Positions 1-32,000 of a stretch of 32,000 nucleotides of DNA are shown here, piece by piece. Position 1 is the stretch's first letter, and the number at the start of each line of letters is the position of its first letter. Source of the stretch: Candidatus Saccharimonadota bacterium (GTDB lineage: Bacteria > Patescibacteriota > Gracilibacteria > Absconditabacterales > Absconditicoccaceae); contig OZ246420.1 in the NCBI GenBank assembly GCA_965231145.1, positions 210,001 through 242,000 of the forward strand. The letters run 5' to 3'. Both the position numbers and the translations under genes were made by a program. The notes under the pieces were generated by a model. The model saw nothing but the letters and a program-made list of their open reading frames with translations. It ran no database searches and was not told the DNA's origin.

Positions 1-1592
1 GTCTTACCGAACTTATGCAATCATCAGACCTTGCAAATATGCTCAATCTGAAGGAGAGATGACCTTATATCTTCGATGAAGATGGAAGAGTAACCACGGT
101 AAATAAGGTTTCAACGAAGAAAGAATATGCAGAAGATGCAGCAGGCGCTCAAGAATATATGAAAGATCAGAGTAAGAAGATGCTTGAAGATATAGATGCT
201 TCATTTAAGGAATATGCAAGTAGAATAGAAGCCAGCTATGAAGCTAATCAAGATGCGCTTTCTGGCATGACTCCTGCAGATGCAGACTATAACAAAGTGC
301 AGAAGGAGATCGCGAATATTGCTGTTCGTCAACAGACGCTTGCTGGTAAGCAGACTATTACCAATGAGATGCTCACTGCTATGCAGGCATTTCTACGTAA
401 TGCAGATGCAAATGCGTTTAATACTGAAATAAAGCGTATTCATGCCGCCATAAGAAAAGAAAAGGAAAAAAGCGATAAGGCTATTTCTGATGCTCAAAAA
501 ATTATTAAGGCACAAGAAACAATAAAAGCAACATCGAAAAAATCTCTTGATGAAGTAAATGCTAAGCTTGCAAAGCTCAATCCTACCGATAAGGGCTATG
601 CTACATTAACTGCTGAAAGACTTACTGCGGAGACAGAGAGAAATAATACAAGAGCAGTTTTGAGAAATGCTGAAGATGCGATCCTAACAAGTGTTTCAGC
701 AAAACAAAAACTTGAAAGAAAGAGAGATAGCAAAGAACAAGAAGTGAAAGAGTTAAAGAAGAAGGCGGAAAGAAAGATAGAGTACAATGATGTTATGGAT
801 AAGTTAAGTGAGATTGATAAGGATTTGGCTAAGAAAAGAGCAGAACTTGCTAATGTGAGATCTGCAGAAAGAAATGACAATGCAGGATATAATAACAATA
901 AAAATAAGGGTAAAAATCAAACTTCTCCAGAAGTTGCTACTCTTACCAAGGCTATCAATGATCTCGAAGCGCAAGAGAGAAGACTACAAAATATCGCATA
1001 CAATGGACTAGCTATCGCAGATGCAGATTATGAAACAGATCTCAAGGCTGCGCAAATAGAGCTCACTGATTTTGAAGATCAAATCACTGACAATGAAACT
1101 CAGCATAAGCAACTCATTAAAGATAAAGATGCTGCTCAGGATGCCTACGACAAAGCTGTTCAGGAACTTGCGAAGATAGATGCTCAGCTTACATCGAAGA
1201 TGTCAGGAGACAAGGGCTATGCAGAACTTATTGCAGATAGAGCTATCCATGAAGCTGCAATTTCTACTGCAGATGCTACTATCTCTACTCAGCAAAAAAT
1301 TATAGACAAAGAAGCTCAGGCTTGAGTAGTTCATTCTGACTTCTATAGAATGTCTACCAGAATGGAAGGATTTGCAAAGAATGCAAAACACAATGTAGAT
1401 ACCAATCTTATTGCAGATCCAGCAACATATATGAAAGAAATCCAAAAACTTCTCGCTGATTTCAATGGTTACATTATTAGTAAGAAGGCAGCTTGATCAT
1501 CAACAGATAAGATTGATCGTATTAAAGCGATTGTTAGCAGAACAGATATAGATGAACAGGTAAAGGCAGATCTTATAGCCAATCTGAAATAA
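1..1592 (+). CDS. Large coiled-coil protein of unknown function; 5' end lies outside the window
   Basis: ORF-track piece 159..1325 continues in the same frame (codons start at multiples of 3) upstream to the window edge and downstream to TAA 1590-1592. It is interrupted only by TGA at 60-62, 1323-1325 and 1494-1496. The protein is Lys/Glu/Ala/Gln-rich with heptad-like composition. It has an internal duplication: ADADY motifs (DNA 276-290 and 1017-1031) and DKGYA motifs (DNA 588-601 and 1209-1222). Confidence 0.7.
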
Positions 1593-1619
1593 TACATTTA
1601 CTTATCTTTCCATAAGACT

Positions 1620-2699
1620 ATGTCTCTTTGGCGTCGTAATACTACACCACCAGCACTTCCATGAGGAACTCCTAACGGACCTTCTAGAGGAAGACAAGCC
1701 CGAAATAACGTAAAAATGAAAACATCCAATGCTATTGGATCTGTTTTCAATGCTGGGAAAAAAGCTGGGAAAGCAGTTGTGCAGACGGGAAAAGATGTTG
1801 GTAATCGAACAGGAGAAAAATTGACAGATTATAAAAATAAAGATAAAACACGAACTAATGAAGAGCTTGACGCGTATTTGCAGGCTCAGCGTTTAATTAT
1901 AGAAACATATCCTCAGCATGTTACCTTTGAACCTCTCAGATCTCATGGCGTGCTTCAAGGATTTGAATCCAATCAACTTCCTTACAGTTTGCATATTGTT
2001 GATCAGATTAAGGAAGGAACTGACATCTACTATGTAGTCCAACAGGTTGATAAAGTAACTTGAAAGAAAGGTAAATATGCTTTTGTAAATCAGCAAGGCA
2101 TGAGTCTTACTTTACAGAGCGCAACTCATGGTACGATATGACCATTGTTTTTTCATGATTATGAATTTGTAGATCAGCAACATGTAAGAGTGCAGTGATC
2201 TCCAAGTGGGCCATATGAAACAGCAGCTCTTGATCTTTCATCTGTGCCAGCTGCACCAGTGCCAAGTTCATATCAGACTGCTGTAGCACAAGGTATCTAC
2301 AATAAGAACTTTCCAGAGAATCAGGTGTTTATTGTGAAGTACAGAACTCTTATGAGGCAACTCAATACTTTCTTAGGCAATGATATACTTACTGTTACAT
2401 CAAATCTGACTCCCCAGCAAAGGAGAAATCTTGATATTGATGCCGAGCCTTATTTTGTACAATGGAGGACTTTGCTAGATGAATTTACAACTACTAATGG
2501 GGGATTTTATCGCGATCTTGTCGGCTACTATCCTAGCAAACATCAACAATTTGATTATTATAAGAACTATATGGAAACTATGTGGACAAGAAGAACTGAG
2601 CTAAGGAAGAATAGTGATATTGCGAGAGCTGTTTATATCAATAGTATACAGGCGCAGTTCAAAAATATGTTTCACGCTCTCACAGGAGAAAGACTCTAA
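1620..2699 (+). CDS. Hypothetical protein (359 aa) with a basic Gly/Pro-rich N-terminus
   Basis: ATG 1620 to TAA 2697-2699. It joins ORF-track pieces 1716..2063 and 2244..2699 (same frame) through TGA at 1662-1664, 2061-2063, 2139-2141 and 2196-2198. I recognise no motif. Confidence 0.6.
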
Positions 2700-2723
2700 T
2701 ATATTTACCTAGCTATAACTACC

Positions 2724-3623
2724 ATGGCAAAAAACGTTCCACTTTGACCGAAAGAAAATACAGCTGATGCAGCTGCTTCTAAAGGAGCTAAGATCGTAGA
2801 ACTCGCTCAAAAAGAGATGGTTGATAATTTGAAGCAACAAGAAAAAGTGGAGAAAGGTGAAATTAAGGCTTTAGAAAAAGAGAAGGTCTCTGTAGATGCA
2901 GATCTCGATGCCCAAATTGCTAAAAAGAAGGCTCATCTTATTGAACTTTCAAAGATGGAAGATCAAGTTGTCGCAGAGATGAAGGAAGATAAGAAGCCGT
3001 CAGCAAAGAAAGAAAAAAAATGGGATTTCAATCCGCTCAATTGGGTGAGACATATAGGAACAAGAGCGCTTTCTGGTATCGGAGGATTTCCATACAGACT
3101 CGGTGCAAAGATACAACATATTGTGGCAAGACCTCAGCAATTATGGAGTAAACAGTTTTATAAGGATATTGGAAAAAATATTCTGAAGACTCCTAAGGCA
3201 ATGCTTACTACTATTACTGGGGCGCTTTATAAGCCACATCGTGATAGCGTGAAGTTTGAAGATAGTTTTAAGGACTATGGTCCTGAATTTGCCAATCCTA
3301 CCGATAAGAGCAAGGTGGTAAGATTTGGAAAGAAGGCGCTTTGGACAGCTGGTAAAGTTGCAGCGCCTCTTGGAGGAGGAGTATTTGCTTTGGCTCCTAA
3401 GTTCTTTGCCAATATTGGAAGAGGTATGAAACATGTTGTTCACGAGGCTCTTGAAGGTGTAAGAGATTCGAAATTTCACTGGAATCCTATGAAATGGAAC
3501 CTTAAGTCGTGGAAGTTTACTAAGACAAAAGAAGCATTTGGTAAAGCATTTTCATGGAATAAGAAAGGTACTCCGGCTGGCAAAACAGTGGAAATGCCAA
3601 AAGAGCATAAGAAAGCAGCTTAG
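2724..3623 (+). CDS. Hypothetical protein (299 aa): N-terminal coiled coil plus a Lys/Trp/Phe/Gly-rich C-terminal half
   Basis: ATG 2724 with TGA at 2745-2747, then ORF-track piece 2817..3623 in the same frame, ending TAG 3621-3623. A W-x-x-N-P-x-x-W motif occurs twice (WDFNPLNW and FHWNPMKW). A strong terminator follows. Confidence 0.6.
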
Positions 3624-3638
3624 TAGAGGCTTTCATTG

Positions 3639-3669
3639 AAAAAGTATAGCAGATCGCTATACTTTTTTT
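3639..3669 (+). terminator. Rho-independent terminator ending the 3-gene hypothetical operon
   Basis: Stem AGTATAGC (3643-3650) pairs with GCTATACT (3656-3663), loop AGATC, followed by T6 (3664-3669). Confidence 0.8.
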
Positions 3670-3688
3670 ATTAGTTCTGATAGACCCC

Positions 3689-4126
3689 ATGAGTGAATTC
3701 TCCGCTTTAGTCCAAAGCTATTATCAAAATCCTGTAAACAATCGCGCCATGCCAGACGCGACAATTTCTCGTCATGAAGGAAATTCACTCTGCTGAGACG
3801 ACCTCACAGTTTATCTCAAGATAAACGCTAATTCAGAATTCAAAATTCAGAATTCAAAATTAATTATTGAAGATCGAAGTTATGATGGTATGCCGAGCAT
3901 GATTACGCAGGCTGCAGCAAGTTTCTTTTCCGAATTAATTATTGGTAAGACTCTCGAAGAAGTATTACACATGAATGAGCATACGATGAAAGACAATGAT
4001 TTCATTGTCTCGCCAAGACGCAGAAGAGCGTCGGTAATTGCTATCCTTGCCACAAGGAATGCGATACATGCTTATCTGAAAGATGGCAAAGAGGATAGGT
4101 TTGAGGACTTACTTGTTGAGCAATAA
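3689..4126 (+). CDS. IscU/SufU/NifU-like Fe-S scaffold homolog, degenerate (only the first conserved Cys retained)
   Basis: ATG 3689 to TAA 4124-4126. The N-terminus reads YYQNPVNNRAM...GNSLC-G-DDLTVYLKI, where the Gly of the family C-G-D motif is TGA 3794-3796. The C-terminal part (ORF-track 3890..4126) resembles the scaffold helix region (ITQAAASFFSELIIGKTLEE). The positions of the 2nd and 3rd Cys read GMPSM and RRASV. Confidence 0.6.
3830..3864 (+). repeat. Tandem heptamer array AATTCAG AATTCAA AATTCAG AATTCAA AATTAAT inside the IscU-like ORF
   Basis: Read directly from the sequence. It is a 14-nt unit repeated 2.5 times, 7-nt phased, and contains two EcoRI-type GAATTC palindromes. It encodes NSEFKIQNSKLII, which looks like extra sequence relative to the usual CGD...GC spacing of the family. 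Confidence 0.85.
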
Positions 4127-4129
4127 AAA

Positions 4130-4150
4130 AACCTCAAATATTCTGAGGTT
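4130..4150. terminator. Hairpin between convergent genes; a good terminator for the minus-strand gene
   Basis: AACCTCA (4130-4136) pairs with TGAGGTT (4144-4150), 7-nt loop. The A-run at 4124-4131 becomes a U-run after the hairpin on the minus-strand transcript. There is no T-run on the plus side. Confidence 0.65.
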
Positions 4151-4655
4151 AGAGTTCTAATAAATTGTACACGATATTTCGTATTTTTTCGTTCTCCTTT
4201 ATCTTTCTTGCTATATTGTGAGCAAGTACGGTCTCTACATCAGAAAGAACCTCTTTAGGAGTAAAAAATAAATACTTTTCTAGTTTCTCCCTTAAAACAG
4301 TAGGATTGTTATACGCATCTAACACTTCCTTCAGTAATGGATTATTATGACTTGCTACGGCAAATAATTTCATTCTAAGCTCTTCATTTATTATTTGTCC
4401 ATCTTCTGTAGTAGCAGATATAATGCTTGTAATGCTAAGAAAGGAAGAGTATGAAATTATTGGAAAACAAGATAATAATTTTGTTGCAGACGCAGCCCCT
4501 AAACATGCATTCGCTTTCTCAAAGGACAAGATATAAGATGATTTTACTCCGGTTTTTTTAGTTACATCTTGATAAGCATAGTTGTGTGTTTCGCGTATTT
4601 TACGAAACAGTTCGCCCAGAGCTACTCCTAAAGGATGCTTTTCTTTGTTTTTCAT
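4149..4655 (-). CDS. Hypothetical protein with a possible XRE-like helix-turn-helix N-terminus
   Basis: Uninterrupted 168-aa ORF ending TAA (4149-4151). The N-terminal LGELFRKIRETHNYAYQDVTKKTGVKSSYILSFEKA resembles the HTH_3/XRE pattern. The remainder is unrecognised. Confidence 0.45.
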   Translation of the reverse strand: MKNKEKHPLGVALGELFRKIRETHNYAYQDVTKKTGVKSSYILSFEKANACLGAASATKLLSCFPIISYSSFLSITSIISATTEDGQIINEELRMKLFAVASHNNPLLKEVLDAYNNPTVLREKLEKYLFFTPKEVLSDVETVLAHNIARKIKENEKIRNIVYNLLEL

Positions 4656-4730
4656 ATTTTTAGTTTGTTTTGTTTTGTTTATTGTAATTATAAAGCTAAA
4701 AAAGTCAACTTATGTGGACGTAGTTTAATA

Positions 4731-4759
4731 TTGCATTAATCCCGCTTCTTGACTATATA
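4731..4759 (+). promoter_or_regulatory. Candidate sigma70-like promoter for ileS
   Basis: TTGCAT (4731-4736), 17-nt spacer, TATATA (4754-4759), 31 nt upstream of ATG 4791. This rests on pattern match only. Confidence 0.3.
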
Positions 4760-4790
4760 TCTTATACTATTTACGTTTTTAAGAAAAATT

Positions 4791-7700
4791 ATGTCATTTA
4801 CACCACAGCAACCGAAGCCGAATCTGTACGAGATCGACCAACTAGTACTCAAATGATGGAAAGATAATCATATTTTTCAGAAATCTATTGAGCAGAGACC
4901 GGAGGATCAACCATATCGTTTTTACGATGGACCTCCGTTTATTACAGGGCTTCCTCACTATGGGCATCTTGCGGCTTCTATTGCGAAAGATGCAGTGCCA
5001 AGATATTGGACGATGAAAGGGAAAAGAGTAGACCGTGTCTGGGGATGGGACTGTCATGGTATTCCTATTGAACAAAAGGTGCAGTCAAAGCTTGGACTTG
5101 AGTCAAATGTGGATATCGAAAAGGTCGGTATTGAGCGCTTTATCGAAGAGTGTTATAATTATACTCGTGGTGTTTCTGCAGACTGGAACTACTATATCGA
5201 AAATATTGGGCGCTGGGTAGATATGGATAAGCCATATCGTACTATGGATAATGACTACATGGAATCTGTCTGGCGAGTGTTCAAATCTCTCTGGGAGAAG
5301 GGTCTTATCTATAAGGGTAAGCGTGTTTCTATGTACTCAACAAAGCTTGAGACACCAATCTCTAGCTTCGAAGTAGCTATGGACGATACGTACAACGACA
5401 TCAGTGATCCAACAGTAACCGTGATGTTTGATCTTTCTGCAAATGGAGATCAATGGAAAGATACGTATGTGCTTGCATGGACGACAACGCCGTGGACGAT
5501 CCCTACAAATATTGGGCTCGCTCTCAATAAAGATCTTTCATATGCTAAAGTCATTGCTGATGGTAGTACATTTATCGTTGCAGAGAAGAGAGTAGAAGAG
5601 ATATTTAAGGGTAGAGTATTTGAGATTGTTGAAACGTTTACAGGAGAAAAGCTTGTAGGGCTTTCATATAAACCGCCGTTTGATTACCTCTATGGTAAGA
5701 CAAACAATGACAAAGATCATAAGATCTATCATGCGGACTTCATTACAGATGAGGATGGTACAGGCATTGCTCATGAAGCACCTGAGTTTGGTGACGTAGA
5801 CTTCCAGCTTGCTCAGCAGGTTGGTATGACTATTACGGAAGCAATGGACAGTAGTGGACATTATACTTCGCTTCTTGCTGATATGCAGGGGATGTTCTAT
5901 CGTGATGCAAATCCAGTAGTTATGGAAAGGCTTCAGTCGATGGGAAGACTTTTTGCAAAAGGTAATATTACTCACCGTGTGGCATTCTGTCCAAGAACAA
6001 ATACGCCGCTTGTGTATAAAGCGCAAGACAGCTGGTTCGTCAATATCCAATCTCTCAAGCCAAGACTGATCGAAAAAAATGAAGAGATCAATTGGTATCC
6101 GGCTCACTTTAAACACGGACGTTTTCTGAAATCTATTGAATCAGCACCGGATCGGTGCATATCTCGTACGAGATATTGGGGTACGCCAATGCCTATCTAT
6201 GCGCCAGAAGAAGTAGTAAGATCGGGAAGCGTGAAGACAGATGATATGATCATTATCGGGTCAAGAGAAGAGCTCTATGAGTTAAGTAAAGAAGGAAGTA
6301 AGAATCTTGAAAAAAGAACAATTGATGGGAAAGAAGTCTATTGGAATATGACAAGAGACGCTGAGCTTGATATGCATCGCCCATATATCGATGATGTCTG
6401 GCTGATGAAAGATGGGAAGAAGTATGTTCGTATCCCTGAGGTGCTTGACTGCTGGGTAGAGTCTGCAAGTATGCCATATGCGCAGGTGCATTATCCATTT
6501 GAGAACAAGGAAAAATTTGAAGGACAGTTCCCGGCTGATTATATCGTAGAGTATACAGGTCAGATACGTGCATGGTTTTATGTGATGCATGTTTTAGGTG
6601 TCGCTCTCTTTGATAAGCCTGCTTTCCGTAACGTAAATGTAACATGAGTGCTTGCTGGAAATGATGGGCGTAAGATGTCGAAGTCATATGGAAACTATCC
6701 GGATCCAAGACTCTCATTTGAAAACTATGGAGGAGATGCCATCAGAATGTTTATGCTGACATCAAACCTTTTCTCTGCAGGAGATCCTGCAACATCAGAT
6801 GAGCTTTTCGCAGAGGCGCTGAGAGGTTATATTCTTCCTTTGTGGAATGCATTCTACTTCTTCGTGACGTACGCGAACATTGATAAGTGGGATAAGAGAG
6901 ATGAAGTATATGCTATTGAAAACATTGCTCATCCGCTTGATAGATTCTTATACGCGAAAGTACAAGAGCTTATCACTACTGTAGATGAGAGCATGCAGGC
7001 ATATGATCTTATGCGTTCATCTCGTGCACTTGGTTCATTCTTAGATGATCTCACTAACTGGTATATACGTCGTAGTAGAAGAAGATTCCGGAAAGAAGAG
7101 CATGATGCGGACAAAGATAATGCGTATGCAACGCTCTATTATGCCCTTGTCAACTTCTGTCAAGTTGCTGCTCCATTCATGCCTTTTGTGACTGAGTACA
7201 TGTATCAAATGCTTACAGGAAAAGAGTCTGTACATCTCACGGACTGGCCAGTAGCTCATTTACAGGAGAGTGATAAAGCACTTATTGCAAAAACAAAGCA
7301 GGCTCAGGATATTATCTCTATAGTTCTCGCTGCGCGTTCAAGAAAAACCATTCGTGTGCGTCAGCCATTACAGTCGATAACCATCGGTGTGGAAGTTGAT
7401 GAGTACTTCAAAGAGATCATCGCTGATGAGTGTAATGTGAAACAAGTTAACATAGATACATCTATAAACTCTCTGGTAACAAAGATCTGTAAGCCAGATG
7501 GTAAGTACGTCGGTGAGACCTTTGGAGCAAAGACCAAAGAAATCTTTGCTGCTGCTAAGTCAGGAAGCTTTAGCGAGAATGCAGATGGTAGTATTACTGT
7601 TGCATGAGAAACGCTTCCTGTATGAACATATGAAATAAGTTATATTAAGACAGATGCAAAAGAAGATATAGATGTTGATAACGGTATTGTGGTGAAAGCA

Positions 7701-7976
7701 GATTGGACTATTACGCCAGAGCTTGAGCTCGAAGGATATGCAAGAGATCTCGTAAGATTTATCCAAGATGGACGTAAAGAAGCTGATTACGATCTCGCTG
7801 ACAGAATTAAATTGAGTATCACAGGAGATCATCTTGCGCTCTCATTGATTGAAAAATTCAAAGAGTACATTCAAGATGAGACTCTGTCTACTATTGTCGA
7901 GATTATAGAAACTCCTGATCTTTCGAAAGAAACTCAGATAGGAGGACAAACTATTATCTTCAGTATCAAAAAATAA
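4791..7976 (+). CDS. ileS: Isoleucyl-tRNA synthetase, type 2 (1061 aa)
   Basis: Motifs seen: HYGH (4956-4967), WGWDCHGIP and KMSKS (6672-6686). ORF-track pieces 4995..6647, 6648..7607 and 7689..7976 share one frame. They are joined by TGA at 6645-6647, 7605-7607 and 7623-7625, with another TGA at 4854-4856. The gene ends TAA 7974-7976. Confidence 0.95.
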
Positions 7977-7996
7977 TTATGAAATTTCTTTATAAG

Positions 7997-8029
7997 AAAA
8001 ACTCCTCGCTATGCGCAGAGGAGTTTTTT
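7997..8029. terminator. Bidirectional rho-independent terminator (ileS on plus, DUF305 gene on minus)
   Basis: ACTCCTC (8001-8007) pairs with GAGGAGT (8018-8024). A-run upstream and T6 downstream (8024-8029). Confidence 0.8.
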
Positions 8030-8030
8030 G

Positions 8031-8588
8031 TTACTGAGTGTATTTCGGAAGAGCGTATAGCGTATCCATTTCAGAAGTTTGTACGCGTATGATGTTTTCT
8101 GCAAGTGCTTTTACTTCAGGATGCAGCTCAAGCTTGAGTGCCTGCTGCGCCATATCAATGGCGCCTTTATGATGGTCTAGCATACCCTGGATATATAAGT
8201 TATCACGTCAGATGCCTGTTGAACCTGTAAGAGAAGGCATCATGTTCATGTAGTTGCTTGAAGTTTGTTTGCCAGCATATCGCTGATCAAGCCGGCCTTT
8301 CATAAGGGCGATCTCCTGGGTTTGGCCGGAGATAATATTTGCTGTGAGCGTTTTGAGTTCCTCATTGGTTGTGCCTGAGAGCACGATAAGAGACGTATCT
8401 ATGGCTTCCTGATGATGTGGTATCATTTGGGTGAGAAAGTCTTGTTCTGAAGTGATAACTTGGTGATGCATAGTCATCTCAGGATTCTTTTTATGCTGTC
8501 AGAACATAAGATCATCCTTTTTTTTACCACATCCAGCAAGGGTGAGGGCTACTGCCATGACAGAAAGCACAACAAGAGTTTTTTTCAT
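8031..8588 (-). CDS. DUF305-family lipoprotein (two HH-containing repeats)
   Basis: ATG at 8588. The signal peptide MKKTLVVLSVMAVALTLAGC has a lipobox (LAGC). Two DUF305-like motifs are present, MIPHHQEAID and MLDHHKGAIDM. ORF-track piece 8208..8477 is extended through TGA at 8208-8210 and 8502-8504. The gene ends TAA (8031-8033). Confidence 0.75.
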
Positions 8589-8612
8589 AATATTTGCTTT
8601 ATGATCTAAAGA

Positions 8613-9179
8613 TTACTGCACTAGTATGTGTTGTGGGAGATTTGTATACGGTATATATATTCTGTCTTCATACGAAGGGCCCTTGAGGCCAAGAGCATCT
8701 GTAAGGATAAGCGTTCACCATGATCTTTCGATATAAAGATGCTGTGATTCCAATCCTATATCAACAAGATGCCATGTCGTCTCATTTGTTCATGTGACAG
8801 AAACTACCTCATGAAACCCTGCATCGATCTGTAATTGCATATCTCCTGTAGTAAGAGTAGATCCGCTTGCTGCCATCATCTCCTGGAATATCGTCGTCCG
8901 ATAAGCTCTAAAATAACTAGCATAGTCACCTGATCGCACTGTCACGATAAAGCAGGAATCATCATTTTCCCTCAGGCAAGTATGGGTATTTTTTGCTCAT
9001 GAGACAGCGACCATATGGCCCGAAGAAAGCGTAAAAGCTGCTCCTGAGAACGTCCAGACTGGCTTTGGTGCGATAATAATTCTTCACTCTTCGGGGGTTG
9101 GGACATTTATATCATAGGTGAAAACTATGAACAATGCTATCACTACTATTACGATGGCGGCCCAATACCGTTTTTTCAT
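8613..9179 (-). CDS. Hypothetical membrane-anchored protein (188 aa)
   Basis: ATG at 9179 gives the signal-anchor MKKRYWAAIVIVVIALFIVF. The frame stays open through four TGAs (including 9084-9086) to TAA (8613-8615). It lies 24 nt upstream of the DUF305 gene on the same strand. Confidence 0.55.
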
Positions 9180-9287
9180 GGAGAGAAAAGAAGGGGTAAA
9201 ACTATGTTCAATGTATCTAAATACTACCATAATACAAAGAATTTGCCATATATAAGCCGCATAATACTCATTTGTCAACCTCATTTT

Positions 9288-9316
9288 TTGCCTCTGTATA
9301 CACCGAAGAATATAAT
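9288..9316 (+). promoter_or_regulatory. Candidate promoter for the Na/Pi cotransporter gene
   Basis: TTGCCT (9288-9293), 17-nt spacer, perfect TATAAT (9311-9316), 27 nt upstream of ATG 9344. This argues against the TTG 9272 start used by the ORF track. Confidence 0.45.
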
Positions 9317-9343
9317 AAGATAGCTTTAATTTATAGCAAAAAC

Positions 9344-10999
9344 ATGCGGGGATTTCTTGCGGGCTTGGGCATCTTTCTTCTGGGGATAAAACTTATGGAA
9401 GAAACACTGATGCATGGTTCTATCGCGACTTTGAAGAGGATTTTGAAATCGTACACCAATACCATGCGAAAAGCGGTGGTATCTGGTACGATTGTTTCTA
9501 CGATAGCGCAAAGCAGCACGATAGTTTCAGTCATGACTGTAGCGTTCGTAGGCGCCGGAGTCATATCTCTGGCAAGTGGAGTAGGTGTGATTATCGGTGC
9601 GAACATTGGTTCGACAGTGCTTGGTCTCGTGCTGGGTAGTGTGGTTGGGGCCTCACTCAAACTATCTGCATTTGCTTTACCGATGATCGCTATAGGATGA
9701 GTAGGCGAGCTTTTCTTCAGGAAGAAGAAAACTATCTATCTTATCACGAAATCTCTCTTCTCTTTGTGACTTATTTTCTATGGAATTAGTCTTCTCAATG
9801 ATGTTGTTTCAGTCTATGCGTATAGCATCGATCTTGCGCAGTTTGGAGCGCGAGGCATCTTTGGATATGCCCTTATTGGAGTGCTTCTTACTGCGCTTAT
9901 GCATTCGAGCGATGCGATGCTTATCCTTGCATTGACGTTTCTTGCACAAGGTATTATTGGCTTTCCTGAGGCTATAGCGCTTATCATCGGTGCCAACCTA
10001 GGAACGACAATTAGCGCGATCGAAGCGTCTGTTTCAGGGAGTTCCGAACAAAAGCAAATTGCTCTGAGTCATTTCCTGTTCAATCTTATATCTGCGATCA
10101 TAGCGCTTCCTTTGCTCTATCCAAGTATTCATTTGCTTGATCGAATGTTTGAACTGCCTCGCCAAAATGTTATGGCGCTGGTGATCTATGATGTAATTTA
10201 CAATATCGCAGGAGCGATCTTGTTCTATCCATTTCTAGGTTATTTTGTTCAACTTTTAAAGCGTCTTGTCCCACAAAAGTGAGCTGATTTTGTCTTACAT
10301 AGTTCGCATATTGTCATAGGTGCACACCTGGAAAAAGCTATCTCGTCATTCACAGAAGATGTGATAACGCTCATGAAAAAGGTATATGTCTTCAATGCGA
10401 AGGCTTTGGCTATTGATACGAAAATACTGCAAGATAAGGATAGTTCACTCGAAACGAAATATGGAGCTATTAAAAAGATAGACAATGAAAACCTTGAGCA
10501 GGAGTACAATACCATCTCAACCATAGAGGAGTCGCTGATGCAGTTTGTTATGAAAATATTTCAAAAACATAAAGATCAATCTGCGCAGTATCATACGACG
10601 TTGTTTGTCCTTCGTGAAGCGATAGAGCGTATCGTCTATAGCGCCAAAACCCTGTGGGATAGTAAAGGGATCCTCGATGAACTTCGTGACAGTAAGATGT
10701 CGCTTATCGATGAATATCTCCGCCAGTTTACGAAGGAGATGATTGATTTTTATGTTGTGATCGGGGCATACCTTACTGCTACTGAAACTGATACACAAAG
10801 AAAACATCTCCAAAAATACTTCCAGGAACTTACTACTGCCGACGAACATTTCCTTAACGTCATTAGTGATACATTGCCCCAGGAAGTGCTTTCTAACCGT
10901 CAACTGGCAGCGCTGCTGCATCTGTCCCAAGCTCTTAACAGATCTCATAAGGCGATGCTTCATACAGTGAACTTACTCTATCCAGGGAGAACAAAATAA
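9344..10999 (+). CDS. Na+/phosphate cotransporter (NptA/YjbB-like) with a C-terminal PhoU-like domain
   Basis: GLGIFLLGIKLMEETL and the second-repeat IIGANLGTT motifs are typical of Na/Pi cotransporter family repeats. Pieces 9272..9700, 9881..10282 and 10361..10999 share one frame, joined by TGA at 9698-9700, 9767-9769 and 10280-10282. The helical tail resembles PhoU. The gene ends TAA 10997-10999. Confidence 0.8.
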
Positions 11000-11024
11000 A
11001 AAACGCCCCTACGGGCGTTTTTTT
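10998..11024. terminator. Bidirectional rho-independent terminator (Na/Pi transporter on plus, pth on minus)
   Basis: ACGCCC (11003-11008) pairs with GGGCGT (11013-11018), loop CTAC, flanked by an A-run and T7. Confidence 0.85.
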
Positions 11025-11553
11025 ACTGAAGAAAATCGTATATCATGTCGAAGACGGTTTGTTCTTTTTCTTCTATGGCTTTTCGTTCCGTCTTCGAGAA
11101 CTCATGGAGCACATAGTCGACGACTTCGTCCTTTGTAGCTGGGCGGCCAACCCCAATGCGAATACGTGAAAATGTATTTGTGCCGAGATGAGCGATTAAG
11201 CTTTTCAATCCATTATGCCCCGCATGGCCGCCTCCCACCTTGAGCTGGATGAGTGCAGAGGCGATATCTATCTCGTCATGGAGGACAAGGATATCTTCAG
11301 GCTTAATCTTATAGAACTTCGCTATTTTCCCAACCGTCTCGCCAGAGTTATTCATGTAGGTGAGTGGCTTACAAAGTAGTATTTCTCATCCCTCATCCCT
11401 TATCCCTTTTGCGATCTCAGCATTCCATTCTTTATTCTTTGTCCATTTCATCTTCTCCCACTTCGCAAATGCATCCAGCATCAAAAAGCCCGCATTGTGG
11501 CGGGTATTTTCATACTTATCTCCTGGGTTTCATAATCCGACGATTAATTTCAT
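11023..11553 (-). CDS. pth: Peptidyl-tRNA hydrolase (176 aa)
   Basis: The N-terminus [23 protein letters not shown] appears only when TGA (11530-11532) is read as Gly. The C-terminal part is ORF-track 11023..11355 (YMNNSGETV...HAGHNGLKS). A second TGA lies at 11386-11388. The gene ends TAA. Confidence 0.93.
11386..11406 (+). repeat. Tandem heptamers TCATCCC TCATCCC TTATCCC inside pth
   Basis: Read directly. The array is 21 nt and in frame, encoding G-I-R-D-E-G-G on the minus strand. The first TCA is the complement of a TGA-Gly codon. Confidence 0.8.
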
Positions 11554-11557
11554 GTTC

Positions 11558-12199
11558 TTATATATATTTTTTAAGATGCTTATTAAAAGTCTTCATGGAT
11601 TCGCTTGTCTCGCTGAGATCAAATTCTGCATCAAAAGTTCGACCTATTTCTTTTCGACATGCTAGTCCCTCTTTGAAAGAACATAGTGTAAGTATATCCG
11701 ATGCTTTAAGTATTTTAGTGGTGATAAGCTTATTTATTTTATGTTCTTTACAATACTTTTCTTTAAGAGTCTGGACCTTAATGCTTTTATGTAAGCCATT
11801 ATATCCCAATAAAGGTCATACAATATATCAGAACTCAATCGCATCATCACTTCTTGAACATTTAGAAGTGAGTATTTTATAGGATAGTTTTCTGGCTATT
11901 TTAATTTGAGCATTGAAGCACAATGTTCTTATTCATTGATTTTGTAGCTCTTTCGGAAGAAAAAAACCATCAGTAAATAACTCTAATCAGTTTTTACAAA
12001 ATATATAAACTATGACAAGATTGTCTGGTTCGTTCTTGCCATTTGAAGCCTTTATGACAACTCATTCAGGAGCATTCTCCTTAAATCGAAATGTCAATTT
12101 ATGCTCTCTCATAAATTCTTTTGATACAAAAAGAGAGTAGAGATCCTGCTGAGAAATTCATAAATTTTTTATGATCTTTTCCTGCTCTTTTGTAAGCAT
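11558..12199 (-). CDS. Hypothetical protein (213 aa), TGA-rich, between infB and pth
   Basis: ATG at 12199, 3 nt after the infB stop. The frame is open to TAA (11558-11560) with six in-frame TGAs. The standard-code track shows only an 83-aa TTG-started remnant (11558..11809). I recognise no motif with confidence. Confidence 0.55.
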
Positions 12200-12202
12200 A
12201 TA

Positions 12203-14635
12203 TTACTCCATAACATAAAACTCAAGTACATCTCCTTCGTTGATCTTTTTTCAAACTCTTACTTTCATACCACACTCGTAACCGACAGCGACTCTGTCCA
12301 CGTTCTCTTGCTCACGCTTGAGAGAGGTGATCTTACCTGTGGTGAAGATCTCTGCTTCTTCTCCTTCTCCACGCATAATCTTAAATTGCGCTCCGTTTCT
12401 CACTTCACCATCGATAACTTTTCCTCCGATAATCATCTCTTTTTCTTTCTTGTAGAAGATACCAAGCACATTGAGCTTTCCGATGTATACTTCTTTCTGT
12501 TCAATAACAACCATACCTTTAAGGACTTGTTCTACATAGTCTGTAAGCTCATAGATGATATCAAAGTTCTTCATGGTAAGCTTCATCTGGTCAGCTTTTT
12601 TGAGAAGACCTGCATTGAGAGAGATGTTGAAACCAAGGAGGAGTCCTTGTGAAGCCTGCGCAAGAGCGATATCGCTTTCTCCGAAATTACCAACGTCCGC
12701 ATGAACGATCTTGATAGAAAGATTTTCAGGACAGACGATGCTCTGGAGAGCAAACTTTCCTGCTTCAAGAGAACCGAAAGAGTCTGCCTTGATGATGATA
12801 TTGAGTTGTACTGTATCTCCTGATTGGATCTTCGACATAAGCTGAGAAAGAGCCGAATCATTTTGATTTCATATGTCTTTATCTTTGATCTGTGCAATTT
12901 TTGCTTGCGCATCGCGCTCGCTATCTACGACTTCTGCTACACGTCCTGCTTCTGGAACTTCGCTGAGACCGAGGATCATAACTGGATCTCCACCTTCTAC
13001 GTGCTTCGTCTCTTTTCCTGTCCAGTCGAGCATCTTCTTCACCTTTCCGTAGATGTTGTGTACCATGATGATATCACCAACATTCAGCTTACCAGTGAGG
13101 AGGAGGATTGTTGTGAGTACTCCTTGCTTGCTGTCTTTTGTCGCTTCAAGAACAACACCGACTCCATTTTTCGTTGGGTTATATGCGAGTTCGAGCATTT
13201 CTGCTTGAAGGACAATCATGTCGAGAAGGTCGTTGATACCTTGCCCAGTTACTGACGACACTGGGATAAGTGGCACATTTCCTCCCCAGTCTTCTGGAGT
13301 AAGTCAGTGCTCAGCAAGCTGACTCTTAATATGATCAAGATTGTTGATTCCCTTATCTGCTTTAGTAATAGCAACGATGATTGGTACGCCTGCGTCTTTT
13401 GCGTGGCTGATAGCTTCAACAGTCTGTTGTTTTACACCGTCATCGGCAGCCACTACGATAATTACCAGGTTAGTAATCTTAGCTCCGCGTGCACGAAGTG
13501 ACGTAAAGAGCTGATGACCTGGAGTGTCGATGAACGTAATCTTGTCGCCATTGTAGACGATCTGAGAAGCTCCAATAGACTGCGTGATACCTCCTGCTTC
13601 ACCACTTACCACATTTGTTTTTCTGAGATAGTCGAGAAGCTTTGTCTTACCATGGTCAACGTGTCCCATGATAGTCACCACAGGAGGTCTCTTGATCTTG
13701 TTTTCTGCTTCCTTGTCTGCCTCGAGGATAGCGCTGATATTTCCTTCAAGCATATCGTCGACAGAGATACTTGTTGTCTCTTTTTTCACTTTTACGCCGA
13801 ATTCTTCACCGATGATATTTGCAGTATCAAAGTCGATTGAAGAGTTGATATTTACCATAATCTTGTTTTGCAAAAACTTCTTCATGAGATCCATAAACGG
13901 AACTCCCATCTTTTCAGAAAACTCTTTTACGGTAATGCGGTCTCCAATAACGATCTCTTGTTTCTTCACGAGATTTCCTGAGACACTTGCTTCTTTCTGT
14001 ACTTTTGGTTGTGCAGGAACAGCGCTGTGTGCTGGCTGAGTAGCGCGAGCAGCAGGATTTCTTCTTTCGTCGGGTCTCGCTTTATGAGTTCCTTTTGAAA
14101 ATGATGTATTTGAAAATGTATGAAAGGTTTTGCCAGCGCTTTCTGATTTTTGCTGTGGATGTCTTTCAAATGTTTTTACCTCAGCAGCGGGTTGGTCTCC
14201 CTTCGTTTCTTTCTTTACAAAAGGTTTCTTTGGTTCTCTCACAGGAGCAGAGATGATAACTCTCGCATTTCCAAAAGAGACTTTTATCTCTTCGGTTGCA
14301 GGTTCATCTTTAGGCTTGCTATCGCCGATGTTTGATTCATCTTCCTTCTCTTCTTCTTTTGCAGAAGCGTTCTTAGGTCAAAATCCTAGTCATGAAAGAA
14401 AGTCGTCTCCGCCAAAAAGCTCGTCAGATTTGAGTACTTTCGAGTCATCCTTGTCTTTGTTCGTGGGGGTAGATTTTACCTTACCCTTAAGCTCTTTCTC
14501 TATAAGAGCCCATTCCTCATCTTTGAGATTGACAGCTCTTGCGGTAAGCGTTTTTCCCACAGTCTTCTTATAAGCGGCTCCAATATCTTCTCTTGATACC
14601 TGAAAATCGTTGATAATATCTTGAATTTTTGGCAT
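12203..14635 (-). CDS. infB: Translation initiation factor IF-2 (810 aa)
   Basis: Four ORF-track pieces (12251..12838, 12869..13276, 13304..14242, 14390..14635) lie in one frame, joined by TGA. The GTPase motifs [13 protein letters not shown] and the NKxD-equivalent TKAD are present. The segment [11 protein letters not shown] has TGA at 13304-13306. The C-terminus [27 protein letters not shown] ends at TAA 12203-12205. Confidence 0.95.
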
Positions 14636-14754
14636 AGAACAAAAAAATCACTAACTAAATAGAGTATAGCGAATGTATATGATTTTCAGGGGTGAATACA
14701 AGCGAGATTTAGCGTTGCATCAGTGTTTCCAATCAGTATAGTTTCATTAGATTT

Positions 14755-16542
14755 ATGAGACATATATTTTCTATGCATTTCACTGGTATCACATATCTTG
14801 ACGACCATCTTTCTTTTGTTGCTCAGCGCCTTCCTGGAGAGCAGCTTTTTGTCGTAGGATGAGCGGTTCGTGATATCATTCTTGGTGTTAACATGACGCC
14901 TCAAGATGTCGATATGACTCTTGCAGCAGACCCTGCTCATATTTTTCATACATTGGAAAAAGCAAAAACGGAGGACACATCAGTTTTCTGGACGGAGAAA
15001 TTTGGGACGGTGACACTTATTAACTGAAAGAGCAAAGAGCAAAGAGCAGAATTAAATAACGAGGAATCAGAAATAATCCAAAATCAAGAAACGTGAACTC
15101 AATATATTTATGAGATGACTCCTTTTCGTGAGGAGAGTGGTTATGCAGACAATCGTCATCCAGACTCTATTAAGCGATCTCAGTCACTTATTGCAGATGC
15201 GAAGCGCAGAGATTTTACCATCAATTGCATCTACTATTCTAAATTTGAACTTCTAGATTCTCAATTAAATAAGGAAGCATCATTGACTAGCAACCAGCAG
15301 CTAGCAACTAGCGACAAAGTATGATATGACCTTGATCTATTGAGTAAAAAAGGTTGGTCTTATATACAAGAAATATCATTATTCATTTTACAAAAACATG
15401 AACTCATAGATGAGTTCTTTGCCGGAGGCAAATTTCAGGAAGAAGTATTTCGTTCGTGGGTAGAGAAAAATGATATGAATGTCTGAGCAGAAGTTCGTTT
15501 TATTGTAGATCCATTTTTGTGAATACAGGATTTGATGAACGGAACGCTTCGCTGTGTGGGAGAACCAGAACATAGATTTCATGAGGATGCATTACGCATT
15601 CTTCGCGGAGTAAGACTTGTGAATATCCTCAATCAGAAAATAGTTGGAAGAAATATTGATTTTGAGAAAGAGACATGGAGGTCGATGCAGAAACTCTCGC
15701 ATTTAGTTTCGTGACTTGCGAAAGAGCGTTTGCATCAGGAGATAGTGAAAGTGTTTACAGAGAAAAATCCATTTGGATGGGTTGCGTTGATTGATGAGCT
15801 TGGATTGCTGCCAGTGCTTTTTCCTGCATTACATAAGAATAAACATGATGATCAGCCGGTTCGTTATCATCCTTTTGATACGTATGCCCATACGTTACTC
15901 ACTCTCCGGCATTTGCAGAAACTCAACGATAATTACCTTGTGAAGCTTGGTATGCTCTATCATGATGTTGGAAAGAAAGATCAGTATGCAGAGTATGCAA
16001 AGGCAACAACGAAAGAAGAGATGCAGGAAATTCATAGTAGCCCAGCAAATCATGTGATATGTGGACCGATCTATGCGGAAGAGGATTTCCGTGCGTTAGG
16101 TTTTTCAAATAAGGAGATAGAAGAAATCGCGCTCTATGTTGCCCAGCATATGAGGCCATGACAGATTCTTATGGCACGCTCAGATAACCAGATCAAGAGA
16201 ATGCGTCAAATGTTGTCAGAACTCGGTTATGAGAAAGCGAAAAATCTGCTGGATATCACACTTGCGGATAGACAGTGACAGTTCAATCCACTCCAATCAA
16301 ATGAAGTCAATGCTGTTTCGTGACTCTATGAAATACTTGAGAAGCTTCACAATGAAGAAGGACAGTTTACAATGCATGATCTTGCGATCGATGGTAATGA
16401 TGTTATGGAGGTGTTGAAGATGGAGCCAGGACCTGAGGTGAAGAAAAAATTGCAGATGGCATTTGATCGGGTGTTGTCAGATATCGCACAGAGAAATAAC
16501 AAAGAGACTATACTCGCTCATTTACATTCGCTTGATAACTAA
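14755..16542 (+). CDS. cca: CCA-adding enzyme / tRNA nucleotidyltransferase with an HD domain and large lineage-specific insertions (595 aa)
   Basis: Motifs seen: LFVVG-G-AVRD (TGA 14860-14862), DVDM, RRDFTIN, EDALRILRGVR, and the HD motif YHPFD...HDVGK. About ten in-frame TGAs join pieces 15115.., 15532.. and 15730... The gene ends TAA 16540-16542. An alternative start is ATG 14773. Confidence 0.88.
15027..15047 (+). repeat. Three perfect tandem heptamers AAAGAGC inside cca
   Basis: Read directly. The array is 21 nt, encodes KSKEQRA, and lies within a segment that looks inserted between the FGT and E-x-T-x-F-R parts of the head domain. Confidence 0.9.
15286..15313 (+). repeat. Four tandem heptamers ACTAGCA ACCAGCA GCTAGCA ACTAGCG inside cca
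   Basis: Read directly. It shares GCAACTAGC with the hairpin elements at 23609 and 28981. It encodes TSNQQLATS within the ~95-aa insertion between RRDFTIN and DPF-x-G. Confidence 0.85.
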
Positions 16543-16551
16543 ACGCACGTT

Positions 16552-19116
16552 ATGAAAACGAAAAAAATGAATACAAAAAGAAGTATGCTTCTTGACCGGG
16601 TAGTCTGACAGGTTCGTGAGCTTTGATATCTTATCAAGCAAGCCGTGCTTTACTCTCCATGGTATGGAAGAACACTGCTCATGATGGCAGTTTTTCTTGC
16701 ATTCATGAAACTCTTGCTCATGCATAGTGCATATGGGGCGGTATTGTTGACAGACAGTGTTTCAGGAACGCTTATTAACTATGTGAGCATCCTCGCAAGT
16801 GACTTCATGATTGTCGGACTTGTATTTGTTGGTGCGTTTCTCAATGCAATGTATCGTAATCGTACGCTCAGATGGGTTATCAACGTCATATCATTGCTTC
16901 TTATGCTCTTGTATGTGAGTGATATGTTCTCGATCTACTACTTCCAGAGCAGGTTCTATATGCTTGATCTGCTGCAGTTTTTCTCATTTAAAAATAGCGT
17001 TACTTATGTTATATATCCGTTTATCCGGGCGCTTTTCTTTGTTGCCATCCTTTTCATTTTCTTTCTACTCGTGCAAAGATGGTTTCCTGTCATACGTAAA
17101 AAGAATATGCACCTGAGGGCGGCACTTGTGTTCTTCGGTATCTGTGTTTTTTTTAGTATGGTAAATGTACTGAGTTCTACTGATTTTCACTTCCGCGATA
17201 ATGTATTGTCTATAAATCTTCAGGAGCTTGGAGCAAGGATAGTCGCGGGCAATCTTTCAGGACCGGTAGGAAAACCTTACGAGGATTATTATATGCCTTT
17301 TGCATGACAGAGAAAAAAATGAGATGTGATCGTTATCTTTGTTGAGTCATTTTCTGTTGTTGATTCTCAGAGGGTGGGCAAGATGCATAATTATCTTTCT
17401 GGTTTTGATGCGATCGCGGCTGACGGACTGACCTATACAAATTTTATTGCCAATGGATGTACATCAGATACTGCACACATAGCGGTACTTCAGGGTGTAG
17501 AGCCTTGGGAGACAAACGAAGCATCGTCGGATACATATAAAACCTATAAAACATATACATCAAGTCTTCCATCATTTTTCAATTCGCTCGGTTATCGTTC
17601 TGTCTTCCTCAGTACAGCGCCGCTTACATTTCTTCGTCAGAGGGATTTCCTTGTTGGAACAAAATTTTCTACGATCGTGGGAGAAGAGGCATTTACGAAA
17701 GAAAAAAAATATGTGTTTGATGCAGCGCCGGACTCAGTGCTTTACCAAAAAGCACTTTCAACTCTCCATGGACAAAGAGAGGATCAGCCTCTTTTTCTTG
17801 TTATGCAAACGATTTCTTCGCACAAACCATATAGTTCACCAGCTGGAAACTCAGAACGCGCAGCGTTCGCATATTCTGATGCTGAGCTCAAGAAATTCTA
17901 TGATCAACTAAAGAAAGAATGATTTTTCGAACACGGGACGCTTATTGTCGTTAGTGATCATAGAAAGATGGAACCACTTGAGCGTGAAGAGTTTCAGAAA
18001 TATGGCGCAAGTGCAAATGGTAGAGCCGTGATGGCTATGGTCTGACCTGGTATAAAGCCGGGTAGCTATAGTGACGCTATTGTACAGCATTCGGACATAT
18101 TTTCATCTCTTAAGTACTGGTATGCAACAGGTCAGGTAACGCTCAATAGTCGTTTCAATGATCTCTTAGAAAAGTATACAGGAAGGAACCAAGCTATACG
18201 TTACTGTCAGTATGTCGAAAGACAGTATGTCGCGACAGATAGGGATAATCGTACCTGGACTATTACTCCAGGAACAGACAAGCTCAATCTTGCATATATA
18301 AATGCCTACAAGATGTTCCAAAATTTTACTGGAACGCAGACGCTGGAAAGCAAGGAAATTGCTGATCTGAAAAAAAAGCTTGGATTGACCATTATTGGGC
18401 ATCAGGGAGCACCTATGCTTGAAGCCCCTAGCTCATACTCAAGTTTTAAGCGTGCGAAAGAACAGGGAGCGGATGGTATCGAGTTCGATCTGTCAACAAC
18501 GAAGGACGGCTACAATGTCGTGATGCATGGTCCGGATATGGGTCGCACGAAGTGTACAAACAGCACATGAAAGATACATATACGTGATTATACGCTAAAA
18601 GAACTGAAAGATAACTGCCTGATGTACAACGGCGAACCTGTTCTTACCTATGCAGAGGTTCTCCAGAAGACACAGTGATGGTTCAAATACTATTTTACGG
18701 ACATTAAGGTCTATGATCCTACACAGACGAAACAACAGTTTCAGGATGTCTTCCAAGTAGTAAAAGAGCTTGGAGTCCAGGATGTAGCGATTCTTTCGAC
18801 ATACGATATGACGGGAAACATCCTGCTTCGCGAACAGGGAAATCGCTATACTATAGCGCTTGATACCTATACTCCCCAGGATCATCTTATGATGAAAACA
18901 GAGCCATATAAGTACTTTATGCTTCCGTTTTCGTCGTATACATGATCTATCATTTCTGCCGTTCGTGATATGAAGAAGGAAGTTGTAACCTACACTATCA
19001 ACACCTCTGCAGATATGCAAAAAGCGTATGATATGGGCATAAGAGTCGTTTTGACTGATAATATCCCGATGATTATCGAATGGATGAGGGCTTACGCTCA
19101 GCAAAAGGCGAAATAG
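16552..19116 (+). CDS. Fusion protein: polytopic membrane N-terminus, LtaS-like sulfatase-superfamily domain, and C-terminal GDPD-like domain (854 aa)
   Basis: ATG 16552, 9 nt after the cca stop. Pieces 16645..17307, 17326..17922 and 18313..18570 share one frame, which stays open through TGAs to TAG 19114-19116. LtaS-like motifs are VIVIFVESFS, NGCTSDTAH, SSHKPY and VVSDH. GDPD-like motifs are IIGHQGAP, GADGIEFDL and DGYNVVMHGPD. Confidence 0.8.
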
Positions 19117-19244
19117 TAGTTGTACTTATCCTCTTATTCATTAATCTTGATGCTATACTCTATGGATAGAGATACTAGACAGAGATAGAGGTAATATCTT
19201 ATACAGTACAAAATTATATTTAGAATTTAAAATAGGTTGAGAAA

Positions 19245-19631
19245 ATGGTTAACATATTTGAGCGTATTATAGCACGTGAGATACCGGCAAAGATCGTCTA
19301 TGAAGATGAGAAAGTGCTAGCATTTCTTGATATCAACCCCGTACAGAAGTGACATATGTTGCTTATTACAAAACAGCCATATCAGTGGATACAGGATGTC
19401 GATGATGAGACGCTGGCATATACATTTGTTATCGCAAAGAAGCTGATTCGTCATATCAAAGAAAAGCTTGGAGTAGAATATGTGCACGTAGTGGTCGAAT
19501 GAGTCCAAGTGCCCCATTTCCATGTGCATCTTATACCATCGATGATAGAGCATAAAAATGCTCAATGGGAGCATCATGCGTACGAAGAAGGCGAAATGGA
19601 GGTTTATCAACAAAAATTATTATTCGGATAA
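19245..19631 (+). CDS. HIT-family (histidine triad) hydrolase (128 aa)
   Basis: FERIIAREIPAKIVYEDEKVLAFLDINPVQK-G-HMLLI (TGA 19350-19352) and VE-G-VQVPHFHVHLIP (TGA 19500-19502) match the HIT fold and the H-x-H-x-H triad. The gene ends TAA 19629-19631. No ORF of 60 aa or more is visible under the standard code. Confidence 0.9.
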
Positions 19632-19633
19632 TA

Positions 19634-19703
19634 ATGAGGAGTGTTGAATGTTAAATGATACATACAATATTGTACTCTTCATTCAACATTTCACATTTAA
19701 AAT
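19634..19703. repeat. Heptamer-phased imperfect palindrome downstream of the HIT gene
   Basis: The left arm is ATGAGGA GTGTTGA ATGTTAA ATGATAC. The core is the perfect palindrome TACAATATTGTA (19663-19674). The right arm is TCTTCAT TCAACAT TTCACAT TTAAAAT. The best stem, TGTTGAATG (19642-19650) with CATTCAACA (19680-19688), is displaced by exactly 7 nt from the core symmetry axis. Confidence 0.8.
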
Positions 19704-19730
19704 TATTTTTTAGTAAGTAAGTGTATTAAG

Positions 19731-20183
19731 ATGTCAAATAAAGTAGAAGTTGTATTGCTGATGAGTGTGAAGTGACTTGGTAATAAAGGTGATATACTCT
19801 CTGTCGCTGTTCCATATGCGAAGAATGTGCTTTTTGCACAGGGTAAAGCAAAGCCGGCAGATAAGCAGGCTATCGCAGAGATGCAACAGAAGAAAGATAA
19901 GATAAAAAAAGAAGAAGGAGAAGCATCTGCGACATTTGATGCGATCGCGCAGCGATCGTCTGCAGGTGGATCTCTCAAGATCCAAAAGAAATCAACGCCA
20001 CAGTGACACCTCTACGAAAAGGTGTCAGTCAGAGAGATCCAACAAGCTCTCAATGCCGCAGCTGATGTGAAGATGGATGTCTCGTGGATCGTTATGCCAC
20101 AGAAAATTGATTCGATAGGAGAAACATCAGTTACCGTCGTTTATAAAGGCAAAAAAACTACACTATCTCTTACTATCTTGTAG
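19731..20183 (+). CDS. rplI: Ribosomal protein L9 (150 aa)
   Basis: MSNKVEVVLLMSVK-G-LGNKGDILSVAVPYAKNVLF matches the L9 N-terminal domain, with TGA 19773-19775 at the conserved Gly. A second TGA lies in the linker and C-terminal part. The gene ends TAG 20181-20183. Confidence 0.88.
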
Positions 20184-20241
20184 TAGTTAGATGGTAGATT
20201 TTAGATCTTGGCAGGGCGCTATAATCTAGCATCTATAATCT
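20181..20241. repeat. Heptamer-phased imperfect palindrome starting at the rplI stop codon
   Basis: The left arm is TAGTAGT TAGATGG TAGATTT TAGATCT (20181-20208). The spacer is TGGCAGGGCGCT. The right arm is ATAATCT AGCATCT ATAATCT (20221-20241). The arms are AGATnnT versus AnnATCT. Confidence 0.8.
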
Positions 20242-20295
20242 CATTGCTTGTTATGTGTGATTATTATATGAGTTTTAATTTCTGTATTAGTTTGT

Positions 20296-21885
20296 ATGTC
20301 TAAGAAATTAATAGTTACCCTCTGCTCTTTGATTTTTGCTCTTTGAGTTGTATCTGCAGCTGAGCCTGCAAGCATCACTATCACTATGCTTCCGGTCAAT
20401 GCTACAGCTCCGAAGAAAAAGCAGGACATGAGACCTATTTCGATGAGGGATTTTTTCACGCAGTATTGTAATACGGTAGGATATGGTGTGCCACCTGTCT
20501 ACACACAGATTTCGCTTAAGATCCAGTGAGTAGCTCGTGAGGATGCGCTCTATGGAGCGCTTCAGAAGTGTGTGTATCTCGGTTTTATCCCAAATAGTAC
20601 CGTGAGTTATAAGTGGGGATCGTCGGTATCACCTAAATTTATTAATATTCTGATCAGTAAAAATATTCAGATCGATCCGGATATCAATGAAGATAATACA
20701 ACGATCACGCGTAAGGATTTGAATAATCTCATCAACTCACTGCCGAACTACCAGATGCTTATGAATGTGGGTGCAAAGAGTCGCTGGGGTTCAAATCCGA
20801 ACTATCTCAGTCCGGTGATCAGAGCGGAGGGATTTGGCATATTAAGCCAAGTGTATCAGTCGTTTAAATCTGACTACTGGTCGGGTGATGAGGTAACAGA
20901 CAACGTGCTTATGCAGGGAGCTATCAAGTGAATGACCGATTCGCTTGGAGATATTCATACGGAATATTTCCCTCCGACACAAGCGCAGCAGTTCAGTGAC
21001 CAGCTCAATGGTAATTTTGAGGGTATCGGTGGGTACCTTGATATCCGTTCGTCGGGTGATGTGATTATTACTTCTGTGATAAAGGATTCTCCAGCACAAA
21101 AAGCAGGACTTCTTCCGCAGGATCGTATCATAAAAATAGATGATTATACTATACAGCCAACTGACATCCTTGCTACTATTATTGCAAAGATTAAGTGACC
21201 CGCAGGCACTGTGGTGACTCTTACTATCCAGCGTAATGGCACCAATATAGTTATACCCGTGACAAGAGCGAAGATTACAATCAGTATGATCGACTATGAG
21301 ATAAAGAGTACAACGCCGATCGTGAAAATTCATACATTTGGCCGGGGAGTCGCTGCATCATGGATTGGTATCCTGAAACAGCATACAGCGCAGATCAGTA
21401 ATTCATCAAAGATCATCATAGATCTGAGAGACAATCCGGGAGGAAGTCTCCAGGAAGTAGCTGATATGCTTAGTGACTTTATTCCAGAGAATGAACCAGT
21501 CGTCGTGACTCGTTCAAGATATGATGAAGAAGTGGTGGTCTCAGCAGGAAGAAAGCTTATCGATTTTTCACATAAGAAGATCGTTATCCTTGTTAACTCA
21601 TCGACTGCTTCGGCATCGGAGATTATGGCAGGAACACTGAAAGACTACTTCCCGAAAAATGTTGTTATCATCGGTGAAACTACCTACTGAAAGTGATCAG
21701 TCCAATATCTTCAATCATTTGCTGATAACAGCAGTTTCAAGATGACGATCGCTCACTGGTACACAGGAAAGACAAAGAAGGCTATTGAGCATGTTGGTAT
21801 CAAGCCAGATCTCTTCGTAGAACTCGATCTCGATCAGCTCAAGAATGGAACTGATACACAGCTGCAAGCAGCGCTTAATAACTAA
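20296..21885 (+). CDS. S41 family C-terminal processing peptidase (Ctp/Prc-like) with signal peptide, N-terminal extension and PDZ domain (529 aa)
   Basis: The signal peptide is MSKKLIVTLCSLIFAL-G-VVSA. The PDZ-like segment is FEGIGGYL...VIKDSPAQKAGLLPQDRIIKIDD. The catalytic region is IIDLRDNPGGSL...NSSTASASEIMAG...GETTY-G-K-G-SVQ, with TGAs at 21688-21690 and 21694-21696. Pieces 20572.., 20932.. and 21211.. share one frame. The gene ends TAA 21883-21885. Confidence 0.9.
20323..20346 (+). repeat. Heptamer-phased TGCTCTT TGATTTT TGCTCTT TGA in the ctp signal-peptide codons
   Basis: TGCTCTTTGA occurs twice, 14 nt apart (20323 and 20337). It contains GCTCTTT, the complement of the AAAGAGC word seen at 15027-15047 and 21885-21905. 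Confidence 0.75.
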
Positions 21886-21999
21886 AAGAGCGGAGAGCAA
21901 AGAGCATAAAAAACATTATCATTATATAAAAAACCTGCACTAGTGCAGGTTTTTTTACAATCCTTCATTTTGCTCTTTTATCTCTCACCTTTGCTCTAT
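21885..21999. repeat. Outer heptamer arms (AAAGAGC family) bracketing a canonical terminator
   Basis: The left arm is AAAGAGC GGAGAGC AAAGAGC (21885-21905). The right arm is GCTCTTT TATCTCT CACCTTT GCTCTAT (21972-21999). AAAGAGC (21899-21905) is the exact complement of GCTCTTT (21972-21978). Confidence 0.75.
21926..21957. terminator. Bidirectional rho-independent terminator between convergent genes
   Basis: ACCTGCAC (21933-21940) pairs with GTGCAGGT (21943-21950). A6 lies upstream and T7 downstream. Confidence 0.85.
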
Positions 22000-22001
22000 T
22001 T

Positions 22002-23474
22002 TTACTGTATCAGGATTCCAGCTGAGAAAGCTGCCCATGATTCGTGGTTTGTCTTTACGATGAATGTCTTTGTTGCGTCAGCGCTTTCGACTACTGCATA
22101 GCTTGGAAGCTTTGCTTTGATCTCTTCTACTGTAAGCTTTGTTACACACTCATAGATTTCCACCCCAGGTGCAACTGATGTGTTGTCTCTGTCGTTATAT
22201 GATTTTACTTGTATGTCTACGTAGCAGTTTGTCTTCTCAAGTCCGAAATCTTCATCGAGATTCACCCCCTCGAAGCTGATCTTTTGTGAAGGAAAGAAGA
22301 TAGAGTAGTTTCCTCTGTTGGAAACAAACATATAACCTGTTGCTGTTGGTCCAGGAACTTTTCCTACTGTTGTTGGAAGTGTTGGCTGGGTTGGAGTGCT
22401 TCCAGTATTTGGAGTTGCCGTTGTTCCTGTCGTTGGAGCAGTAGTTCCTTCGTTGCTGATGATGTAGTTTGTCAGCGTCATATTCTCCTGATGCTCACTA
22501 AATGTTGTCGAGAGGATACATGTTACTTTCTTTCCATCAGTATCTGTTCCTTCAGCAGTGGTAGTCCATGTGTTGCCTTTTGCTGTCGTTGTCTGTTTTG
22601 TAATAGTAGAAAGTCTTGATGTCGCATTGTAGCAGAAGTTAGATGCTTGTGCTGATACGCGAGTCTCAATATATTTTGTATTCAATGGGAAGATATACGC
22701 GGATGCCTTATAGAAGAAAGCATCCTTTGGTACGTCTACCATGTATCCCATGTTATCATTGTTTGAGAACCACTTTGTCGTTTCTGGAAGTCTATAGAAA
22801 GTCATGCCTTGGCTGTTCGTGAACTGTTCTCCTGCTTGTGCTGATGTCTTGATTTGCTGGCAGTCTTTGAGAGGGTCGCTCTTCTGGCATGTGAAGTAGG
22901 TAATAGTGATAGTATCTCCACTCATACTTGATGCTGTATCTGCGATCGTGATCGCATTTCCGTTGGTAGTGACAGCGAGCGGTGATGTGTGTGCACTGAC
23001 GTCTACGAGAAGGTTTGCGTCGGCGATGTATGTTTTCGCATTTGATGAGTCTGTTGTGAGAGCTGTGTTTGTGTCGCTTGTGATAAATGACACATCGATA
23101 ACATACATATTTCCTTCATAGCTGTTCACGGTTCCTTTGACAGATACTTTACCGTTGTAGTTCCCGATAGAAGTCTTTGTGCTTATAAGACCTACTTTTT
23201 CGTTACTTGCAAGCTGGAGGATATATGAGTACTTAAGCTGGTCACTTGAAGGCTGGAGTTCTCCCGAAAGGATTACCTCTTTGCCAACATACATGCTGCT
23301 GAGCATACTTTGCCCGCTTATCATGTTTTCACCAGTTCCAGTTGTATTATTATTTTCCTGTATTTTTGATCCTGTCTTTTGCAGATACCAAAGTCCAATC
23401 GCAATGATCCCGAGAACCAGGATAAGTGCTACGAGCGGTGCTCATCATTTCTTGTTTTTTCTTTTCATCGCCAT
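22002..23474 (-). CDS. Membrane-anchored, Thr/Ser/Pro-rich putative surface protein (about 490 aa)
   Basis: ORF-track 22002..23324 extends upstream through two adjacent TGAs (23445-23450) to ATG 23474 or 23468. The N-terminus is M(AM)KRKNKK-G-G-APLVALILVLGIIAIGLWYL (TM anchor). A linker TTAPTTGTTATPNTGSTPTQPTLPTT follows. I recognise no catalytic motif. The gene ends TAA 22002-22004. Confidence 0.65.
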
Positions 23475-23587
23475 GAGAGTGGTGTAGATTACGTATAAAT
23501 GCGGAGATATGATAGTTAACTTGCCCGAACTTTGCAAGCGCACCTTCCTTTCTAATGTTTACATTTTTCTAAAGTGATGCATGGCTT

Positions 23588-23660
23588 GCGAGTTGCAGCT
23601 GGCAGATGGCAACTAGCAAGTAGCATGCTATCTGCGAGTTGCTGCCTGCTAGTTGCAAGT
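23588..23660. repeat. Heptamer-phased imperfect palindrome (GCAnnTn words) downstream of mscL
   Basis: The sequence reads GCGAGTT GCAGCTG GCAGATG GCAACTA GCAAGTA GCATGCT, then TGCTATC TGCGAGT TGCTGCC TGCTAGT TGCAAGT. It is symmetric about GCATGC (23623-23628). Of 35 opposed positions I count 26 Watson-Crick, 5 G-T and 4 mismatches. Confidence 0.85.
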
Positions 23661-23661
23661 A

Positions 23662-23946
23662 TTACGCTTTAATGCTTAGTGACTTAATAATAATAAAGAC
23701 AATCAGAGCTGTAATGAGAAAATCAATACATCTTGCTAAAAGTCTTCCATAGAGAATTCCTCTCCACGAGAGCTCATTGAGCTTTTCTATCTTGAGTTTT
23801 TTCATGGTTGGAGCGAGGATGGCTGGCGTCAAAAGGTCTTCCACAAATGATTTTACTACGTCGCTTACTTTTGCAGCTACTAACAGACCAATGGCAAGTC
23901 CGATGATGTTGTTTTTCAGAACGAAATCGATAAATTCCTGTAACAT
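23662..23946 (-). CDS. mscL: Large-conductance mechanosensitive channel MscL-like (94 aa, short)
   Basis: MLQEFIDFVLKNNIIGLAIGLLVAAKVSDVVKSFVEDLLTP matches the MscL N-terminus and TM1 pattern (MLKEFKEF..GNV.DLAVGVIIG). A second TM helix is present at the C-terminus. The gene ends TAA. Confidence 0.75.
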   Translation of the reverse strand: MLQEFIDFVLKNNIIGLAIGLLVAAKVSDVVKSFVEDLLTPAILAPTMKKLKIEKLNELSWRGILYGRLLARCIDFLITALIVFIIIKSLSIKA

Positions 23947-23984
23947 TGTACTCTTCTTTACCTGATAAAAGCGGTGATTACCAT

Positions 23985-24431
23985 ATGTCTTTCAGCGATA
24001 AAAACAAGACTAATCGAAACCATATTGGTACGGTGTCTCTTATCATCTTGCTGGTTGGTGTCGATCTTCTCACAAAATGGCTTATTTTTTCTACAAGGCC
24101 CGACGGGGTCGGGCCGCGGCTCACTCCTATCATCAATCCTGGAGCAGCGCGATCGTTGCAGATAGGAGTTCCCCTTCTTATACTTATTGCTGCGGTGGTA
24201 TGTATCGCGCTCATCGTCATCTATGAGAAGAAATGAATGAGTAGATGGGCATTTATACTTATCATGGCATGAGCGCTGGGAAATCTCTACGATCGTATTG
24301 TTTTTGGATGAGTGAGAGATTTCATCTCTCTCAGCACATTTCCCGTCTTCAATGTCGCTGATATACTCATTACCTGTGGGGTGTTGTTGTTAGCGTTACA
24401 GTACAGAAGAGAAGCAAGGAAAAATAGGTAA
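23985..24431 (+). CDS. lspA: Lipoprotein signal peptidase II (148 aa)
   Basis: A-G-ALGNLYDRIVFG-G-VRDFISL...FPVFNVADILI carries the LspA N-x-x-D-R and FN-x-AD motifs. TGAs lie at 24234-24236, 24270-24272 and 24309-24311. I prefer ATG 23985 over the track's TTG 23946, which overlaps the mscL start. The gene ends TAA 24429-24431. Confidence 0.88.
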
Positions 24432-24444
24432 TATTCGGTATTGT

Positions 24445-24501
24445 ATGGACGTACTATTTTACGTCCATGTTGTATAGTAGCAGGGACGCATTATAGCGTC
24501 C
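24445..24501 (+). terminator. Two consecutive GGACG-stem hairpins in the lspA-trxB spacer (possible terminator or regulatory element)
   Basis: ATGGACGTA (24445-24453) pairs with TACGTCCAT (24460-24468). GGACGC (24484-24489) pairs with GCGTCC (24496-24501). Neither has a clear T-run. Confidence 0.4.
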
Positions 24502-24529
24502 GTACATTTAGTTTATTAGTGTATAAGTC

Positions 24530-25468
24530 ATGGAAAACGTAGTAATCATAGGATGAGGACCAGCAGGAAATAGTGCGGCTATTTATGCGGCGCGTGCAAA
24601 TTTGAACCCAATTATGTTTGAAGGGTTTTATGCAGGTGGTATGGCTCCTGGAGGCCAATTGACAACGACAACGGAAGTGGAAAACTATCCTGGTTATACG
24701 AGTATCAACGGTCCTGAGCTTATGATGAAGATGCGCGAGCAGGCGATACATTGCGGAGCTCGCATTGAGACGAAGACAGTTGATATGGTTGATCTTTCCG
24801 TATGGCCCTATAAGGTAACACTTGGTAGCGAAGTGATTGAGGCTAAGACGATCATCATCACAACAGGAGCTACAGCAAAGCGTATGGGTGTGCCAGGTGA
24901 AGATACATTTTGGCAAAAGGGTATCAGCGCTTGTGCAGTGTGTGACGGTGCGCTTCCTATCTTCCGTAACAACCCTGTTGTCGTTGTTGGTGGAGGAGAT
25001 GTTGCGTGTGAAGAAGCGATGCATATGGCAAAATTTGCAAGTCATGTTTCTCTTCTCGTGAGACGTGATGTCATGCGTGCTTCAAAAGCGATGCAAGAAA
25101 GAGTCATGAATAATCCTAAGATCACAGTTATGTGGAATACAGAGCTTCTCGAAGCACATGGAGAACAAACACTCCAGCAGCTCAAGATCGTGAACAATCA
25201 GACAAAAGAAGAAACGATGATTGATGCTAAGGGACTCTTCTACGCGATTGGTCATACGCCAAATACAGCGTTTCTGCAAAACCAGATCGAGCTCGATGAT
25301 ATGGGTTATATAAAGACAGTTCCTGGAACTACAAAGACAAGTAAAGACGGAGTCTTTGCAGCAGGAGACGTACAAGATCATATCTATCGTCAGGCTATTA
25401 CCTCAGCAGGAACGGGCTGCATGGCAGCGCTCGATGCCGAGAGGTGGCTCGGAGAACATAGCAACTAA
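24530..25468 (+). CDS. trxB: Thioredoxin reductase (312 aa)
   Basis: MENVVIIG-G-GPAGNSAAIYAARA is the FAD GxGxxG motif, with TGA 24554-24556 as a motif Gly. The redox CAVC lies at 24932-24943. The second dinucleotide motif is VVVGGGDVACEEA. The C-terminal GVFAAGDV is present. The gene ends TAA. Confidence 0.95.
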
Positions 25469-25485
25469 TAAGCATTTCTTTCTAT

Positions 25486-25513
25486 GAAAAAACCACCCCG
25501 GAGGGTGGTTTTT
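25486..25513 (+). terminator. Rho-independent terminator of trxB
   Basis: AACCACCC (25491-25498) pairs with GGGTGGTT (25503-25510), loop CGGA, followed by a T-run. Confidence 0.85.
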
Positions 25514-25677
25514 ATGTTAAAAGTGAAATGCATAGCATTCGGCATATATAGATGAAAATAAGTCAACTATATATTCTGCTGTTTTTACCCTTTCGGGAGT
25601 GGGGTTTTGCCTCTTGCTAATGCCATAGATATACTTATTACAGAGCGATATTTACTCATTCGAAAACAAAACATTTC

Positions 25678-28600
25678 ATGACCTTGTGTACTGATCAGCT
25701 AATACGTACGTTACAAGCAAACGACGGCCTCAAAGAGGACGTAATTTCTGGCCGTGTGACGATTGGTGATCTGGCAACGAAAGCGTGGTGAAGCGCTGGT
25801 AAACCGATCTGTTATAAAGAATTTTGAGAAATTTATAAGATACGTGACTATGTACAGTCTGTCAATCTCGATGCTGTGATAGATGCAGGTGTGCAGGTAG
25901 ATACTGGTGTGAAACTGACAGGTTCTACGAGTGCAGGATTTTCTTTTCCATGGTTTCAGTGAGAGCAGTTCAGAGAGTATCTGAATATGGCTGGCTTGGT
26001 TGTCGGTGGAATGATTGCTATCCTCATAGCATGGAAACTTATCAGAGGACTGTTTATTTTCCTGTACGATGTGCTCAATGCATGGCGTACTGTTTATCTT
26101 CGTGTCATCCTTCCGCGTGGTGATGATAAGATCTCGCGTGAACAAGATAAGGACGTGGCAAAAGATATGAAGGAAAAACTGTCACGTATGGGGCAGGTGT
26201 ATGAGGCACTTCATAAGCTTGGACATTCATCACTTCGTGATAGTACGATGAATTTTCTTTTCCGTAAGCCAAAGGTAACTACTATCTGGCAGTATGAAAA
26301 AGGGCTTCTTCACTGTATCATAGGTGTCTATCCTGAATATAAGAAGATCGTAGAGTCGGCTGTCGCAGCTCAGTTTCCGGACGCATCGATAGAAAGTCTC
26401 GATAAGAGACCAGCGTTTTTCTCGAAGAAGCATTCAAATATTGCTGTCATGGAGACGGAGAGAAGTTCGATCTATCCGATCAAGACATTTAAACAAATGT
26501 CAGACGATCCGATCAATGATCTTATCGATACGATGGGGAAGATGTCGACAGAGGATACGTTTAGTATCGTCATGCCGCTCAAACCAGCAAGCGATGCGTT
26601 CAATAAAAAGGCTAAGAAATGGGCAACAGGTCTGTATAGAAGAGATGAATTTTATGTCAAATGAGGTCATACGTATCGATGGAAATGGCTTATTCCGCCC
26701 TACCGGATATGGGCATTGATCGTTTTCCTGATTAAGTGAGTCAAGAAAAAGGGTGAGCATGATACGATGCAATCGGGTGGAAAAGATATGGTGCGTATGA
26801 CTAAGGCAGAAGAAGATGCTCTCAATATCATGGGTGAAGAAGCCGGAAAACACGCTTTTGAAACAGCTATTTTTCTTATCTCTTCATCAGACGATGCAGA
26901 TCGTGCCGTACAAAATATCAATAACATGGAAGCGGTCTTTACGATCTATCGCGATGAGTTCAACAATGAATTAGATAATAATAACCTTAAGACTGACGCA
27001 CTTGGTTTCTTCTTTAAGCCGCTTTGGAAGTTCGCTGCAAGATTTTGACTGTGTCATTTCTTCTTCAAGAAGACGATCATGACTCCAAATGCACTGACAT
27101 CGCTTTTCCATATGCCCGATGGTATCTATAATCGTTCGCCTATTATAAAGTGGCTCGACTATAAGATGCTTGCAGCGCCGGATAATCTTCCGAAGCTCAA
27201 AGATCCAACAGATTATATCATTACTGGAGTTATCGCTGAGCAATATATGGGTGGTAAGATCGAGAAACTATTTGCTGAAAACGAAAGCTGGGCAGTAGGT
27301 TCGAAGCAGGAAGAAGTGGTAGAGCTTCTCGACTATGTTCCTGGATATAAGCCGCAGCTAGGTGAGACTATTGTAGAAACAACTGACGGTAAAAAACATA
27401 TTGAAAGAAGGGTAAATGTAACGAAAAAGGGTTTGCGTGTCTTTAAAGACGGAGTACTTCTTGGTGTTAATGTGTATCGTAATACCTATACGCCGATCTA
27501 TATGCTGAAGAAAGATAGAACAAGACATTACTATATCGTCGGAAAATCAGGTACAGGTAAGTCGGTATTTATCGATTCGCTTGCACGTCAGGATATCTGG
27601 GCTGGTAATGGTTGTTGTGTGATCGATCCGCATGGAGACCTTGTGGAAAGCATATTGCAATACATACCAAAGGAGAGAGCAAAAGATGTTGTGTACTTTG
27701 ATGCCGGAAATGAAGAGCGTCCGATGGGTCTCAATCTCTATGAGATCTCGTCTGTTGACCAGTCAGATCGTATTGTAAACGATGCGACGGAAATGTTCTT
27801 GAAGATGTTCGGTCCGGAAATCTTCGGTCCACGTATCCAGGAGTACTTTAAGTATGGTTCCCTGACACTGCTTGAAGACTTGGAAGATCCGGCAACGCTT
27901 ATTGACGTGCCAAGACTCTTTACGGATGAGACATATAGAGACTACAAAGTGAAGAAGGTTAAAAATCCGGTGGTGAGAAACTTCTGGGAAAAGACATATA
28001 ATGCGATTGGTGATCGTGAAAAGCAAGAAATCATCCCATACTTCACATCAAAATTCGTATCATTTATTACTAACTCATTGATCCGTAATATCATCGGACA
28101 AACGAAGTCAGCGTTTAACTTTAGACAGATTATGGACGAAGGAAAAATCCTTCTCGTTAATCTCTCGAAGGGTAAGATCGGTGAGCTCAATGCACAGCTT
28201 CTTGGTATGATCCTTGTGTCGAACATTTATAATGCAGCGATGTCTCGTCAGGATATCGATGAAGATAAGCGTAGAGATTTCTATCTGTACGTCGACGAGT
28301 TCCAGAACTTTGTAACCAATACCTTTGCAGACATCTTGTCAGAAGCTCGTAAGTATAAGCTGTCGCTTATCATGGCGCATCAGTACATCGCGCAGCTTGA
28401 TGGTGGAGGAAGTAACAATATCGGTGAATCATCCGGCGGTAAAAAGTCAGTGAAAGATGCTGTGTTCGGTAACGTGGGTACGATGCAATCATTTAAGATC
28501 GGTGCACCCGATGCAGAGTTCCTCGAGAAAGAGTATGCTCCTGTACTGAGTGCTCAGGACATTGTATGAATAGCGAACTATAAAGCATATATTAAACTGA

Positions 28601-28971
28601 ACATCAATAACTCAACATCGCGTGTCTTCAGTATGAATGCGATCGGAACAACCGACTATCAGAACAAGAAAGCAGCTGCTATATTGCAAGAATACAGCGC
28701 GAAAAAGTATGGTCGTAAGAAAGAGTTCGTTGAAGCTGAGATACAAGCAAGGCTTGGGATACTTACCTCAGATCCTACGGAACCAAATTTACAAAGCACA
28801 GATTCATCTGCCGCGGTAGATCAAAATTCACAATCAAATACGGAGTGATCATCAATAACTCCAGCGACTAATAATCCAGAGCCAGTAACAAATATTCCAA
28901 CAGATACTGCTCCTGCGAGTACAGAGAGTACGCCGCCGGCAGAGGCGCCATCTGCGTCAGCAAACATATAA
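25678..28971 (+). CDS. TraD/TrwB/VirD4-like (T4SS coupling-protein family) P-loop ATPase with a long N-terminal membrane/unknown region and a low-complexity tail (up to 1097 aa)
   Basis: Pieces 25987.., 26767.., 27079.. and 28633.. share one frame, joined only by TGA (26662, 26737, 27046, 28567 and 28846). Walker A GKSGTGKS lies at 27541-27564, followed by VIDPHGDL. Walker B YLYVDEFQN lies at 28282-28308, followed by SEARKYKLSLIMAHQY. A TM segment MAGLVVGGMIAILIAWKLI lies at 25987. The start is uncertain (ATG 25678 or ATG 25987). The gene ends TAA 28969-28971. Confidence 0.75.
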
Positions 28972-28980
28972 TACTATAAA

Positions 28981-29052
28981 GCAACTAGCAAGTAGCAGTT
29001 GGCAGGCAGCAAAAGAATGCTACTTGCTATATGCCAGTTGCTAGCTGCTTTT
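28981..29052 (+). repeat. Heptamer-phased hairpin (GCAnnTn words) with T-run; likely terminator of the ATPase gene
   Basis: The sequence reads GCAACTA GCAAGTA GCAGTTG GCAGGCA GCAAAAG, then AA, then TGCTACT TGCTATA TGCCAGT TGCTAGC TGCTTTT. A perfect 11-bp stem pairs AGCAAGTAGCA (28987-28997) with TGCTACTTGCT (29018-29028). The first 17 nt are identical to 23609-23625. Confidence 0.85.
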
Positions 29053-29091
29053 TCTTATTGAAACATGTGGCTCTTTCTCTAAGATATCGGT

Positions 29092-30069
29092 ATGCAGTTT
29101 GATGTTATCATCCCAACAAGAGGAGACATTCAAAATATTCTCAGGATCCTCTGAGCGATAGAGAAGCAAACGGTTATGCCGCAGCATATTTTTCTTATTG
29201 TCGATAAACACTTTTCTTCGGCCGATGAACTCAATGCTTTTGCCATGCAGGCATGTGGCGTCTTTTCTGATGCACTGACGAGCAGATTGAAGCCGGTAAA
29301 CAATATTGACTATGATTTTGTTGCGGGTAACGGAGCAAGCTATGTGAGAAACTATGGTATTAGCTTAGCGAAGTCAGAGTATGTCTATCTTCTTGATGAC
29401 GATAATACTTTTGGCGAAAGCTTCTTTGCTCATACGATTGATGAATGCGGATTGCTCAGTGAGAAGCAGGACGTATTGTACTCTCCAACAGTGATGTGGC
29501 GTGAAACGAGTCGCGTACAGTCAGTGGGTATAAGAACATTTCACTATCTGCTTGGCCGGCCGGAAGCTATGATCGGAGGTCGGAAGACAAAGCTTCTTGG
29601 AGCAATTCTCTGACCGCTTCTGCTCAAAGCTCGCAGCGATAACTATTTCTACTATCCACAGATGATTGGAGCAAATTCATTATTTGGAAAGAGGAGTTAT
29701 TTCAGAGAACTCAGATTTGATGAGCGTATGAAATTTGCATTTGAAGATCTCGATCTGACGCATAGATGGCAGCGTACGATAGGAGACATTGTGGTGAGTA
29801 AGCACAATAAGATTTACCATATGGAAAGAGATAAAACGAAGGCAGAGCAGTCGTTTATCGCGACACCGGAAGGTGTCTATGAGAAGACAAAAAATCGTAT
29901 CTTGTTCGTGAAGAGTAATGCTAAACGATGGCAGAAAATGTTATTTTTTTGATGTGGGTTATGGATTAACACTGTATGGTTTATTGTATTTATTCTCTTT
30001 GCTGGAAAGCAGAAAGGAAAATTGCTGTATGGATTAATGCGTGGGTTAAGAGATGGTTTTAGCCTGTAA
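29092..30069 (+). CDS. Family 2 glycosyltransferase with a C-terminal TM segment (325 aa)
   Basis: MQFDVIIPTRGD...IFLIVDK and YLLDDDN match the GT2 N-terminal and DxD pattern. Pieces 29176.. and 29662.. share one frame, joined by TGA 29611-29613. Further TGAs lie at 29152-29154 and 29950-29952. The gene ends TAA 30067-30069. Confidence 0.75.
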
Positions 30070-30077
30070 TAGATGTC

Positions 30078-30887
30078 ATGAGAGATCATAATCTGCAATT
30101 GCCTGACTATGAGGAGCTTCAACATATTCTCGATAAAGAAGCAGTCAGAGAAGTAACCGTAGAAAAACATAGTCTACATTATGTTAATTTTTCTCCGATT
30201 ATAGATTTCTGTACAGTAGTTGGTCTTTCTACAGACTACTTTACTCACCGACAAGAAAGAAAAGATTTGCAGGATCCACTTTTCTGGCAACAATTAAAAC
30301 AATTGGAGTCTGATTGTCTCGATGCATTGTGAAATTATAGCTGACCTCAAGAAGTTCTTGATAGGCTCTGGGATTATCTCTCTGAGGAAGATGCTGTACA
30401 AAAGGCTGATATGATCATGGTGTTTGGCGCGCCTTGAACATTGAGAATAGATAAGGCGATAGAACTCTATACTGCTGGATATGCAGAGAAAATATTACTC
30501 ACATGAAAAGGACCGGTTCGAGGAACCGCAGAGATCTCCGAAGCAGAAGCATGGCACGCATATGCTCTAGAAAAAGGTGTTCCAGCAGAAGCTATGCTAC
30601 TGGAGAAAAACTCGATCTCTATTCCTGACAATGTGAAGTCGAGCCTTAATATGCTTGATGCGTTGTATATGAATGTAAAATCTATGATTCTTGTAACGTC
30701 GCCTTATGCGCTGAGAAGAACATATTCTTATATGCAGAAATTTCTCCATACAAAAGTCGCTGTGTACAGACTAGCGGCAGGTTCAAAGTATACGAAAGAA
30801 AATTGGTATATGACCCCAGAAGGGCAGAAAGTAATTGTAAATGAGTATATCAAACTGAAAGTGAGTGAGCTGCTCAATACGGTCTAG
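30078..30887 (+). CDS. DUF218 (YdcF/ElyC/SanA-like) domain protein with an ~85-aa N-terminal extension (269 aa)
   Basis: ADMIMVFGAP-G-TLRIDKAIELYTAGYAEKILLT-G-KGP...SEAEAWHAYALEKGVPAEAMLLEKNSISIPDN...ILVTSPYALRR matches the DUF218 pattern. Pieces 30078.. and 30594.. share one frame, joined through four TGAs. The gene ends TAG 30885-30887. Confidence 0.7.
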
Positions 30888-31271
30888 CTATTCTACTTTC
30901 TCAAACGTCAGAGAAAGCTGGAATGCTTTGTTCTTTAGTGGTATGCTCATCTCGATTCGTAATCCACCGTATTTTGAAGATCGTTCAAGAAGATTTTTAT
31001 TGAGTAGTGGCTCCTCATAGCACTCAGGAGAAAGTTTGTAGTCTACATTGAAGAACATGCATTTTACTCTGTCAAATCTTTCTACTTGTACAAATACCTG
31101 GCAGGGCACGTGTTCAGGAAATGTGTCCTCATCAACGAGCTTTAGTCGTCACTCTTTTTTCCATAGCAAAATATGATGGGGCTCAACTATAAACTCATCA
31201 CAGCTAAACATCATCTTTTCGGCTGCCTTCGAAGCATCCAGATCGTAGAGGACTTGGAGAAACATACTCAT
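30888..31271 (-). CDS. Hypothetical protein (127 aa)
   Basis: ATG at 31271. One in-frame TGA joins it to the GTG-started track piece 30888..31109. The gene ends TAG (30888-30890), directly abutting the stop of the convergent DUF218 gene. Confidence 0.5.
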
Positions 31272-31273
31272 TC

Positions 31274-31308
31274 AATTACGAATTAATAATGACGAATTAC
31301 GAATGAAA
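31274..31308. repeat. Tandem heptamer array AATTACG AATTAAT AATGACG AATTACG AATGAAA (no inverted partner)
   Basis: Read directly. It fills the 45-nt spacer between the BI-1-like gene stop (31317) and the next minus-strand start (31271). Confidence 0.75.
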
Positions 31309-31316
31309 TAATGAAT

Positions 31317-32000
31317 TTATCTTCTTTTGCCGAAGAGGCTCAATAATCTTAAGAAAAGATTGATGAAGTCGAGATAGAGGGTGAGTGCGCCTATGATAGA
31401 CTCTTTGCGACCTTCGTCGGTTCATTCGTTTCCGATAATGTTCATCGCTTTGAGTCTTTGAGTATCGTATGCTGTCAGCCCGGTAAAGATAAGTACAGCG
31501 ATGATAGAAATAACGTAGTCGGCCGCAGCGCTTCTCATGAACATGTTGATAAGACTTGCGATGATGATCCCGAACAGTCCCATGATGAGTATGCGTCCCA
31601 TACCAGAAAGATCCTGCTTAGTGAAAAATCCATATAAGCTCATGGCTGCAAACATGCCTGCGGTGATAAAGAAGACCGATACGATAGATGTTGCTGTGTA
31701 GACGAGAAAAATAACCGATAGAGTTAATCCTGTAGTAAAACAGTAGAGGAGAAAGAGAAATGTTGCGGTAGATACAGCCATCTTTTTGATCCATCCGGCG
31801 AGGCTGATGACGAGCCCAAGTTCGATGATGATCAGCGCTATTATAATAATATTATTTGAAAATATCAGCTCATAGATAGCTGAGGTAGTCGCTACCAGAT
31901 ACGCAGTCAGTCACGAAATGATAAGCCCTCCGCACATCCATGCATATACCTGCTGGAAAAATCTGCTTGTCTCCCTTACTCTCTGGTGATCAGTAATAAT
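31317..32000 (-). CDS. BAX inhibitor-1/YccA family membrane protein; 5' end lies outside the window
   Basis: FFQQVYAWMCGGL...TAYDTQRLKAM...GALTLYLDFINLFLRLL are typical Bax1-I family motifs. Track piece 31422..31781 extends through TGA at 31422-31424 and 31911-31913. The gene ends TAA 31317-31319. The frame is still open at the window edge. Confidence 0.85.

Follow-up and report, generated by a model that had tools for sequence, protein, structure and literature searches.

The stretch of DNA analysed here (the window; 32,000 nt, 40.7% GC) very likely belongs to the chromosome of an uncultured bacterium of the SR1/Absconditabacteria-Gracilibacteria (Patescibacteria), in which UGA is read as glycine, CGA and CGG are read as tryptophan alongside UGG, and only UAA and UAG serve as stops. 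The window holds 26 non-overlapping genes, which account for 94.6% of the bases and end in TAA (21 genes) or TAG (5 genes), as the first-pass annotation of the same sequence had maintained.

Over the 10,064 codons of these genes, TGA occurs in frame 88 times and in 24 of the 26 genes, whereas internal TAA and TAG are absent; across their two other frames, by comparison, these genes contain TAA, TAG and TGA at 2.2%, 1.3% and 3.2% of codons, respectively. ORFs of 150 aa or more cover 59% of the window with three stops and 95% upon release of TGA, compared with 66% upon release of TAG and 71% upon release of TAA. When TGA was masked as X, Pfam domains ran uninterrupted across the masked positions, for instance, the tRNA-synt_1 domain of IleRS (residues 33-674) and the Pept_tRNA_hydro domain (residues 30-202) of the peptidyl-tRNA hydrolase (Pth). 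Because UGA is used as a sense codon, gene callers relying on code 11 shatter or miss genes, in agreement with the fragmentation described previously. In the public code-11 calls on identical contigs, IF2 and IleRS are each split into three pieces, Pth is reduced to a 110 aa tail and the HIT family protein to a 48 aa fragment lacking any Pfam match, and there is no call over 11355-12251. The latter interval includes g11, a conserved unknown gene (11558..12199, minus strand) with six TGA, all of which are retained in L002, a relative with approximately 83% nucleotide identity that we used for codon-pair comparison. It was for these same three, the HIT gene, the pth N-terminus and g11, that invisibility to a code-11 caller had been claimed.

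UGA is almost certainly a glycine codon. Among the 36 TGA sites with a differing partner codon in L002, 23 are paired with GGN, compared with 45 of 3284 in the background (Fisher p=4.5e-32), and none with TGG. In solved or standard-code homologues, the residue opposite TGA is Gly at 14 of 23 aligned sites (binomial p = 1.8e-10, assuming an 8% Gly background) and Trp at none. Summed over 13 Pfam domains, the score is 1508.8 bits with TGA as Gly versus 1452.2 bits with TGA as Trp; the NifU_N/IscU-like product of g4, for instance, scores 50.4 versus 44.5 bits. An unbiased comparison of every codon with its L002 counterpart flagged TGA, CGA and TGG alone, trivial cases aside. With 88 sites, UGA contributes approximately 14% of the Gly codons. 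TGG retains its standard meaning, as had been argued from 5040-5048, which indeed reads TGG GGA TGG: of the 20 IleRS columns with conserved Trp, 15 hold TGG and none holds TGA. The earlier reading of UGA as glycine rather than tryptophan thus stands.

All ten TGA coordinates highlighted in the first-pass annotation are in the frame of the named gene, but the description of these sites as invariant glycines applies to only part of them. It holds for IleRS (ileS, 4791..7976, plus strand; ATG at 4791, ORF open from 4749; four TGA), where the TGA at 6645-6647 (residue 633), just ahead of KMSKS, faces Gly in 59 of 59 standard-code homologues, and for pth (11023..11553, minus strand), where the TGA at 11530-11532 within VGL-G-NPG faces Gly in the solved Pth structures. 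Similarly, in cca, which encodes a CCA-adding enzyme with an HD domain (14755..16542, plus strand; ten TGA), the TGA at 14860-14862 corresponds to the conserved second Gly of GGxVRD. In the HIT gene (19245..19631, plus strand; two TGA), the first site, 19350-19352, is Gly in three of three solved homologues and the second in two of three. In the S41 C-terminal processing protease with a PDZ domain (20296..21885, plus strand), all four TGA within the aligned part are opposite Gly in CtpB, including 21688-21690 and 21694-21696 of F-G-K-G. At the C-G-D motif of the IscU-like g4 (3689..4126, plus strand), the TGA at 3794-3796 is matched by GGG in L002, the only sequence with which this site was compared. 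By contrast, the claim of invariance fails for trxB (24530..25468, plus strand), in which the TGA at 24554-24556 occupies the first x position of GxGxxG, opposite Ser in the best solved TrxR; for residue 15 of L9 (rplI, 19731..20183, plus strand; two TGA), encoded at 19773-19775, which is Asn in Escherichia coli L9; and for IF2 (infB, 12203..14635, minus strand; five TGA), in which the site 13304-13306 corresponds to Gly in one of the solved IF2 structures but to Asp in another. The second TGA of rplI, however, is on the conserved Gly of G-K-L-F, and one of the three TGA of lspA (23985..24431, plus strand) is also on a conserved Gly. Variable positions with TGA further include residue 36 of IleRS, residue 795 of IF2 and residue 320 of the CCA-adding enzyme.

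The remaining genes include several with no assigned function, namely, g1, which is coiled-coil-like, has no Pfam match and carries three in-frame TGA (3..1592, plus strand, partial, with the 5' end beyond the window), g2 (1620..2699, plus strand; four TGA and three CGA), g3 (2724..3623, plus strand; one TGA), the membrane protein gene g8 (8613..9284, minus strand; four TGA and three CGA/CGG), g18, predicted to encode a secreted or membrane-anchored protein (22002..23474, minus strand; two adjacent TGA), and g24, an ORF weakly supported as a gene (30888..31271, minus strand). Recognizable products are a Na/Pi cotransporter (g9, 9344..10999, plus strand; three TGA and four CGA/CGG), a fusion of an LtaS-like Sulfatase domain with GDPD (g14, 16552..19116, plus strand; nine TGA), the 94 aa MscL (23662..23946, minus strand), a VirD4/TraG-like ATPase (g21, 25678..28971, plus strand; eight TGA and two CGA/CGG), a family 2 glycosyltransferase (g22, 29092..30069, plus strand; three TGA and three CGA/CGG), a DUF218 protein (g23, 30078..30887, plus strand; four TGA and two CGA) and a Bax1-I family membrane protein (g26, 31317..32000, minus strand, with the 5' end beyond the window; two TGA). 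The sole longer gene devoid of TGA, g5 (4149..4655, minus strand), encodes an HTH-like protein of 168 aa; it is located inside an island of approximately 700 bp with approximately 99% identity to L002.

Two other interpretations of the in-frame TGA have to be weighed against glycine. A code of the table 4 type, with UGA read as tryptophan, is known from Mycoplasma and some insect endosymbionts, and many database relatives do show Trp at the TGA columns; however, these residues arise from the translation of TGA by annotation pipelines and therefore do not constitute independent evidence. The absence of TGG among the differing L002 partners and of Trp at the 23 sites in solved or standard-code homologues, the lack of TGA on any conserved Trp column of IleRS, the loss of 56.6 Pfam bits relative to Gly and the CCA anticodon of the tRNA-Trp adjoining the window all argue against this code, which we consider extremely improbable. 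Even less credible is the absence of any recoding, with TGA being a stop in pseudogenes or resulting from sequencing errors, selenocysteine or occasional read-through. The bare presence of in-frame TGA would fit such an explanation, but nothing more would: the 88 TGA contrast with zero TAA or TAG inside genes, independent assemblies from several runs gave the same sequence, the TGA sites are either kept or exchanged with GGN in L002, where the changes in these genes are mostly synonymous, and TGA is found in the essential genes ileS, infB, pth and rplI. Selenocysteine, considered in its own right, was rejected given the number of sites and their spread across genes, with none opposite Cys in the inspected alignments and no Rfam match in the window.

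Glycine at UGA is only part of the deviation from the standard code, given that, in our assessment, CGA and CGG are quite likely tryptophan codons. The 26 genes contain 41 such codons which, if so read, account for approximately 28% of all Trp codons, with arginine remaining encoded by CGU, CGC, AGA and AGG. All three CGA/CGG codons of ileS fall in columns with 88-100% Trp and 0% Arg; CGT, CGC and AGA, by contrast, are on Arg columns. Specifically, the CGA at 5274..5276 (plus strand) faces Trp in 58 of 59 standard-code homologues and TGG in L002, the CGG at 6153..6155 (plus strand), within the D-W-C-I-S-R motif, faces Trp in 59 of 59, and the CGG at 7089..7091 (plus strand) is on an 88% Trp column and is TGG in L002. 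In the IleRS of 120 database relatives, Trp makes up 82% of the residues at the CGA/CGG sites, as opposed to at most 0.8% at the CGT/AGA sites. Among differing codon pairs with L002, CGA/CGG are matched by TGG in nine of 11 cases, whereas the remaining Arg codons are so matched in one of 43 (p=1e-7). Outside ileS, the DUF305 lipoprotein g7 (8031..8588, minus strand; two TGA) has CGG at 8292-8294 and CGA at 8280-8282, both within an M-x-x-W-L-x-x-W motif, and scores 110.7 bits with Trp versus 100.7 with Arg, and the CGA at 24150-24152 of lspA (N-P-G-A-A-[W]) is opposite Trp in Staphylococcus aureus LspA. The evidence from conserved positions thus comes from few sites, three in IleRS, two in the DUF305 protein and one in LspA. 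The TIGR00392 profile scores IleRS highest, at 804.6 bits, when UGA is read as Gly and CGA/CGG as Trp, compared with 790.6 bits under table 25 and 782.9 bits under table 4. Furthermore, in all TGA-recoded genomes examined (L002, L004, L005, L018 and SR1 Aalborg_AAW-1/L091), CGA/CGG are found at conserved Trp columns but at no Arg column, whereas the placement is the opposite in five standard-code genomes (L006, L007, L010, L011 and L017).

The main competitor of this assignment is plain table 25, under which UGA encodes glycine, CGA and CGG remain arginine codons, and the coincidences with Trp reflect lineage-specific Trp-to-Arg substitutions. Some observations are compatible with it: distant homologues have Arg, Lys or Glu at some of the CGA/CGG sites, in particular at the variable residues 157 of Pth, 75 of L9 and 366 of the S41 protease; with Trp, the scores of three Pfam domains drop by 1-2 bits; one CGA is paired with AGG in L002; and a Trp-type tRNA decoding CGA or CGG was found neither in the window nor in approximately 60 kb of the same genome. 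However, Trp-to-Arg is among the rarest substitutions, and under plain table 25 it would have had to affect all three CGA/CGG sites of IleRS. Moreover, beyond the nine TGG and the single AGG, the partners in L002 never include CGT, CGC or AGA, even though exchanges between CGY and AGR are frequent; TGA-recoded genomes all show the pattern, and standard-code genomes the reverse; and reading the codons as Trp adds 10 bits to DUF305 and 14 bits to TIGR00392. We therefore consider plain table 25 improbable, albeit less so than the two alternatives to glycine discussed above. Ambiguous decoding of CGA and CGG may also occur. Accordingly, the assignment of the window to table 25 in the first-pass annotation was correct for UGA but not for the remainder of the code, as it overlooked the change in CGA and CGG, which behave as Trp codons.

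If the machinery described in published work on the clade is present here as well, UGA would be decoded by a tRNA-Gly with a UCA anticodon, with RF2 lost, and CGA and CGG by tRNA(UCG) and tRNA(CCG) bearing tryptophan identity elements. The window contains no tRNA genes, and the approximately 60 kb of the same genome yielded only tRNA-Lys(CUU) and tRNA-Trp(CCA), but no tRNA-Gly(UCA) (G1:C72, C2:G71, G3:C70, U73) and no Trp-type tRNA(UCG) or tRNA(CCG) (G73, no A20). No prfB was detected in the 32-kb window, the only part of the genome covered by this search.

Judging from protein similarity, the nearest named relatives appear to be SR1/Absconditabacteria, consistent with the kinship proposed previously. 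The closest named match of IleRS is from candidate division SR1 bacterium Aalborg_AAW-1 (60% identity, 77% query cover), followed by proteins labelled Gracilibacteria or Absconditabacteria (51-59% identity), and the named matches of the CCA-adding enzyme are all from Absconditabacterales. By analogy with these relatives, the organism might be episymbiotic or predatory.

The three-codon variant, for which there is no NCBI translation table, probably extends beyond the range described for such codes, considering the GC content of the window and the share of CGA and CGG among its Trp codons. [quoted passage not shown] Since CGA and CGG act as Trp codons, a table 25 translation still writes Arg where Trp is meant, at approximately 0.4% of residues.

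Among known codes, table 4 (Mycoplasma/Spiroplasma) resembles the present one in the sense use of UGA and the resulting fragmentation under code 11, but assigns UGA to Trp, rather than Gly, and belongs to an unrelated lineage. Table 25, the NCBI Candidate Division SR1 and Gracilibacteria code (Campbell 2013; Rinke 2013; both cited through PMC8629427), agrees in UGA=Gly, UGG=Trp, UAA and UAG as the only stops, and lineage, UGA being read as Gly in both SR1/Absconditabacteria and Gracilibacteria (PMC8629427; Hanke 2014, PMC4032931), but keeps CGA and CGG as Arg. The IleRS of Aalborg_AAW-1 (CP011268.1, GCA_001007975.1) contains 23 in-frame TGA and five CGA on conserved Trp columns, yet this genome differs in local gene order and locus GC (35.5%), and its IleRS, only 60% identical to that encoded in the window, carries an additional GNAT domain. 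The in-frame TGA of IleRS number four here, compared with those 23 and with 41 in the Absconditabacteria MAG L005. The code itself is of a known kind: it matches the Codetta prediction for Absconditabacteria, UGA=Gly with CGA and CGG as Trp (Shulgina and Eddy 2021, PMC8629427), involving the same three codons with the same meanings and Arg encoded mainly by AGA and CGU, and the genome is a further member of this group. However, the clades with CGA/CGG reassignment described there have GC contents of 0.26-0.38, below that of the window, which is a point against the assignment, and CGG usage below 7 per 10,000 codons in all but one species, compared with 14.7 per 10,000 here, although the two counts are not strictly comparable because ours includes all codons of the 26 genes and the published one Pfam-aligned columns. 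The evidence also differs in kind, with the Codetta prediction derived from a profile screen and the present assignment from codon exchanges at individual sites of two related genomes.

If only TAA and TAG are taken as stops, 26 non-overlapping genes can be delimited in the window (32,000 bases, 40.7% GC), covering 94.6% of its length. The 10,064 codons of these genes include 88 in-frame TGA and no internal TAA or TAG; off frame, the same genes contain TAA, TAG and TGA at 2.2%, 1.3% and 3.2% per codon, respectively. ORFs of 150 aa or more cover 59% with three stops and 95% once TGA is released, compared with 66% and 71% in control releases of TAG and TAA. The fragmentation of the ORF track by TGA, pointed out in the first-pass annotation, is thus borne out, and the resulting damage can be seen in the public code-11 calls on identical Logan contigs, in which IF2 and IleRS are each broken into three pieces. 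That annotation also held that HIT, the pth N-terminus and the gene at 11558-12199 are lost to a code-11 caller; indeed, the public calls retain a 48 aa piece of HIT without a Pfam match and a 110 aa tail of Pth, and place no gene in 11355-12251. When TGA is masked as X, Pfam domains span the TGA sites in ileS, infB, cca, pth, the S41 protease and the Na/Pi transporter, as well as in the Sulfatase+GDPD fusion, HIT, L9, lspA, trxB, DUF218 and Bax1-I.

The strongest test of the meaning of TGA comes from Logan contig ERR7015365_1402 (L002), which is collinear with the window over 2.9-14.2 kb at ~83% nucleotide identity, yielding 3,697 aligned codon pairs. TGA is paired with TGA ten times. Among its 36 differing partners, 23 are GGA, GGT, GGC or GGG and four are alanine codons (GCN), whereas TGG, TAA and TAG never occur; the background rate of GGN partners, taken over the differing pairs of all other codons, is 45 of 3,284 (Fisher p=4.5e-32). 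Among solved structures from organisms with the standard code, Gly occupies 14 of 23 aligned TGA sites (binomial p 1.8e-10, assuming a Gly background of 8%) and Trp none. The facing residues are Gln, Gly, Gly and Glu in IleRS; Gly and Glu in Pth; Gly, Gly and Phe in the CCA enzyme; Gly (Asp in a second structure), Lys and Phe in IF2; Gly at all four sites of the S41 protease CtpB; Asn and Gly in L9; Ala, Gly and Glu in LspA; Gly at both HIT sites; and Ser in the best solved TrxR. The IleRS TGA preceding KMSKS corresponds to Gly in 59 of 59 standard-code IleRS genes from GTDB genomes. Judged by these comparisons, TGA is to be read as a glycine codon, as the first-pass annotation had proposed for the entire window, with all ten of its TGA coordinates correct. 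Codon inference from IleRS alone, with two usable TGA sites, is too thin to bear on TGA.

The alternative reading of UGA as Trp (table 4) was rejected, given the lack of TGG partners and of Trp-facing sites and the lower summed Pfam score over 13 domains (1452.2 bits, versus 1508.8 bits with TGA as Gly). Furthermore, TGA occupies none of 20 conserved IleRS Trp columns, whereas 15 carry TGG, in agreement with the earlier statement that TGG still encodes Trp; the triplets at 5040-5048, cited in its support, are TGG GGA TGG. CCA-enzyme relatives from the databases were left out of the glycine call. The columns facing TGA in these proteins are mixtures of Gly and Trp because annotation pipelines translated the relatives' own TGA by table 25 or table 4, and the evidence is therefore circular. 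For instance, the glycine column of the GGxVRD motif contains 64 Gly and 50 Trp among such relatives (P0001-P0120). Many relatives from this clade in public databases have evidently been translated with table 4, a systematic annotation error.

The further claim of invariant glycines at the TGA codons is correct for only about half of these codons and fails for trxB, L9 residue 15 and the IF2 site that had been listed. In trxB, TGA encodes the first x of G-x-G-x-x-G, where the best solved TrxR has Ser; E. coli L9 has Asn at residue 15; and at the IF2 site, one solved structure has Gly and another Asp. Two other TGA sites are variable in homologues, namely, IleRS residue 36 (Phe, Tyr or Arg in standard-code proteins) and IF2 residue 795 (Phe or Tyr). 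The variable sites do not weaken the glycine assignment, because L002 has GGA at both the IleRS and the IF2 position.

CGA and CGG probably represent a second reassignment, to tryptophan, which the first-pass annotation overlooked. Three of the conserved IleRS Trp columns are coded by CGA or CGG in the window, and these are the only such codons in ileS: in standard-code homologues, the respective columns contain Trp at 98%, 100% and 88% and Arg at 0%, as opposed to averages of 54-59% Arg and 0-3% Trp for the 45 CGT, CGC and AGA codons of the same gene. Across 120 database relatives, IleRS sites with CGA/CGG are 82% Trp and 16% Arg, versus at most 0.8% Trp for CGT/CGC or AGA/AGG. In the comparison with L002, 9 of the 11 differing partners of CGA/CGG are TGG and one is another Arg codon (AGG), with none being CGT, CGC or AGA; by contrast, the partners of CGT, CGC, AGA and AGG outside this set include TGG in one of 43 cases (p=1e-7). 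An all-codon screen against L002 flagged only TGA, CGA and TGG beyond trivial cases and revealed no further reassignments.

The same pattern extends to all TGA-recoded genomes examined (L002, L004, L005, L018 and the complete SR1 Aalborg_AAW-1), in which conserved Trp columns contain CGA/CGG but conserved Arg columns never do, whereas five standard-code genomes show the reverse, with CGA/CGG in Arg rather than Trp columns. Profile scores point in the same direction. DUF305 scores 110.7 bits with Trp at its two CGA/CGG codons, up from 100.7 bits, and the full-length ileS model TIGR00392 reaches 804.6 bits under the combined Gly and Trp reading, 790.6 with table 25 and 782.9 with table 4. In LspA, the codon of the N-P-G-A-A-[CGA] site lies opposite Trp of the S. 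aureus protein. The contrary evidence comprises a few CGA/CGG at variable positions opposite Arg, Lys or Glu in distant homologues, a loss of 1-2 bits with Trp in three Pfam domains and the single CGA-AGG pair with L002. Overall, codon comparison shows CGA/CGG behaving as interchangeable with UGG in an SR1 lineage. The window contains 26 CGA, 15 CGG and 104 TGG (25.5, 14.7 and 102 per 10,000 codons). The choice of table 25 in the first-pass annotation thus stands for UGA but mistranslates 41 Trp-like codons, among them Trp residues of conserved motifs in IleRS and DUF305 and a further one in LspA. For this contig, codes 11 and 4 are unfit, and table 25 is necessary yet not sufficient.

These codon meanings derive from comparative evidence, and the decoding components would follow from the literature on the clade. 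UGA would be decoded by tRNA-Gly(UCA), with RF2 lost (Campbell 2013 and Rinke 2013, as cited in PMC8629427; PMC4032931), and CGA/CGG by tRNA(UCG) and tRNA(CCG) carrying Trp identity elements, with tRNA(GCG) leaving CGU/CGC as Arg (PMC8629427). The window contains no tRNA gene and no Rfam match, and tRNAs with the anticodons UCA, UCG or CCG were absent from the window, ~28 kb of Logan flanks of the same genome and the recoded relatives searched. The only tRNAs in ~60 kb of this genome are tRNA-Lys(CUU) and tRNA-Trp(CCA), the latter anticodon being expected if the Trp-tRNA must not read UGA. The two genes are adjacent (L084 15631-15836), at ~32.7-32.9 kb, i.e., ~0.7-0.9 kb past the right end of the window.

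The closest named IleRS is that of candidate division SR1 bacterium Aalborg_AAW-1 (CP011268.1; 60% identity), followed by entries labelled Gracilibacteria or Absconditabacteria (51-59%), and all named CCA-enzyme matches are from Absconditabacterales or Absconditicoccaceae (40-43%). Among the GTDB species representatives listed, the best IleRS match (58%) is a MAG labelled Peribacteria and recoded like the window, although closer genomes may exist. The sequencing runs ERR4405439, ERR4405440 and ERR7015365 are named in none of the papers searched. Taken together, the IleRS and CCA-enzyme matches place the window within the known UGA=Gly clade but outside any named species, consistent with the SR1/Absconditabacteria-Gracilibacteria affiliation suggested earlier. 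An episymbiotic or predatory lifestyle may be surmised from cultured relatives rather than from the window itself. The taxon labels of two genomes conflict with their codes: L004 (CAYWIJ010000019.1) is labelled Peribacteria, yet recodes TGA and has CGA at Trp columns, and L010 (JAOZTS010000020.1) is labelled Gracilibacteria, yet has an IleRS without in-frame TGA and CGA on Arg columns. Many relatives (P0123, P0136-P0224; Aalborg_AAW-1, L091 10001-13738) encode an IleRS of 1200-1600 aa with extra GNAT, His_Phos_1 or NUDIX domains, which the window protein lacks; an NCBIfam model exists for the GNAT-bearing form of IleRS.

Even with the corrected code, genes g1-g3, g5, g8, g11, g18 and g24 had no significant Pfam match, and g2, g5, g8, g11 and g24 no NCBIfam match. 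Across at least 15 kb, comprising positions 1-3623 with g1-g3 and the upstream contigs L088/L089, no gene has any Pfam match; no counterpart of g2 occurs in L002, and g1 is only ~31% identical. This block is fast-evolving and lineage-specific. By contrast, ~700 bp at 4101-4800 are ~99% identical to L002 between flanking genes at 72-83%. This block comprises the HTH-like, TGA-free 168 aa gene g5 (4149-4655, minus strand) and its upstream region, extending into the 5' end of ileS, which points to recent transfer or recombination involving two SR1 species, or else to unusually strong constraint. The 213 aa ORF g11 (11558-12199, minus strand) contains six TGA (2.8% of codons), all kept in L002; identity is 91% for both nucleotides and protein, with 30 synonymous versus 19 non-synonymous codon differences, and the adjacent pth and infB are less well conserved. 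A 94 aa mscL (23662-23946, minus strand; MscL 71 bits) fills the apparent gap between g18 and lspA. At 25678-28971 (plus strand) lies a 1097 aa VirD4/TraG/HerA-like ATPase whose matches to TrwB_AAD_bind, DUF87 and TraG-D_C are weak and whose N-terminal part corresponds to DUF8128; it may be a coupling protein for type IV secretion or DNA uptake.

Glycine as the meaning of UGA in SR1 and Gracilibacteria (NCBI table 25) is well established. CGA/CGG as Trp in Absconditabacteria was predicted with Codetta in 2021 (PMC8629427), and a single later paper in the literature searched refers to it. No new question is opened, because both changes have already been described for the SR1/Absconditabacteria clade. 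Nevertheless, this sense-codon reassignment, until now resting on a computational screen, gains support that is independent of profile methods: whereas Codetta relies on profile columns, the evidence here consists of codon swaps between the window and its 83%-identical relative. [quoted passage not shown] With 40.7% GC and a CGG frequency of 14.7 per 10,000, although the counts were made differently, the window lies slightly beyond that description.

What the first reader, a model, noticed from the sequence alone, without database searches (positions are those of the whole stretch)
23588..23660. Heptamer-phased imperfect palindrome: an unusual class of gene 3'-end element
The 73 nt after mscL are built from 7-nt words. 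Six GCRnnTn units (GCGAGTT GCAGCTG GCAGATG GCAACTA GCAAGTA GCATGCT) run straight into five units of the complementary word (TGCTATC TGCGAGT TGCTGCC TGCTAGT TGCAAGT) around a GCATGC centre. The result is a hairpin of about 35 bp (26 WC, 5 G-T, 4 mismatches by my count). It differs from the compact GC-stem/U-tract terminators also present here (3639, 10998, 21926, 25486). The same architecture, with different words, recurs at 19634, 20181, 21885 and 28981, always at a gene 3' end. Periodic arms allow pairing in alternative registers shifted by 7 nt. Tandem heptamers are known as STRR repeats in cyanobacteria. I am not aware of heptamer arrays paired with their own complement arrays being described as a terminator or regulatory class, and not for code-25 CPR genomes. 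Possible roles are slip-tolerant terminators, protein-binding arrays, or footprints of a repeat-generating or mobile process.
Basis: seen in the sequence. Interest (0 to 1): 0.78.

Follow-up and report, generated by a model that had tools for sequence, protein, structure and literature searches.

The report
Palindrome built from 7-base repeats
The 73 bases after the mscL gene are a real hairpin-forming palindrome built from 7-base repeat units, but it is a young, fast-changing by-product of heptamer repeat expansion of a kind already reported in other bacteria, not a new class of gene-end signal.

Summary
Window 23588-23660 is a run of GCAnnnn heptamers abutting the complementary run, forming a ~35-bp imperfect palindrome 3 nt after the mscL stop. 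Period 7 is strongly over-represented: 11 arrays in 32 kb against 0.16 in simulations, and an intergenic lag-7 z of 5.6. Four more heptamer palindromes sit directly after stop codons.

The element is not conserved. Seven syntenic relatives have nothing after mscL, and two close ones have a different (CGAT-type) heptamer array. More distant relatives (~60% protein identity) have no heptamer arrays in about 58 kb. Heptamer arrays also occur inside coding regions, two of them as loop insertions in the CCA enzyme. Register-shifted pairing is almost as good as in-register pairing, and G·U pairs do not favour the sense strand.

The best reading is a lineage-specific heptanucleotide simple-sequence-repeat expansion, made symmetric into a hairpin, in the dispensable spacer after the stop codon. 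The sister copy at 28978 replaces the canonical terminator of relatives and probably terminates. The mscL copy has no U-tract and replaces no ancestral terminator.

Convergent heptamer arrays close to the ends of upstream ORFs were described in Xanthomonas (Rehm 2015). Similar pairs turned up in unrelated contigs here. I file it as a new member of a known, poorly understood kind.

The parts
23588..23660 (.). Heptamer-phased imperfect palindrome. It reads (GCAnnnn)x6 on the + strand running into (TGCnnnn)x5, centred on GCATGC at 23623-23628. It begins 3 nt after the mscL stop.
   Evidence: Sequence read. Arms 23593-23628 and 23623-23658 are 78% complementary. Folds. Register profile.
23662..23946 (-). 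mscL gene (94 aa). The element lies directly downstream of its TAA stop.
   Evidence: ORF. Pfam PF01741, 71 bits. Its C-terminus is 1 aa shorter than in relatives and differs in the last two codons.
23509..23537 (-). Promoter-like site of the next gene (p513): TTGCAA, 17 nt, TATCAT. It is conserved in relatives and bounds the spacer in which the palindrome sits.
   Evidence: Scan. The same TTGCAA..TAxxAT block, preceded by TGTAAA, is present in L084 and L090-L092; L094 has the same block.
28978..29051 (.). Second palindrome of the same word family: AAAGCA ACTAGCA AGTAGCA GTTGGCA GGCAGCA, loop AAAGAA, then TGCTACT TGCTATA TGCCAGT TGCTAGC TGCTTT. It is followed by a T-tract and starts 6 nt after the stop of the 1097-aa gene.
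   Evidence: (I8). Relatives L084, L087 and L089 carry a canonical terminator at this position. It shares the 17-mer GCAACTAGCAAGTAGCA with 23609-23625.
19630..19707 (.). Heptamer palindrome after the HIT-family gene: AATGAGG AGTGTTG AATGTTA AATGATA facing TCTTCAT TCAACAT TTCACAT, followed by a T-tract.
   Evidence: (I1). Relatives have only a 20-27 nt gap here (gene coordinates; sequence).
20181..20245 (.). Heptamer palindrome after rplI: TAGTAGT TAGATGG TAGATTT TAGATCT, loop GGCAGGGCG, then complementary units. The stop codon TAG is the first three bases of the first unit.
   Evidence: A homologous hairpin is present in L084 but absent in the closer L090.
21885..21996 (.). AAAGAGC-type array (21885-21909) and its complement (21968-21996) flanking the canonical bidirectional terminator at 21928-21955, between the convergent genes ctpA and p513.
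   Evidence: (I13, I14). L084 has a different array (AATTACG type) at the same ctpA stop.
31274..31314 (.). Solo intergenic heptamer array (AATTACG AATTAAT AATGACG AATTACG AATGAAA), 2 nt after the stop of the Bax1-I gene on the - strand.
15020..15056 (+). (AAAGAGC)x3 array inside the CCA-adding enzyme gene. It lies in an insertion relative to orthologues.
   Evidence: Protein alignment.
15284..15318 (+). GCA-type solo array (ACTAGCA ACCAGCA GCTAGCA ACTAGCG) inside a variable loop of the CCA-adding enzyme gene.
11377..11417 (.). CTCATCC-type heptamer array inside the pth coding sequence.
   Evidence: The Pfam Pept_tRNA_hydro match spans this region.
3822..3871 (.). AATTCAG/AATTCAA heptamer (14-mer) array inside the NifU-like coding sequence.
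   Evidence: The Pfam NifU_N match spans this region.
20318..20345 (.). TGCTCTT-type array (the complement of AAGAGCA) in the signal-peptide region of ctpA.

Best explanation
The element is a lineage-specific, rapidly turning-over palindrome made from a heptanucleotide simple-sequence-repeat array that abuts its own complement.

Shown:
- This genome carries an excess of period-7 arrays with many different words, both in intergenic DNA and in tolerant loops of coding regions.
- The palindromic ones sit in the short dispensable spacer between a stop codon and the next promoter or terminator.
- At the mscL site, relatives have nothing or a different heptamer array.

Inferred:
- Units arise by 7-nt slippage, the explanation proposed for heptamer long simple-sequence repeats (SSRs) by Mrazek et al. 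2007.
- The inverted arm arises and is kept in step by hairpin-templated strand switching (quasipalindrome correction). This lets a periodic hairpin grow outward from a seed or from an existing terminator.
- Purifying selection leaves such growths only where nothing essential is disrupted, which explains the position just after the stop codon.

Consequence: the transcript, or the DNA, gains a long register-tolerant hairpin. Where it carries A- and T-tracts and has displaced the ancestral terminator (28978), it probably acts as the intrinsic terminator. The mscL copy has no U-tract and replaces no ancestral terminator. It is most likely neutral, or at most a pause site or a barrier to 3' exonucleases.
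For: - Period-7 excess.
- All five palindromes start 0-6 nt after a stop codon.
- The mscL site has three states among relatives: a GCA-type palindrome in the window; a CGAT-type array in L090 and L091; and only a 14-23 nt spacer before the conserved promoter in L084, L092, L093 and L094, or an array-free gap in L085, L087 and L089.
- Lag-7 arrays number 11 in the window's 32 kb and 0 in about 58 kb of the more distant relatives L085, L087 and L089. L093 adds another 20 kb with none.
- The ctpA stop carries AAAGAGC units in the window and AATTACG units in L084, so the position is shared but the words are not.
- The rplI hairpin is shared with L084, differs by a 7-nt indel, and is lost in the closer relative L090.
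- The arrays in the CCA-enzyme gene are insertions in variable loops.
- There are 71 distinct canonical words among the ~95 lag-7 arrays scored across the window, three relatives and 80 unrelated loci, so no single binding consensus exists.
- In-register Watson-Crick pairing is 0.66-0.72, against 0.48-0.64 at shifts of 7 or 14 nt. The arms are therefore complementary as arrays rather than unit by unit.
- G·U pairs number 12 on the sense strand and 13 on the antisense strand.
- Relatives have a canonical terminator where the 28978 palindrome now sits.
- Prior description of the same design and of heptamer slippage: PMC4692102 and PMC4679880.
Against: - No direct evidence of slippage exists. Three independent assemblies of this strain are 100% identical, so no copy-number polymorphism was seen.
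- The template-switch step is inferred from general knowledge, not shown here.
- Five of six intergenic arrays being paired with a complement could also reflect selection for a hairpin.
- The rplI hairpin persists across about 26% protein divergence, which hints at some constraint.
- Why the period is 7 remains unexplained.
- Only 32 kb of this genome could be examined.
Confidence: 0.55

Rival explanations
1. A selected class of factor-independent terminators or 3'-UTR stabilisers. The long periodic hairpin stops RNA polymerase or blocks 3'-5' exonucleases, and the periodic arms make it robust to slippage.
For: - Every palindrome starts right after a stop codon.
- The copies at 28978 and 19630 are followed by T-tracts, and 28978 replaces the canonical terminator of relatives.
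- The gaps that hold palindromes have no other terminator.
- The rplI hairpin is retained in L084 with similar stability.
Against: - The mscL copy has no U-tract on the sense strand and folds better on the antisense strand.
- Relatives have no terminator, or nothing at all, at the mscL, HIT and rplI sites.
- At ctpA/p513 the arrays are additional to an intact canonical terminator.
- G·U pairs show no bias toward the sense strand.
- Arrays of the same kind occur inside coding sequences.
Confidence: 0.22
2. A dispersed, REP/BIME-like or MITE-like mobile palindrome that inserts at gene ends and brings its own stop codon. The heptamer periodicity would be a property of the element family.
For: - Two GCA-type palindromes lie within 32 kb and share a 17-mer, a 13-mer and the left flank TAATACT, which includes the stop codon.
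- GCA-phased arrays are absent from about 115 kb of relatives.
- The presence/absence pattern looks like insertion, and the last two codons of mscL differ from those of relatives.
Against: - Register-shifted alignments of the two copies score as well as the colinear one, so similarity is at the level of shared units, not a colinear copy.
- The other palindromes use unrelated words, which would require several separate mobile families that are all heptamer-phased.
- I noticed no target-site duplication, although I made no dedicated search for one.
- None of the six hypothetical proteins I scanned has a Pfam match, so none is an identifiable transposase.
- In-frame arrays inside coding sequences fit slippage better.
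Confidence: 0.15
3. Arrays of binding sites for a multimeric DNA- or RNA-binding protein that reads a 3-nt anchor every 7 nt, in the manner of HutP, which reads UAG-N4 repeats.
For: Anchors are conserved within an array: GCA at 23588 and 28978, and TAG at 20181, which matches the (UAGNNNN)n spacing that HutP recognises (from my own knowledge). Three units equal 21 nt, or two helical turns.
Against: Anchors differ between arrays (GCA, AATG, TAGA, AATT, CTCATCC), and there are 71 distinct words overall. The arrays are not conserved at orthologous sites. No candidate protein was identified.
Confidence: 0.05

Closest known systems
Convergent heptameric SSR pairs of Xanthomonas, (GGGAATC)n / (GGGANTN)n, and the GGGGA(C/T)T repeats of Nostoc (Rehm et al. 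2015, PMC4692102)
   Same: Both have heterogeneous 7-nt units with conserved anchor positions. In Xanthomonas, 89-93% of arrays are intergenic. They lie much closer to the end of the upstream ORF (mean 28 nt) than to the next ORF (mean 160 nt). In 70-75 cases, two arrays in convergent orientation can form stem-loops or cruciforms. Length and sequence vary between closely related species, and no function was found.
   Different: The units here are not G-rich and cannot form G-quadruplexes. Several unrelated word families coexist within 32 kb. In the mscL copy the two arrays abut with no spacer, giving one continuous palindrome. The host is a small code-25 Patescibacteria genome.
Long simple sequence repeats of prokaryotes, heptanucleotide class (Mrazek, Guo and Shah 2007, as summarised in PMC4679880 and PMC4692102)
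   Same: Both are tandem 7-nt units longer than chance. Both have a phylogenetically sporadic, lineage-specific abundance. Polymerase slippage has been proposed as the origin.
   Different: The summaries I could read do not mention pairing of an array with its complement or a link to stop codons. The original paper was not available in the held library.
STRR repeats of heterocystous cyanobacteria
   Same: Both are tandem heptanucleotide arrays, mostly intergenic, with several word families per genome. This rests on my own knowledge; Rehm et al. (PMC4692102) cite three tandemly repeated heptanucleotides in Calothrix PCC 7601.
   Different: The words and the host differ. To my knowledge STRR repeats are not defined by an inverted-pair design.
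TAACTGA direct repeats of marine Beggiatoaceae (MacGregor 2015, PMC4679880)
   Same: Both are abundant intergenic heptamer direct repeats with a patchy cross-phylum distribution.
   Different: Those use a single fixed word, lie mostly just upstream of start codons, and include only one inverted case out of 170.
Canonical intrinsic (Rho-independent) terminators
   Same: Both are hairpins downstream of a stop codon. The copy at 28978 has A- and T-tracts and occupies a terminator position.
   Different: The stem is about 30 bp, imperfect and periodic, rather than a compact GC-rich stem. The mscL copy has no U-tract. Canonical terminators coexist in the same window.
REP/BIME elements and MITEs
   Same: Both are imperfect extragenic palindromes at gene 3' ends, with presence/absence differences between relatives and two related copies in the window.
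   Different: There is no conserved family consensus, no RAYT or transposase in view, and no target-site duplication that I noticed. The arms are internally periodic and tolerate register shifts.

Membership tests
Heptanucleotide SSR arrays in convergent pairs (Rehm 2015) / heptamer long SSRs (Mrazek 2007) | Tandem 7-nt units in runs longer than chance | tested here: met
   11 lag-7 arrays against 0.16 in simulations. TRF reports period-7 rows. Intergenic lag-7 z = 5.6.
Heptanucleotide SSR arrays in convergent pairs (Rehm 2015) / heptamer long SSRs (Mrazek 2007) | Heterogeneous units with a few conserved positions | tested here: met
   GCA is invariant in 10 of the 11 units at 23588-23660; the first unit is GCG. 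At least four phased GCA anchors occur at both GCA-type loci.
Heptanucleotide SSR arrays in convergent pairs (Rehm 2015) / heptamer long SSRs (Mrazek 2007) | Two arrays in opposite orientation close together, able to form a stem-loop | tested here: met
   (I1, I2, I8, I13). Five of 11 arrays have a complement within 150 nt, against 0 for the control.
Heptanucleotide SSR arrays in convergent pairs (Rehm 2015) / heptamer long SSRs (Mrazek 2007) | Mostly intergenic and nearer the end of the upstream ORF than the start of the next ORF | tested here: met
   The palindromes start 0-6 nt after a stop codon and lie about 27-117 nt from the next start. However, 5 of 11 arrays, all solo, lie inside coding sequences.
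Heptanucleotide SSR arrays in convergent pairs (Rehm 2015) / heptamer long SSRs (Mrazek 2007) | Length and sequence vary between closely related genomes | tested here: met
Heptanucleotide SSR arrays in convergent pairs (Rehm 2015) / heptamer long SSRs (Mrazek 2007) | G-tracts able to form G-quadruplexes (specific to the GGGAATC/GGGGATT families) | tested here: not met
   No run of three or more G in the units.
STRR (cyanobacterial short tandemly repeated repetitive sequences) | STRR consensus words in a heterocystous cyanobacterium | tested here: not met
   The words are GCAnnnn, AAAGAGC, AATGnnn, TAGAnnn and AATTACG. The host uses code 25 and its MscL relatives are labelled Patescibacteria or Peribacteria.
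Intrinsic terminator | Compact GC-rich stem and a short loop, followed at once by a U-tract on the sense strand | tested here: not met
   For the mscL copy, the sense strand continues CTCGCAAGCCATGC after the stem. The stem has about 29 pairs with mismatches. The consensus scan did not flag it. The copies at 28978 and 19630 do have T-tracts.
Intrinsic terminator | Occupies a terminator position that is conserved in relatives | tested here: not met
   The mscL site has no hairpin in L084, L085, L087, L089, L092, L093 or L094. The feature is met only for the sister copy at 28978.
REP/BIME-RAYT or MITE | Many copies of one conserved consensus in the genome | tested here: inconclusive
   Two GCA-type palindromes and one solo array lie in 32 kb. 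Their similarity is no better in the colinear register than in shifted registers.
REP/BIME-RAYT or MITE | An associated RAYT or transposase, and target-site duplication | not testable with these tools
   None of the six hypothetical proteins scanned has a Pfam match, so none is an identifiable transposase. I noticed no duplication at the flanks but made no dedicated search. Whole-genome gene content is unavailable.
Any Rfam RNA family | A covariance-model match at the gathering score | tested here: not met
   No matches in the whole window.

The most novel reading that the evidence does not exclude
This small code-25 genome may harbour an active process that repeatedly builds heptamer arrays with their complements at stop codons. 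Such a process could overwrite canonical terminators, as at 28978, and seed new loci with the same word family. That would amount to self-assembling, self-propagating terminator-like palindromes. Because sister genomes lack the arrays, the responsible factor (a replication or repair variant, or an unknown enzyme) could be found by gene-content comparison.
Probability: 0.15. Interest if true: 0.65.

Novelty: new member of a known kind. Interest (0 to 1): 0.38.

Why it matters
Heptanucleotide repeats are the most common long simple-sequence repeat in many bacteria, yet nobody knows why the unit is 7 nt or what the arrays do. This clade offers an unusually clean contrast. One roughly 1.1-Mb genome is dense in heptamer palindromes, while syntenic relatives carry few or none. 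At single sites one can see the birth, replacement and loss of an array, and one case where an array took over a terminator position. A comparison of whole genomes, including replication and mismatch-repair genes, or transcript 3'-end mapping could therefore address both the origin of heptamer arrays and any effect they have. For annotation, it warns that such palindromes are not conserved regulatory RNAs.

Tried and rejected
- The genome-contig scan with TrxB returned mostly unrelated phyla, with a best hit of 64%, because the protein is too conserved. I used those loci only as a background set.
- The metagenome scan with the lineage-specific p513 protein found no relative.
- The full source genome could not be reached. 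MscL cluster P0001 lists a 1.1-Mb NCBI contig, but the look-up returned only Logan contigs of 35.7 kb or less.
- I looked for copy-number polymorphism between three assemblies of the same strain and found none; they are 100% identical.
- Rfam gave no match.
- A literature search for the exact repeat sequences, and one for Gracilibacteria or Absconditabacteria plus heptamer, found nothing. Mrazek 2007 is not held.
- I first read the two GCA palindromes as about 81% identical colinear paralogues. I withdrew this after register-shifted alignments scored equally well.
- I rejected the idea that a universal heptamer word exists across phyla, because there are 71 distinct words among the ~95 arrays scored. 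The 104 metagenome hits to the 17-mer are by my rough estimate not far above chance in number, although 54 of the 80 fetched lie in true arrays.
- I rejected an assembly artefact, because the element lies mid-contig in three independent assemblies.
- I rejected the idea that the arrays serve as three-frame backup stop codons. Only the TAG-type array provides stops in all frames.

Full report
**The observation**

Six GCAnnnn-type units run straight into five TGCnnnn units around a GCATGC centre; the first unit reads GCG. The repeat finder reports 36-nt arms, 23593-23628 and 23623-23658, that are 78% complementary. The + strand RNA folds at -46.5 kcal/mol (z -2.65). The mscL-sense strand folds at -33.1 kcal/mol (z -1.49).

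The flanking gene is mscL at 23662-23946 on the - strand (Pfam MscL, 71 bits). The element begins 3 nt after its TAA stop. It lies 48 nt upstream of a promoter-like TTGCAA-17-TATCAT site (23537-23509, - strand) belonging to the next gene.

The genome uses code 25. Long ORFs appear only when TGA is read through. Window TGA codons align with Gly 27 times, with TGA 12 times and never with Trp in orthologues.

**Is it more than chance?**

Yes.
- Eleven regions reach at least 15 of 21 lag-7 matches. Lags 5-11 give 0-3 such regions, and Markov simulations give 0.16.
- Eighty unrelated genome loci totalling 1.36 Mb average about 1.9 such regions per 32 kb.
- In the 1.8 kb of intergenic DNA, the match fraction peaks at lags 7, 14 and 21 (0.339, 0.330, 0.325) against about 0.28 elsewhere, z = 5.6. 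Coding DNA shows no overall signal.
- The sister palindromes at 19630-19707, 20181-20245, 21885-21996 and 28978-29051 are real.
- All five palindromes start 0-6 nt after a stop codon.
- Compact terminators with a GC stem and U-tract coexist near 3640, 4130, 8000, 11000, 21928 and 25490.

Two corrections apply. The 28978 element uses the same word family as the mscL element and shares a 17-mer with it. Five solo heptamer arrays lie inside coding sequences: the NifU-like gene, pth, two in the CCA-enzyme gene, and the ctpA signal peptide.

**Comparative evidence**

Three independent assemblies of the same strain are 100% identical. That excludes an assembly artefact but gives no polymorphism data. 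MscL homologues led to syntenic contigs of relatives. By ctpA and L9 identity, L090 is the closest at 87% and L084 stands at 72-74%. L085, L087 and L089 are at about 60%.

The mscL 3' site exists in three states.

| State | Where |
|---|---|
| GCA-type palindrome | window |
| CGAT-type heptamer array | L090, L091 |
| No array; 14-23 nt spacer before the conserved promoter block | L084, L092, L093, L094 |
| No array in the gap | L085, L087, L089 |

The last two codons of mscL also differ in the window, and its protein is one residue shorter.

Other sites show similar turnover.
- At the ctpA stop, the window has AAAGAGC-type units and L084 has AATTACG-type units. In both, the array lies between the stop and a canonical terminator that all relatives share.
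- The rplI hairpin is shared by the window and L084 (TAGATTTTAGAT, GGCAG loop, a 7-nt indel). It is missing in the closer relative L090.
- After the 1097-aa gene, L084, L087 and L089 have an ordinary terminator. The window instead has the GCA palindrome flanked by AAA and TTTTT.
- Lag-7 arrays number 11 in the window's 32 kb, 2 in 14.7 kb of L084, and 1 each in L090 and L091. L085, L087, L089 and L093 have none in about 78 kb.
- GCA-phased arrays occur only in the window's genome.
- The two arrays in the CCA-enzyme gene coincide with insertions in variable loops.

**Anatomy tests**

Pairing is nearly as good when one arm is slid by 7 or 14 nt. Watson-Crick fractions are 0.48-0.64 for those shifts, 0.66-0.72 in register, and 0.00-0.44 for shifts that are not multiples of 7, in the GCA-type and rplI palindromes; the HIT copy reaches 0.50 at one such shift. 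The DNA fold of the - strand even chooses a shifted register. It also means the arms are complementary as arrays rather than unit by unit.

G·U pairs do not favour the sense transcript, at 12 sense against 13 antisense over four palindromes. The mscL copy folds better on the antisense strand. Neither result points to selection on the mRNA structure.

Words are diverse, with 71 canonical heptamers among the ~95 lag-7 arrays scored across the window, three relatives and 80 unrelated loci. That argues against a single binding protein.

The two GCA palindromes align colinearly, including the left flank TAATACT. However, register-shifted alignments score equally well. I therefore claim only a shared unit vocabulary, not a colinear copy.

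**What it most likely is**

It is a heptanucleotide simple-sequence-repeat expansion that has become palindromic, sitting in the only dispensable DNA of a compact genome: the few bases between a stop codon and the next signal.

The slippage origin and the hairpin-templated (quasipalindrome) symmetrisation are inferences from established mutational mechanisms. They are not shown here.

Functionally, the 28978 copy probably serves as the terminator it displaced. The mscL copy lacks a U-tract, and its relatives need no terminator at that site. I therefore rate it as neutral, or at most a pause site or exonuclease barrier.

Rivals remain open:
- a selected terminator class (0.22);
- a REP- or MITE-like mobile palindrome (0.15);
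- protein-binding arrays (0.05).

**What is known**

Rehm et al. 2015 (PMC4692102) described heterogeneous heptamer arrays, (GGGANTN)n, in Xanthomonas.
- 89-93% were intergenic.
- They lay on average 28 nt from the upstream ORF and 160 nt from the next ORF.
- In 70-75 cases, two arrays in convergent orientation could form stem-loops or cruciforms.
- They varied between sister species, and no function was found.

Mrazek et al. 2007, as summarised in PMC4679880 and PMC4692102, found heptanucleotide repeats to be the most abundant long simple-sequence repeats and proposed polymerase slippage as their origin.

I saw the same design in other lineages here.
- An Acidobacteriota contig has trxB flanked by roughly 200-nt GAAGTnn palindromes (L071).
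- Peribacteria contigs carry heptamer arrays, but I did not check them for a paired complement (L005, L007).
- Of 48 metagenomic arrays retrieved with the single-arm 17-mer, 11 have a complement array within 150 nt, against 0 for the control.

No Rfam family matches. I found no report of such arrays for code-25 lineages.

**Verdict**

It is a new member of the known and still unexplained heptamer simple-sequence-repeat phenomenon. Its useful twist is that close relatives show the birth, replacement and loss of arrays, and one takeover of a terminator position.

Noticed in passing
window 14755-16542 (arrays at 15020-15056 and 15284-15318): The CCA-adding enzyme gene is about 20-50 aa longer than its orthologues. 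Both heptamer arrays fall in insertions or variable loops. (AAAGAGC)x3 is 21 nt, which adds seven codons in frame.
   Followed up: partly
window 28972-29060 compared with L084, L087 and L089 downstream of the 1097-aa gene: Relatives carry an ordinary terminator with a GC stem and U-tract. In the window, the heptamer palindrome with AAA and TTTTT flanks occupies that position.
   Followed up: yes
L071:9746-9975 and 10917-11119 (Acidobacteriota MAG); also 3328 with 9264, and 15775 with 15872: trxB is flanked on both sides by roughly 200-nt hairpins built from GAAGTnn heptamers and their complements. Other array/complement pairs lie on the same contig, which has 13 lag-7 arrays in 21 kb.
   Followed up: no
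L104, L105 and L115 (metagenome Ga0075115); L103; L099, L111, L130, L150 and L164: The 17-mer GCAACTAGCAAGTAGCA occurs in heptamer arrays of contigs with 31-66% GC. Several show an (AGTAGCA)n, spacer, (TGCTACT)n design. L103 carries the cyanobacterial HIP1 motif GCGATCGC nearby. The marine 36-40% GC contigs carry larger composite repeats built from GCAAGTA units.
   Followed up: partly
window 31274-31314; L084 about 12444-12490; L018:19964-20003; L005:5082-5125 and 10973-11007: AATTACG-type heptamer arrays recur in four unrelated lineages: the window, L084, a Bacteroidota MAG and a Peribacteria MAG. This may simply reflect AT-rich composition.
   Followed up: no
window 23509-23560 and the orthologous sites in L084, L090, L091, L092 and L094: A conserved block, TGTAAA...CTTGCAA-17 nt-TAxxAT, lies upstream of the 490-aa lineage-specific membrane-anchored protein. 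It is a likely promoter and is the one conserved intergenic feature at this locus.
   Followed up: partly
window 23662-23670 (mscL 3' end): The window's MscL ends ...SIKA* at 94 aa, whereas close relatives end ...SIKTN* or similar at 95 aa. The event that created the palindrome therefore also rewrote the last two codons and the stop. Both GCA palindromes are preceded by TAATACT.
   Followed up: partly
L084:11875-12485 and L089:11841-12620: An extra gene, different in each contig, is inserted between the convergent ctpA and p513 genes. Each contig has two terminators there. The window and L087 lack the extra gene.
   Followed up: no
window 23441-23446: Two consecutive in-frame TGA codons in the N-terminal region of p513 correspond to a single GGA (Gly) codon in L090. 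This is a direct local illustration of TGA = Gly.
   Followed up: yes
L007 and L068; unrelated loci as a set: Period-8 arrays are also paired with a complement array in unrelated genomes: 19 of 64 against 5 for the control. The array/complement design is therefore not exclusive to period 7.
   Followed up: no

What the first reader, a model, noticed from the sequence alone, without database searches (positions are those of the whole stretch)
28981..29052. Second GCAnnTn heptamer hairpin shares an exact 17-mer with the mscL element 5.3 kb away
GCAACTAGCAAGTAGCA at 28981-28997 is identical to 23609-23625. The surrounding words differ, so this is not a simple duplicated segment. Five GCAnnnn words face five TGCnnnn words. 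An 11-bp perfect stem pairs 28987-28997 with 29018-29028. An alternative register pairs GCAGC (29006-29010) with GCTGC (29044-29048). A T-run follows, so it very likely terminates the TraD-like ATPase gene. The related CTAGCA array inside cca (15286-15313) shares GCAACTAGC. A shared core within diverging periodic arms suggests a common origin (a dispersed element) or convergent generation by the same mechanism.
Basis: seen in the sequence. Interest (0 to 1): 0.7.

Follow-up and report, generated by a model that had tools for sequence, protein, structure and literature searches.

The report
Heptamer-repeat hairpin serving as gene terminator
The hairpin after the ATPase gene is two facing arrays of 7-base repeats (GCA plus four loosely fixed bases), a known but unexplained kind of bacterial simple repeat, sitting where related genomes have an ordinary transcription terminator; the 17-base match to a second hairpin follows from the shared repeat grammar.

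Summary
The exact 17-mer, the five GCAnnnn words facing five nnnnTGC words, the 11-bp perfect stem, the alternative register and the T-run are all present. Four independent assemblies carry identical sequence.

The organism reads TGA as glycine (code 25, Gracilibacteria-like), so the ATPase ORF really does end 9 nt before the hairpin.

Hairpins A (28981-29048) and B (23588-23656) are inverted pairs of heterogeneous heptamer arrays with the grammar G-C-A-R-N-T-R. Period 7 is over-represented in this window (5 arrays against 0.03 expected) and in 737 kb of related genomes.

- Random inverted arrays drawn from this grammar fold as well as the real hairpins (-35.3 ± 6.6 kcal/mol against -33.4 and -35.4).
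- Such random arrays share a 17-mer in 12-36% of trials, so the 17-mer is not evidence for a conserved mobile core.

At the same site, five related contigs (four lineages) carry ordinary short terminators. Hairpin A has A-tract, stem and T-tract anatomy, so it most likely terminates the ATPase gene. Hairpin B has no T-run.

Inverted heptamer arrays are already described in Xanthomonas (PMC4692102). This is a new member of a known, mechanistically unexplained kind. Interest is modest.

The parts
25678..28971 (+). VirD4/TraD-like ATPase gene (DUF8128 N-terminal part plus T4SS coupling-protein-like ATPase). It holds 8 in-frame TGA (Gly) codons. Stop codon TAA at 28969-28971.
   Evidence: Code-25 translation. 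Homologues are named type IV secretion DNA-binding or conjugative-transfer proteins in Gracilibacteria and Peregrinibacteria, with Pfam PF26449, PF10412, PF02534 and PF12696.
28978..28980 (+). A-tract (AAA) that pairs with the start of the T-tract, as in the other terminators of this genome.
   Evidence: MFE structure pairs AAAGCA with UGCUUU.
28981..29015 (+). 5' arm of hairpin A: GCAACTA GCAAGTA GCAGTTG GCAGGCA GCAAAAG.
29018..29048 (+). 3' arm of hairpin A: TGCTACT TGCTATA TGCCAGT TGCTAGC TGC. This is the inverted array; read on the other strand it is GCAGCTA GCAACTG GCATATA GCAAGTA GCA.
   Evidence: All five GCA triplets pair with all five UGC triplets in the MFE fold.
29049..29059 (+). 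T-tract TTTTTCTTATT (8 of 11 T) directly after the stem.
23588..23656 (.). Hairpin B, an inverted pair of the same heptamer grammar: GCGAGTT GCAGCTG GCAGATG GCAACTA GCAAGTA GCA | TGC TATC TGC GAGT TGC TGCC TGC TAGT TGC. Its centre is a perfect 10-nt palindrome, TAGCATGCTA. It starts 5 nt after the mscL stop codon (- strand) and lies upstream of the next gene's promoter-like site. No T-run follows on either strand.
   Evidence: Promoter-like site 23537-23509.
15283..15317 (+). Direct array (no inverted partner) of the same words inside cca: (TTG)ACTA GCAACCA GCAGCTA GCAACTA GCG. It is translated in frame as part of a lineage-specific-looking insertion (…LTSNQQLATSD…).
19630..19712 (+). Third heptamer-periodic palindrome, with a different word family (nnnAATG facing CATTnnn). 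It starts at the stop codon of a HIT-family gene (19247-19631) and is followed by TTTTTT.
   Evidence: I1: 44-nt arms, 73% complementary.. (fold -25.1 kcal/mol, z = -3.85)..

Best explanation
Hairpin A is an inverted pair of heterogeneous heptanucleotide repeat arrays. Each unit is G-C-A-R-N-T-R. This places it in the class of heptamer simple-sequence repeats that is over-represented in many prokaryotes.

How the hairpin forms: GCA and the T at position 6 are fixed, and positions 4 and 7 are purines. Any two such arrays placed head to head will therefore fold, in any register that is a multiple of 7. GCA pairs with UGC, T pairs with A, and each R faces a Y as a Watson-Crick, G:U or A·C contact.

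What it does: the hairpin sits 9 nt after the ATPase stop codon, is flanked by AAA and by TTTTTCTTATT, and occupies the slot where related genomes carry a short GC stem plus T-run. It therefore acts as the Rho-independent terminator of the ATPase gene (inferred, not shown).

How it arose: the arrays most likely grew in place by replication slippage of 7-nt units on both arms of an ancestral short terminator stem. Template switching between the arms may have kept the two sides similar (inferred).

Hairpin B is a second, independent product of the same grammar. The shared 17-mer is two consecutive common spacer words, not a conserved core.
For: Period 7 is specifically enriched.
- The window has 5 arrays against 0.03 expected, and no more than 2 for any other period. 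TRF gives period 7 in 8 of 18 rows.
- In 737 kb of related loci there are 55 period-7 arrays, against 20 for period 8 and 11 each for periods 10 and 11.

The grammar over 19 units is G19, C19, A18, A10/G7, any base, T15, A11/G5.

Random inverted arrays drawn from that grammar fold at -35.3 ± 6.6 kcal/mol. The observed values are A+ -33.4, A- -35.4, B+ -35.4 and B- -24.7. P(shared 17-mer) is 0.12-0.36.

The site is a terminator slot in relatives.
- L243: GGTAGC-AGATA-GCTATCC followed by T6.
- L251: CCCCC-TTAT-GGGGG followed by T7.
- L252/L253 (same lineage): CTTCGGGT…ACCCGGAG followed by T7.
- L244: an ordinary terminator after an extra small ORF.
- Many of the 71 more distant relatives that could be examined also have short terminators there, and none has a heptamer hairpin.

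This genome ends most genes with A-tract, short stem and T-tract terminators. A second heptamer-periodic palindrome plus T6 follows the HIT gene.

Literature support:
- Xanthomonas has heterogeneous (GGGANTN)n heptamers, conserved at positions 1-4 and 6, with 70-75 convergent inverted pairs per genome. That paper also cites the polymerase-slippage hypothesis for heptamer excess (PMC4692102).
- Heptamer repeats are described in Beggiatoaceae, cyanobacteria and Bacteroidetes (PMC4679880).

The same architecture was seen here in unrelated phyla.
Against: - Termination was not measured. A 68-nt, roughly 30-bp imperfect stem is far longer than the usual terminator stem in this genome.
- Hairpin B has the same build but no T-run, so the repeat architecture does not itself imply termination.
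- GCA is invariant while positions 4, 5 and 7 vary freely. Neutral decay of a slippage product would not give this pattern (34 substitutions; chi-square about 29 on 6 df, computed by hand from the counts). This points to selection, or to a sequence-specific generating process that slippage alone does not explain. A caveat applies: the arrays were partly ascertained by their GCA periodicity.
- No copy-number polymorphism, the hallmark of active slippage, was seen among four assemblies. Three of them are from neighbouring run accessions and probably represent one strain.
- A and B read in the direction of their upstream genes both begin TAA-TACT-…-GCAACTAGCA. This slightly favours common descent.
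Confidence: 0.6

Rival explanations
1. A and B are two diverged copies of one small dispersed palindromic element (REP- or MITE-like). The element inserts just downstream of stop codons in a fixed orientation and is mobilised by a transposase encoded elsewhere in the genome.
For: - Read in the direction of the upstream gene, A(+) and B(-) align colinearly. Spacer identity is 20/32, against 12/32 in the opposite orientation (hand comparison of the units I2).
- Both start 5-9 nt after a TAA stop with TAA-TACT…GCAACTAGCA.
- Both are absent from the orthologous sites of all relatives.
- Some inverted heptamer arrays in other organisms flank a conserved centre that occurs in either orientation, for example four copies in L054.
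Against: - The 62% spacer identity is only about 1.2 SD above the roughly 52% that the grammar gives.
- There are no target-site duplications. The flanks are TATAAA / TTTTTC for A and TACTT / AACTC for B.
- There is no conserved centre. The loops are AAAGAA and none.
- Only two copies were found in about 52 kb of this genome, and none in about 60 kb of close relatives or 737 kb of distant relatives.
- No transposase lies in the sequence available.
- The exact 17-mer has only two chance hits in IMG/VR.
Confidence: 0.2
2. The 7-nt periodic GCA (or UAG/UGC) words are binding sites for a multimeric RNA- or ssDNA-binding protein that reads one unit per subunit. Known parallels are HutP on UAG-N4-UAG-N4-UAG and cold-shock proteins on heptamer repeats. 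On this view the hairpin is a regulated structure, such as an antiterminator/terminator switch or an mRNA-stability element.
For: - Conservation is strongly position-specific: GCA is invariant and T is present in 15 of 19 units, while the other positions vary. This is what a read-out of fixed contacts would give.
- The A 5' arm contains CUAGCAAGUAGCAGUUG, that is UAG-N4-UAG-N4-UUG.
- CspB is reported to bind heptamer direct repeats with one protein per heptamer (PMC4679880).
- Heptamer arrays sit 8-60 nt upstream of the start codon of the same ATPase gene in six distant relatives, each with different words.
Against: - No candidate protein was identified.
- The words differ between arrays at equivalent places in relatives, so no single specificity explains them.
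- Arrays of the same words also lie inside coding sequence (cca 15283-15317).
- The HutP resemblance comes from memory and involves only two UAGs.
Confidence: 0.12
3. The match is chance similarity of two low-complexity regions, or an assembly artefact.
For: Given the grammar, the 17-mer itself is not improbable.
Against: - The grammar itself is far beyond chance. GCA-N4-GCA-N4-GCA occurs 14 times against 0.25 expected.
- The folds exceed shuffles.
- The sequence is identical in four independent assemblies.
Confidence: 0.02

Closest known systems
Heterogeneous heptameric SSRs of Xanthomonas, (GGGANTN)n, and Nostoc, GGGGA(C/T)T (Rehm et al. 2015, PMC4692102)
   Same: - Tandem 7-nt units with a fixed core (positions 1-3/4 and 6) and variable positions 5 and 7.
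- Usually about 4 units long and mostly intergenic.
- Very often found as two convergent arrays on opposite strands that can form a stem-loop (70-75 such pairs per Xanthomonas genome).
[quoted passage not shown]
   Different: - The core here is GCA rather than a G-tract, so no G-quadruplex is possible.
- The host is a code-25 Gracilibacteria-like bacterium.
- The two arrays abut (loop of 0-6 nt) and, for A, carry a T-tract in a terminator slot.
- Copy density appears much lower: 2-3 in about 52 kb.
Cyanobacterial STRR heptamers and TAACTGA repeats of Beggiatoaceae, cyanobacteria and Bacteroidetes (MacGregor 2015, PMC4679880; STRR from own knowledge, Mazel et al. 1990)
   Same: - Short intergenic arrays of 7-nt units, often mixed with related heptamers.
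- Scattered across phyla, with origin and function unknown.
- Sometimes found inside ORFs.
   Different: - Those arrays are mostly direct and lie just upstream of start codons.
- Only one inverted pair was reported in the BOGUAY genome.
- The words are different.
Rho-independent (intrinsic) terminators
   Same: - Position directly after a stop codon.
- A-tract, stem-loop and T-tract anatomy.
- Orthologous sites in relatives carry classical terminators.
   Different: - The stem is about 30 bp, periodic and imperfect, with alternative registers. The usual stem in this genome is 7-12 bp and GC-rich.
- Hairpin B, of the same build, lacks the T-tract.
REP/BIME elements and other small palindromic dispersed repeats
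   Same: - Imperfect palindromes at the 3' ends of genes.
- Lineage-specific presence.
- Can act as terminators or as mRNA stabilisers.
   Different: - No evidence of high copy number.
- No RAYT-type transposase in the sequence available.
- Internal 7-nt periodicity is not a REP feature.
- The two copies resemble each other no more than the word grammar predicts.

Membership tests
Prokaryotic heptanucleotide SSR arrays (STRR-like or heterogeneous heptamers) | Head-to-tail units of 7 nt, at least 3 units | tested here: met
   Five units in each arm of A and 4-6 in each arm of B. TRF and autocorrelation detect period 7.
Prokaryotic heptanucleotide SSR arrays (STRR-like or heterogeneous heptamers) | Period 7 over-represented relative to other non-codon periods in the genome or clade | tested here: met
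   Window: 5 arrays against 0.03 expected, other periods 2 or fewer. Related loci: 55 arrays at period 7, against 20 at period 8, 11 at period 10 and 11 at period 11.
Prokaryotic heptanucleotide SSR arrays (STRR-like or heterogeneous heptamers) | Heterogeneous units with a fixed core and variable positions | tested here: met
   Column counts G19, C19, A18, R17, N, T15, R16 of 19. This parallels GGGANTN in PMC4692102.
Prokaryotic heptanucleotide SSR arrays (STRR-like or heterogeneous heptamers) | Convergent inverted pairs able to form stem-loops | tested here: met
   A and B fold at -33 to -35 kcal/mol. Such pairs are described in Xanthomonas and were seen here in other phyla.
Prokaryotic heptanucleotide SSR arrays (STRR-like or heterogeneous heptamers) | Unit-number variation between strains (slippage) | tested here: inconclusive
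   Sequence is identical in four assemblies, three of which are probably one strain. Relatives at 75-82% nt identity lack the arrays altogether.
Rho-independent terminator | Stem-loop immediately downstream of a stop codon on the coding strand | tested here: met
   A starts 9 nt after TAA at 28969-28971. Fold is -38.3 kcal/mol, z = -4.96.
Rho-independent terminator | U-rich tract directly after the stem | tested here: met
   TTTTTCTTATT at 29049-29059 for A. Not met for B on either strand.
Rho-independent terminator | Terminator at the same site in related genomes | tested here: met
   L243, L244, L251 and L252/L253 carry short GC stems plus T6-7 after the ATPase stop. Many of the 71 distant relatives examined do as well.
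Rho-independent terminator | Transcripts end at the T-tract | not testable with these tools
   No transcript data are available for this organism.
MITE | Terminal inverted repeats flanked by a target-site duplication | tested here: not met
   Flanks are TACTATAAA / TTTTTCTTA for A and TAATACTT / AACTCGCAA for B (read on the - strand). There is no direct repeat.
REP/BIME | Many dispersed copies of one palindromic unit in the genome | tested here: inconclusive
   Two GCA-type hairpins lie in about 52 kb of this genome (window plus L246 and L249). The complete genome could not be reached, because the genome-contig scan was saturated by unrelated heptamer arrays.
REP/BIME | Associated RAYT (IS200/IS605-like) transposase | not tested
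   None of the gene calls in L001, L246, L248 or L249 carries a transposase domain, but this covers only about 52 kb.

The most novel reading that the evidence does not exclude
The G-C-A-R-N-T-R grammar may not be a passive slippage product. It may instead be written or read by a sequence-specific activity that works in 7-nt steps, and this would explain several observations together:
- GCA stays invariant while the two arms are otherwise no more complementary than chance.
- Arrays start exactly at stop codons, or at a TGA codon: 19630, 21886, 23656, 28981 and 15028.
- 21-nt (3 x 7) blocks can land in frame inside genes (cca, the IscU-like gene, Pth).
- Arrays with different words hold the same intergenic position in distant relatives.
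- The same inverted-array architecture is found across many phyla.

If true, heptamer arrays would be the footprint of an undescribed, widespread repeat-generating or repeat-binding system.
Probability: 0.12. Interest if true: 0.7.

Novelty: new member of a known kind. Interest (0 to 1): 0.33.

Why it matters
The result shows that a striking exact repeat between two hairpins can be a by-product of a simple repeat grammar. It also gives a clear comparative case of a heptamer-repeat hairpin occupying the place of an ordinary terminator in a small-genome, code-25 bacterium.

Heptamer repeats are the most over-represented long simple repeats in prokaryotes, yet their origin and function are still unexplained. 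Lineages like this one may help. Close relatives lack the arrays, and the arrays sit in well-defined slots: after stop codons, in 5' leaders, and in frame within genes. Such material could be used to date and dissect how the arrays arise.

For annotation there are two practical points. The window must be translated with code 25. Terminator scans with short-stem rules miss these hairpins (one search did not list A).

Tried and rejected
- **Rfam and tRNA/tmRNA scans.** Rfam at gathering thresholds found nothing, and neither did ARAGORN.
- **Generic (GCAnnnn)x5 pattern scans.** The hits were still useful, because they showed how widespread the architecture is.
- **Exact 17-mer in IMG/VR.** There were two hits, both ordinary non-repeat contexts.
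- **Strand asymmetry of hairpin B.** B folds at -35.4 kcal/mol on the + strand and -24.7 on the - strand. I considered this as a sign of an antisense RNA. I rejected it as not significant: 5 G:U against 2 A·C contacts, and no T-run on either strand.
- **DNA uptake sequence idea.** This was prompted by the neighbouring DNA-translocase-like ATPase. I rejected it because copy density is far too low.
- **Assembly artefact.** Rejected on four independent assemblies.
- **Automatic detector for adjacent inverted arrays.** It was insensitive. It missed pairs that are plain by eye in L257, L281, L287 and L333, so no clade-wide count of inverted pairs is given.
- **In-place descent of hairpin A from an L243-like terminator.** The two share GTAGCAG. 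This is a 7-mer match with roughly 0.15 chance probability, so it remains only a hint.

Full report
**1. The observation**

The finding is accurate at the stated coordinates.
- GCAACTAGCAAGTAGCA occurs at 28981-28997 and at 23609-23625.
- Five GCA triplets (28981 to 29009, step 7) face five TGC triplets (29018 to 29046, step 7).
- 28987-28997 is the exact complement of 29018-29028.
- GCAGC at 29006-29010 pairs with GCTGC at 29044-29048.
- TTTTTCTTATT follows.
- GCA-N4-GCA-N4-GCA occurs 14 times in the window against 0.25 expected.
- The region folds at -38.3 kcal/mol, z = -4.96.

Hairpin B is identical in contigs from four sequencing runs, and hairpin A in contigs from two of them. Neither is an assembly artefact.

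**2. Context: the genetic code**

The window uses TGA as a sense codon.
- Opening TGA raises summed ORF length from 7204 to 18329 aa.
- TGA sits at invariant glycines: TrxB IIGgGPAG, cca VVGgAVRD and Pth GLgNPG.

This is genetic code 25, as in Gracilibacteria and Absconditabacteria. Homologues of the ATPase are annotated in Gracilibacteria, Peregrinibacteria and Peribacteria MAGs. Under this code the VirD4/TraD-like ATPase ORF runs 25678-28971 and stops 9 nt before hairpin A. Hairpin B begins 5 nt after the stop codon of mscL on the minus strand, and lies upstream of a promoter-like site for the next gene.

**3. The hairpins are built from heptamer arrays**

Period-7 tandem arrays are specifically enriched in the window.
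- There are 5 against 0.03 expected at a 16/21 autocorrelation threshold, and no other period exceeds 2.
- 8 of 18 TRF rows have period 7.

The 19 units of the four arms follow one grammar: G19, C19, A18, then A10/G7, any base, T15, A11/G5.

The same words form a direct array inside cca (15283-15317). Other word families form arrays at 3830, 11385, 15027, 20323, 21886 and 31274.

A third heptamer-periodic palindrome lies at 19630-19707 (nnnAATG facing CATTnnn). It starts at the stop codon of a HIT gene and is followed by T6.

**4. The shared 17-mer and the complementarity of the arms**

I drew random arrays from the observed grammar and placed them head to head.
- They fold at -35.3 ± 6.6 kcal/mol. 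The real values are -33.4 (A+), -35.4 (A-), -35.4 (B+) and -24.7 (B-).
- In register, the spacers of the two arms of each hairpin are only 8/16 identical as words. This is what the grammar alone gives (units).
- Two hairpins built at random from the grammar share an exact GCA-xxxx-GCA-xxxx-GCA 17-mer in 12% of trials (column model) or 36% (word model).

The 17-mer therefore carries no information beyond the grammar, and the hairpins are not maintained as precise palindromes. What is conserved is the periodic GCA..T. pattern.

Outside this organism the 17-mer is not a family marker. It has two non-array chance hits in IMG/VR and none in any related locus.

**5. Comparison with relatives**

Six contigs from related species were recovered through the ATPase protein (75-82% nt identity in the ATPase): L243, L244, L245, L251 and L252/L253.

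After the ATPase stop, all of them except L245 (which shows no hairpin there) carry ordinary terminators:
- GGTAGC-AGATA-GCTATCC plus T6 (L243);
- CCCCC-TTAT-GGGGG plus T7 (L251);
- CTTCGGGT…ACCCGGAG plus T7 (L252);
- a standard terminator after an extra small ORF (L244).

None has hairpin B downstream of mscL. None has any period-7 array at the threshold used.

Eighty more distant loci (737 kb) again show period 7 as the commonest non-codon period. At the ATPase 3' end they show many ordinary terminators and no heptamer hairpin.

Within the window, most genes end with A-tract, short GC stem and T-tract terminators. Hairpin A has the same anatomy (AAA, stem, T-tract) with a much longer periodic stem.

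This is the basis for calling A the terminator of the ATPase gene. The step from anatomy and synteny to function is an inference. Hairpin B occupies a comparable slot but lacks a T-run, so its function is open.

**6. One dispersed element, or two products of one process?**

Points for common descent:
- Read in the direction of the upstream gene, A and B align colinearly. Spacer identity is 20/32, against 12/32 in the other orientation.
- Both begin TAA-TACT…GCAACTAGCA.
- Both are lineage-specific.

Points against:
- The identity is about 1.2 SD above the grammar expectation.
- There is no target-site duplication and no conserved centre.
- There are only two copies in about 52 kb of this genome, including 20 kb fetched beyond the window.
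- No transposase is in reach.

I put the dispersed-element reading at 0.2. I put in-place growth from a shared repeat grammar, with terminator function for A, at 0.6.

A weak hint for in-place growth comes from terminators built on TAGC-AGATN-GCTA. These occur at the orthologous site in L243 and at 3627-3660 in the window. They contain the same TAGCA and GATAGC words.

**7. What stays unexplained**

Pure slippage followed by neutral decay should spread substitutions over all seven positions. Here 0, 0, 1, 9, 12, 4 and 8 substitutions fall on positions 1 to 7 (chi-square about 29, 6 df, hand-computed). Some ascertainment bias applies.

Either selection or a sequence-specific generating or reading process keeps GCA and the T fixed. 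Selection could act on pairing in any register, or on a protein contact every 7 nt. This is the basis of the protein-binding rival (0.12) and of the novel case.

**8. Comparison with what is known**

Heptamer SSRs are reported as the most over-represented long SSR class in many prokaryotes, and polymerase slippage has been proposed as the cause (cited in PMC4679880 and PMC4692102).

Rehm et al. describe heterogeneous (GGGANTN)n arrays in Xanthomonas with the same positional pattern of fixed and free positions. They report 70-75 convergent inverted pairs per genome that could form stem-loops.

MacGregor describes TAACTGA arrays in Beggiatoaceae, cyanobacteria and Bacteroidetes, and notes that CspB binds heptamer repeats.

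In the loci fetched in passing I saw the same inverted-array architecture in Acidobacteriota, Bacteroidota, Planctomycetota, Chloroflexota, other candidate-phyla-radiation (CPR) lineages and viral contigs. About half of 120 GCA-type arrays were heterogeneous, and purines were preferred at positions 4 and 7.

The finding is thus a new member of a known, mechanistically unexplained kind. It is not a new kind of element.

**9. Verdict**

- Observation: confirmed.
- Interpretation: partly supported. The terminator reading is very likely for A. The shared core is not evidence of a mobile element.
- Novelty: new member of a known kind.
- Interest: 0.33.

Noticed in passing
whole window; e.g. 24554 (TrxB GxGxxG), cca VVGgAVRD, Pth GLgNPG: TGA is read as glycine (genetic code 25). 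It lies at invariant Gly positions of several housekeeping proteins. Standard-code ORF calls fragment nearly every gene.
   Followed up: yes
window 15022-15050 (+), 21880-21908 (+), 20321-20349 (-): Three copies of a second heptamer family, (AAGAGCA)x3, share a left flank AACTNA and a right end (G/T)A. One is in frame in cca right after a TGA codon. One lies directly after the TAA stop of the S41 protease. One is inverted in that protease's signal-peptide codons. In relative L243 the Asn-stop AACTAA exists without the array, so the 21 nt look inserted after a pre-existing AACTAA.
   Followed up: partly
   Followed up: partly
window 19630-19712: A third heptamer-periodic palindrome (AATAATG AGGAGTG TTGAATG TTAAATG … CATTCAA CATTTCA CATTTAA) starts at the stop codon of a HIT-family gene and is followed by TTTTTT. 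It is probably that gene's terminator.
   Followed up: partly
window 3830-3861 (IscU-like gene), 11385-11407 (Pth), 15027-15048 and 15283-15317 (cca), 20323-20345 (protease signal peptide): Heptamer arrays lie inside coding sequence and are translated in frame. In cca they fall within stretches that look like insertions between conserved motifs. I did not check whether orthologues lack them.
   Followed up: no
L257 4470-4552, L266 4558-4588, L275 4518-4547, L277 4566-4595, L278 4560-4597, L279 4539-4571: In six distant relatives a heptamer array lies 8-60 nt upstream of the start codon of the same ATPase gene, each with different words. In L257 it is an inverted pair, (GTATTGG)x3 … (CCAATAA)n. 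The position is retained while the sequence is not.
   Followed up: partly
L054 (IMG/VR contig) 1640-1721, 4274-4363 and two more; also L129, L161, L180, L208, L211, L046: Inverted heptamer arrays flank a non-repeat centre in unrelated phyla. In L054 four intergenic copies share the centre GTGCACGGAGCACTTCCC in either orientation, which looks like a small dispersed element with heptamer-array arms.
   Followed up: no
window 31274-31314; L275 1803-1834, L279 1019-1059, L287 1265-1295: The array AATTACG AATTAAT AATGACG AATTACG lies between convergent genes. Similar AATAACG and AATAATG words form arrays in distant relatives.
   Followed up: no
window 3627-3660; L243 11270-11310: Short terminators are built on TAGC-AGATN-GCTA (GTATAGC-AGATC-GCTATAC and GGTAGC-AGATA-GCTATCC). 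They contain the same TAGCA and GATAGC words as the long hairpins, and may be seeds of the arrays.
   Followed up: no
L278, L279, L281, L287 (about 1000-2700): Arrays of TTCACTR and AATTCTG heptamers recur at matching positions in four related lake-metagenome contigs. In that lineage, arrays and their word family therefore persist across species.
   Followed up: no
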